Positions 1 through 64,000 are shown, counted from the first letter of the stretch. The stretch: DNA of 64,000 nucleotides from Macrostomum lignano (GCA_002269645.1 NIVC01001471.1:186001-250000), one strand, 5' to 3'. A program made the numbers and translations. The notes: generated from the letters alone by a model not told the origin.

Positions 1-639
1 ATCTCTGACTATACATTAACAAACAATAATTCACTCAGGTGTTTGAAATGTGTGTAGTATAACGCAGTTGATACCCCATGTTACACATTTGCATGACAAT
101 TTTTAGATGTACATGTAGAAATTCATTACAGAGTAGTTGATGAGTACTAGACCAAAAATAATAATGCTTGAAATGGTCCACTCTACATGGTACATTATAA
201 ATATATATATATAAAAAGCATTTCAAATTAACCATTACATTTATGGTCATATCGATGTCAATCACGCTCACGCATTAAAATTTATATAATAATATTTTTT
301 ATGCACACACTATATTTAAAACCTATATTAAGTATTAAGCACAATCGTACTGCTATTGTAGTGCGATTTCTGTATGGTAAGTGGTAATACGGTACTAAAT
401 GCAGACAAAAGAAAAATATATTATTTTAAGAAAATTGCAATATTAGGACATCTTGGAAACTGTACATTACGTTACAATAGCATATGGTTCATGTACAAAG
501 TGCAGACAGAAAAAAATATAAAAAATAATATAATATATAGTGAATGTTACATATATAATCAGGTAAAAACAAGTTGTAAAACAGTCCAATTAATGAATTA
601 TAAAGTCTTATACTTAGCTGCACTTTTATTGTTGCTGCT

Positions 640-3394
640 GCTGCTATTGTGCCCTGCTGTGTGCAAAATGCGGAATGTGGCCAAGTCTTGTGCAGCTGAG
701 CAGGAATGCACGAATCGAAAGCGCGCGGCTACAGTACTGCGCCCAATATCACTCTACTTGCACTTGCAGCCGCTCGTACCACGCCCGATGCTGCCACTCT
801 TGTACTCCTTGTTGCACCAGCGTGGCGTGCACAGGTACCAGCAGTACCTCTGTATGGAGCAGTTGAATGAGAGGGTACAGGGTGAGTTTGACTCTCTTAG
901 CCCACTGCTTCAGTCGCCAATGCCAGCCTTTCACCTTGTTGTTTGTCCAAATAGACTGGCCATAAACGCTTATTTCAGCAGCGCTGGTCAGCCATGTACT
1001 GTTGACATACTCAGCCAGGTCCAGTAAAAGCGGCGCTTGCACTCCAGTGACAACTTGTGCTAGGCCGTCGTTCATGTGCTGGTATGGCAGGTAGGGCAGG
1101 TCCATCAGCATCCTGGTGAAATTCTTCGTACCTGGTCTTTCAGGTAGGCCTGTTGCAATCCTATATACTGAATGCGACAAAATATTGCCTGTGCATAGTG
1201 AAAAAGGCAGCCTTGAAGCCTGACCATAGGGAAGACAGCTCGCAAGGCCTGCCATACAGCAGCCTCAAAGTCCATTATGCAGACTTCAGGTGTTGTGTTG
1301 CTGATTGCCTCCCGTAGCGATTGAAATACAGCAGTATAGTTGTTGACAGCCTTGCCTGACATTATAGCAAATGCTAGGGGCACCTGTTTGACTGTTGTTC
1401 CTTGCTGGATGTAGCAGTGCATAGAGTAGAGTTGCTTGAATGGTGCATGGATGACATCAAAAGTGCCATCTAGAAACCATAGCTGACGGGATGCCAGCAG
1501 CTCAATTTGATTTGTAGTAAAAAGCAGCAAATGGTGTTTGCCAGTTCCTTCAACTTGGATGTCAGCCCGAACAAAATCTGGAGAGATACGGTCCATAGCC
1601 AGATCAAACTGGAGGTCAGATGGGGGCATTGGATGCTCAGCTTCCCAAGCTCTGTTTGCAATCCGCACCAGTTGACAAATAGCTGGTACTTCCTGGCCAA
1701 AGTCAGTCACGCTATGGTCTAGCAGCTTCAACTCCACGATTGCAGCAGCTGATCAAAAGCACTGCTGCTTTGCTTCATCCTTGACCAGAACGACAATGCA
1801 ATGCTTTACCAACTCACAAATTCGTGGCTCGCAGATATGGGCAGCCTGGCCACTCCAAATGCCTTGATTGTCCTAGATGGCTGATGCTGGGCACTTAAAC
1901 CTTGAATTTTGCTGGGTGCAACGCCAATAGCGTCTGTTACTTTTTCGACGTTGAGGCCCAAAACGTATTCTTGGTCACCCAGTCATTGAATGAGTAAGGG
2001 CTTGCGCTTTGTCGTGGCAGCATCTAGCACCTCAAACTCCTTCGCCACAATGACTGCAGGCAGGTCATGAGGCTCCAGACCCTCCATCGAGACCTCAGCC
2101 ATGCAAGCTGGTTCTTTGAATGGCCCTGCATGTGATGATGACAAGATATTATAGTCAATGTTTTGTGGATGTTTTTTTTAACCTATTACCTTTAACCTTT
2201 AACCTTTAACCTACAACCTTTTACCTCCATTTTTACAAATGTGGGTTAAGGCACTAGTAAAGTATGAAGATGCCTGCCCCTTTAATACTCTCGTAGGTAT
2301 GGCCCATAAAGAGTGTAACAGAGAGAGATGGGGGTGGTGTAAAGAGCAATGTGAAGGTGAGTGAGTGAGCTGAGTGAGGGAGAGAAGAGAAGAGAGAAAA
2401 AGGAGAAGAGAAAAAAGGAGAAAAGAAAGGGAAGAGAGTACAGAGAAGAGAGATGAGAGTGAAGAGAGTAGAGAAGAGAGCTGAAGAGGGGGAGAGAAGA
2501 GAGGAGAAAGAAAGGAAAAGAGAAAAGAGGAGAAAGGAGAGAGGAGAAAGAAGTGAGAAGAGAGGAGACAGAAGAGAACATAGAAGTTTCAAAGGACACA
2601 AAAGGGTCTCAACAGCTTGTAATATTGTATATACGCTCAGCTCACTCACTCACCTGAACAGGGTTTTAAATGTACATCCCTCCTATGTACAGCTAGCTGC
2701 TCATCAGTTTTATCAGACTGAGAAAAATAAACTTAAAAGACAAACTTGCATTGCATTACATACTAATTTTTGGACTGACAAAGAGCCCAGGGGCTTAAAA
2801 CTGGTAGCCTATATACTCATACTAAATTTTAACACTCTTCTCTCTCTCAACCTCTCTCTCTCCCCCTTCTCTCTCTCTCTTTCACTTTCTCTATATCTCT
2901 CTCTTATATCAGGCACTTACCAGCATTGGCAGCATACAATTCCTCCAAAAGACCTTGTTCATCCCCCTCTGCTGGCTCTGCGACCAGAGCTGGTGCTGTC
3001 TGTGCAACTAGAGCTGGTGCTGGATCTGCGACTGGAGCTGGTGTTGGCTCTCCGACCTGAGCTGGTGCTGGCTCTGCAACCGTAGCTAGTGCTAGCCTTG
3101 CGACTGATAGAGCTGCTGGTCCTGGTACATTTTTAACAGGTTGAGTGAGCCAAGAGACAAATTGCAATTTTTACCTATTTGATATTCTTTAGTTGCCTCT
3201 GGTGTCTCTAGACATGTGCCAAATGACCACTCAAATGCGTCCATGCGCATGAAGTGTCTATACTCCGCAATCGACACATTCGTTCCACAAGCACAATGCT
3301 GCCATTGCTTGCATTTATCACACTGCAGAGCCTGTTGTTGCAGTCAAACACGTTCGCTGCAGAGAATGCAGCTATCAGCTGTAGCCTGCTGCAT
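640..3394 (-). mobile_element. Decayed Mutator-like (MULE) transposase gene with PHD finger, repeat linker, FLYWCH zinc finger and MULE DDE domain; intron-containing pseudogene
   Basis: Minus strand. From ATG 3394: CILC..QCDKCKQWQHCAC..EWSFGTC (PHD-like, in-frame TGA at 3344-3346). RYWRCTQQNSRFKCPAS..HIC near 1930-1840 (FLYWCH-like), in frame with ORF 1105..1737 through stops at 1873 and 1753. That ORF has FLDGTFDVIHAPFKQLYSMH and QGCLFHYAQAI. ORF 749..1255 has WTNNKVKGWHWRL in a shifted frame. GTAAGT donor near 2920. Confidence 0.8.
2320..2905. repeat. GA-rich low-complexity tract (2320-2600) and CT microsatellite (2835-2905), within an intron of the MULE gene
   Basis: Direct reading; the ORFs across it are only K/R/E or S/L/F runs. 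Confidence 0.85.
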
Positions 3395-6067
3395 GATCGG
3401 TAAATTATATATGTAATATTGAGGAAACAAACTGATTAAATTATGACTTTGACAGGACTTCCATTTATATAGCAGTTTAGATCATTAGGGTGGGGTGACT
3501 TTGGAACTAGTGGGGTGTAAAGGACTTAACACTGGCTTAGCACTTTAGTATTAAGCATGACAGGGAGTAAAATGGCTTACAATATGGCATGATGTGCGTG
3601 AATCGTGCATGATATGCTTTGAGAGCATTCCCGGATATCAAGATTTGCTATGGGGGATAAGCTTTGGTTGACTGCACTCAGCAGGGTGGAGGGGTGAGAA
3701 GGTGCATGCTGCAGTCCACTAATTTTCACGACTCCACAGGGGACTATTAGCAGTCCTCCTGATGTGTTTTGATAGTATGAATGCCCACTGCACCATGTAC
3801 TATGTGGATGCATGTACTGTATGCAGATTGCATAAAACACAAATGCTCAAGATTCATTGACGCCCCAATGCATATGGGTATGAGTGTACATAGGTGACAC
3901 ATTTGCATCTAGAATATTCGTACCAGAACATTTAACCTATCAAATACATGTATAATGGGCATGCAGTTAACATATATATACTGTACACTGTAACAAAATT
4001 GAAAAGTTTGATTGTTTCAAATAATATTAGGTAATTATTAAAACAAATTCATCGATATAACAATTATTGTAAGCTACACTGCTGTATGAACTACATATCA
4101 TTCATATAATGACAATTTTAGTCACTTCGTCAACAAGCAAATGGGAAGGACCTAGGCATTGGTCACTTTGTCAACCACCAGTAAAGTCGCCTTAACACTT
4201 TGGTCACTTCATTAACCAAGTTGACAAAATGACCATCACCCAACTCCCAAACCACGCAACCAAATTATAATAAATTTTATACCCACCCTAAACTCACTAT
4301 AGAGAATGTCTTAGACTACTTTAAAATATCCTACTTAAAATTAAGTCTTCCTACTTTAAAGTGCAAAAAAATTCTCAAAAAGCTCTACTTTTTTACTAAA
4401 TTTTGTGATTGTGATGGGAATTAATTAGCCATTTTAGTTCATAGATATGGCAGTTTACATATATAATATAAAACATACATTCAATTCAGCTATAAGTTAG
4501 TCAAATTGACATAGTTTTCTTTTAAATATAGACAAAACTTTTTAGTAATTTTAAGTATCCAAGGCATCATTTTTAAGTTAAGACATGCATAAATATATAC
4601 CTGATATTTAGGACTTAGAGACAAAAGAAATCAACACTGTGTAGCAACAAAAATATCTAATGTAATATTGAGGCCTTTTTAATTTCAGTCTAGACACACT
4701 TCAAGTGCAATTTTTGCTAAGTATAAACATTGACTAGGAGTGCTCGCAATGTCAGTTAAAAATTAAATGATGCATAAGCTTTAGATTGAAACTTAACTGA
4801 TGACAAGCAAATATTTTTAGCAGAGCAAGAGTTTCTTTTTTTTACTTAGAGTTGAGCAGGAAATATGCAAACATGATTTAAACACAAAAATGTCCATAGA
4901 GTCAGTACAATATTATGTGTGGCACATATTGTTGCTGGGATGGGCATAATGGTATAGAAATTATTTTTTATTCAAAAAGATCTTTATTAAGTTTGAAAAT
5001 TCCTTTCAAATTTAAAGCAAAGTAGTAAAACTAAACTTTTGTGTTGCTAAACCATAGTTTTTTATGTTTTTCTTTAATTTGACCATAAAAAACTTTTAAA
5101 TGAAAAGAAAGCTTAAAGATGCATAAAAAGATGAAAAAAATCTGCAATAAATATCTTTGTTAAACAGAGCACTCATTTATTTGAATAATCTATCTATTAA
5201 ATATCTATCAGGAAATCATTATATTTTTGTTGTTTGTTCAAAAACCTATTTGGCTTTAGCTAAAGATATAGCTATGGGAAGTTATGAATGTGGAGGTTTT
5301 TAAACAAAGCATATGGATATATAGTTACAGGAACACATACTTCCTATATCTAGTAATGTCATCTAACTGAGACTTAAAATACTAATGGGGCTGTTGATTT
5401 GATGGGGTTAAGGGATAAATGAATGTTGCCAGTTTCAAAATGAGGGAAACTCCCAAGTCCTTAGAATTTAGGACTTAAGCAACAGATTTCAGTGACATGT
5501 CCATGTTGTGGTTGTGGTGGTAGAGGCTTAAGCTAAGATGTTTTTAATTTCAAAGGGGAGTTCTTAAGTCCTTGCATGGATTTTGGAATTATTCAATAGA
5601 GAGTCTTGATGCCATATGCACATTGTGGTTGGGTGGTAGGAGCAATGTTGAGATAAATATTTTACTTTCAATACAAGGGGAGCTCTTAAGTCCTTGGGGT
5701 TGGGAACTAGACAACTTAACAATGGGAAAAGCTTATAAACTACCATATTTTTACATTTGTAGTAATTACAGCAATTTGCTTGTCTGTAGACAGTATTTCA
5801 TAGTCATAATTACAGGTACTTTAACACCAATTTCTTACTAAGCTAGTAGTTGAGTTTTGTCCATCTTTTGGAATTTACAAGTATTTTTAAGATAATGGTC
5901 CTATGCTTGATTATGAAGGACCTAATTTTCATTGAATCTCTCAGAGGGTCAGTGTTTCTGATTTAGATTAGCCCATAGAGATTCAGTGTTTTTTTCAACT
6001 TAGACTCTACTAATAGTAGTAAATAAATATTACTAAATCAAGTCGAGAGACTCGTTGATTTGGAAAA

Positions 6068-9000
6068 ATGAGCGGGCTTTTAGAGCGGGCTTTTCTGACA
6101 CGAAGTGGCCGATGAGCGGGCCAATTTCAATGGGCTAATCCAGTATTTTTTTCAACCGGGAAATTGGCAGATGCCCGAATGCGAATGGGCCGCGAATACC
6201 AGGCCGTTCCGCCTAGTCTGGTTGGCCGCCCCGGCAGCCGGTGCCAGTCGCCTGACAGGGCTCTCTGCGTGTGGAAGCCTTTGCCAGAGGCTGGGTCTGA
6301 TGAGGCGGCTGTCTCACTTACCGATGACCAGGTTGGTCTTATGCCTGATTCATATTTGGGAAGAAAAATGGGGATTTGGGATTTCAGATGACACGGAATT
6401 TAAATTTAAGATGTTTGATTTTGGGATTTCGAATTTTCGAATCGGATTTGGATTTCAGATAATCGCAGTTTGGGATTTCAGATTATCAGGATTTGGATTT
6501 CAGATTATCAGGATTTGGATTTCAGATTATCGGGATTTGGATTTCAGATTATCAGGATTTGGATTTCAGATTATCAGGATTTGGATTTCAGATTATCAGG
6601 ATTTTGATTTCAGATTATCAGGATTGGGATTTCAGATTATCAGGATTGGGATTTCAGATTATCAGGATTGGGATTTTAGATTATCGGGATTTGGATTTCA
6701 GATTATCGGGATTTGGAATTCAGATTATCAGGATTTAAATTTCAGATTATCAGGATTTGGATTTCAGATTATCGGGATTTGGATTTCAGATTATCGGGAT
6801 TGGGATTTTAGATTATCGGGATTTGGATTTCAGATTATCGGGATTTGGAATTCAGATTATCAGGATTTAAATGTCAGATTATCAGGATTTGGAATTCAGA
6901 TTATCAGGATTTGGATTTCAGATTATCTGGATTTAGATTTCAGATTATCAGGATTGGGATTTTAGATTATCGGGATTCGGATTTTAGACAATCGGGATTT
7001 GGATTTCAGATTATCGGGATTTGGAATTTTTTTGGACTCGCTTGGGTACTCCCTAATGAAATGTGACCTGTGCTCATTTCAAGGTGGCGAATTTCGTAGA
7101 CCTGGCCCGGGATCGATTCGGCTACACTACTGAGCAGGCGCTGGGCATGCTCTACTGGCACAAGCACAACGTTGAGCTGGCCACGGCCGACCTGCCAAAT
7201 TTCATTCCATACCCAGACGAATGGACTAACGAAGAGAAGGTCGTGTTCGACCAGGCCTTCAGCTTCCAGGGCAAGCAGTTTCACAAGATTATCCACGCCC
7301 TGCCGGACAAGACTGTGCCGCATCTGGTGCGGATTTTTTCAGGAATTATTCCTTTGTACTAGTTGTGTCAGAGTTCGTCTACTGATAAGTAGAAAGTATA
7401 GAATTTTTTTTCGCGAAAAGCTTGCATGTTGGGAAAATAAAAACGTAACAAAGTATCTAATCTAGATAGGCCGCTTGATGAAGCAGATGTCGGCGAACTC
7501 CGGCCCGCAAAGCCTCTCTATCCGGCCCTCGGGTCTTTTGAAACTTTACAATAGCAATCCGGCTCGCTTAAGGTTTGCGTCTGTTCTCAGCATGCTCACT
7601 AATGAGCTGCATTGACTCCTACTAATCCTACACAGGTGAAATACTATTACCAGTGGAAGAAGAACAGAGCCAAAACCTCGCTGATTGAACGGCGCGGTGG
7701 TCAAGGCGGCAGCGGTAACGGCCAAGGCGGCCAAGGCGGTGACGATGAGACCGGCTCCGAGTGCTCCGACGGCGAGTTGCCCGAGCTGCGGCCAGGCGGT
7801 CGTCGGGTTCGCCAGAAGCAGCAGCAGTCGGCTACGCAGAAGGCCAACAAGCAGCCGTCATCGCAGCAGCAGCAGCATCACAAGCGCAAACTGCCACGAG
7901 GAATTTTCCTTGACTACGACGCTCTGCTGTCCATGTCCGCCCAGGGTGCCGGCCGCGCCTCCGTCGTTGTCGACGCCCTAGACGCTCAACTGGCCTCAGC
8001 CAGGTCGCGCGTACGAAGAAATCGTGCTCAGCTCACCCAGCGATGGGAGTCCCTGCTGAGTGAGATTCAGGTGAGATTTATCTGTGCTAGGATGACGGTC
8101 TCGACACTAACGACTAGGAGGCGATTGCCTCTGAGTCCCAAAAAGGATCGCCCCTAAGTTTCAGTAAGAATCACCCCTAAGTTTCAGTAAGAATCGCCCC
8201 TAAGTTTCAGTAAGAATCGCCCCTAAGTTCAGTAAGAATCGCCCCTAAGTTTCAGTAAGAATCGCCCCTAAGTTTCAGTAAGAATCGCCCCTAAGTTTTA
8301 GTAAGAATCGCCGCTGAGTTCTAGTAAGAATCGCCCCTGAGTTCTAGTAGGAATCGCCCTTGAGTTCTAGTAAGAATCGCCCCTGAGTTCTAGTAAGAAT
8401 CGCCCCTGAGTTCTAGTAAGAATCGCCCCTGAGTTCTAGTAAGAATCGCCGCTGAGTTCTAGTACGAATCGCCCCTGAGTTCTAGTAAAAATCGCCCAGC
8501 TGAGTTCTAGTACGAATCGCCCCTGAGTTCTAGTAAAAATCGCCCAGCTGAGTTCTAGTACGAATCGCCCATGAGTTTCAGTAAGAGTCGCCCCTAAGTT
8601 TCAGTAATAATCGCCCCTGAGTTTCAGTAAGAATCGCCCCTAAGTTTCAGTAAGAATCGCCCCTAAGTTTCAGTAATAATCGCCCTTAAGTTTCAGTAAG
8701 AATCGCCCCTAAGTTTCAGTAAGAATCGCCCCTAAGTTTCAGTAAGAATCGCCCCTAAGTTTCAGTAAGAATCGCCCCTGAGTTTCAGTAAGAATCGCCC
8801 CTAAGTTTCAGTAAGAATCGCCCCTGAGTTTCAGTAAGAATCGCCCCTGAGTTTCAGTAAGAATCGCCCCTGAGTTTCAGTAAGAATCGCCGCTGAGTTC
8901 CAAAAAGAACCGCCCCTGAGTTCTAGTGAGAATCGCTGCTGAGTTCCAGTAAAAATCGCCCAGCTGAGTTGTAGTAAAAATCGCCCTGCTGAGTTCCAGT

Positions 9001-9346
9001 AAAAATCGCCCAGCTGAGTTGTAGTAAAAATGGCCCAGCTGAGTTCTAGTAAGAATCGCCCCTGAGTTTCAAAAACTCAGCGCCACTGTCGCACCTCAAC
9101 CCACACTACCAGGCCTACCAGGAGCCGGATGCAGAGGGCCAGATCTCGTACAAATGGACCGACGAGGAGCTGCTGCTGGCTGTGCAGGGTGTCCGCCGTT
9201 ACGGCAAAGACTTCCGTTCGATTGCGCAACTAATTGGCAGCAAAACGGAGAATCACGTTCGCTATTTCTTTGCTCAGTACCGATCGAAATTCGGACTGGA
9301 CTCTGTGCTGGCCGAGTACAATCGGGAGTCCGCTGGAAAACAGTAG
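6068..9346 (+). CDS. RCOR: REST corepressor (CoREST), ELM2-SANT-SANT; join(6068..6104,6171..6331,7084..7326,7636..8070,9113..9346), 369 aa. Exon 1 is tentative
   Basis: RMRMGREYQAVPP (ELM2), GYTTEQALGMLYWHKHNVELATADLPNFIPYPDEWTNEEKVVFDQAF (SANT1), KYYYQWKK, KWTDEELLLAVQGVRRYGKDF (SANT2). All introns are GT-AG with matching phases and the joined length of 1110 nt is divisible by 3. The first exon relies on a weak GTGGCC donor. Confidence 0.92.
6370..7030. repeat. 22-bp minisatellite (GGATTTCAGATTATCAGGATTT) in RCOR intron 6332-7083
   Basis: Tandem unit read directly; 22-aa periodicity in the spurious ORF. Confidence 0.95.
7484..7587 (+). mobile_element. hAT (Charlie-like) terminal remnant; related copy at ~12600-12720
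   Basis: CAGATGTCGGCGAACTCCGGCCCGC..ATCCGGCCC resembles hAT MITE ends; shares GAACTCCGG..CTCTATCCGGCCCTCGGGT..AAACTT with 12600-12720. Confidence 0.45.
8143..9070. repeat. 23-bp minisatellite (CCCCTAAGTTTCAGTAAGAATCG and variants) in RCOR intron 8071-9112
   Basis: Tandem unit read directly, about 40 copies. Confidence 0.95.
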
Positions 9347-9414
9347 CAACTGTGTCTTCTGGGTGCTAATATTGATCAGCTGTTTTTTGGTGTCATCGTT
9401 GCTATGGCAATGAA

Positions 9415-9950
9415 TTTGCTGTTGTCAGTGTTTAGCGTCATGGTTGCTATGGTGATAAACCAGCTGTTGTCGGTGTTTAGCGTCATGGTTGCTATGGTGA
9501 TAAATCAGCTGTTTTCAGTGTTTAGCGTCATGGTTGCTATGGTGATAAATCAGCTGTTGTCATTATGTAGCGTCATGGTTGCTATGGTGATAAATCAGCT
9601 TTTGTCAGTGTTTAGCGTCATGGTTGCTATGGTGATAAATCAGCCGTTGTCAGTGTTTAGCGTCATGGTTGCTATGGTGATAAATCAGCTGTTGTCAGTG
9701 TTTAGCGTCATGGTTGCTATGGTGATAAATCAGCCGTTGTCAGTGTTTAGCGTCATGGTTGCTATGGTGATAAATCAGCTGTTGTCATTGTTTAGCGTCA
9801 TGGTTGCTATAGTGATAAATCAGCTGTTGTCAGTGTTTAGCGTCATGGTTGCTATGGTGATAAATCAGCTGTTGTCAGTGTTTAGCGTCATGGTTGCTAT
9901 GGTGATAAATCAGCTGTTGTCAGTGTTTAGCGTCATGGTTGCTATGGTGA
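9415..9950. repeat. 45-bp tandem repeat just downstream of the RCOR stop codon (about 12 copies)
   Basis: Unit CAGCTGTTGTCAGTGTTTAGCGTCATGGTTGCTATGGTGATAAAT. Confidence 0.95.
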
Positions 9951-10554
9951 GGTTCATTCACAACCAGTTCAGCTGAATCAAAAAAGTTTTAATCGTTATT
10001 TTTGCGAACCGTTTGACATTTATAGGTAGAAAGTGTACTTCAAGTGTGACTGGGTCGTTGTTGAAATTTTATATATCTGTGTAAAACCTTAAATATATTT
10101 TGTTATTTGCTACTCATTAGTAGTTTAGGGCGAAGAAAGTACTAGTCACTGATAATTAAATGCTATTTCTAATCTCATATTCATTAGGATTAGCATAAAA
10201 AACCGGCTATAAAAATCAATGTAAAAAATTCTTCCCATTTTGTGCAATGATTTTCATTTCTCAATGTACTTTATCGTGTGTAAATAATGTTTAACAATTG
10301 TCGGTAATTATATTCTCGCGCAGTTGTGGTTTAAACTTGCACACAATCATACGGCCATGCATTGATATAATAATTGTACCAACTTCGCGTGTTAAACGCA
10401 TTCTACGATCGATAACTTCTTTAGTGCTTCAAAATTCCAAAACTAATTTTATTTTTTTTTGGTATTTTTAGATAGAAAATCTGTTAATATTGCCCTTGTG
10501 TGTTATTAAGAATCCCTTCTAAGTTCATTTCATGACTTCATTGATGCCCCCAAA

Positions 10555-11523
10555 ATCCATCTAGAATCGCTTCTAGATTCAATTTAGAATCGCCACTACA
10601 ATCCATTTAGAATCGCCCCTACATTCCATTTAGAATCGCCCCTACATTCCATTTAGAATCGCCCCTGCATTCCATTTAGAATCGCCCCTACATTCAATTT
10701 ATAATCGCCGCTACAATCCATTTAGAATCTCCCCTAGATTCCATTTAGAATCTCCCCTCTCTTCAATTTAGAATCGCCCCTCTCTTTAATTTAGAATCGC
10801 CCCTCTCTTCAATTTAGAATCGCCCCTGCATTCCATCTAGAAATCGCCCCTGCATTCCATTTAGAATCGCCCTTAGATTCAATTTAGAATCGCCCCTCTG
10901 TTCAATTTAGAATCGCCCCTCTCTTCAATTTAGAATCGCCCCTTTTAGAATCGCCCCTAGATTTCATTTAGAATCGCCCCTGCATTCCATTTAGAATCGC
11001 CACTGCATTCAATTTAGAATCGCCCCTTTTAGAATCGCCCCTAGATTCCATTTAGAATCGCCCCTGCATTCCATTTAGAATCGCCACTGCATTCAATTTA
11101 GAATCGCCCCTGCATTCAATTTAGAATCGCCCCTAGGTTCAATTTAGAATCGCCCTTAGATTCAATTTAGAATCGCCCCTGCATTTCATTTAGAATCGCC
11201 CCTAGATTCCATTTAGAATCGCCCCTGCATTCCATTTAGAATCGCCACTGCATTCAATTTAGAATCGCCCCTGCATTCAATTTAGAATCGCCCCTAGGTT
11301 CAATTTAGAATCGCCCTTAGATTCAATTTAGAATCGCCCCTGCATTCAATTTAGAATCGCCCCTAGGTTCAATTTAGAATCGCCCTTAGATTCAATTTAG
11401 AATCGCCCCTGCATTCAATTTAGAATCGCCCCTGCATTCAATTTAGAATCGCCCCTGCATTCCATTTAGAATCGCCCCTGCATTTCATTTAGAATCGCCT
11501 CTGCATTCCATTTAGAATCGCCC
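10555..11523. repeat. 23-bp minisatellite (CCCCTGCATTCAATTTAGAATCG and variants) immediately upstream of FCHO
   Basis: Tandem unit read directly, about 40 copies. Confidence 0.95.
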
Positions 11524-11634
11524 AAAAATCTTTAATAACTTGAGCAAACGCAAAAATTCTACTATAAGTAGAACATCGCACATTAATAATAAAATTCGCC
11601 GGCCTTCATGCCGACCCAGCGGCACCGTTAGAGC

Positions 11635-12167
11635 ATGTCGCGCAGCGGCAGCACGGTCGCCGGCGGCCTATTTGTGGCCAATTATTGGGGCGAGAAGCAC
11701 AACGGCTTCGATGCTTTGTATTCGAATTTCAATGCCCAGAGCTGCCAGGCCACCGCCGAGCTGCTGGCATTTATGCGCGACTATCAGCAGCTGGAGGATG
11801 CGCACCACAAAGGCCTGGTGAAGCTCAGCAGGAAGCTGGCCTCCTCCAAGTCTCTGACTGGCGGCACCGGCAGCTTCACGCCCTGCTGGGACGTCCTCCT
11901 GGCTGCTGTGGACCAGATGGCCACGGCCTACTCTGACCTGGCCTCCAACAGCCAGACCCTGCTGCGGGACATTCAGAAGCACAGCGAGGAGCAGCAGCGG
12001 GCGACTAAAGGATTCAAGGACAGCGAGCACCAGCGGACCATGAATAACTGCGCCGCTGCCAAGACCTGCTTCGGCATGGTGCAGAGCAAGAGGCAGGCCT
12101 GCCAGACCCGGCATGCTGAGGCTAGAAAGGTCAGCTGTCTGTCTGCCTGTCTGTCAGGTCTGTCTGT

Positions 12168-12200
<33 letters not shown>

Positions 12201-12366
12201 TGTCTGTCTGCCTGTCTGTCAGGTCTGTCTGTCTGTCTGCCTGCCTTTCCGTCTGTCTGTCTGTCTGCCTGTCCGTCCGTCTGCCTGTCTGTCTATCAGG
12301 TCCGCCTGTCTGTCTGTCAGGTCTATCTATCTATCAGGTCTGTCTGTCTGTCTGTCTGTCTATCAG

Positions 12367-12409
<43 letters not shown>

Positions 12410-15400
12410 AGGTCTGTCTGTCTGTCTGTCTATCAGGTCTATCTGTCTCTCTCTGTCTGTCTGTCTGTCTGTCTAATCTGTCAAGTGTCCGTTTATATCG
12501 ACTGTCCGTGTCTATTTTCATAAATTTGTCTCTATTTAACACTATCTATCCGCCGGGTATATCTTTCTTATCAATATATCTACGTACATCTAGCGACATC
12601 ACGGATGGCCGAACTCCGGACCGAAGGCCACATTCGGCCAACAAAGTCTCTATCCGGCCCTCGGGTTCGTTTAAACTTCACATTTGCATTCCGGCTGGCT
12701 CAATGTTCAGCGCTCTTCTCTCTATCTAATCTCCTCTTTTCTCCTCTCCTCTCTCCTCTTCCATTGGCTGACCCTGATCTACATCCCATATAACAATTTA
12801 CCCACACACCACTCTAAACGTGCAAGATGCTCCCAATTCTCGTAGGCCGCAACGCAACAGCAGCCTACTAACCCCACCCCCCCCCCGCTCCAATCGGCCA
12901 GGTGGTGACTAGCGACTCGGCCTCGGAGAAGGAGAAGAAGAAAGTGATGTCCAAGCTGGAGGCCGCCATCAAAGATTTCAGATTCAACGTAGAAAAATAC
13001 AATCACGTGCGCAACGCATTCGAGGAGGGCATGCGCAAGTCGTGCGCCTATTTCGAAGATACCGAAGTTCGCCACCTCGAAGCCATGCTGGGCTTCGTTG
13101 GCCGCTTTGCCCAGCCGCTGGGCTCGGCCGGGCATCAGCTGACTGAAGCCCAGGCCGCCGTTGACAGGCAGCTGGAGGCGACGCACTCGGTTGATCGCCT
13201 GCTGGCTCTGTTTGTTGAACGAACTCGAACTGGTGGCTCGGTGCCTCGGCCAATCAGCGACAGCAGCGACCAGTTCCTTGACTTCAGCGCTCCGCTGCCA
13301 GACGGTGCTGCAGCAGCAGGCGGTGGCGGCGGCCTGACAGCGGGCGGTGGCAATGTGTATTCGACAGGCTCGCAGCTGTCAATAGACCGGCTGTCGCATC
13401 ATTCCGCTTCGATTAGCGGCGGCGGCGGCGCAGCGTCGGTTCGTCAGTCGGCCGAGCTCGACCTGATGTCGATGGAGCCGGTGTCGCCGCCGCAGCCGTC
13501 CTTGGCGATGTCCGCCGCTTCGGGTGGCTGGTCCGCCGGCGCGTCGTCAATCAGCGAGCAGCAGCCGCGAGACAACGCGACGGCAGGCGGCGGTGGCGGC
13601 GGCAAAGCGAAGCGCGGCGGCATTATTGGCAATATTCTCAATCACGGTCGGCGGTCTAGGAATCGAGGTGAATCATTGAGTGGCCACCAGCCGGGGTTTT
13701 AGAAATCGTTCTAATGCTCAGAACTGATGTACTTAAACCAAGTGATTTTAGTGGCATCAAAACTGACGCGAGGCAGGTCAATTGCCAAATCCCAAGCACT
13801 GCCCAACAACTCAAAAACAACTCACTGGTGACTCTAGCGACTCTGGGGCAACTCGTGTGACTTTTTAACGACACAAACGACTGTAAATATGACGGAGATG
13901 CGACTTTTAATTCAGGAGCGCATCACGTGATACAAGAGTCGCAAAAAGAGTCGTCCAAGAGTCGTTTTGTCTTAGCGCTTCGAGTAGACTCAATAGAGTT
14001 GTTATAAATGCAATTCTAATTCATAAAGCGATGCAGAGGCGCTTTAGATCCGCAACTATAGCGCGGCTCAGATACGACTCTACGGCCCCTAGAGTACATC
14101 CTGTGGTCGCGTGATAATCCTTAGCCAATTGTTTAATATCATCTCGCACTTTGTAAATTGAATTGGTGCGTTCTACAAACCTCGCAGACGCCAGCAGCTC
14201 CGTTGTGTCCAGCGGAAGCGGCGGCGGCACAGGACCAGCGGCAGCCCCAGCCGAGACGCTGCTGTCGGGCTCGACGAACGCGCCGGAGCCGCGAGTAGAC
14301 GCAGAAGGCTTCACCATTCGCGATGACGAGGATCACCCGTGGCGGAAGAAGAATAATAAAAGCAGCAGCAGCTCTTCTGGTTCGGACTCGGACTCAGATC
14401 AGGAGAAGAAAATCGATGTGAGCTGTGCAAGGATTGATGACTATCGTGTTTAAGAGGGGGCAGAGTGACACTAAGAGTGACAAGTGGGGGGTAGCGTTTG
14501 GAGTGACATATCGGCGAAAGTGACGAATGCTGTGACGGTGAGTGATAAATCGGGAGTGACGGTGAGAGTGATAAATCGGGAGTGACGGTGAGAGTGATAA
14601 ATCGGGAGTGACGGTGAGAGTGATAAATCGGGAGTGACGGTGAGAGTGATAAATCGGGAGTGACGGTGAGAGTGATAAATCGGGAGTGACGGTGAGAGTG
14701 ATAAATCGGGAGTGACGGTGAGAGTGATAAATCGGGAGTGACGGTGAGAGTGATAAATCGGGAGTGACGGTGAGAGTGATAATTTCTCACTAATTTCCAG
14801 GTGCGAATCACCGAAGAGAAGAAGCCGGTGGCCAACGCAGACGAGATCGAGCGGGTTGCAAATTCCATTAAGCTTTTCGGCCCCAGCCCAACTGCCGCCA
14901 TGTTCCGGCCCGCCTCCAGAGCCGGGGTCGGCGGCGGCGGCTCTTCGATTACGGCCTCGTCGACCGACTTGAATGGCGGCGTTGAGCGGCCGCCGTCTCG
15001 GGCGCGGCCGCGGCCAAAAACGCCCGACTGGAGTCGCGGCTTTGGCGTCAGCGGCGGAGGGGGCTTTCAACAGCAGCGTCAGCGGCGTCAGTCTGTTGAC
15101 CCGTTCGACTTTGGCGCCGCCTTTGGTGGCTCTCAGCAGCAGCAGCAGCAGAAAGATCAGGAGCAGCAGCCACCGCCAATGCCTTCCATGCCGCCGCCGC
15201 TTCCGCCGCCTTCGGAGCAGCCAAATGCCTCCTCATCTTCGCCGCCGTCGCAGCCTCAACCTTCGCTTCCACCGCCGCCGCCTCCATCGGGTTCGGCGCC
15301 GTCGCCGGCTTCGCCAGCGCGTCCACTGGACCATCGGGGCGACCGGGAGGCTGCGCCACTCAACGCCCTCCTGACTGAGACCATCCACTGCCGCTGGTCC

Positions 15401-17971
15401 GGCGAGCAGTGCAAGTTCCGGGTGCAGGGCAGCCTGACCCTGTCCTTCCCGGCTACTCAGCTGCTGTCCAGACTGTCGCAGCCGCTGCCCGGTTTGCTGT
15501 TTCGCCTGTGCGACACCGGCCTGCTTGGCCAGCACAGGTCATCCAGCCGGCTTGTTAAAGAGTGAGAGGCTGGCTAGCTTTGTCGTGAAGTCTTGATATC
15601 ATTATCTTACTCATTAGCTCGTGAACTCTCACGTTGACAGGCTTCGACTCACCCACGAAGTCACGTTTGAAGTCACTTACTGATGCAGTCACTTACTCGT
15701 GGAGTCCCTCACTCATTGGAGTCATTCACTTATGTAGTCACTCACTGATAGTCACACACTCATTAAGTCATTCACTGATGAAGTCATTCACCGATGAAAT
15801 CACTCACTCATAAAGTCATTAACTCATAAAGTCATTCACTCATTAAGTCACTCACTCACGGTGTCGCTTACTGATAAAGTCTCATAGTCATTCACTCATG
15901 TAGTCACTCTCTGATAAAGTCACACACTCAAAGTCATTCACTGATGAAGTCATTCACCGATGAAATCACTTACTCATAAATTCACTCACTCATAAAGTCA
16001 TTAACTCATAGTCACTCACTCATAAAGTCATTAACTCATAGTCACTCACTCATAAAGTCATTAACTCATAGTCACTCACTCATAAAGTCATTAACTCATA
16101 GTCACTCACTCATAAAGTCATTAACTCATAGTCACTCACTCATAAAGTCATTAACTCATAGTCACTCACTCATAAAGTCATTAACTCATAGTCACTCACT
16201 CATAAAGTCATTAACTCATAGTCACTCACTCATAAAGTCATTAACTCATGAAGTAATTCACTGATGAAATCACTCACTTAAAAAAAATTACTCACTCATG
16301 AAGTCACTCACTCGCTCGCGCTCCGTGGCGCTCCACCTCAGGGAGTTCCCCGAGTCCAACGGTCTCCAGCTCACCATAGACCCGGCCGCCCTCGCCGACG
16401 AGCTGAAACGGCTGGCCAGAGAGCGGCCCGGCATCCAGTTCCTGAGCATGGAGGTGCTCACTTACGATCTGCAGTTGCCAATAGTCACACCAGGGCCCGT
16501 GTTTATCCGGGCCTGCTGGAACTGCGAACAGGAGCATACGGACCTGCGGGTGGAGATTAGCAGGCACCCAACATCGTCTCTGCTTGTCGGGAAAGTGTCC
16601 GTCTCCGTGAGTTATCTACTCGAAAATTTCGGTGTTACAATTTAAGACCAAGTCTAAAATAGAGTAAAGTCAAATTTGTACAAAGTTAAATTTGTAGGCT
16701 CATGGCCTTTCTTGATCTTTTTACGATCATGACCTCAATGAATGAACTTTGTGTGGTTACGAACTCAGTGAATCTACTTTTTAGGGTCATGGTCTTAGTA
16801 GGTCTTATTTATAAGTTCATGACCTTATTGAGTCTACTTTGTAGGATCATGACCTCTATTAATGGGTTTTGTAGGGTCACGACCTCAATTAATGGATTTT
16901 GTAGGGTCATGACCTCTGTTAATGGGTTTTTTAGGGTCATGACCTCTGTTAATGGGTTTTTTAGGGTCATGACCTCAATTAATGGGTTTTATTGGGTCAT
17001 GACCTCTATTAATGGGTTTTGTAGGGTCATGACCTCTATTAATGGGTTTTGTAGGGTCATGACCTCTATTAATGGGTTTTGTAGGGTCATGACCTCTATT
17101 AATGGGTTTTATTGGGTCATGACCTCTATTAATGGGTTTTGTAGGGTCATGACCTCAATTAATGGGTTTTATTGGGTCATGACCTCAATTAATGGGTTTT
17201 ATTGGGTCATGACCTCTATTAATGGGTTTTGTAGGGTCATGACCTCAGTTAATGAGTTTTTTAGGGCCATGAACTCTATTAATGGGTTTTGTAGGGTCAT
17301 GACCTCAATTAATGGGTTTCGTAGGGTCATGACCTCAAAGAATCAACTTGGTAAGGTCATGACCTCAAAGAATCAACTTGGTAAGGTCAATGACCTCAAT
17401 GAATCAACCTGGTAAGGTCAATGACCTCAATGAATCAACCTGGTAAGGTCAATGACCTCAATGAATCAACCTGGTAAGGTCATGACCTCAATGAATCAGC
17501 TTAGTAAGGTTATGACATCAATAAATGGATTTTTTATAGTCGTGACGTCACTGAGTCTAATTTACAGGGTCATAACCTAAACAAGCGTACATAAGGTGTC
17601 AGGACCATGATCATAAATGCACAATGTCCCCTCTGAACAAATGAAACGACCGCCAGGCCGAGGTCTCTGGCGGCGTCCTTGACATGCAGTCCCTGCCGGC
17701 CGGTCGCTGGCTGTCAGACACCCGCCTAGCCATCTGGGAGGTGGCTGTCCCGGCCAATCCGGCCGACAAGACGGTGGTGAAAGCGAAATTCCTGCTGGGC
17801 TCCGGGCCTACGGTGCCCAGCCTAGTCCGGGTGCAGTTCATGCTGGACAACAGCAGCTTCTCAGACTGCAGCTTCGCCCTGATCGGTGCCAACTACAGGC
17901 TGGATGTCAATAAGCGCAGGATCGTCAGCGGCCAGTACAGCGCTGAGCCTAGCGCAGTGGCACCCCTGTGA
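11635..17971 (+). CDS. FCHO: F-BAR domain only protein (FCHO1/2-like endocytic adaptor); join(11635..12129,12902..13667,14188..14417,14801..15537,16342..16606,17657..17971), 935 aa
   Basis: N-terminus FVANYWGEKHNGFDALY matches the FCHO F-BAR start, followed by a low-complexity linker. The C-terminal mu-homology domain reads CWNCEQEHTDLRVE..KAKFLLGSGPTVPSLVRVQF..GANYRLDVNKRRIVSGQY. All five introns are GT-AG with consistent phases; total 2808 nt. Confidence 0.93.
12133..12485. repeat. (CTGT)n/(CCTG)n microsatellite in FCHO intron 1
   Basis: Direct reading; begins right after the donor site at 12130. Confidence 0.95.
14532..14781. repeat. 26-bp minisatellite (GTGATAAATCGGGAGTGACGGTGAGA) in FCHO intron 3
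   Basis: About 9.5 essentially perfect copies. Confidence 0.95.
15640..16310. repeat. TCAC-rich repeat with a clean 30-bp array (CACTCACTCATAAAGTCATTAACTCATAGT, ~15985-16250) in FCHO intron 4
   Basis: Direct reading. Confidence 0.9.
16700..17580. repeat. 30-bp minisatellite (CATGACCTCTATTAATGGGTTTTGTAGGGT) with diverged flanking units in FCHO intron 5
   Basis: Direct reading; 10-aa periodicity in the spurious ORF 16702..17415. Confidence 0.95.
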
Positions 17972-18936
17972 GGTCGGTTATAAATAACTATTATAATCAG
18001 AATAATTGCAAAGCGACATTCATACACCTGCGCGTCTGTCACACAAGCTGTTTCCGTATTGTTTTTAGTGATTGGATTTATTAAAATAAAAAAAGATTTA
18101 TGCAATATTAATCAATATTCCGCAGATACTATACTTAGCTGACTTTTAACGCAGCAAACTGGAATAATGAAATAAGTTATGAAGATCCATCCATATGTTA
18201 TAGTATCGGTGTGGATTGCGGCATCCTGTATTCCAGTTGTACTAATACAGTACCTAGGAATTATGTACGTGTACAATAGTTTTCTAATGCATACAAATTC
18301 TCATTATATTAACCAACTAATGTGAGTACCCTGTTTCTAATGTAATTGTCCTGGTCACTTGTTCTAGTTAAGTTATTATCGATACATATCGTCGGATGGG
18401 AAATATTACAGCTAATTATGCTCACTAACATAAAAATTCAAACGATGGATCAAACTGACGCAATGAGCTTCTTCATCAGTAGCCAGACTCCCCTTAAGAC
18501 AATGCCTCTCTGTCCGAGTCAATTTTGTGATAATTCTGCATGCCGAGCAATATGAACGAGAGTATTTATAATTCATATTTGATTGCTATGATAAAAGATT
18601 AACCGATGGTCAATATTGCCTGTTGGTAATTGCTTGTTTGTTCTCTGTATTTTTTACTATGTACTGTTTTGCTATGCATCAATACAGATTGTTACTATTT
18701 ACTAATGCTATGAATTATCCTTTTTATTATTAATTATACTAATACAAGGCGCTAACGCATGCCTTTTTGTTGAATGCTCTGTGAAATATGGATTTGCATA
18801 TTATTATGCGGTATTCGACGATGAGTTATTGATTTGTTAATCTTCTTACGCTCGTATTTAGCTGATGACCGGCCTTCTTTGCTTTTGCTGTCGATTCATC
18901 ATATAGGCTATAAACATGTTAGCAGTAGTAGTAGTA

Positions 18937-19510
18937 TCCTGATGGCCCTCGAACAAGGCCCCTCGGGGAAGCCACTGCCACCGGAGACGCCTGCTGGCAA
19001 CTCCTGGCCAACAGCAGCACCGCCGTTACCTTCATTTGGGTGCCAGGCCACGCAGGAATTGACGGCAACAACGCAGCAGACACCGCCGCGGCCGAGGCAG
19101 CCATCAGCCTTCAGACAGCACGCACCGCCATCCGCCGAGACCGTCGCGCCCTTGACGCTCAGGTCCTGGGCCCTTCACTTCGCCCGACCGAGTCAGGCCG
19201 CAGCAGGGAGGAGTTCGTCGCCACGAACCAGCTCCGTGCTGGCGTCAGCACCCTCTCATCCGCGCCCGCATCGGCCTCCAGGAATCCGACGCCTGCCCCG
19301 ACTGCGGCGCCCCGGATACCGTTGACCACCTCGTTCGCCGCTGTCCCCGAGGGGACGCCGCTCGCCTCCGCCTGTTCGGCAGCGACGACCCGTTGGAGGA
19401 TCAGCACGGTCGCCTCTGCCCTCCTTCGCAGCATGGGGCGTTGGCCCCCGCCTCTCTTAGCACCGCAGTACTAACGGCGAGCCGAGTAGAAGAAGTAGTA
19501 GTAGTAGCAA
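18937..19510 (+). mobile_element. 5'-truncated non-LTR retrotransposon 3' end (RNase H plus CCHC zinc knuckle)
   Basis: FIWVPGHAGIDGNNAADTAA (RNase H), then after a frameshift near 19253 ACPDCGAPDTVDHLVRRCP (C-x2-C-x7-H-x4-C); (TAG)n tracts at both ends. Confidence 0.85.
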
Positions 19511-20338
19511 TAGACTCGCTAGCAGTCAGGTTCAGGACGCGCAGGTCGTCAAAAAAGTGTCAATGAAGGTCATAGTGCCAGCTTGTCCTCGGTGAAATTC
19601 CTCCTGAGGTGGGTTGGCAACTACGGCTGTCATCGGCTTTGGCTTCTCCCCGTCCCGTGCTTCTGAGCGCGTGTCTGAGGGCGTCGCTAAGGGGTGGCCC
19701 CCGGTGTTGGCTTTGCAATCTCCGTGCGCTTGCAGTCTCCGGCCGGAGATCGCAAGACAAATATGTTACTCTGCTTTGCGATCTCCAGCCTTGCGTTTCC
19801 CCTGATTTGAGATCTCCGGGGGTAAAAATGTACATGAGTGGTGTACAGCCACGGGGCTAAAACTCTGCCAAATAATTATTGGTTGCAGGGACTCACGGCC
19901 ATATGTGCAAACAGCTAACATTTATGTGTACTTAGCAGGGTGAGCTCTAGCTGAATTGTCAGTGTAATTGCGCAATGTACTCGTATACTTTATTCTCTGA
20001 TGCTCAGTGTATTTTGAATTTTTAGTTAGGAACTTAGAAGGCTGCAAATGTGACTGAGGTACTTGTATTTTCAAGTGGAGACAGACATGGCAAAGGCGAC
20101 TTTAAACCAAGTGTTATTTTATTCATTGAACAACGAGTACGTCGAAATTCCCTGAGACTTGCCGGCCAAAGTGAACGACAATTTGAAGCCCAAAATTCGA
20201 AAAATAAGTAAAGCCCTTTTCTTCCAAGACGGTCAATTGTTCTACAAAGTGAGAACCAGAACTGCAGCAAGAAAAGGCGCCCAGAACAGCCGCGGCGTAC
20301 GCTTTTTACGAAGGGTGAAGTCAGGGAAAAGATCAAAA

Positions 20339-21394
20339 TGTAGTGATCCGCTAGTTGATGTTAGGCGTCCCACCTTGTCAGCAGTCTCCCTCGCCCTTGC
20401 CCTGGGTTGCTGTCTGCCGCTGGTCAGCTTCCCGCCCCCCTTGGCCCGTCTGTTGCTGCCCTTGGCCTGTTCTGCCCTTCTGCGTCTCTGTTCTCAGCCC
20501 TTGGCTTCTCTGCTGTGGGCTGTCTCTGTTTCGTTCCCGTCCCGTTTTCCTCTGTCATGTGAGCAAGTCACATGACAGACTCTGCGTTCTTCGAGTCCTA
20601 AAGTGCAGTAAACATGTTTACTGCACTCGTTGGCCCTGTTTACCGGGAGAATCACGTGCTTTCGGACCCCTCCCTTCTCTAAGGAGAGGAGTGACTCATG
20701 TTGCTAAAAATAGCAACTGAGTCACAGCCGCGTGTACTCTGGCCGGAGACCTCAAGTGACGTCAGTTCTAAAAATAGAACGAGTCACGAGGTCTTCCGCA
20801 CGCTTGTACCCTGCCCAAGACCCTCAAGTGACGTCAGTTCTAAAAATAGAACAAGTCACGAGGTCTTGTGCGTGGGTGTTTCCCGGCTATAAATAGGACC
20901 CCTCTCCCCTTGTTTCCGTCAAGGAGGCTTCTTATCTGCGGAGAATTCACTAAGATCCCGTGTGCGTCAGTGTCTAACTAAGTGCCCTTTGCGTACTGAA
21001 TCCGTTTGTACTGGTCTGACTGAGACCCCACTAAAGCCCAAGCCTAAGGGAGGCTAACACTGCCTTCCCAGCCACCCCTGAGCCCGGCGGGGATCTGCTG
21101 ATCAAGACGCCTTGTTCATTAATCTGCAAATCTGCACGCTGTGCTGAGTTCGTTGACTTGTTTATTTCGTTCCGACGGGAAGCTCACCTCATCGAGGGCC
21201 GAGACCTGAAGGAACTGGTGGCAGCACTACCTACGCTACTGAGAGTTGAGAGAACTTCCCACGAAGAAGAGGCCGAGGTTTAAGGTAATCCGCAAGGGCC
21301 TAATCCGGGAAGCAAACACCATTCCACTTCATTGGTGGCAGCGGTGGGATTCAAAGACCTACCAGGCCACCCCAAGAAAACCCAAAGTACTTCA
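20339..21394 (+). mobile_element. LTR (20339-21331, TG..CA) plus tRNA-Leu-type primer-binding site plus a short tail, inserted with a 4-bp AAAA TSD
   Basis: Starts TGTAGTG and ends CACTTCA at 21331. TGGTGGCAGCGGTGGGATTC at 21333-21352 is complementary to a tRNA-Leu 3' end. TATAAATA at 20888. AAAA at 20335-20338 and 21395-21398; removing the insert restores the integrase frame. Confidence 0.8.
20690..20895 (+). promoter_or_regulatory. LTR U3 enhancer/promoter: AP-1-like TGACTCA/TGAGTCA pair, duplicated 45-bp block with CRE (TGACGTCA), TATA box
   Basis: 45-bp block at 20751-20795 and 20823-20867 (one mismatch); TATAAATA at 20888-20895. Confidence 0.6.
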
Positions 21395-22188
21395 AAAACA
21401 CTGCACGTCGAGTCATGTCACATGGGAATAAAGAGCACCGGCCATTGGCCTCTTTACCGCGCGATTCTACGGCGATGTGCCTGTTGAACACCAATTGTAG
21501 AGTCGGTAGTAAAGTGATGCAAAAGGTGAGAATAGATGTGAGAAGACTAACAAGAAGTTCACCAGCAAACAGCGTGAAATACATCCGATTGAGGTGCCTA
21601 CTGACGCTCAACGATTGTCCGGCTTCCTCTGCTTGGATTGCGTTACAATGCCGACCACAACTGAGAGGGAGCTCGTTGTATCCTGACTATATGTTGCAAA
21701 TTCACGAAATTTTCAGATTTTCGCGGCCGATACCAAATGTACGAGCCGGCACGATCGCTCGAGAACCGAAGAGTCTGTTTGGCCTTTTTGGCTGGCCTCG
21801 CATTCTTCTGAGTGATCAAGGCAGGGAATTCTGCAACTCCATCATCGAGGCTGTGCTACAGGAGGGCGGTACGGAAAGTCGAGTAACGAGTGCTTACCAT
21901 CCTCCACAGACCATATAGAATATAGACTGCGAATTTCGGGGGCCTGCCCAGGCGCGTTGTGGGACAAAAAAGCAACAACAAAAATGGTCCTTCCCCCAAA
22001 GCCTCAACTTCGATCGATATGTGGGACAAAAAATGGGCAAGTGCAAGTTTTTCAAGCGGGCCAGTGCTTGAAATTTACTTATTATAAAGAGTTTTAAAAC
22101 CCCAGGGAGGCAAAATAAATATTTCCTTGCAAAAATATCCCGCAAAAACCCAATTACCAATCATTCTTATCCATGCAGCCAGCTTCTA

Positions 22189-22400
22189 GTGTATCAAGAA
22201 AAGAGAAAAGCGCCAGAAAGTGTGGCAACTATTGCTGTGCTCAGGGCGCTGAACAAGAAGCACCAGCGACTGAGGGTGCGGTCGAAGTCACTGACTAAAA
22301 TTGTGAAAGTGCTGCAGGCAAAGAATATTGTGGACGAAGCTGCAGCATCCCGTCTGCAGTTTCTGCATTCATTTTTGAGCTGTCTTGTTGATCAATTTTT
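22189..22400 (+). mobile_element. Possible P-element-like transposase fragment (coiled-coil region) inside the Ginger element
   Basis: KKHQRLRVRSKSLTKIVKVLQAKNIVDEAAASRL resembles the P/THAP9 leucine-zipper region; recognition is by eye only. Confidence 0.3.
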
Positions 22401-23689
22401 CTTAATCTGTGAGAGCTTGGACTTTGAAGGACATTTCGGGGTTAGCAGCTTAAATTTAATTACTTTTTATGTACTTGATTTTCGTGGCGTTTTATGTGAA
22501 AAATAGGAAAAATGTATCTCAATTGCATGTGTCCAATAGGAGCACAATGGAAAAGAGGCCCGCCCTGTACCACATCGATCGAGCTGGGGTGGGTGAGAGG
22601 GATATGGCCCACTTTTTTCTTCACTTTACTGGTCATATTCCAAATGGTCTGTGATCGGCACCTGGACGCAATCCAACTTGCTTACAACAGCAGACGCAAT
22701 TCGACAACTCTGGCTTCGCCTTTCAGAGCTGTTTTTGGTTTTGACCTGTTTTTTGGCTTTTTTGGCTGGCTTTCGGCCAGAATCAAAATTGCCCAGCAGC
22801 GAATGCGGGAACGTCACTCGAGGATTGCCAAAGAAGTGGAGACAATCAAACCTGGCATGCTTGTTAGACTTCCCAATTTACCGTCGCGATGATCGAAAAG
22901 GCGGAAAACTTCTGTCCACTTGGAGCGACTGCACGCACTCAGTGCGCAGATTCGTGAGGCGAAACGTCTACCAATTGGCTGGCCTACCCTAAAGCGCTGG
23001 TGTCAATGGAGTACATCTGAAGCGATGCAGGACGCAGGCCGAACCTTATACTCGTAATCAAAGTGCTTCCCCAATATTCTGGTGACTTTAACTAATTGAA
23101 CTAACTAATTAATTTACCTAACTACTACCTAACTACTACTAACTACATGTAACTACGCTCGTAATTTAACTAATTGATTGAAAATACCAACAACAATTGC
23201 GTCTTAGAATTTTTGACAATTTGGTAGTTATTGCTTCTTTGCCTTGAACATATTAAATTGAAAAATCGTTCTTTGACCCGGACTTCAAATTCCGGATATC
23301 GCAAAGCAAGCCTTAGTTTTTCGGCCGGATATTTCAACCTGCTTGTGACTTCCGGGGGAGACTGCAAGTCTCGGAGAACGCAAAGCAGCTTGAGATATCC
23401 GGACCGGATACTTAAAGATGCTTGCAATATCCGGGGGGAGATCAGAAAGTACTTGTACTATCTGGGCGGACAAAAAAAGACACGGATATCCGAAAGTATA
23501 ACACCGGTTTTCGGCGACATCTGGAGCCAGAGTTGTCAAGCTCGGGTTCTTGTCAAGGACCACAGTATATACATGTAACTGTTATATACAGTGGTCCTTG
23601 GTTCCAGTTTGCTTCCGGTGTTGTTAAATCGCATTGAGACCGGCCAACCCCGTTATTCTAAAGCCTGAGCAAGCTAAAGGTGTGACACT

Positions 23690-23810
23690 GGAAAAGTCAG
23701 TGTTGCATTCTTATTGGCTGAGAACATGGAAGGTGAAATCCCAGATGCTATAAAATGGCTGTAGCAGTCGCCTCCTCCTGCTCAGCAAGTTCTCCGAATC
23801 TGAAGCAAAG
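23690..23810 (+). promoter_or_regulatory. Putative promoter of lectin copy 1 (inverted CCAAT at 23713, TATAAAA at 23749); homologous block upstream of copy at 43404
   Basis: Motifs read directly; sequence aligns with 43281-43403. Confidence 0.55.
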
Positions 23811-24699
23811 ATGTCGACTCTGAGGGCGCTCCTCCTCGCCCTGCTGAGCCTCGCCTGCCTGCGCAGCCTGCAGTCCTGCCAGCCGCCCTACCAGTCCGTG
23901 TCCGGCTTCTGCCTGCTCGTGAACACCACAGCCGCAGTCGGCTGGTGCCAGGCGGCTCGTCTGTGCCAGGCCGTCGGAGGCGAGCTGGTGATGGAGCCGG
24001 CCGCCATCCGGGCAGCTGCGCAGTTCGCCACGGGCTCGGTGATGCTGTGGGTCGGCGTCACCGACATGCTGGAGGAGCGGTTCACCAGCAGGTGAGGCAA
24101 TCAGCATCGAGTATTTCTGCACAGAGCAAATTTGATGCCACCTTTTGCTAAACAAAGAACTTCAAAAATCTCATCCGATGCTCATTAATTAGCCTTCGAT
24201 AAGTACAGATGCTGATTATCTAGATAATATCAGGAGGGTCTCACTGAACTGCTATTTTCATCTTCTCAGGAGCGGCTGGCGCATGGCAAATGGAAGCGAG
24301 TTTGTTGCCCCAAACTCGGACTGGGCATTTGGCTGCCCAAACAACATAGACAGCTCGGATGACCTGCTGGCGCTATTGAGTGGTGCTTTGTGCGACTTGC
24401 GGGAATTTTTCCAAGTCGGCTTCGTCTGCCAGCCCGTGGCGACGCCGAACAGCGGAACCTTCCGTCGGACCAGCTTCCTGCAGCTGGGTGACATCACGCC
24501 CTACTACTGCTACACGGAGGTGCAGTCGGTGCAGCGCAGGCTGCTCTGCGTTCGCCAGTGCGCTGCCCGCTGGGAGTGTCGGGCGGCTCTGTTCAACCGG
24601 GCCGAGTCTCGCTGCCGCATGCTGGACTTCGCCGACGCGAGCGCGGGCGACGCCATCGAGAAGAGCGGCGCTTGGGAGAAGTTCGTCAAGGTCTACTGA
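23811..24699 (+). CDS. Secreted C-type lectin domain + PAN/apple domain protein, copy 1; join(23811..24091,24270..24699), 236 aa
   Basis: Signal-peptide-like start, CQPPYQSVSGFC, WCQAARLC, LWVGVTD, WRMANG, GFVC (CTLD pattern), then a CY..CVRQC..WECRAALFN..C PAN-type cysteine pattern; phase-2 GT-AG intron. Confidence 0.88.
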
Positions 24700-25769
24700 G
24701 ATGAACCCACTGATGAAGAATATTTGAGCAAATAGCAAAAAACTAATTTTACACCAACTAAACACCAACTTTAGTCTCTCTGGTGACTCTCTTTCTGGCT
24801 AGGGAGAAAGTTTGATGCTTGGATGGAAGCATATACGTAGTACCTGTGTGGCAGGTAAGAAAGTTATTGGTAAAAGGCAAAATCAATGCAAATTGACTGA
24901 CACACAGAATAAATACAAAGTAAGCGTTAAAGACCCGCATTGTTGATAGCATGTGTTTGGAACTGATGAAGTTTACAAAATTCCTGGAGCACTGCAGGTC
25001 AGGAAACTATGCTTGCGAGCGAAGAGAAGAAAGTCAGAACTGAGTTTACTTCAGTTCATTACGGCTCATTTGAAGGACATCTTGGCTGTTTACATGTAGG
25101 TTCTTTTGTTGTAGAAAAACTTGCGAGTCCATGCAGCTCAAGTCTCTTGAAAGCGTGGTGTGCTGTTTCCTCTCTCACTAAGAGACTCAAGACAATCAAT
25201 GGAGACGCCTTCCGCTGTTGTCTTGAAGAGAAACAAAGAGAAAGTAGAATGAAAAACGAAGTTGATGGGGTCAAGAAGCTGCTTGAGCAGATCCGCCACG
25301 TTTTCATTGGTGTCCTTGAGCTGAGTTTTCTTCTTTTTCAACTGCCACTGTATGTTGTTGTCTCGACGACTACCATCAAGGAGCGCATGAGTTTGCTGCT
25401 CGACACGTGATCCTGCGTAGCTGAGTCAGTGCTGGAGTGCTTCTCCAGGCAGGGACTTCTTCTTGTGATGAAGTAAAACAGCAGATGAAGCTGGCAAACA
25501 AACAAGTTTCTATCTTTTCCATGATGTGCGCTCGTATTTGGATTTTTCATTCACTTTCAAAATGCAGCACCGCATGTACGAATTCGGACAGATTCTGTCC
25601 GAACTAGAGAGCTGCGCCATGGACAACTGAGGTGGTATCGAATAGAAGGACTCCCGTACTCTCGATTCTCTTTGAAATAAGAAACAGGATTTTCTCGACA
25701 AAATTTGTCTATGGCGAAACCCCGTTCTCGAGAGCATACAAAATGGCTGCTGGCCGCTCAACAGTTTTA

Positions 25770-27127
25770 TTTATTTTGGTCGTAAGCGGCTGAGGACGCG
25801 TAAATACACGCGTCTGAAGACGATTACGACCATAGATAAGTCAAACAAGTGGGGATTGATGTATTTATTACTCAGTTCGTGTCAAGCAAGAGGAAAGTTA
25901 AGATAAAATCCTGCAACGTACTTACCAACGACTTATCCAACCAAAAAGCCACAATGGAAAGATAGTGCACGGCTTGCAAGTGCAACAACGCCTAGGACCA
26001 CGAGTGCGAGTGTTGGAAGTGACGACGTCAGGCAAGTGTTGGAATGACGACGTCAGTCCAAAATGTCAAGGTTGACGTTCAAGCATCTTCGGCCGATACT
26101 GTTCGACCGGAGCTACATATTCATCTGAGTGGTAGTTTCAGCAATTGCAACTTCAAATTCGATGATCAGTGAGTACTGATGAGTACTGAGTGAGTTACTG
26201 AGTTTTCGAGTTACTACTAGAGCACTGACTACTAGACAAAGAGCTCGTTAAAAATGTTCAACTATTTGCTACGTTTGCTTTTCGTAAAATATAAAGTTTG
26301 TGTTGTTGCATTATTGCACGCTGAAAGCCGCCAGCGTGCATTTTTGGCGCATTATTGCACCCTGATTGTCAATTGTCTATGGTAAAATCTCCATTATTTT
26401 GACTCACTTGTTGGCTAGACTATATGATAATGAGTATTCCTGACGACTTACTTGACTTGACTCTGCCGGACATGGATTTTAATCTTGAAGTGCTCATGGT
26501 GGCCGAAGGCGACAAACAACGTGATGGAGTGGTTTCAAGTCGGCATGCGATGATGAACGAGTTGGAGTTTTATTTGCAACTGAATAAAGCGACACCTGAA
26601 AATACTAAAAAGAAGGCTGATTAGATCGTTGGCGTATTCAAGAATTGGCATGAGCAGAAGAAGACTGCTTGGTCAACGAGTGGTGGTCCATCGTTAATGG
26701 TCCTGAAAGATCTCTCGGAGATGACGAAGCAAGATCTGAATTATCTTCTGAAGTACTTCGTTATGGAAGTACGCAATCAGGATGGAGAACGGTTCACTTC
26801 CACCACTCTGAAAGACTTTTTGTCCATGATTCAATGGTACTGGCGCCGTTAACTCCGAGAGTCCTAGCCCTACGAAGATGCGAATCGAGATCTGTGGCGA
26901 ATCGAATAAGGTCACCATTAATTTCGATTAACAATGCTTGTTTTTCGAGAACTTAATGACGAAAGTGCAGTTCTTCGTTCGTTCTTCGTTTCTTACACGT
27001 TATTTCGTTCAAAATGAAATTCTAAAGTATTCGAGCTAATAAATAATTTATTGGCCCGGCCAAATAAATTTCTTTCGCATCAAATAAAGCTTGTCTTAGT
27101 CTATGACCGGGCCTAACTGGGTAATAA
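25770..27127 (+). mobile_element. Crypton-like (tyrosine recombinase, DUF3504/ZMYM-type) remnants
   Basis: 26582-26860 reads NTKKKAD*IVGVFKNW..KQDLNYLLKYFVMEVRNQDGERFTSTTL. The tail SGSFSNCNFKF* ends at 26172. The end motif CTATGACCGGGCCTAACTGGGTAATAA lies at 27101-27127. Confidence 0.65.
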
Positions 27128-28082
27128 ATGTGATTGAAAGCAGCTTTCTGAATTGTACCTAAACACTACAGAAATGTATGTACCTGCGACTGCGTACCTC
27201 AAAAGGTACGGAATGGATTTTTGCTGATAACGAGCACAGTTTCGAAGTGAAGACTATCGGAGTCCATTCAGGCAAATTGAAAAAGTTTTTACACAAGTTT
27301 TTTAGCAATGTACTTTCTTTAATTCAAAAGCATAAATTAGTATTGGCTAATATCTGAATAATGCCGTTAAAAGATTAAATAATCTAACAAGTTTAAATTA
27401 GTTAGAATTGTTTGGCACATTAAGGTTTCACGCCTGGAGCTGGTCAAATAGAGCCAGGGGTCAGCTTTGATGGCAACTACGAGTATACGAGCGTACTTTG
27501 AATTACATGTAGGTATATAATTCCCGTAAAATTTAACATTAAAGTACATTGTTGTTAGGATGTCGATTGACGACTCCGACGGCGTTCTCCTCCTTTTTGC
27601 TGACATCACCGACATGCTGAAGCGCTGAGCTTAATGTATCAATAATTGTGGTTTGTTAGACAATTATAGAGACATTCTGTTTCTCGTAGTGCCTACGGTT
27701 CACGCCCACGATCGTATTGCTTGGCTAATCCCTAAATAAGTCATCAGAAATCGGGAAACCTAAATCATTTTTTACAGTTTTAAAAAATTAGAACTATAGA
27801 TTTACAGTGCAATGCCATGTGGCATTAACTCTGTCAGGGCGATTTGAACACGAAATATAATTTTATTAAAAACTGCTCAAATTGACTCAAAATTGTAAAA
27901 AAGCTAATTCGAATCCAAGAGTATGTGCTACTCGTAAGCAGCAGACGGTCCATTTGCCCATGCACCTGAGCAACATGACCAATCAGAGTCTGCCAAGCTG
28001 CGAGAGGTTAAACACCGGTATAGCAATTTCCATGCGAATGATGAAGCCCGCACAGCTGGAAAGCTGCTGGTTTACCGCAGGG

Positions 28083-28238
28083 ATGTCGACTGCAAGGGCG
28101 CTCATCCTCTCCCTGCTGAGCCTCGCCTGCCTGCGCAGCCTGCAGTCCTGCCAGCCGCCCTACCAGTCCGTGTCCGGCTTCTGCCTGCTCGTGAACACCA
28201 CAGCCGCAGTCGGCTGGTGCCAGGCAGCTCGTCTGTGC
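28083..28238 (+). pseudogene. Lectin-PAN family, 5' half of exon 1 only, truncated by an insertion
   Basis: Near-identical to copy 1 exon 1 from ATG to CGTCTGTGC, then an abrupt switch to unrelated sequence. Confidence 0.85.
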
Positions 28239-28717
28239 TCACGCGTAATATGCACGTGACTGACACTCGTGAAACACGTTTTGTGTCCCTTCTTTACGCG
28301 AATATACGCGTGTAAGAATACGCACAGAATACACGAGTGAGTTACGCGCTCAAAAAGCGCGCTTTACACACATTGAACATGAATAATACGCGCAATAAAC
28401 GGATAGAAAGTTGTCGGGGCAGCGCTGACAGCGCAGACAACAGGAGCCTCGTCGATAGAGTAGGACCCGGGATTAGGCCAGAATTGGGAAAACTTCTCCG
28501 TACTCGATTCAGTGGTTTCTTGACCGGTTCTTTCATATTTCCTATCTGCCGCGCATCACAGGACGGAGTGATTAAATCCAAAACAGGAAAACTGACGCAG
28601 GAGTGCCAGAAAGCACAAACATATAGAATTCGCCTGGCTAAATTCATACTACGAGTATGAGTCTTATAAGCTCAGGTCCTCGTCAAAAAAGGTCCTCACA
28701 GCCCTCAGTTTGCTCAG

Positions 28718-28981
28718 TATGGCGCCCCTGTAGTGTATAATATGGCGCCCCTGTAGTGTATAATATGGCGCCCCTGTAGTGCATAATATGGCGCCCCTAT
28801 AGTGCATAATATGGCGCCCCTGTAGTGTATAATATGGCGCCCCTGCAGTGTATAATATGGCGCCCCTGCAGTGTATAATATGGCGCCCCTGTAGTGTATA
28901 ATATGGCGCCCCTGTAGTGTATAATATGGCGCCCCTGTGGTGTATAATATGGCGCCCCTGTAGTGTATAATATGGCGCCCC
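28718..28981. repeat. 23-bp minisatellite (TATGGCGCCCCTGTAGTGTATAA), about 11.5 copies, ending near a MITE-like TAAATCCGCCTCTG end
   Basis: Direct reading. Confidence 0.92.
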
Positions 28982-29544
28982 ACTCTTGTGGTGAAAATAC
29001 GCCCCCCTTATTTTTTTATTTCTAAATCCGCCTCTGGCGAACAGTGTTTTAAATTAATAGAATAAACAATAGCAATTCAGAGGTCTACTAACAGAGAGGG
29101 TATAGAAAACGCACGATAGATGTATATCAGCCTGAAATTCAGTGAATTGATAAGCCCATTAACAGACAGCTGCTGTAACGGCTTCCGCTGCCTGGATTTC
29201 CTGGTATTTTCAGAATGAATCTAAATAACAAGCCGTAGATCGTTGCTCAGCGTCACATGAGAAGAGACAGATCTGCTTCTTTTATCGTATACCAATCAAT
29301 CGTCATGGAATGTTTTCCTTACATCTCTGCTTCCATTGCTGCTTTTGTGTGCTATAATTTACTGTATTGATTAAAAAGCATTGTAAAACACGGATAATGG
29401 GTATGAAAAAACAACTGAATTTTTAGGTTAGAATTAGAATGGCCCTGTCGAACATAAAAGACTCATTGGAGAATTGCTAAGATGTTAAGGATTACAGGGG
29501 CTGCTGAGAATCCAAGGGTCAATTTCAATTTATCAATTCAATTC

Positions 29545-29950
29545 CGCGTCATGCCATTGAATGTTAAAAATGCGCCTGCAAACAGTTCAACGTCTCATGG
29601 ACATGGTGTTGCGCGGACCTAAATGGAAAGCCTGTCTTGTATATGTAGATGACATTGTAGTCATGGGCAGGTCATTACAAGAGTATAATAAGAACCTTGA
29701 AAAAGTCCTAAAACGTCTTAAAGAGGCTAATGTTCGTTTAAAGCCCAGTAAATGTCTCCTTGCCTCGAAATCCCGGCCATAAATATACTAAGCTATAAAA
29801 TACTCCAGGTGGTATTGCAGTCGACGAAGAGAAGGTACAAGTGATTACTACTTGGCCTCGACCACGAACTGTGAAAGAGGTGCAAAGGTTACTAGGGCTT
29901 GAATCTTACCATCGCAAATTAATACAAAACTTTTCCTCATTAGCCGAAAT
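29545..29950 (+). mobile_element. Gypsy-type reverse transcriptase fragment, frameshifted
   Basis: FRVMP..NAPA / QRLMDMVLRG..CLVYVDDIVV..LKPSKC / AVDEEKVQVITTWPRPRTVKEVQRLLGL. Confidence 0.85.
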
Positions 29951-30399
29951 GTAATTTCGAGTTTTTGGAAAATATGAATTAATGCGTATTTTACCAACCC
30001 AATTCATTATTTGTTTTTGACTCAAATATTGCAATATTGTCACACAGCTTTGATGTCCTGAAATGTAATGAAATGAAGTGAAAAGACTTGAAAAACTTGA
30101 TAAACTTCCAAATACCCGTTGAAAACGAGGGTTAATATTGGGGTTTAATTAACTAATAGCATAAAGGTTAATAAACTTTCAAGCAACAGTAAATTTCATC
30201 ACGCTATTGACGTTTATTAACGTAAATTAACTGACGCCGCTGCTGCGCTGGTGAAATAAATTTCTGCAAATTAACCTCCCGCGAAATCCTTCAGGGAGAA
30301 AATTTACTCCTAAAGGTTAATTTACCTAGCCGGCACCATGCGCGTTCAGCAGGTTAGCTTACTTTGCCAAAGTAAATTTACTTTCTCGTTTCATTTACT

Positions 30400-31465
30400 T
30401 TACAGATGAGTAAATGTACTCCGTCGTTTGATTCACTGTGTTCGATTTGTCATGTAGATCACGAATGACGTCATGTACGTGAATCCCAGAGCGGATTTTG
30501 CTAAATGTAAATTCAATACCGTCAGGAACGGCTCTGTCTCCTGGCCGGCTGCCACATTGCATCTTGGCACAGCGTCGGCGGCATTGGCGGCCTGTGGTAC
30601 AGTGGCACCAGGAGCGCCCCTCTGGGTGGTACCACGATTGCGTGGCGCCAGCTGGTTGCCACTTGTACCTGCTGGTAAGATACTTAAAAACGTCCGAGAA
30701 TGTCCCCTGCGGGATATTCCCGGCGAACTGGCCGACAAAGCCACGGATGGCCGCCATCTTGCGCACGTTCGGCTGAACTCCACGGCGTTTTCTTCTGCGG
30801 TTGATCAGTTACCTGGCCACGGGCATTGCCATCAATACTTCTTTCTACCAGCTGCTTGATCTGCTCCATGATGGGGCCTTCGGCATTTGCAAGGCGTTCG
30901 CGGAGTTCCTGCATCGCGGCTAACGCCTCCTGCTCAGCCTGTTCAGCACTCTCCCTGGCAGCTGCTGCTCGGAGAGTGAATCTGCTCTTGGCGAATTTTT
31001 GGCGAGTTTGGCGAATCTGCTGCTCGACATCTTCCAGCTGCTGCTCGCTGGTGTCTAAGCGGCAAAGTAGGTCACTAATCCGCGCATCCTTAGCTCGCAT
31101 TTCGCCTTTGAGCTCCGCGATGGACGCATCCCGGATACGAAGTTGCCTGTTGAGCTCGACAATCGATGCATCGTCGGTCATGCTGGCGCGAGCAGCACAG
31201 GTGGTCAGGCCAGTACCCTGGTCAGGCCAGTACAGGCAGCTTGTCGGGAGCTCAACGTCGCTGGAGGGAGCGAGCTGAAGCGACCGCAGCCTGTCCGGAT
31301 GATGGTGGCCTCGAAGCGAGTCACTTTTAGGGTGACGATCTTGGCCCGCACCACCTGGACCTTGCTGCCCACTTCAGTTGGCACTGGATCAGGGTGCACA
31401 ATGCGGGATAGTGCGACACTCTCCAGGCGATTATTTGCCACGTATCGAACAATAACGTACAGCAT
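30400..31465 (-). pseudogene. Fragmented gene for a coiled-coil protein with a possible BEN-like C-terminus, probably transposon-borne
   Basis: ORF 30684..31181 is heptad-rich; the shifted frame gives PNVRKMAAIRGFVGQF..FKYLTSRYK; it lies inside the insertion following the truncated lectin. Confidence 0.35.
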
Positions 31466-32438
31466 TGCTCGGTATTAGCTGTAATGCAGTAGTTGAAAGA
31501 GTGTAGTTAACCGCTTTAGGTACATGCGAAACGTCTACATTTATCAGGCTAAATTATGTGATCTAATCTGTGCAACCAAAGGCTACGAAAACTAAGACAG
31601 CAGCAACCATTAACAGCTACAATTACAATCAATGACATCACTGAATGACACTGTGTAAATGGTCGCAATGGAAATAATATCCGCGGCCCGGATATATCGT
31701 AACAGATTACGCTCGTATTAAACATTGCTGATATCCGTCGAAGTACAGTGTAAGTTACGCCAAATTCTAGAAGTATCGTATTTCTATGATTCTACTGTAA
31801 GTAGCATCGATAGTTATTTCGTTACTGTTACTTTATTTGGTACTTTGTTACTGCATATGGACGTGCATAAGACAGTTCATGTGTTCCTTTTGCAACGATC
31901 CCTTGTGAATACGTTATTCCCGGTGTATCCGCTTATAAGCGCCTCTGCCCACCCACTTTTCGGTTGTGTGTAATTGTGAGCGCCTCTTGAACTGATATAC
32001 GAAGGCTTTCGACAAGTGCGTTTCCCGAGTACCTATGTATTTTGTGGTTGATACATGTGTTAAGCATGTTTTGTAGTAGAAAAATTATCGTTGTTTGTAA
32101 TTCTGATGAGTATTTTTTTAGTTGGACAGTAAAGTATTTTTGTACTGTATAGCGTCTAGTGTAATCTAGTCAACAATGAGGTCAATGCATTTTCGTAGTA
32201 ATGATGTTACAGTGTGGTTCGTTAAAGGCATGTATCATATCGTTTTTCATCGTATTTCATATCGCACGCATACCGAACTACTTGTAATCATTCATTCATT
32301 TTAACAATATTCTATATGTAATGCGCTTATGCTCCTTTTGTATTTGTAGATATTTGTCGCCTCGCATGTATTTATTATATTATTTATATTTTATGCACAA
32401 CGCCATTACACGCGTAATTCGTACTGCGTCAGAGACTT

Positions 32439-32553
32439 GGAGGCGAGCTAGCTGGAGATGGAGCCGACCGCCATCCGGGGAAGCTGCGCTGTTCGCCATG
32501 GTGAACCTGTGGGTCGGCGATACCGACATGTTGGACAAGCGACTCACCGGCAG
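32439..32553 (+). pseudogene. Degenerate 3' half of lectin exon 1, with donor site
   Basis: GGAGGCGAGCT..ATGGAGCCG..CCATCCGGG..CTGTGGGTCGGCG..ACCGACATG..CAG|GT aligns to exon 1 of the intact copies with indels. Confidence 0.7.
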
Positions 32554-33155
32554 GTATGGCTTTTAACGTCAACAGTAGGATTTTAATTACAACTGTTATT
32601 GTAAACTTTTTGCAAACATTATTAGGGACTATCAACACAATCCAGCGATCTGTTTTTAGAAAAAAACTTTCGCTGTTCGATAAATTTAGAACAAGGATGA
32701 CATGCTGGCTCTACAAAGTGGTCTCGAGCACCGCAGGCAGGATGAGCGACGTCTGGGCAGGGCAGGCAGAGAAGTAGAGGAGAGAGCGTTGCAGGAGATG
32801 GAGTCCTCACGTGACGCTTCACTCAATTTTCACTCAAAAATCCGACCCACTGGCAGAATTGTTGAATATCTCAACAGTCCGGAAAACTGACGACTTGATT
32901 CTTGTTTAATAAGGTTTGCAACGAGACCAAGGAACACAGCAATATAGTAAGTTAGATTCTGCCGAATTCTATGAGCGTTGTGCTATATCAGCCAATCAGG
33001 ATGAGCGATACGGGTGACAATGAGGAAAGTGTTTCTGAGCCGAATTCAATTGGACATTGGGGTTTCCAATGGAATTTGGATTTAAACAGAAGCCCGATAC
33101 GCTTTCAAGGCTGCAGAGTCTCCTGAAGTTTTTAATAACATTTAACTCTGAAATG

Positions 33156-34043
33156 ATGTCGACACCAAGGGCGCTCCTTCTCGCCCTGCTGAGCCTCGCC
33201 TGCCTGCGCAGCCTGCAGTCCTGCCAGCCGCCCTACCAGTCCGTGTCCGGCTTCTGCCTGCTCGTGAACACCACAGCCGCAGTCGGCTGGTGCCAGGCAG
33301 CTCGTCTGTGCCAGGCCGTCGGAGGCGAGCTGGTGATGGAGCCGGCCGCCATCCGGGCAGCTGCGCCGTTCACCACGGGATCGGTGAACCTGTGGGTCGG
33401 CGTCACCGACATGCTGGAGGAGCGGCTCACCAGCAGGTGAGGCAGTCAGCATCGAGTATAGAGTGTTTCTACCTCAAAGCTAATTTAGCGCCACTTTTTG
33501 CGGAAGAAAAAACTCCAGAAAATCTCATCTGAATGCTCTTTCATTAGTCTTCGATGCGTAAAGATGACTATAGCTTAAATATTATAGCTGATCTGATATT
33601 CTCATCTTCTCAGGAGCGGCTGGCGCATGGCCAATGGAAGCGAATTTTTTGTCCCAAACTCTTACTGGAAATCTGGCTGGCCAGATAATGGAGGCAGCTC
33701 AGATGACATGCTGGCTCTAAGAAAAGGTTTGCTTCACGACTTTGTCTCATCCAATCTGATCGGATTTGTCTGCCAGCCCGTGGCGACGCCGAACAGCGGA
33801 ACCTTCCGTCGGACCAGCTTCCTGCAGCTGGGCGACATCACGCCCTACTACTGCTACACGGAGGTGCAGTCGGTGCAGCGCAGGCTGCTCTGCGTTCGCC
33901 AGTGCGCTGCCCGCTGGGAGTGTCGGGCGGCTCTGTTCAACCGGGCCGAGTCTCGCTGCCGCATGCTGGACTTCGCCGACGCGAGCGCGGGCGACGCCAT
34001 CGAGAAGAGCGGCGCTTGGGAGAAGTTCGTCAAGGTCTACTGA
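33156..34043 (+). CDS. C-type lectin + PAN protein, second intact copy; join(33156..33436,33614..34043), 236 aa (alternative in-frame ATG at 33153)
   Basis: Same exon lengths (281+430) and domain pattern as copy 1. Confidence 0.88.
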
Positions 34044-37000
34044 GAGAAATTGCGTTGGCTAGAATGGCTACTTGAATTAAAACAACTCTTGACCCACAGG
34101 AGAGCAGCTTTAACCAAAACTGGCAGAAACTGAACTCGAGTGCGCAATGCTAGCTCGAACGTAGGAGCAAAATACCACAAGCTTACTAAAGGCAAAAGGC
34201 CGTATTCACAACTTCTAGATTGTTTGTTCCAACATTAATTTTTATTTGATCTCAAATTTACATTTCTACTATCACAGCTCAGTTAGAAACATGGATAAGC
34301 GTTTGCAGTGCAACAGCGTGGTTTCACAGTGGAATATCAACCTTCTGCTGAGGGAAGAAGGCACTTTGTGAATATTCGACGGCATTACTCAAATGTTCTC
34401 ACATTCATTTTAAATAACAGGGAGTTAATCAGAGCGAAATTATTGAGTTTTTATAACTCAAATGCGCACGCATCTTAGGCTTGGACTCATAGTTCAGACT
34501 AATTTAGATGAATGAATTAAAGAGACGAGTGTATTTGTATTTTACGCTTTATATTCTCATGCATTTCATTGTTAGTTCCCGAATTTCAGTCTCGGTGCGA
34601 ATGTAAAAAGTATTTAGAAAATGAAGTTTCCAAGTTGTTGCTTGGAAAAGTTGTTGAGCACACGGCCTGCTGTATCTGTGGCAACTTTCTCTAATTTCCA
34701 AATATTTGCACGAGTACCATGTGTATCGAATTTTCTTCTAGAAGTTTCACTGTGCCTGGGTACCAGCGCGAGGCATCACTCAAGTTTAGCAGTAAGCGAA
34801 TGAGGAGTTTGCTTTTCTACTTTTTTACGGAAGCTGAGGCGTATGCTTCACGTGATGGCAATGAGGCAAAGACATTGTCATGGCGTGAATAATCGCTAAA
34901 GCTTTTTTGAGCCCACAGAGGAAGACAAATATTGATTTAATTGCACTGGGTGTGAAGGAGAGTTTTCGGAGTCAACCACAGTCAGCGATCTGAGAGACTT
35001 TCTCAAGACACTCGCCAGGAAGTTTCACTTCCGGTAGTAATATGTTGACTCAGTGTTGGTGTTATAAACGCAGTAGTGTAGCTGATTGAGTATATTTCTT
35101 AGTCAACAAGCAACACAGTTAAGAGAGGATGAAGCCAGAGGGCGAAAGCGATTTGATCGCTATAGCAGTTTCAGACATGGACAAAGGCTATACAGTATCG
35201 TCCGAGAAAAATCTAGAATTGGGGAAACTAAAGGCAGTCACTATAATTAGCATAGATACGAACTGCAATTTACAATTAATGGCAGGCACAAGCATGAATT
35301 CGCTCTATTTCTTCTGGGGTAGGGCGATGCATAGACATCAGCAATCGGTAGCGTGCAACAAACGAAACGAAAATCAACTGGGAAAGTCGACGAATGCGTT
35401 GAATTGTCAGCAATCGCTCTTCTTGAGGCCGAAATAGTAGTAACGTAGGTATTCGTAGAGCTTCCACGAATCCATAATGACGCAGTCGTCCTCCGTATGC
35501 TCCCATTAGAAAGGACTTGAAGTATCCACCGTGGCGCATCATCTGCTCGTGAGTCGTCTTTGGCAGAGACCTTAACTCCACGGCGTCCAAGTCGATTGCC
35601 GCATGTTCAACTGGAAGCTCCGGCAATGGTCCATATCACCAGGGTTGGTCAGCCATTCGATAAAGTTGAAAAGCTCCTCGTCATCCTGGTGGTCATCCTG
35701 GTCATCCTTGGCACTCAGTTCAGATATCAGCTGGCTTAACTCGCTACTTGTCACACCGTTGAGCGAATCCACCGGGAGATTGGCCCCAGTTGATGAGAGC
35801 CATGTTTAATAGGAATAGCTGAGGGGTAGGAGAAGCTCTCGACGCCATGGACCTGCTGTGCCATTTCGAATAGCTTTATAATTTTTTTCCTTATTTCCTT
35901 ACTGTTACATTGGATGAGAGTTACGAGGAATAGAAGTGTACAAAGCTACAAAAAGTAACTTGACATTTTTTACTCTTCACTTTTTGACCACGCTCGAAAC
36001 TTGCCCCTCACTTATTCAAAGTTCAATCGCTTTATACTTAGTTGTCTTGTTCCTTAACTTTTGCAACAATTTGTTATTTGTTTCAATCACTGCCTCCTTC
36101 AATTCTCTCTACATAATCAGTCAAGTACAAAAAATACAAACTAATTGCTGGTCTATCAAGAGGCAAAGTTTGTTTACCAGGCAAAAGACGCAAATGTAAT
36201 GTCAGGCCATGTTACTTGTATGTCTTTAAAATAGTGCATTCTTTTCCTATGCGCGTTAATCCGTGACTTTGGAATTTCCCCTGCGTACAAGCTGCAGCCA
36301 GTAAGAACTTAAGGGGGGACTATTATTAAATTCCAGCAGCCAATGAAATTCATGGGGGGAATATCCCAATTTTTAGGGAGTCTTGGCCATAGACTCGCTT
36401 TTAGATGAGCGATCCTTTCTCTTCCTTCATCCATGTGTGCGATCCGAATATAACGCCTTATCTCCGCCGGAGATAATGTTAGGTTAATATGAAGCACGAA
36501 TTCAAGTTAATGGCCAAGGGCACGAGTGCGCGTAGCATAGCAGTGCGCGTTGTTCGATTCATGCATAAATTGAGCGAGAAGGCTGGGCTATCAAAGATGT
36601 ATTCCAACCATCGCATCAGGTAGTACGACTAATTTTTTTGATCTCGAAAATAACAGATCTTAGATTTTTTATTTATCTGAGAGAAAACATTGTAAACCAC
36701 ATGCATTAGTAATGTAATCGTCATTGATCATATTATCTTACTGTCGGCTGCTGCAGACGGTCGCGCTGATGTGCCTGCGGTGGAACATGAGCGTTTGTGC
36801 GTGTCACATTCCGGGTGAATTTCAGATTTTTGCCGATGCCACCATGAGCGCAGTCAGCTGCTTAAATTTTTTATTCGCTGCTACAATTTCGTTTGGCCAT
36901 ATGTTTTAAATTCACTGTATCGATAGGCTTTTGTCTCGGCCGAAAGCGGCTGGTGTCACCAGTTTTGCTGGTTGAGATTCGGCGACGAGTGGACGAAACT

Positions 37001-37775
37001 GATGGTCACCAGCTCATGAAACTTCATCCAAGGTTCATGAAACTTGCACTGTTCTATCAGAAATTTTTCGATGACTGTACAGTGGCAAAAAACCTGCTCA
37101 ATGCCAAAAGGATTAAGTACCAGGGTACTTGAAAGCATAACTTTTGCAATGCTAAAATAGAATTTTCGACTATGATTTTCAAAGCAAAAAACCTAAAGAC
37201 TGAATTCTGATTTTGATAAAATTGTTTCTGTGTTCAAATGTAGTGCATGCGCCCTTGTCTGTTTGGGGCTGGCTGGGTTGGCGGGCGTGGCAGGGTCTGG
37301 CCGGCGACCGGGCTTTGCGCGTGCCCCTCCCCAGCCATGCGTCCTGCCCCGTGCTCAGGGCTGGTTGGCTGCGGCCGGGCCGGCTTTGACGCGGGTGCGC
37401 CCCCCCCCAGGCGGGATTTTGATTGGCTGGCCAGTGCGTCCAGTCTATTTATCCTTTCGTGCTCTATTTTGCTCGGCTCAGCCTGTGGGGCCGTCTTCCC
37501 CCCCCCCACCCAGGTCTGTGGTGGTATTTATTAACCCCCCCCCCTCACTTCGTACTGCGACATTGAGAAAAGAATTGTTTTTCTTCTAATAAGAAATTTA
37601 GTTAAAACAATTTTTCAAGTTGTACGACACCACAAATAAATCGACAACGACCCAAAAGGGCAAGCAGAGCAAGCCAAAAGCCAGCTTAAACGCGCATCTG
37701 ATAACCCGGCCACTGGTAAGCCGCCTGCTTGAGTTCAGTCTTTTCTGGGAAGCTTGTTAGGCTGCAGGGAGTTTT

Positions 37776-37880
37776 GGCCAGAGCGTCATAACGCCTGTCA
37801 GTAACAGTGTCACCATTGGCAGAGCGTCACAACGCCTGTCAGTAACAGTATCACCATTGGCAGAGCGTCACAACGCCTGC
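37776..37880. repeat. 41-bp tandem repeat, about 2.5 copies
   Basis: GGCAGAGCGTCACAACGCCTGTCAGTAACAGTATCACCATT. Confidence 0.85.
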
Positions 37881-39599
37881 TGGTACAACCGTATAGTACT
37901 TGGGCTGGGCACCTGAAACGACCCGGGTTACTACACAAAACTTTCATCCCCAGAAATACATGTCAAACTCGACCCCGTTGATTGAAGCAACTCTCACCCC
38001 GTCCCAATCTGTCTCACAGAAAATCTCACATGTCTCAGAAGATTTTCTGTGACCTGTCTTCAGTTTATGACATATGGCGAATGTAAAATGAATAAGAATA
38101 AATTCTATATGCATTTAGTGTCAATGAAAATGTTTCTCATTGTGTTTGTTGCAGACTAAGCCAGGTAATTAAAGCCCCTACCTCGCGTCAGGCGCTTGGC
38201 TAAGTAAAATAAGACGCCTGGCTAAGACTGGAAATATTACGCGACCTTGTTGGTATAGGTCCACTTTCTTCTTCTAGAGAAGAAGTCATAACAATGGCGT
38301 CGCAAGCAATCGTAACTTGACGGTCTGATGTTCAAGCTCGTAATGAGCAAGGATCCGACCAAGTCTGCAGGGGATCCGACTAAATCAGCGGTGGATCCGA
38401 CCAAGTCCACTGGGATCTCTCCAAGCCGTAATGGAGGAGGTTCTCAGAACGGGTCACAGTCCCAAGCAACTCAAAGGGATGCTCAAGCCCAGAGCGCCAC
38501 GATCGGTGGAGAAAAGGTGACGTACTTTGTTAGAACTTGAATCGCTTTCATCAAGTGACAGACTTAAGAATTTCAAGATGATGTGTAATTTCAGATTTCA
38601 GATTTTCAGATTTAGATTTTCGTTCAGAGCCTTTGTGCGTTGCGACAGTGAGACGCTTTTCTCACTGAGCTACTCAGCAATGTCTTCAATCACACGATTG
38701 ACGACTGGGCGAGCATCCAAAACCAGATCTGGTTGACGAGCGGCTCCAACTGCCGCCAATCTCAAGCAGCATAAACACAGAGAGATGCGAAAGTGATGCA
38801 TTTAGTTAATAGTGGCATTATCTTGCAAAATGTTTACGATAAATGTGCTTCTAAGTTGATTTTGATGTACAGGCTGACCCAAAGGGAACTGACAAATTTA
38901 AATTGCTTATTTAGTCACCTATTTTTGGGTCACGCCGTATATAACAAGGCCAGTAAGGGAGTTTCTCAAGATTACACCGGCAATGTTAATTTTACTGGTG
39001 AATATCGTGCACCAGGCTGTTGGAGAAAGCTACAATTACGTTATTGCATCCTGATGAGCTTCCAGTGGTCCTTCTATTAGGCTTTTTTTGTCTGAATTGA
39101 CTGATTGCGCATTCAAAGTCAGCTCGAGAACTTTCAATAGTTTTAAGCACCAAAAAGGGCTCCTCATCCGACCTGGCAATGGCTCCTTTCCCTCAGCTCG
39201 AGTTTTACACAGGAGTGAAAGGGCTGAAGACTGCGGTTTACGAGCAAGCTGAGAGAGAAAACGTGGAGATCAAACTAGTTTAGTTAGCGATTTATACATA
39301 TGAGGTTCTACAAGTGAACGATACGACGCACATTGCTACACGATGAAAGCGGTCTTTCGCGTCCCTGGGATTTCCCTAGGGAATCCCGGAATTTCCCTGC
39401 GATTTATATTGTCCATGGTCGCTTTGAAGCTCAACAAGAAGCAAGACATATATTTGTTGTATATGACTTTTTAAAATCCTACGATTAACATAAACAACGA
39501 TACAACAAGCCGAGAGAAAAAATACAATGCAGCCAATAACAATGAAACTTTATAGGTCACTAATAATGCACTACTGTTGTTCAACGCAACAGATTGTCA

Positions 39600-40400
39600 C
39601 CATGTTTCAATTTAGAATTCTCACTTGTAATAGACATTGAACGTACAGCCGCTGAAGGTTCCATGGAATCCACCTTTGGAATCAGATGAAGCCGTGGTAA
39701 CTGTAGCTGTACATGCGGTTTCAGCAATAGACAGACTGGCATCTTGAGGGCCATTTACTTTCGAAGTAACGTTAGATCTTCGTCTTCGATGGCACTAAAC
39801 CTCTTCATTTCTCCACCATTCTCCAGAAACAGTCTAGCGGCAATCTTCAACATGTCGTTGGCTCTCTTGAAGAGTTGACTGGAGAGGATATCCACTCCAC
39901 GTGACCGAAATAGAAGGCGATGCAATCCGGCCCTGAAACAGCGCAGAGTAGCAGGCTCACCTAGAACCCACCATCAGAACGCCTGATAGAACCATAGCTC
40001 GTACGCGATCCGGATACAGGCGCTCCTCTGAGCACTTTTCAATATCAACATCAATTTTCAGGGACTCCATGGTCGATTGAAATTTTTCCAGAGCCCATTT
40101 CTCTTGCTGACCAGCACTTGGTGGCTCACACGCTTTCTCTACCAGATCCAGGTCACGCATAATAATCTCGATGTTTTCGTTGGTCGTAGATCTGGAGTCC
40201 AGCAGTTCGGAGATCATCGAATTCTCAATCCTCGAGGCGAATCCGGAAGCCATGTCTTCCAGACTGTTCGAGTCCATTTCCATGGCGAATAGAATGTTGT
40301 CGGCTTCCATTCGTGCTGCTATTTCGGCCTTTGTCAGTCCGACGATGTCACTGTATTCAATGTGCAGTAGACCGGTGGGATATGATGAATCGTCCTCCAT
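39600..40400 (-). mobile_element. Crypton-like recombinase remnant, internally deleted
   Basis: ORF 39957..40400, then GLHRLLFRSRGVDILSSQLFKRANDMLKIAARLF and tail GFHGTFSGCTFNVYYK*. Confidence 0.55.
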
Positions 40401-40524
40401 TTTATCGCCAGTGAATGTCTATTAGCGCCCTCTCTGATGGCTCTGGCTCTCGCGTCCCTCTCTTTCCAATTCTGTGGGTTTTGGCCACAGACATAAGAAA
40501 AATCGACATCGGTCATTAATATAT

Positions 40525-40612
40525 TAATATAGTTAGGCTGTTGAGGGCAGAAATGAGCGAAACAGACGAGGCTGATCCGCTCATTTCTGCCCTCAACAGC
40601 CTAACTATATTA
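40525..40612. repeat. Perfect 35-bp inverted repeat with 18-nt spacer
   Basis: TAATATAGTTAGGCTGTTGAGGGCAGAAATGAGCG (40525-40559) is the exact reverse complement of 40578-40612. Confidence 0.95.
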
Positions 40613-40845
40613 GTATTGTAGCCAATCTAAGCCTGCCAACGCAGCGGGCGAGAAATACCATTTCACGCCCGCTGAATCCATTCTATGGTCCAATTCCATT
40701 TGAAGTAAGCTATTGGCTTCATTTCTCGCCCGCTTCTTCTTGACTTTTCTATGGCCTAAGCACTCGAGACCTGTCATATTAAGTCATGTTGAAGTCATGT
40801 TAGAAAGAAAAATCCATCGTGTTTTTCCTTTACTGTTTGTCGAAT

Positions 40846-41240
40846 ATGCTGCGTTATTCTTCAATACGCGAAGACGAAATTAGTAGATTGAGCTCAGATG
40901 AGCTCGATTTCATCACGCATCTCGATCCTCGGGACGATGTCGACAGAATCGGTCAATGGACAGGGCTGACGGATGAGCAAGAGAGGCTAATTGATGAGGA
41001 ACTACGCAATCCTACGCCGGAAGATCACGTTGGAAACCTGTTTCGTGAATTGACCGAAGAAGAAGAAGCTGGCCTACATCATGTGGAGCAAGAAAGTAAA
41101 CGGAAGTCGACGGTTAAGCAAACCGAATTGCATATTCGCAAACTAAAAGTTTCTACGCGCGGAGAATTTACCTGATCACATCGAGAATATGCCAGTGAGG
41201 TATCTCAACTCCTATCTACGCCTGTTCTTCGTTCACTTTA
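40846..41240 (+). mobile_element. Crypton-like recombinase N-terminal fragment
   Basis: LFRELTEEEE..KRKSTVKQTELHIRKLK, then HIENMPVRYLNSYLRLFFVH in a shifted frame. Confidence 0.55.
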
Positions 41241-41589
41241 ACTTTAATCAATCAAACTAAGGTCAGAAGGTCAGACAATCGTTGTCACGCACTGGGACCG
41301 CTGATTATCTATCCATTGCTATGCACTTTTGGTGACAATAACACGCGCGTGGGATTATATCATTATTGCAAGGCAAATTACAAGGAGCAAATTAACGAAA
41401 GCTTACTAAAGGCAGAAGGCCGCATTCACAAATTCTAGATGACTTGTTATTTCTTAGAATCCCAACAGTAAATTCTCCCTTTTGTACCCCAAAATTACAG
41501 TTTACTTCGAGATTCGGGAATTTCTTGTGTTGTAAACTTTCTTGTCTTGTCTTGTCTTGAATTTCTTGTCTTGTCTTGTCTTGTTTTGT

Positions 41590-41860
41590 GTTCGTCCAAG
41601 CGACCTGTTGAGAAGTCGGCCACTCCAGCTGGTAGGCCACATCATCCTCGCCGAGTCGTACTGCCCAGAGCCGGTACAGGAGGCGCTCTTGCTAACGCTG
41701 CAGGCACCCTACCGGCGGGGGCAGGCGCGCATTCGGCGTTTCGTCGACTTCCTGCTGGCCGGCTTCGGATTCGGCTGGCGACGTGGCGTTCATTCGCGAC
41801 CTGGCCTTGAGGCGCGCCCCGTGACGCTAACTGCGTATTATGTTATTGTTGTTAATGTAA
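41590..41860 (+). mobile_element. 3' fragment of an RTE-like non-LTR retrotransposon, preceded by (CTTGT)n
   Basis: LRSRPLQLVGHIILAESYCPEPVQEALLLTL..RRGQARIRRFVDFL resembles post-RT C-termini of RTE-type elements. Confidence 0.55.
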
Positions 41861-43403
41861 CCTGAGCGACATTATTGAGTTTCCTTCCTGAAATGCCAAC
41901 TTGTCGGTGGCTTGGACCCATAATTTATACTATGTTATGCGAATGAATCAAACTCAAGACATTTATATTTTTTGATACTCCGTTACCGGTCAGTGGTAAA
42001 ACACGTAAACAATACAGTCTTCGAATTCAAGGCAAGAATGAGTGCCAATTTCAATTTCTTCAAGGATGTAAAATGTCTTTAGAAAATTGAGTTCCAAAGT
42101 AGTTGCTGCTATTGCTGTTTTCGCCTGGTACTTCCGTGATGTAGGTGCACAGTTCCGTTCGCTTACCTTTTGGATCATGCCTTGGACATTTAAAATGTTA
42201 CAAGGAGTTTAAATTTTACTGTTTTTAATGCCCTAATTAGAACACTCTGGCTTGTTGAGCACACTCCCTGGTGTATTTTTGACAACTATCTATTTTCCAA
42301 ATGTTTCCAAATGGACTCAAGCGATTGTAAGGAGTCAAAGGCAATGCCATGCCCCGCTTCCTTCCTAGTCAAATCAATCGCTAAAACTTTTTTGAGCTCA
42401 CAAAGGAGGACAAATATTGATTTTCTCGCATTGGGTGTGTTTTCTCGCCTCGTATGTTTCAGAGTTATCACAAGTCAGCGATCTGAGAGACTTTTTCAAG
42501 ACACGCACGAGAAAGTTTCACTTCCGGTAGTAATATGTTGTCAGAGCTTCGCTTTCACGGATGTTTAATGGTGACGAACCCAAGGACTGCTAAAGTAAGG
42601 CAGGAGTTTTTTTGTAGTCCTGAGGCTTGCAAAAATCAAAATTTTCGCTTGTTTCAGCCCTCTGCAGCCTGTCAACATTGGCATGGTGCTGCTAGTAGGG
42701 TTTCCACCGGTAGTAGGGCGCCATGCCAGTTCGATTTCTTCAACCTGATTGTTTTGCGTTTCAAGAAAAAGCGCTGCATTCTTTGCTGAAGTTTGCAGAG
42801 ACTCGCATTGGTGAACGCAGATTGCTAGCGTTACAGACAAACCAATCTTAGACATTTATTGTATAGGTGGATTCTAGAGCAGGGGCGCGGAAAAGAAGAA
42901 TTGATGCCAGAAGTTTAAACGCCATATGCAAAATAACGACGTCAAGTTAAACATGAAGAAGCGCAATATCAACTATAAAACTCGAGGGGAGTTGCTGAGA
43001 TGTCAATATTCATGGAAGGTATTGATATTTTCTGAAATGCTGTGACTCTCAGCAGGGTTAAGGTTAGGGTTAGGTTTTGGGTTCAACCATAAAGGTATCG
43101 CCTATCAAGCATAAACGGCTAAAGTGGGAATCGCTAAAATGCTACGGCAAATGATGAAGTTTCTGAGATGTATGCTTTCATGGGGGTTTCTGAAATGTTA
43201 TGACTCGTATAAAAAATTGCTGAGGTGTCCAGGTTTATGAAGACAAAGCGTGTCTGAATGCTGTGGCATTAACAAGCAGTGGAAAAGTCTGTGTTGCATT
43301 CTTATTGGCTGAGAGCATGGCAGATGAAGTTTAAATCCCGATGCTATGAAACGGCTGTAGCCGTCGTCTCCTGCTCAGCAAGTTCTCTGAATTTAAAGCA
43401 AGG

Positions 43404-44411
43404 ATGTCACCTCCGAGGGCGCTCCTCCTCGCCCTGCTGAGCCTCGCCTGCCTGCGCAGCCTGCAGTCCTGCCAGCCGCCCTACCAGTCCGTGTCCGGCT
43501 TCTGCCTGCTCGTGAACACCACAGCCGCAGTCGGCTGGTGCCAGGCAGCTCGTCTGTGCCAGGCCGTCGGAGGCGAGCTGGTGATGGAGCCGGCCGCCAT
43601 CCGGGCAGCTGCGCCGTTCGCCACGGGCTCGGTGATTCTGTGGGTTGGTGTCACCGACTTTCTGGACGAGCAACTGACTAGCAGGTAAGGCAATAAAAAA
43701 TCACTTAAATGTGGAAATCTCAACAAGGATCTAAAAAAATATACTATTTTCCTCAAAATGCGTCAAAGAGCAAGCTGCCAAACTGCGCAGCAATTCAGTT
43801 TAGAAAGTCCTTTTACCTTTCTTGCTGTGCAGTGAATGAAGAAGGACGCTACTTGAAGGAGCATTCACTATAACGATCAGACCATTCAAAAAGCAACTAA
43901 CTCAACTTGGCGAACTGATATTATGTTTTTAGTGGCTCGTGGTTCGAGTTTTTCATTTAACTTAGATTTTCACCTTCTCAGAAGCGGCTGGCGCATGGCA
44001 AATGGAACCGAATTTGTTGCTCCAAACTCTGACTGGCCATTTGGCTGCCCAAACAATAATGAGCACTCGGACGATATGCTGGCGCTATCGGATGGTGCTT
44101 TGTGCGACTTTCGGGAATTTTTCCGAGTCGGCTTCGTCTGCCAGCCCGTGGCGACCCCGAACAGCGGAACCTTCCGTCGGACCAGCTTCCTGCAGCTGGG
44201 CGACATCACGCCCTACTACTGCTACACGGAGCTGCAGTCGGTGCAGCGCAGGCTGCTCTGCGTTCGCCAGTGCGCTGCCCGCTGGGAGTGTCGGGCGGCT
44301 CTGTTCAACCGGGCCGAGTCTCGCTGCCGCATGCTGGACTTCGCCGACGCGAGCGCGGGCGACGCCATCGAGAAGAGCGGCGCATGGGAGAAGTTCGTCA
44401 AGGTCTACTGA
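43404..44411 (+). CDS. C-type lectin + PAN protein, third intact copy; join(43404..43684,43982..44411), 236 aa
   Basis: Same exon lengths and domain pattern; GTAAGG donor and TTCTCAG acceptor. Confidence 0.88.
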
Positions 44412-44519
44412 AGCTCGGAGACCTATTGCAGATCGGGCAGACTCTGGAGAGACACTGAAACACCAGCGCCTCACAAGGCCTTGTCATCGCTAACAAGAAC
44501 AAGCGATTGCCCAAAAAGC

Positions 44520-45200
44520 CTAGTCATTTGAGCGAGAGTCGGATTTTCCTAATCCCAAACTGTTCAGCCAGTTAACTATGGTCGCGCGAAGGCCATGAGT
44601 TTTGAATATTTTTGTGTAAGTGATGAATACCAAAAACTCAAAAATACAATCTCCGATGACATCGCAGAGACGAGCACTGAAAAATGGATTTATTGCATTT
44701 TTCCTTCGTTTAGCTTGGGCTTTTTCTAGGATTTTATCCATATCATAGGCATAGACAAAGCGGATTCCATTTGGCAACAATAAAGCTCTTTTTCACTGGA
44801 GACTTTCCAATGCATTTTGCTTTTATCAAAACGGAAGCCATCAAATCGTCTTCTGGATAAAGCAAAAACTTCAGCATCATTTTTCTTCCTTGACGTGTCG
44901 ACTGATTAGACGAAGAGCTTTTCACAAAGACATTTTTCCTGTCATTAAAGAGGTGGCATGTACTGCTGCTTGCATTCATTTGCACGTGTGGCTGAGCTGG
45001 GAGCTGCAGACGCAGAGTTCAGGCCTTAACTGTCGCGAGCTCGAAGAACAGCTCTTTAGTTGCTAGGGTATTCTTACCTGACGCTACCGATAAAAATTCG
45101 TGTGCGAGGCTGTCCATCTGTGAGCAGTCCGATTGTTTTTGGCGATATTTCGGCTTGATGAAGATTTTAAGACGCTGCTGAAGTTGTTAGAAGCTGAATG
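44520..45200 (-). mobile_element. Possible tyrosine-recombinase (Crypton-like) remnant
   Basis: LPNG..MDKILEKA and FKTHGLRATIVNWLNSLG (H-x-x-R motif); the remainder is degenerate. Confidence 0.35.
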
Positions 45201-45483
45201 TTACGAGCGTATTCATAAAAATGGGCTGTGCTGCTGAGCTTAGAGTTATTATTCCTTTTCTGTAACCGTTGCAGAATATTTTTCAAATTTCTCTAGTTGG
45301 CAAAAGGCCTGAAGCGCTGCTACAAATTTATGAAATTTTGCCGACTATCATGATAGAATCAATGCATGGTAACTATGACTTTTTGTCCTTTACTTTGCTC
45401 CAATTTACTTTTCAATGGAACAGCGAGTTCGATCCGTACTCATATTTTTAACCAGAACTGTTCTTTAGCAAGTATTGAGAGGG

Positions 45484-45626
45484 AGACCAGTCTCCCAGCT
45501 GACATTTCTCAACTGACCAGTCACTCAGCTAACCAGTCACTTAGCCGACCAGTCACTCAGCTGATCAGTCACTCAGCTGACCAGTCTCCCAGCTGACCAG
45601 TCTCCCAGCTGACCAGTCTTCCAGTT
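45484..45626. repeat. 16-bp tandem repeat (GACCAGTCACTCAGCT), about 8 copies
   Basis: Direct reading. Confidence 0.85.
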
Positions 45627-46310
45627 CGGACACCCAGTACGGGATACTTTATCAGTTCACCGAAAGATTTTTGCCAAGGTTTGGAAGGATAAGATCTACG
45701 AGATGGAGAGGACTGCAACGAGGGTTCAGGCGAGCGTTCAAGAGCGCTATGATGAGGCAAAACGATGTTTGCCACCCCTCCACATTGGAGCTCATGTTGT
45801 TCTCCAGAGTCCAGTAACAAAGCGCTGGGAAACTAAAGGGGTAATTGTAGAAGTTGGCAAGCACCAAGACTACCACGTCAAGCTGGCCAGTGGCCGGATC
45901 CTGCGTCGAAACCGCGTATTTATCCGGAAGTGTCTGTCGCAGGAGCAGCTTATTAGCAACAATTCGCCTGTCAAGAATGTTACCAGCCCGCCAGCCAGAG
46001 TTGTACACGCACCGGTGCCCAAGCCGACAACTACGAATACTGTCCCATGGAGAAGTCAACGATTGAACAAAGGGGTTCCAGGACGCAGGTTTCGATACAA
46101 GAAGTTCGGAGAACTCGAGACCTCGTGACGAGGAGGGAAGGGGAAGAGAATATTACTTGAATGCGAGAAACTGTTACGCTCGTAAAAGGGGAGATGTTTG
46201 ATTAACGCATACTCATCATTATGTTCTTTCTATGGCCTAAAGTATAAGTGCACTAGTATAAGTGCTCGGCCGGCCCGCGACAATAAAGAAAATATAATAA
46301 CCTTGTCACA
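45625..46310 (+). mobile_element. Gypsy LTR retrotransposon 3' end: integrase C-terminus, polypurine tract and start of 3' LTR
   Basis: FGHPVRDTL..LPPLHIGAHVVLQ..RWETKGVIVE..GRILRRNRVFIR*; PPT AAAAGGGGAGA (46184-46194) directly followed by TG at 46195. Confidence 0.8.
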
Positions 46311-47588
46311 AACTACAAGCTGAATAGCTACAAGGTACAAGTTACAAGCAAGAGTGTTTCACAAGTCTGCTTGTAGATTTTAGCCAAAAAATGTACAAGT
46401 ATAACAAGCTTGTAGCTATTCACTTTATCGTCTATGGTACAAGTGTCTACGTCCCTGAGGAGGCAGAGAAAGCATCTCGAAGCAAAAAATAGTCAATACG
46501 TCTTTCTTCCACGCTGGCTTTTTACATTCGCTTATTCGCCGAAGATGCCTCTCTCTGCAAGTGAGAAAACGCTTCTGTTAGAGAAGATACGCGAAGTCAA
46601 AAGAACATTAGATGAAATTCACGCGCTCTTTGAATGTGCGCCGGCACTTGGGTTCGACGGAACCGTTCCTCTCCTCGTCAGACGAGTCAAATAACGTACT
46701 TATCTAAGCGCACTAATAATTGAAGTCAAAAAGAACTCGCGTTTAGTGAGTGAGGTTAGATCATGGATGAATAATATATCTGGATCGCCAGAAGCTCGAT
46801 TTTTTTGGTCCTAGCCATAGACAAGCACCAGCATCACAAGAAGCTCAGAATGCTTTAGAATTCCTTGCACTGACCCATGTAAATAATTTTTGTCTACATG
46901 TGAAAGTACGGCGTTTTGAGCTTCTTGTGATGCTGGTGCCTGTCTATGGTAGTTTATGAAACGAAATTCACGTGTAACATGTCACTAGTCGCACTTGTAG
47001 CCACTACAAGTCGTATATGAAACAACCCCCAGGCCTCGGCTTCGCCTAGGCCAAGTAACGAGTCCTCTGCTTTTGCTTCAGACCAAAGAAATAAGTAAAC
47101 GGAAATAACTTTCATATATAAAAATTTTTAATTTATAAAAATTATACCTAAAATTTTTTCTAATTATTCGCAAACTATTAACATTCGCACAACGCTTTCC
47201 CGTTTTCTATGGGCGGAAAAGCTTTTGGACCAGCAGGAACTTGAATGCATGCGGCTAGGCTAGCTAGATAAGCGAAGAACCATGTGTCCATATCGACTTT
47301 ACAGAATTCTTTCGGTTATGAAAGCGAACGTCAGAGTTATTCTTATAGGATCCCCTTTACCTCACCTGTAACCCTACAGGTTACAGGCGAACTTGAGAAT
47401 AAGATGGCGTGCAGACAATAACAAATATGCAACCGTCTGCATGACAGCAACATAATTCTAACAGCACAGCTCGCTTTAGAGGCCTTTGATCTGTTAAATG
47501 AGCCTGCTTTGCTTAGTTTAGAAATTCGCAAACGCAAATTCTATGTTATTTCTAAAATTTTACATGGTGAGAAGTGTGAATTACGCCG

Positions 47589-47700
47589 GTGCATTAGGGC
47601 ATTGTACCGATACATTAGTGCAATACACCGATGCATTAGGACATTTCACGGATGCATTAGGACATTGCACCGATGCATTAGGGCATTACACCGGTGCGTT
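47589..47700. repeat. 21-bp tandem repeat (GCATTAGGGCATTGTACCGAT), about 5 copies
   Basis: Direct reading. Confidence 0.85.
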
Positions 47701-48310
47701 AAAACACTGCACTGAAATTACGACCTCACAAATGTAACTTCTCGTGCATAAAATGTCCGACAATACGGAGCAGTTGAAATTTTCAAACAAGCGCTGCGTA
47801 ACTATACAATACAGAGCCAATAATTTTGCATGCTGCTGATACTACACTTTGGTGAAGAAAATGTGACGTACGCTCGTACTTTGTTAGAACTTAAATCGCT
47901 TTCATCGAGTGACAGACTTTACGAGCTAGAACTTCATGATGATGATGTGTAAAAAAATAATATTTTTGCTGCAATTGTGCTAATTTCGAGTACCAAAGAT
48001 ATGGTCATGGTCCCACCTACGCTCGGCTCGTAATTGTACCTGCACCAGCGGTGAGCACCGAAACTACGCGTACACCCTTAGAAAGCTGCGACTTCCTGAT
48101 TTCAATCGTTTAAAGATGAGAAAAAAGTGACTGAAATTTGTGAATTTGCTCACAGCCAAGCAGTATGCGGTCCAATGGTGGCCTATGTGAACCGACGACA
48201 GCCTCCACTGAACAATCAGAGTTTGCCAAGTTGCGAACGAGTTAAATAAAGCAATATCCATGCAATTGATGAAGCCCACACAGCTGGAAAACCGATGATT
48301 TACCGCAAGG

Positions 48311-48585
48311 ATGTCGACTCCGAGGGCGCTCCTCCTCGCCTTGCTGAGCCTCGCCTGCCTGCGCAGCCTGCAGTCCTGCCAGCCGCCCTACCAGTCCGTG
48401 TCCGGCTTCTGCCTGCTCGTGAACACCACAGCCGCAGTCGGCTGGTGCCAGGCAGCTCGTCTGTGTCAGGCCGTCGGAGGCGAGCTGGTGATGTAGCCGG
48501 CCGCCATCCGGGCAGCTGCGCCGTTCGCCACGGTGAAGCTGTGGGTCGGCGTCACCGACATGCTGGAGGAGCGGCTCGCTAGCGG
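48311..48585 (+). pseudogene. Lectin-PAN family exon 1 pseudogene; exon 2 not found
   Basis: Near-identical exon 1 with GAG>TAG at 48494-48496, a small deletion near 48532 and a degraded donor. Confidence 0.88.
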
Positions 48586-48894
48586 GTTCGTTCAGAACCT
48601 GAAGTAAAAACGAGCCTGTATTTTAATTATATATCCAGCTTTGAAATGCACAGTTTATGTGACTTATATCGCTTTTGACGATTGAAATAGGCTTTGTTCA
48701 AACTAAGCGAGGCTGCGCATGCTCCCCATATAATCCGGCACAAGGGACGTAACAAAAACATGGCCATAGCCGTTCAAGTCATGGACTATAAAAGGAGAAT
48801 CAAAATGAGACCCAGTCTATAAATACGAGAACGATTCCGTCAGCTTGTTTCTGTTTCAATTTTGTGCATATTTCAACTTAAATTGTACACTGCA

Positions 48895-49010
48895 ATGACT
48901 CAACGGATTCCAACAGAAGACCATAAACGCATGATCGACTCAGTCGATAGCGGAGCATCCATTTTAGCTGTCTCTCAAATTCTTAACATCAAGAGTATCC
49001 GCTTATAGGA
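48895..49010 (+). mobile_element. Tc1/IS630-like transposase N-terminal HTH fragment
   Basis: MTQRIPTEDHKRMIDSVDSGASILAVSQILNIK parallels the N-terminus at 59139. Confidence 0.45.
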
Positions 49011-50336
49011 TTGCCGAATAAATCGGCTACTTTTATAGTCTACGGGCATAGTCTATGGCCTTGTTTTTCTTAACATCGCTCGTGTCGGTTTGTAAGGATG
49101 TATGAATAAACTGAGCAAATGCTCTTGAGCAAATGCTCGCACTCTGAGCTGGAGCATTTTCTCGAGGCTGAGTAAATGCTCTGAGTCCGAACAAATGCAA
49201 AAATTCAGTATGAATAAACAAAAAACTCAGACTCAGAGAAATTGCTCAGCCGCTTGAGCAGCAGTCTGGCTACTTTAGGCTTGAGTTCACTTGAATCTTG
49301 ACCATAGACTAGGACTTCCATGTGAAAAGCAAGGACGACTTAAGTAGAAGGACGGGAAACCTCGTTTCTTAGAAAAGTTTTGAAGGCACTTTTTCCCGAA
49401 AAAATACACTACGGAGATAGAAAGTTTTCATTTTTTCAGCACAGAAATTGTTATTGCGTTTGATAGGAGGCAGATCCAGTGTTCATATTTTGATATGTTG
49501 TGCCTTTTTTATTGCTCTATCGATATTTATAAAGCTTTTCGTTCAGGAAATTAGGATTCTATGTTAATTTTTTATTCTTCGTATATTTTCGCGTGTCTTG
49601 TGCTTGAAATACATTAGAATGCCACGGCTCGGCTCTTTAGCTTCATGAGTCTTTTTTATCATTCTTACCCAACTGTGTAGCAAATATTTGTAACAGAGAT
49701 GATAAAATAGGTTCATAAAACCAAATATTAGAGCTGTGTCATGCATTTTTGTGATTTTTAGATACAGGAAATATACGAAGAATAAAAAATTAACATCTAA
49801 TATACTAAAAATGAAATGCTTGGTTGCTTGCTTGTAATTGATTTTCTCCCGAACGGCTCAACCGATTTTCTTCAAACTTGCACCATTCGATCAGAAATTT
49901 TCCCGGGACGGTACATGCATATTGGCTAAGAAATTGCTCAATGTTAAAGGGATTAAATATTCGAAAAACATGATTTTTTGCAAAGGTCAAGCAGCTCTTT
50001 CGACCTGAAATGCATTGTAAGAATGCTAGAGAAAAATCTGACTGGTTGAATTCTGATTCTGAAATAGATTGCATCACAATACACTTTATTTATCGTCTGT
50101 GTACTGGCTGAATTTGACACTCAATTGAATTGCGTCACAGCTTTGAGGGTGAAAGTATAGTGCAGTACTGAATTTATATTACGTAACCATATTGTTAACT
50201 TTCATAGACACTGGTACTGACTTGCCTAAGAAATTGATTATGTCATAACTGCTTCGCGTGACTTTTTACTCTACCTGACTTGGTGTGAGTGTTGAATTAA
50301 TTATATAAGTGGTACAAATTCACTGATAACTTCGAT

Positions 50337-50396
50337 GAGAGCTAGCCTAGAGCTGAGCAGACCAGACTGCTAATGCAGCGACCTGGGTTCGAATCT
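50337..50396 (+). other. tRNA-derived Pol III promoter-like head within the Helitron family (other copies at 52583-52645, 55494-55555 and 63699-63760 minus)
   Basis: TAGCCTAGAG A-box-like motif, GACTGCTAAT, GGTTCGAAT B-box, downstream T-run; no full cloverleaf. Confidence 0.6.
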
Positions 50397-50469
50397 AAGT
50401 AGTTTAAAAGTAGTAGTGTAAAATTTTTTATTAAAAGCTTTTATTAAAGGACTAAATAAAAACACTTAG

Positions 50470-52300
50470 ATTACTGCACTCGATAAGCTAAGGATTATTG
50501 CTCTTGGCAAACCAAGGAATACTGCACTCGATAAGCCAAGGATTATTGCTCTTGGCAAACCAAGGATTACTGCACTCGATAAGCCATGGATTATTGCTAT
50601 TAATAAACCAAGGATTATGCACTTGGCAAACCAAGGATTACTGCAATCGATAAGCCAAGGATTATTGCTATTAATAAACCAAGCATTACTGCACTCAATA
50701 AACCAAGGACTATTGCTATTAATAAACCAAGGATTACTGCACTAAAAAAACCAAGGACTATTGCTCTTGGCAAACCAAGGATTACTGCACTCGATAAGCC
50801 AAGGATTATTGCTATTAATAAACCAAGGATTACTGCACTCGATAAGCCAAGGATTATTGCTATTAATAAACCAAGGATTAATGCACTCGATAAACCAAGG
50901 ATTATTGCTATTAATAAACCAAGGATTACTGCACTCGATAAGCCAAGGATTATTGCTATTAATAAACCAAGGATTATGCACTTGGCAAACCAAGGATTAC
51001 TGCACTCGATAAGCCAAGGATTATTGCTATTAATAAACCAAGGATTACTGCACTCAATAAACCAAGGACTATTGCTATTAATAAACCAAGGATTACTGCA
51101 CTCAATAAACCAAGGACTATTGCTCTTGGCAAACCAAGGATTACTGCACTCGATAAGCCAAGGACTATTGCTCTTGGCAAACCAAGGATTACTGCACTCG
51201 ATAAGCCATGGATTATTGCTATTAATAAACCAAGGATTACTGCACTCGATAAGCCAAGGATTATTGCTATTAATAAACCAAGGATTACTGCACTCGATAA
51301 ACCAAGGATTATGCACTTGGCAAACCAAGGATTACTGCACTCGATAAGCCAAGGATTATTGCTATTAATAAACCAAGGATTACTGCACTCAATAAACCAA
51401 GGACTATTGCTATTAATAAACCAAGGATTACTGCACTCAATAAACCAAGGACTATTGCTCTTGGCAAACCAAGGATTACTGCACTCGATAAGCCATGGAT
51501 TATTGCTATTAATAAACCAAGGATTACTGCACTCGATAAGCCAAGGATTATTGCTATTAATAAACCAAGGATTACTGCACTCGATAAGCCATGGATTATT
51601 GCTATTAATAAACCAAGGATTACTGCACTCGATAAGCCAAGGATTATTGCTATTAATAAACCAAGGATTAATGCACTCGATAAACCAAGGATTATTGCTA
51701 TTAATAAACCAAGGATTACTGCACTCGATAAGCCAAGGATTATTGCTATTAATAAACCAAGGATTATGCACTTGGCAAACCAAGGATTACTGCACTCGAT
51801 AAGCCAAGGATTATTGCTATTAATAAACCAAGGATTACTGCACTCAATAAACCAAGGACTATTGCTATTAATAAACCAAGGATTACTGCACTCAATAAAC
51901 CAAGGACTATTGCTCTTGGCAAACCAAGGATTACTGCACTCGATAAGCCAAGGACTATTGCTCTTGGCAAACCAAGGATTACTGCACTCGATAAGCCATG
52001 GATTATTGCTATTAATAAACCAAGGATTACTGCACTCGATAAGCCAAGGATTATTGCTCTTGGCAAACCAAGGATTACTGCACTCGATAAGCCATGGATT
52101 ATTGCTATTAATAAACCAAGGATTACTGCACTCGATAAGCCAATGATTATTGCTATTAATAAACCATGAATTACTGCACTCGATAAGCCAAGGATTATTG
52201 CTATTAATAAACCAAGGATTACTGCACTCGATAAGCCATGGATTATTGCTATTAATAAACCAAGGATTACTGCACTCGATAGCCAAGGATTACTGCGCTT
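50470..52300. repeat. 24-bp-monomer satellite with variant types and higher-order structure
   Basis: Monomers CCAAGGATTACTGCACTCGATAAG, CCAAGGATTATTGCTATTAATAAA, CCAAGGA(C/T)TATTGCTCTTGGCAAA and a 23-bp variant. Confidence 0.95.
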
Positions 52301-52319
52301 GATAAGCTTGGCTACATGT

Positions 52320-52545
52320 ATAGGATTATTTCTATCCAGGGATGCTTGCTATTTAGGGATTCTTGCTATGTGCAGGATGCTTGCTATCTGGAAGGATGCT
52401 TCTACATTATTTGGGGTATGCTTGCTATCTGCAAGATGCTTGCTAACTGCAAGATGCTTGCTATCTGCAGATGCTTGCTATCTGGGTGGATGCTTGCTAG
52501 GAGTATTAGGGGATGCTTGCTACTGGGGGGATGCTTGCTGTCTTG
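52320..52545. repeat. Degenerate GATGCTTGCTA-core repeat
   Basis: Direct reading. Confidence 0.75.
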
Positions 52546-52699
52546 GGAATATTTTCTATTTAGGGGTAATGACTAAAATTCATGAGAGCTAGCCTAGAGG
52601 TAAACAGACTAAACTGCTAAATGCAGGGACGATGGTTCGAATTTTTAGAGAGTAGAGTTTTTTTAATTAAAGCCTTTTAACGCCAAGACAAAAAAAATT

Positions 52700-53470
52700 A
52701 TGGAAGCGTCATGTAAACAATCATACAAGCGTCATGTAAACAATCATAGAAGCGTCATGTAAACAATCATAGAAGCGTCATGTAAAAATCATAGAAGCGT
52801 CATGTAAAAATCATAGAAGCGTAATGTAAACAATCATAGAAGCGTCATGTTAAAATCATAAAAGCGTCATGTAAACAATCATACAAGCGTCATGTAAACA
52901 ATCATAGAAGCGTCATGTAAAAAAATCATAGAAGCGTCATGTTAAAATCATAAAAGCGTCATAAAAAATCATAGAAGCGTCATGCAAGCAATCATAGAAG
53001 CGTAATGTAAACAATCATAGAAGCGTCATGTTAAAATCATACAAGCGTCATGTAAACAATCATACAAGCGTCATGTAAACAATCATAGAAGCGTCATGTA
53101 AAAAAATCATAGAAGCGTCATGTTAAAATCATAGAAGCGTCATGTAAACAATCATAGAAGCGTCATGTAAACAATCATAGAAGCGTCATGTAAAAATCAT
53201 AGAAGCGTCATGTAAAAATCATAGAAGCGTCATGTAAAAATCATAGAAGCGTCATGTAAAAATCATAGAAGCGTCATGTAAAAAATCATAGAAGCGTCAT
53301 GTAAACAATCATACAAGCGTCATGTAAACAATCATAGAAGCGTCATGTAAAAATCATACAAGCGTCATGTAAACAAGCATAGAAGCGTCATGAAAAAATT
53401 ATAGAAGCCTCATATAAAAACTAATGAAAGTGTGTCATTTAAAAAATTAAGAAGCATCATGGAAGAATAA
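52700..53470. repeat. ~23-bp satellite (AGAAGCGTCATGTAAACAATCAT), array 1
   Basis: Direct reading; A-run length varies. Confidence 0.95.
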
Positions 53471-54359
53471 AAGAAGCGTAACGTAAAAATCAAAAGAAGC
53501 GTCATGTCAGACATGAAAGAAATGTCATATAAAAATTAAATGAAGCTATAGTACAGTGCTGTGCTGGGGAGAATTACTGAGACGTCAAGGCTCACAGAGA
53601 ATAACTGAGATTACAGGGGGGTTTCTGAGATGTTAAAGCAAAAGTCAGAAGCTACTTCAAAGTACATGTACTTTACTTAAGTTTTTTATTGCATTCTTTG
53701 TTGGCTTGCCACGGTGGGGGGGGGCGCTGATAGAAGAAGAGTCATGTAAAAATAAAAGGAGCACTATGTATACATAAAATAAAAGTCATGTCAAAGTTAA
53801 AAGATTCATTTGGGAATTGCTACGATGTCAAAGCTTGGAGGGAATCGTTATAGTGCTGTGATTCTTAAAGAAGGAATCACTTAAATGCCAAGGCTTAGGG
53901 AAGAAGAATTGCTGTGATTTCAAGGCTTTAGGTTGGGTGAAAGTTAGGTTTACGTCAGGTTTGGGTTGAGGGTTAGATTTTAGCGCGTTTCAAGGTTAAC
54001 AGGGGATTTTTTAGATTTCAAGGTTTATGGGGGCATCGCTGACATGTCAAGGCTTACGAGGGGAATCTATCTATCTATCTATAGCTGAGATGTCAAGGCT
54101 CACGGGGGAATAAATGAGATGTCAAGGCTAATGTCAGAAGCTACATGTAGTTTATTGGAAAAAAGTTATTACATTATTTGTTGGCTCCTCACGGGAGGGA
54201 TCGCTGATAGAAAAAGCGTAATGTAAAAAAAAAGAAGCTTCATGTCAAAGTTAAGAGATTCATTTGGGAATCCCTACGATGTCGAGGCTTGCAGGGAATC
54301 GCTATAATGCTGTAGTAGTGCTATAGACTCTTAGAGAGAATTACTGAAATTTCAATGCT

Positions 54360-54393
54360 TTAGGGTTAGGGTTAGGGTTAGGGTTAGGGTTAG
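54360..54393 (+). repeat. Interstitial (TTAGGG)5 tract; longer imperfect copy at 58096-58157
   Basis: Direct reading; lies in duplicated Helitron cargo. Confidence 0.9.
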
Positions 54394-54975
54394 AAAATAG
54401 ACAGATTTTTTAAGATTTCAAGGCTTGTGGGAGCATTGCTGAGATGTCAAGGGGGAGTTGATATGTTAAGGCTTGTGGGGTGGGATTGCTGACATGTCAA
54501 GGCTTACAAGGGTACTGGTAGCGTACTGAAGCATACTGGTAGAAGTAGCTCTGAAAGAAGGCAAGTATGGTTGAATTTCAATGTCTGTTATAAAATTCTG
54601 CACAAACATGTTTTATTGGTACATAAGCCTGGAATTAAAATGAGAATTCGATTCCTAGCCCCCCTCCCTAAGAATTTTTTTTCATTTAAAAGGATTCGTC
54701 CCTTGCTTATTGGCCACCCCGAAGGCCATTTTTTATCAAAAATGATAAAAATAATTTTTATCAAACACGTTGACATATACAGGGCCCTAAACTAAAAAAC
54801 TGTAAAAAGTTGATAGTTTTGTTTTACCTAAAATGCGTTATTAACGATCTCCAAAAATTCCTATTTTAAGCTTAAGCTTAAGAAAGACACTTAAAGTACT
54901 CCTGCTAAAAGGTATATTATATTAGACGAATATTAATTATTTCTGCTCCCCGAAGGGGGGCAAAACTTTAGCTAG

Positions 54976-55004
54976 TCCTATATACTAAAAATGGTCTGTC
55001 TGTG

Positions 55005-55037
<33 letters not shown>

Positions 55038-58000
55038 GTGATCGATTAGAGAAAAAATGGCTGGACCGATTTTGTTCAAACTTGCACTGTTCGATCAGAA
55101 ATTTTCCTGGGACGGTACATGCATCGTGGCTAAGAAATTGCTCGATGCTAAAGGCATTAAATATTCGAAAAACATGCTTTTTTGCAAAGGTCAAGCAAAC
55201 TTTTCGACTTGAAATGCATTGTAAGAATGCTAGAGAAAAAACTGACTGGTTGAATTCTGGTTCTGAAATAGATTGCATCATCACTGAATTGTAACTCCGA
55301 CTTGAATTGAAAATGCAGTGTGGAAGCGTAGCACCAGACTTGATTTAAATTGCGTAACCATATTGTTAACTGATACTGACTGACTGAGAAACTGATTATG
55401 TCATAACTGCTTCGTGTGATTTACTCTATGCTTGGATTTTAAACTGTTGAATTATATATATATATAAGTGCAAAATTTGATGTTATCAAAAAGATGAGAA
55501 CTAGCCTAGAGGTGAACAGACTGAACTGCTAAATGCAGCGACGATGGTTCGAATTTTCATAGAGTATAATTTTTTTAATTAAAGCTTTTCAACGTCAGGA
55601 AAACTAAAATACTTTTTAAAAAGAAGCGTCATGTAAAAATCATAGTAGCGTCATGTAAAAAATCGTAGAAGCGTCATATAAAAAATTATAGAAGCGTCAT
55701 ATAAAAATCATAGATGCGTCATTTAAAAAATCATAGAAGCATCATATAAAAATCATAGATGCGTCATTTAAAAAACCATAGAAGCATCATGTAAACAATC
55801 ATAGAAGCGTCATTTAAAAAATCATAGAAGCATCATATAAAAATCATAGATGCGTCATTTAAAAAATCATAGAAGCATCATGTAAACAATCATAGAAGCG
55901 TCATTTAAAAAAATCATAGAAGCGTCATATAAAAATCATAGATGCGTCATTTAAAAAATCATGGAAGCGTCATGTAAACAATCATAGAAGCGTCATGTGA
56001 AAATCATAGAAGCGTCACGTAAAGAATCATAGAAGCGTCATGTAAACAATCATAGAAGCGTCATGTAAACAATCATAGAAGCGTCATGTAAAAAATCATA
56101 GAAGCGTCATGTAAACAATTATAGAAGCGTCATGTAAAAAAATCATAGAAGCGTCATGTAAACAACCATAGAAGCGTCATGTAAACAATCATAGAAGCGT
56201 CATGTAAACAATCATAGAAGCGTCATGTAAAAAATCGTAGAAGCGTCATTTAAAAAATCATAGAAGCGTCATGCAAAAATCATAGATGCGTCATTTAAAA
56301 AATCATGGAAGCGTCATGTAAACAATCATAGAAGCGTCATGTAAAAAATCATAGAAGCGTCATATAAAAATCATAGATGCATCATTTAAAAAAATCATAG
56401 AAGCGTCATATAAAAAATCATAGAAGCGTCATGTAAAAATCATAGAAGCGTCATGTAAACAACCATAGAAGCGTCATGTAAACAATCATAGAAGCGTCAT
56501 GTAAACAATCATAGAAGCGTCATGTAAGCAATCATAGAAGCGTCATGTAAACAATCATAGAAGCGTCATGTAAACAATCATAGAAGCGTCATGTAAGCAA
56601 TCATAAAAGCATCATGTAAACAATCATAGAAGCGTCATGTAAACAATCACAGAAGCGTCATGAAAAAATCATAGAAGCGTCATGTAAACAATCATAGAAG
56701 CGTCATGTAAACAATCATAGAAGCATCATGTAAAAAAATCATAGTAGCGTCATGTAAACAATCATAGAAGCGTCATGTAAAAATCATAGAAGCGTAATGT
56801 AAAAAAATCATAGATGCGTCATTTAAAAAATCATAGAAGCATCATGTAAACAATCATAGAAGCGTCATTTAAAAAAATCATAGAAGCGTCATATAAAAAT
56901 CATAGATGCGTCATTTAAAAAATCATAGAAGCGTCATGTGAAAATCATAAAAGCGTCACGTAAAGAATCATAGAAGCGTCATGTAAACAATCATAGAAGC
57001 GTCATGTAAACAATCATAGAAGCGTCATGTAAACAATCATAGAAGCGTCATGTAAAAAATCATAGAAGCGTCATGTAAACAATCATAGAAGCGTCATGTA
57101 AACAATCATAGAAGCGTCATTTAAAAAATCATAGAAGCGTCATGTAAACAATCATAGAAGCGTCATGTAAAAAATCATAGAAGCGTCATGTAAAAAATCA
57201 TAGAAGCGTCATGTAAAAATCGTAGAAGCGTCATTTAAAAATCATAGAAAATCATAAGAATCAAAAATTAAATGCAGCTATAATGCTGTGCTGGGGAGAA
57301 AAACTGAGACGTAAAGGCTCTCAGAGAATAACTGCTGAGATTACGGGGGGGGGTTTCTGAGATGTCAAAGCAAAAGTCAGAAGCTACTTCAAAGTTCATG
57401 TACTTTACTCAATTTTTTTATTGCATTCTTTGTTGGCTCGCCACGGGAGGCGCTTATAGAAGAAGAGTCATGTAAAAAATAAAAGTAGCTCTACGAGCGT
57501 ATGTACGAGCTATACATAAAAGAAAAGTCATGTTCAAGTTAAAAGATTCATTTGGGAATTGCTACGATGTCAAAGCTTGGTGGAAATCGTTATAGTGCTG
57601 TGATTCTTAAAGAAGGAATCACTAAAATGTCAAGGCTTAGGGGAGAAGAATTGCTGAGATTTCAAGGCTTTAGGTTGGGTTAAAGTTAGGTTTAGGTCAG
57701 GTGTGGGTTGAGGGTTATATTTTATCGGGTTTCAAGGTTAACAGAATAACAGGGGATTTTTTAGATTTCAAGGTTTATGGAGGCCATCGCTGACATGTTA
57801 AGGCTTACGGGGGGAATAGCTGAGATGTCAAGGCTCACGGGGTATAAATGAGATTTCAAGGCTAAAGTCAGAAGCTACATGTAGTTTATTGAAAACTTTT
57901 TATTACATTATTTGATGCCTCCTCAGGGGAGGGATCGCTGATAAAAAAAGCGTAATGTAAAAAATAAAAGAAGCTTCATGTCGAAGTTAAGAGATTCATT

Positions 58001-58383
58001 TGGGAATCCCTACGATGTCGAGGCTTGCAGGAAATCGCTATAATGCTGTAGTAGTGCTATAGTGACTCTTAGAGAGAATTACTGAAATTTCAATGTTAGG
58101 TTAGGGTTAGGGTTAGGGTTAGGGCTAGGGTTAGGGTTAGGGTTAGGCTAGGGTTAGAAGGTTGACAGATATTTTTAGATTTCCAAGGCTTATTGGGGGC
58201 ATTGCTGAGATGTCAAGGGGGGAAGTTGATATGTCAAAGCTTGTGGGGGGGGGGAATTACTGACATGTCAAGGCTTACAAGGTTTGACAGGAGATTTTTT
58301 AAGATTTCAAGGATACATGTAGCTTATTAAAAAAACGTGTATTGCATTTCTTTGGCTCCCCAACGGGGGGCGTAGATTGCTAG
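54976..58383 (+). mobile_element. Non-autonomous Helitron 2, head-to-tail with Helitron 1
   Basis: TCCTATATACTAAAAATGGTCTGTCTG start; hairpin CCCCAACGGGG and CTAG|T at 58380-58384. Confidence 0.82.
55622..57260. repeat. ~23-bp satellite (AGAAGCGTCATGTAAACAATCAT), array 2
   Basis: Same unit as 52700-53470, about 70 copies. Confidence 0.95.
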
Positions 58384-59138
58384 TAGAATCCTAATTTTCT
58401 GAACGAAAAGCTTTATAAATATCGATAGAGCAATAAAAAAGGCACAACATATCAAAATATGAACACTGGATCTGCCTCCTATCAAACGCAATAACAATTT
58501 TTGTGCTGAAAAATGAAAACTTCCTATCTCCGTAGTGTATTTTTTCGGGAAAAAGTGCCTTCAAAACTTTTCTAAGAAACGAGGTTTCCCGTCCTTCTAC
58601 TTAAGTCGTCCTTGGTGAAAAGAAGAGCCTGATTAAAGAAATAGCAAGAGATTTTTATATACAAGAGAAAAAATTGAAACACAGTGGCTTTTACCGGCTG
58701 AGTCAGCTGCCTCAACGTTTTTTGAGCAAATGCTCCGCTCTTTTGTCTATGGAGCAATTGCTCTGCAGCCGAGAACTTACTCATGAATCTGAGAAAATAC
58801 TCTGGAGTATTTACTCTTGAGTATTTGCTCCTGAGTAAGAGCTCAGCTTATGCTTACTGACCTGAGCATTTGCTTGAGTTTGAGCATTTGCTCAGTTTAT
58901 TCATATGGCCTCATGTGCAGTCTTGTTTCGTTTGACTAATATTTGATTTCGCTTGTCAAAAGCGACATTAGTATAGGTTTTTTCGTGCTATGGGAGACTT
59001 CCTTCAAGCAATCTGAGACCAGAATGTGGAAATACATACGCATGTATAGGTCGAAACCATAGGGTCAATGGAAAATTGAGAATTTAAGCCAAGCAGAGTA
59101 AGACCTTTTTAAACAAAGTGTCCATAAACTCATTTCTC

Positions 59139-59900
59139 ATGACAAATCAGTTGCGCCTAACTACCAATGAAGACAGTGAATCCCTGGTTCAAGCGGTGAA
59201 GGAAGGCGCCATAATATCCGTGGCTGCCAGAATCGTTAGAATGAATGAAAAGACTGCTTACAGGATATGGAAAAGATCAGTGAGTCTGGCCGCATACATT
59301 CAATAATTCGTGGCGGAAAGAAGGTGGTTCATGCAAGGTGAACGCGGAGATGCGACAGGCAATCGGTCATTTTGGAGCGAAATCCGTACTTCAGTAAGGT
59401 GTGCAAGGAAGGCTGGCTACAGAGCCGCCTCAAAAGCCGGTAATCTCTGAACCAACAATAGCACGGACGTTGAACTCCATACGAATTACGCAGGAAATCG
59501 CTACCAAGCATGCTGACGTAAGGCTTGCTGCGAATGCCCATTGAATGCAAAGCCAGACGCGACTATGCTCTGATGATGATATTTCAAGTGGCATTGCCCA
59601 TGAATGGCACTGGTACTCATTGACGAGACCGACTACAACCTACGGTCAAGAAGGATGTAGGCTTGAGCGAGGGAATGTGGTGACGGAGAGAGGTCCCAAC
59701 ATTACTGTGCGCCTAGCTGCTTTTTATCTGAGTGAAGCCTGAAGCCTGGTTCATTGCACGATGCAGCAAGGTGGCCACACGCGAAAAAGATTTCAGGGAT
59801 TCGTGGTGAAGGTTTCTGAGATTCTGTGAGTTCCCTCTTGACAGACAGGCCATACTCGCCACTTCTCAATCCCGTAGAAATTGTGTACAGTGCGTTGAAT
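59139..59900 (+). mobile_element. Tc1/IS630-like DDE transposase pseudogene
   Basis: HTH (..KTAYRIWK), LIDETDYNL, RGPNITV and PYSPLLNPVE motifs across several frames. Confidence 0.75.
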
Positions 59901-60156
59901 TGTGGAGCCACATATTGTCAGAAGAGAACGGTTTGCTCAGCGCATCAAAGTGTAGCCATTTGTATGACCCATTTTTCTTAAATCCTCTCACCGTGTTGTC
60001 TGCTGCTATACTCGTAAAAAAATTTGACTTGATATTTATTCCTTATTATCTCGCCTCCGCAGATAGGTCTGAATTGTGCGAAACAGAAAAAAAATTATTT
60101 CATATTGGATTAGGCTGCTAACAGAGGTACAGAGTTAGTAAATGAGGCTTACAGCA

Positions 60157-63100
60157 TGGTGGTGGTTCGACCTGTAAATGTTTTAGATGTTTGGTTATTA
60201 GCTGATGAAGAGCTTTATTTTGACACTGACTTTGTGCCTGGTGCGTACTTGTCGGTGCATTTAGGGTGTAAGGGATTTTCTACGATTGTAACTAATATAC
60301 TGTATTGTATTGTGCTCACTAGCAATCAGAAGCCAAGACAAGAAATACTAATATAGGTAATAATTAAACTATGAAGAACACGCAGGTGATGTGGGTGAGG
60401 TGAGGCTCAGCCTGCTTTAAATTTTAAAAATCCTGTCGTTGATAGTGCAGGGGGTAGCATGCGTCTTTGTTCGTGGGATTCTGAACTTGAAAATGACCCT
60501 GATCAGAATCCTAGACAACATCGCAAATGGTTTTCGCATTACTGATGGCAAAGAGCTTTGTGAGACTTTTAATGCCGATTACATGTCTACTGCTGCAATT
60601 CACCGCGCTGTTGAGCGGCAAATTAAGGAAGAGATTGAAAATGGCAGGTACGTTGTGGTTCCTGAGAAGCCTACGTTGGTCAGCCCTCTTGGAGCTATTC
60701 CCAAGGATAACGGGAAGCTTCGGCTTATTCACGACTGCAGCACGCTTCCGGGCTGCTCGGTAAATGATAATTATACGAAGAAGCTGAGCCCCAGGTTTGA
60801 CTCCGTCAAGAGGGTTGCAGCCTCTATCGGTAAGGGCTGGTTCATGGCGAAGCTTGATCTGTCGCAAGCTTACAGAAGTGTGGCGATTCATCCGGATGAT
60901 TACCAGGCGACTGGAATTGGTTGGCGCTTTAAACCAACCAATTCCGTTATCTGACATGGCTTGTCGACATCCGGCTACCCTTTAGTAGCTGCGCCTTGGT
61001 CGAGATTTTCTACCGGCTTACTCAAGCGGTCAAGAGGATGATGGTGCGTCGCGGCGTGGCCAATAGTTCGGTCTACCTGGATGATTTTCTGGTTGCGGCT
61101 GAGAGCGAGGAGGAGTGTATGGATGCCCTGAAAGAGCTGATGAAGTTGGTTCGCCAGTTAGGTTTTGGTGTCAACGGGAACAAAGTGGTTGAACCTACGC
61201 AATGCTTGGTGCATCTCGGTGTGCAGGTTGATACTGTCGGTGGAGTTCTTATCGTGCCGGCGGAAAACCGGTTCTCAACATCTATTTTTAGAACTTCCAA
61301 ATATGGTAAATGTTAACCTGAATGCGACCCAAGTATCACCCTTTTCTATTCAAAAACCCCACCTGTCAAGTAATAAAATTCCTTTCGTGAACTCATCAAA
61401 AAACCGTTTTTTAGCTCAACGTCGACTCAAGGCCGACAAATAGTGTATAAATACAAACGCAAAATCCGAGCTGAAATCTCAGACTCGGAGCAGCCTCAAA
61501 AAATCTTGGGCCTTTCAAGAGCAGCCAAAGAGGCTATATCTCTGAGGAAGAAATATACCAATTGGTAAGCTTTGTTCGAGTCTTCGTTATTTGATTATTA
61601 AGAGCGATTTTATTGCCGGCTCTTACTGATCAGTTGATTTTACTGAGTCTATTGAGTTTGAGGCCTCCCTTATCCTAAGAGATTGGATAGGATCTGCGGA
61701 CCGATTCCGATACCCTTAGAGGATTATTGATTTGATTGATTTCGGTACCCTAGAGTAACCGATAGGAGCATACGACTCCGATTCCGTTGTTTCTAGAAGA
61801 CACTTTTTCTGGAGGACCTCGTCATTGCTTTAAAGCTGACTTTGTTATTAGGGCGCATCGCTGATTCTGCACTCGAGGAATATAATGATTTCTGCACTCG
61901 AGGAATATAATGATTTCTGCACTCGAGGAATATAATGATTTCTGCACTCGAGGAATATAATGATTTCTGCACTCGAGGAATATAATGATTTCTGCACTCG
62001 AGGAATATAATGATTTCTGCACTCGAGGAATATAATGATTTCTGCACTCGAGGAATATAATGATTTCTGCACTCGAGGAATATAATGATTTCTGCACTCG
62101 AGGAATACTTCGACGTCGACGGATTAAATTGTTACGCTCTCATATTCGGCCGATTTTGGAATTCAAGAAGACTACTCCGGAGGAAGAAGATTTGAAGAAA
62201 CGAGCTCGGAGAACCTGCCCGACAAAGAAGAGGAGCCCGCACCGGTAAGTGATCACTGGATTTTGTTCCCAGGCTTAACGTCTGGAAGAAGGAGTTTTCG
62301 AGTGACTGATCACCACACGATCAAACTCTTCAGCTGGTACCACGTTTTTGCGGACCCGTGCTCTAGGCTGCACGCGGAGGACAAGATGCGCGATTTTTTA
62401 TTTTGGCACTGTAAACTGCTGTTTTAATGAGATCGTTAGGCATGCTGTCTGCCCTGCTGTCTCTGTTTTTCTTATTTTGCAGGCCCTCCGCGCCAGACTC
62501 CCGACCGCCTCAGCAAGCGCTGCGCTTTTCTCCTCGGCAATGCCTACGCGCCCCGCACGAAGCGGAGTTACCCGTCGCAGCTCGCGTCAGCTGGCTGCGT
62601 TTTTGAAACTACCAGCACTTTACGCCGGCGCGGGCACAGCCGGCGCACGTGGCCGAGTACCTCGCCGAGCTGTCCGCCCGGCTGTCAGCCTTTCGGAGTT
62701 GCCAGGCGTACGCTAACGCTGTCTTGCTGAACTTCAGAGCCCTCGGTCAGCCGGACCCGTGTGAGTCGCCGATGGTCAAGCTGGTGCTTCGTGGTCTTCC
62801 CCGATGTCTCAGTCGGCAGCAGCGCTCAAGGGAGCCGTTCAGAATTGCAGACCTCCTCAAGCTGCACGCCCACCTTGACCAGCGACTGAAGAGTGACATC
62901 GCGTTCTGGGCAGCTGTTCTGGCAGCCTGGTGTGATATGCTGCAGAAAGTGAATGTGACGACGCAATCGGAGCAGCTCGATCTGTGGTGCGACCTGGCGG
63001 CATCAAACATCGTCTTTTCGGAGTGCGACTATGAGCTCACCGTGCGGCATTCAAAGACCAACCAGGTTGGCGACCGAGTTCAGCGAGTGTTTCTTCCGAA

Positions 63101-63590
63101 ACTGCCTGATGGGAGCTTGGGTGTCCTGTGCCCGTTCCGTGCACTCGAGCGGCAGCCACGGGCAAACCGAGTCGACCAGGCGCCGCGTCCGGTTCACCTG
63201 TTCTCCAAGTGGTCGGCGACGGGATGGTTGCCTCTGACGGCTAGCAAGTTTGATAGCCGGCTTCGCGCGCTGTGCACATCGGCGGGTTTGTCGCCACGCG
63301 AGTTCACTGGCCACGGGCTGAGGCGGGGCGGCGCTACAGCAGCCATGCAGCTCGGTGTTCCACTGACGATGATCAAGAAGTTGGGCGACTGGAAGGGCAA
63401 CTCGGTGTTTCGCCGCCTAGCGTACATCTATCTGTTCGGGACTCGGACGCAAGGGCGGCTGTGCATGGCTTGGCTCGTTGGGTTGGTGCGCTCTAACTCT
63501 CTCTTTGTCGAACTTTCTTGGTTTGGATTGGGCCAGGCTCGAACCTGCGCCTCTCGTGCCAACTGCCTTGACTTCGTCTCACTGGTTTAA
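60157..63590 (+). mobile_element. DIRS-group (Ngaro-like) retrotransposon: RT (60439-61265) and tyrosine recombinase (~62480-63590), decayed and interrupted
   Basis: SPLGAIPKDNGKLRLIHDCS, KLDLSQAYR, RLPF, YLDDFLV (RT); AYAPRTKRSY, HSKTNQ, LCP, GHGLRRGGATAA, LGDWK (YR); RNase H region replaced by unrelated DNA. Confidence 0.88.
61864..62107. repeat. 25-bp minisatellite (TCTGCACTCGAGGAATATAATGATT), about 9.5 perfect copies
   Basis: Direct reading. Confidence 0.95.
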
Positions 63591-63599
63591 CAGTGCAAT

Positions 63600-64000
63600 A
63601 ATCACTTTCTCAGCTAGTACAATAATCCATCCTTTTCTTTAAGGATTTATTAACAATAAAGCATTTGGAAAACTTTTAATAAAAAATATTGCTCTACTAA
63701 GATTCGAACCTAGGTCGTTGCACTATCAGTTCAGTCTGTTCACATCCAGGCTAGCTCTTATCGAATTTATAAATGAATTGTACTAATGTATATTTCAACA
63801 CTCACACCAAGTTAGTTAGAGAAAAGTTACACGAATGCTGAGAGGCCTTTAAGTCGGAGTTACAATTTAGTTGTGATGCAATCTTTATCAGAATTAGAAT
63901 TCAGCCAGTCAGTTTTTCTCTGGCATTCTTACAATGCATTTCAAGTCGAAAAGTCTGTTTGACCTTTGCAAAAAGCATGTTTTTCGAATATTCAATCCCT
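63600..64000 (-). mobile_element. Third copy of the Helitron family 5' region, running off the window end
   Basis: Reverse complement matches 49960-50400 and 55155-55560, including the tRNA-like head. Confidence 0.8.

Follow-up and report, generated by a model that had tools for sequence, protein, structure and literature searches.

Probable interlocus gene conversion and an island of divergence in a tandem cluster of CTLD-PAN genes from Macrostomum lignano

Overview

Here we describe a cluster of genes encoding small CTLD-PAN proteins within a 64-kb stretch of DNA, referred to below as the window. With a probability of about three in four, it is an old tandem array in an animal genome rich in repeats, made up of three intact genes and two decayed copies, whose members have undergone interlocus gene conversion and retain an unconverted island of divergence, a pattern described previously and not a new diversification system. 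The anomaly of these genes lies in two constant blocks of the coding sequence (nt 25-211 and 436-711) and not in the 138-nt segment beginning after the exon-2 ATG, the cassette. A sequence-only reading of the same DNA had called the latter a hypervariable cassette, which places the emphasis wrongly. On present evidence, the cluster is what well-understood processes would ordinarily produce.

Organization of the cluster

The window contains three intact two-exon genes, A, B and C, on the + strand. Translation and GT-AG junctions confirm that each has exons of 281 and 430 nt and encodes 236 aa. Gene A, which is also supported by AF2, Foldseek and PAN_1 results, comprises exon 1 at 23811-24091, an intron of 178 nt (24092-24269) and exon 2 at 24270-24699. 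Gene B, with the most divergent cassette of the three, occupies 33156-33436 and 33614-34043 (intron 33437-33613, 177 nt) and gene C 43404-43684 and 43982-44411 (intron 43685-43981, 297 nt). The intron of C is unrelated to those of A and B.

The coding sequence falls into three parts. The 5′ homogenised block (CDS nt 25-211; A 23835-24021, B 33180-33366, C 43428-43614) encodes the end of the signal peptide, beta0, beta1, alpha1 and alpha2. An unhomogenised central block (CDS nt 212-435; with the intron, A 24022-24423, B 33367-33767, C 43615-44135) begins in the final 70 nt of exon 1, crosses the intron and specifies residues 71-145, that is the end of alpha2, beta2, the long loop, beta3 and beta4. 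It is followed by the 3′ homogenised block (CDS nt 436-711; A 24424-24699, B 33768-34043, C 44136-44411), which includes beta5, a linker and the entire PAN domain.

Three additional + strand sequences are relics of exon 1 and correspond to one decayed copy, psi2, and to two pieces of another, psi1. Psi2 (48311-48586) carries an in-frame TAG at codon 62, a 6-nt deletion and an altered splice donor, and no exon 2 was found downstream of it. The 5′ piece of psi1 (28083-28238) includes only CDS nt 1-156 and then gives way to unrelated sequence. Its 3′ piece (32447-32554; CDS nt ~170-282), located 4.2 kb from the first, has decayed to 81-87% identity with the other copies and has the 6-nt deletion in common with psi2. 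The window as a whole is very repeat-rich.

Protein architecture and the former Ca2+ site

All three proteins are predicted to be secreted and include, in order, a signal peptide, a CTLD and a PAN/apple domain; the sequence-only reading had likewise recognised the CTLD-PAN combination. The AF2 models (pLDDT 91.5 for A and 90.1 for B, with 85-91 in the B cassette) show the two helices, beta core and long-loop region of the CTLD superfamily, and Foldseek gives hits at probability 1.0, with TM (target) of 0.6-0.78, to CRDs of Mincle, DC-SIGN(R), CD23 and the mannose receptor. The Pfam Lectin_C profile matches B (15.2 bits against a gathering cut-off of 22.6) but neither A nor C; it is found at E<=0.01 in 20 of 26 aligned family members, the best at 9e-13. 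PAN_1 scores 20.7-21.2 bits (A 21.2; E about 3e-4), below its cut-off of 21.4, and matches 18 of the 26 relatives at E<=0.01. The PAN region has a predicted beta-alpha-beta fold (pLDDT 88-97), in which C174, C187, C191, C197 and C209 show little or no variation.

In length, domain order and Cys framework, A, B and C match an uncharacterised family of ~240-aa proteins with a signal peptide, a CTLD and a PAN domain, known from assembled transcriptomes and metagenomes as well as from Macrostomum lignano. Its nearest members are 45-50% identical to the window proteins, and the closest named relative is UniRef A0A1I8HX01 from Macrostomum lignano, where the similarity covers residues 461-672 and the model, called "guanylate cyclase", is chimeric.

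Alignment and AF2 place the variable residues 100-145 in the long-loop region, beta3 and beta4, which agrees with the location proposed earlier (long loop and beta4) and adds beta3. This upper lobe is the usual ligand-contact surface of CTLDs. The classical Ca2+ site 2/sugar motifs (EPN/QPD and WND) are absent from A, B and C alike: EPN is replaced by CPN or WPD, the Glu position being Cys in A and C and Trp in B, and WND by LCD (A and C) or LHD (B). As these motifs are replaced in every copy, the name "lectin", used in the sequence-only reading, is not established, and the proteins probably bind something other than sugar via a classical Ca2+ site. The beta3 "DC" reads DD[L/M] in the three proteins and their closest relatives, and the partner Cys of the canonical inner disulfide, between beta3 and the Cys after beta4, is absent. 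Both the "DC" Cys and the EPN Glu have been lost from the window clade and its nearest relatives, whereas most of the distant family members retain them. Mature proteins have even numbers of Cys, 12 in A and C and 10 in B. Since C116 and C135 align with the EPN Glu and the WND Asn, respectively, a Cys116-Cys135 disulfide may occupy the would-be Ca2+ site in A and C.

Distribution of differences along the coding sequence

Our recount reproduces exactly the difference counts reported for two of the pairs. A and B differ at 47 of the 138 cassette nt and at 1 of the next 276 to the stop; the corresponding figures are 19 and 4 for A-C and, newly counted, 50 and 3 for B-C. Exon 1 is also near-identical over most of its length, as had been claimed, with one variable site in nt 25-211. 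Of the 83 polymorphic CDS columns, only 11 are outside nt 212-435. The longest identical runs reach 151-210 nt (p<=0.002 if differences are placed uniformly), and clustering therefore far exceeds chance. It also affects silent differences. Among codons specifying the same amino acid, 4-5 of ~160 differ in the constant blocks and 6-9 of 30-41 in the cassette (Fisher p=9e-6 for A-B, 0.011 for A-C and 1.2e-4 for B-C).

Synonymous divergence follows the same division, with dS of ~0.04-0.05 in the constant blocks against 0.30-0.76 in the central block; in the cassette it is likewise high (0.23-0.84). GC3 is 0.84-0.91 in the converted blocks, 0.49-0.65 in the cassette (nt 283-435) and 0.70-0.83 in a neighbouring gene, a contrast expected under GC-biased conversion, although it could in part reflect amino-acid or codon-usage differences.

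Outside the coding sequence, similarity is patchy. The 3′ flanks lose homology 2-3 nt past the stop codon, and the homology of B to other copies begins at its ATG, the region upstream being unrelated. A promoter-proximal block with CCAAT-like and TATA-like motifs is present only in A (23686-23810) and C (43277-43403), both on the + strand, where it is 87% identical. The proposal that introns and 3′ UTRs diverge holds for the 3′ flanks and for intron C, which cannot be aligned, but not for the introns of A and B, which are still 80% identical.

Evidence for interlocus gene conversion

Three observations together point to interlocus gene conversion of the constant parts, as the sequence-only reading had also suggested: the contrast in dS, the identity of the relics and a tree signal that switches along the gene. 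Low dS is confined to the supposed tracts, while the rest of the gene is diverged and the flanks are unalignable.

The relics indicate that homogenisation is independent of selection. Over nt 25-156 the five exon-1 copies, pseudogenes counted, are 98-100% identical, and psi1 and psi2 are 98-99% identical to the intact genes. Psi2 maintains 98% identity to A, B and C over nt 25-211, while its upstream 110 nt bear no relation to theirs. The regions upstream of psi1 (27976-28082) and psi2 (48209-48310) resemble each other (81%), and altogether the upstream 110 nt of the five copies form three mutually unrelated classes.

Affinities between the copies also change along the gene: A resembles C in the promoter, B in the exon-1 tail and intron, and C again in the cassette. 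In nt 212-282, C is the odd one out 10 times and B 3 times, compared with 9 and 37 times in nt 283-435 (Fisher p=2.4e-4). A Sawyer/GENECONV-type permutation of polymorphic columns, a check of the kind that had been recommended, was not significant (p=0.14, 1.0 and 0.058), with low power for three sequences. Pair-specific tracts are not resolved in this way because every copy has the same homogenised blocks.

Short-tract interlocus (non-allelic) conversion would keep nt 25-211 and 436-711 at 98-100% identity in every copy, and the middle block, nt 212-435 together with the intron, would no longer be converted across all copies. The latter would then reveal how far the paralogues have really diverged, over a much longer time and in a mosaic fashion, and the layout would generate a few proteins with a constant PAN "handle" and CTLD core and differing binding faces. 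The island may persist because conversions that overwrite the binding face of a copy are selected against (a process of the Teshima-Innan type), and sequence divergence, by hindering heteroduplex formation, may itself contribute. The chances that selection is needed for this persistence appear about even; selection on the island is plausible in this comparison of three copies, but dN/dS, being below 1, does not demonstrate it. That diverged flanks would stop the tracts is an extra assumption, needed for tracts ending at start and stop codons. Homology does end at these codons more sharply than random tract ends would give.

Alternative explanations

The sequence-only reading held that the cassette diversifies; taken as active diversification by positive selection on a ligand-binding loop, this would give a repertoire of variable lectins serving immunity or recognition, the proposed roles in immunity and mucus biology being speculative. 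Such diversification seems unlikely, although half of the cassette residues (23 of 46) differ between the three copies, at positions on the CTLD long loop, beta3 and beta4, cassette differences are spread almost evenly over the codon positions (14:14:19), cassette GC3 is under the coding norm of the genome, small compensated indels may have occurred and both A and B are predicted to fold confidently. A dN/dS check of the kind that it proposed gives 0.43, 0.48 and 0.41 for the three pairs of cassettes. None exceeds 1, the values for A-B and B-C are significantly below it (p about 0.03), and dS is raised equally, synonymous sites being as diverged as replacement sites. Moreover, the cassettes of A and C are 86% identical although their introns cannot be aligned. 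The cassette thus evolves no faster than neutral sequence and simply shows the true age of the paralogues. In addition, the 64 kb contain only three variants, none of which has the Ca2+/sugar motif.

A doubtful but more credible possibility is that the island escaped conversion neutrally: conversion would be inefficient beside a fast-evolving, indel-rich intron, mismatches would then block it, and selection on binding would play no part. The divergent block does straddle the intron and takes in residues of the exon-1 tail that do not contact ligand, intron C differs in both length and sequence, and dN/dS below 1 is compatible with this proposal. The peak of divergence, however, is not at the intron. 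The first 17 nt past the acceptor are invariant in A, B and C, A-B differences peak 106-145 nt downstream of it, every pair shows a sudden drop to none at nt 436, and the exon-1 tail is only 8% diverged between A and B.

Could the constant blocks be something other than products of conversion? Purifying selection with codon bias alone might be suggested by the high coding GC3 of the neighbouring gene and by a possibly strong constraint on the PAN domain, but this is exceedingly improbable and already largely refuted: synonymous sites are near-identical too, non-functional relics carry the same identity, and the same regions vary freely in the wider family. Across 24 distant members, entropy is 2.07-2.30 in the "constant" parts, nearly as variable as the cassette (2.53), so that long-term protein constraint cannot explain the identity in the window. 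That cross-mapped paralogous reads made similar blocks falsely identical during assembly or polishing is somewhat less far-fetched in so repeat-rich a window, yet still very improbable. Private differences persist within the constant blocks (nt 144, 456, 501, 532 and 684), relics retain their own stop codon and deletion, identity is confined to the CDS with sharp ends, and polishing cannot create a long-term GC3 contrast between blocks. Least credible of all is programmed diversification, by replacement of cassettes from donor fragments (as for chicken Ig or VLR) or by retroelement-guided mutagenesis of a CTLD in the DGR manner. The CTLD fold is a classic DGR target and a reverse-transcriptase ORF occurs at 60439-60954. 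This, the only one found in the window, is nevertheless 12 kb distant and belongs to a DIRS-like element that carries a tyrosine recombinase. Neither donor cassettes nor a mutator signature were found in the 64 kb: orphan fragments of the cassette or of exon 2 are absent, and the spectrum is not adenine-specific, transitions being about as frequent as transversions.

Relation to known systems

Interlocus conversion with an island of divergence, the preferred explanation, is not specific to this cluster. The sequence-only reading did not recognise a described system, which is wrong as regards mechanism, since a divergence peak within converting paralogues is a described signature (PMC3924837; bioRxiv 10.1101/2025.10.29.685298). 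It is known from exon 5 of the human red/green opsins and from RHD/RHCE and has been modelled by Teshima and Innan (PMC3924837). There, as in A, B and C, tandem paralogues are near-identical over most of their length and a short, highly divergent internal part coincides with the specificity-determining region. The present cluster differs in the full divergence of its flanks and of one intron, so that coding blocks only would be converted, and in having three genes and relics in place of two genes. A second parallel is the HMA4 tandem triplicate of Arabidopsis halleri, in which mosaic divergence results from variable conversion rates (bioRxiv 10.1101/2025.10.29.685298). Both cases involve three tandem copies in which the effective conversion rate varies within the gene; the HMA4 duplicates are recent with similar flanks, whereas A, B and C are old, with conversion limited to blocks of ~190 and 276 nt.

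Clustered CTLD receptors without a Ca2+/sugar site are also known from the NK complex (Ly49/KLR), where part is homogenised and the ligand-binding domain differs. Similarly, a ruminant CEACAM1 paralogue is reported to have escaped concerted evolution in an immune receptor family (PMC7042247). CEACAM1-type families resemble the present genes in being clustered, in homogenisation of one part by conversion and in a differing ligand-binding domain. Unlike A, B and C, which are predicted to be secreted, include a PAN domain and show dN/dS not above 1, CEACAM1 and Ly49/KLR are membrane receptors of vertebrates for which ligands and positive selection have been demonstrated.

Variable recognition families of invertebrates include the hypervariable Rlec C-type lectins of prawns (PMC7536079), Sp185/333 of sea urchins (PMC1988830) and the FREPs of snails (PMC12074976). 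They share with A, B and C a clustered arrangement of small two-exon genes for secreted proteins, in which a leader or scaffold is conserved and another region varies. Those families number tens of members, vary by means of repeats or elements and are expressed upon immune induction, whereas here three variants are seen and variability is ordinary substitution. It is improbable that A, B and C represent the tip of a genome-wide flatworm family in which the PAN "handle" and CTLD core are actively held uniform and the upper lobe is exchanged or selected for diversity. Such a family would constitute a repertoire for non-sugar recognition, variable in the germline or even somatically and comparable to FREPs and Sp185/333. 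Specificity would be tuned copy by copy through remodelling of the former Ca2+ site, with a disulfide in A and C and Trp/His in B.

The cluster draws attention to an uncharacterised family of secreted CTLD-PAN proteins whose Ca2+/sugar site is replaced in a copy-specific manner in the window clade. Should the family prove large and its members share the division into constant and variable parts, it would become a candidate for a recognition repertoire in a group of animals about whose immunity and mucus biology little is known. The cluster also provides a compact, internally controlled case of conversion against divergence, in which two pseudogene relics serve as built-in neutral controls and the apparent conversion tracts are bounded exactly by coding sequence.

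Gene organization and distribution of differences

The three intact tandem genes, A, B and C, encode secreted proteins of 236 aa with a signal peptide, a C-type-lectin-like domain (CTLD) and a PAN/apple domain. Each is composed of exons of 281 and 430 nt separated by a GT-AG intron: 23811-24091 and 24270-24699 in A (intron 178 nt), 33156-33436 and 33614-34043 in B (177 nt), and 43404-43684 and 43982-44411 in C (297 nt). The coordinates and difference counts of the sequence-only reading were reproduced exactly on recount. The 138 nt following the exon-2 ATG include 47 (A-B), 19 (A-C) and 50 (B-C) differences, and the 276 nt beyond them only 1, 4 and 3 respectively. Since 72 of the 83 polymorphic columns among the three genes fall within CDS nt 212-435, the divergent block already takes in the final 70 nt of exon 1 and crosses the intron. 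We refer to its part at nt 283-435 as the cassette and to nt 25-211 and 436-711 as the constant blocks.

Three exon-1 relics accompany the genes. psi2 (48311-48586) carries an in-frame TAG and a 6-nt deletion and is without exon 2. psi1 consists of two fragments, a 5' piece at 28083-28238 (CDS nt 1-156) and, farther downstream, a 3' piece at 32447-32554 (CDS nt ~170-282), the latter with a 6-nt deletion identical to that of psi2. Within the ~4.2 kb parting the two pieces (28239-32446) lie a minisatellite with a 23-nt unit (28718-28981) and, on the minus strand, a coiled-coil-like ORF (30684-31181); the segment has no clear terminal repeats. Searching the six frames of the 64 kb with a family HMM revealed no further family members or orphan cassettes.

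Identity of the constant blocks

The real anomaly in this cluster is the identity of the constant blocks. Their dS (Nei-Gojobori estimates) is 0.04-0.05, against 0.74 (A-B), 0.23 (A-C) and 0.84 (B-C) for the cassette, and codons specifying the same amino acid also differ between constant blocks and cassette (Fisher p=9e-6, 0.011 and 1.2e-4 for A-B, A-C and B-C). The flanks are unalignable: homology starts at the ATG of B and ends 2-3 nt past the stop codon. Among 24 distant members of the family, column entropy is 2.07-2.30 in the "constant" regions compared to 2.53 in the cassette. These regions are thus nearly as variable as the cassette family-wide, and their local identity is not explained by protein-level constraint.

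The strongest control for block identity is provided by the exon-1 relics. Across the five exon-1 copies, nt 25-156 are 98-100% identical throughout, relics included, and identity is down to 81-87% in the 3' piece of psi1, which is detached from the rest. The 110 nt upstream of exon 1 fall into three unrelated classes (A and C, 87% identical; psi1 and psi2, 81%; B alone) with ~40% identity between classes. An origin of the identical blocks as an assembly artefact is unlikely.

GC content at third codon positions (GC3) reaches 0.84-0.91 within the identical blocks but only 0.49-0.65 within the cassette, and the neighbouring FCH gene lies between them at 0.70-0.83; overall GC content of introns and flanks is 37-47%. 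The GC3 contrast fits GC-biased conversion, and codon bias alone is unlikely to account for the identity of the blocks. Alternative-frame or antisense ORFs of 115-163 aa cross the GC-rich constant blocks in every copy (44002-44493 on the plus strand; 24373-24768, 44085-44474 and 23748-24155 on the minus strand) and are most simply by-products of a GC3 of ~0.9.

A mosaic history

Relationships between the copies change along the genes. The promoter-proximal 125 nt are common to A and C only. In the exon-1 tail and the intron, A groups with B (A-B introns 80% identical, the intron of C aligning no better than shuffled sequence), and in the cassette A groups with C. This switch of the odd copy out between nt 212-282 and nt 283-435 is significant (Fisher p=2.4e-4).

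The claim that the cassette is actively diversifying is not supported. Its dN/dS is 0.43 (A-B), 0.48 (A-C) and 0.41 (B-C), below 1 at p about 0.03 for A-B and B-C. In addition, the cassettes of A and C share 86% identity even though their introns cannot be aligned, so that the cassette is not evolving more rapidly than neutral DNA. Nothing unusual is seen in the substitution spectrum: transitions are about as frequent as transversions, and there is no adenine bias. In gapped alignments, a few difference clusters resemble compensated 1-2 nt indels generating short frame-shifted stretches in the cassette, and part of the apparent substitutions may be such indel pairs; candidates are 24340-24350 (A) versus 44052-44062 (C) and 24376-24395 (A) versus 33720-33739 (B).

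Probable gene conversion and alternative explanations

The best explanation, to which we assign a probability of roughly three in four, is that A, B and C are old tandem paralogues in which two coding blocks would have been homogenised by short-tract interlocus gene conversion, the central block being a divergence island left unconverted. A weakness of the conversion reading is that a Sawyer-type permutation test on the three genes was not significant. The island may be kept by selection for differing binding faces, or it may be a neutral by-product of a fast-evolving intron combined with mismatch-blocked recombination. A purely neutral spread outward from the intron fits poorly with A-B divergence being highest 106-145 nt 3' of it, and with the abrupt fall of divergence to zero at nt 436 in all pairs. 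Programmed diversification, of the DGR-like or donor-cassette type, is unlikely: adenine bias and donor cassettes were sought in the window and neither was found.

Conversion leaving a divergence island is a known process. Regions protected from conversion have been described as showing a "peak of divergence", with the red/green opsins and RHD/RHCE as examples under the Teshima-Innan model (PMC3924837), and mosaic divergence has been modelled for the HMA4 tandem triplicate (bioRxiv 10.1101/2025.10.29.685298). The cluster resembles the former in its central divergence peak amid nearly identical sequence and the latter in the mosaic divergence of a tandem triplicate. That it represents a large flatworm recognition repertoire, with a constant scaffold and a variable face, is very improbable.

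Protein family and predicted fold

These genes belong to an uncharacterised, lineage-restricted CTLD-PAN family. Domain matches are weak (PAN_1, 21.2 bits for a cut-off of 21.4; Lectin_C, 15.2 bits, with the gene B product only), as are PDB sequence matches to Mincle and DEC-205 (E about 0.03-0.06). Word-indexed searches with the full protein, the mature protein or the family alignment returned nothing useful, and the family was recovered only by exhaustive representative search. This identified 159 relatives, many of ~240 aa and aligned end to end, the best with 45-50% identity. In an alignment of 26 members, Lectin_C is recognised in 20 and PAN_1 in 18.

The window proteins themselves are absent from the protein collection by exact look-up. 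A 24-mer taken from the best-conserved block of exon 1 had no exact match in metagenome contigs and therefore recruited no extra alleles or paralogues. Only one relative is named, an entry from Macrostomum lignano (P0002; UniRef A0A1I8HX01). It is a chimeric "guanylate cyclase" model whose cyclase catalytic domain is interrupted midway by a complete CTLD-PAN unit (residues 461-672), probably reflecting an intron-nested gene annotated as exons. The contigs of two other relatives, P0154 and P0009, look like transcripts, being 2-3 kb long with an intron-free coding sequence. Comparison of distant relatives with their near-identical cluster mates showed no consistent pattern of change: two of three changes lie inside the cassette for P0004/P0152 and changes are evenly spread for P0020/P0153.

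AlphaFold2 with the family alignment gave models with pLDDT 91.5 (A) and 90.1 (B), which Foldseek matched to CTLDs (Mincle, DC-SIGN/R, CD23, mannose receptor) at probability 1.0. The predicted elements are the long-loop region (residues 100-125), beta3 (126-130), beta4 (133-137) and beta5 (143-149), in agreement with the earlier assignment of the variable segment to the long-loop/beta4 region.

Judging from the encoded residues, the classical lectin (Ca2+/sugar) site is absent and the family falls outside the definition of classical Ca2+-dependent lectins. The Glu position of EPN is Cys in A and C and Trp in B, WND is replaced by LCD or LHD, and the "DC" cysteine of beta3 is lost as well. A and C have extra cysteines at both former Ca2+ ligands (Glu of EPN, Asn of WND; codons 116 and 135), forming with the Trp and His of B a covarying pair, whose region is listed as 24156-24158 / 24357-24359 of gene A. 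These paired cysteines, together with an even number of mature cysteines throughout (12 in A, 10 in B, 12 in C), suggest that a copy-specific disulfide would stand in for the Ca2+ site in A and C.

Genomic environment

Rfam and tRNA scans of the 64-kb window gave no matches. The window is repeat-rich animal DNA with many minisatellites of 22-23 and 45-48 nt. Arrays with a 22-23-nt period are unusually numerous (6444-7025, 8143-9071, 10562-11523, 28718-28981, 52692-53507 and 55622-57249); the second and third of these are ~70% related to one another and the last two, the former taken as 52692-53546, are copies of a single satellite. An inverted repeat of 232 nt, 98% identical (49330-49561 and 58384-58614), brackets a satellite-rich block of ~9 kb and could mark the ends of a large mobile element or stem from a palindromic rearrangement.

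An FCH/F-BAR gene (Pfam FCH, 37 bits) occupies 11635-13702 of the plus strand and possibly extends further (region listed as 11635-15565), with a (CTGT)n microsatellite (12135-12474) probably within its first intron. The cluster is flanked by transposon remnants, a MULE transposase domain (1105-1737, minus strand; 51 bits) and a retroviral-type (rve) integrase fragment (21415-21918, plus strand). At 60439-63590 on the plus strand, a fragment of a reverse transcriptase precedes an ORF for a tyrosine recombinase of the Phage_integrase type. This pairing is typical of DIRS-like retroelements, and the region is a putative DIRS-like remnant. A perfect array of 9.7 copies of a 25-nt unit (61865-62107) separates the two components.
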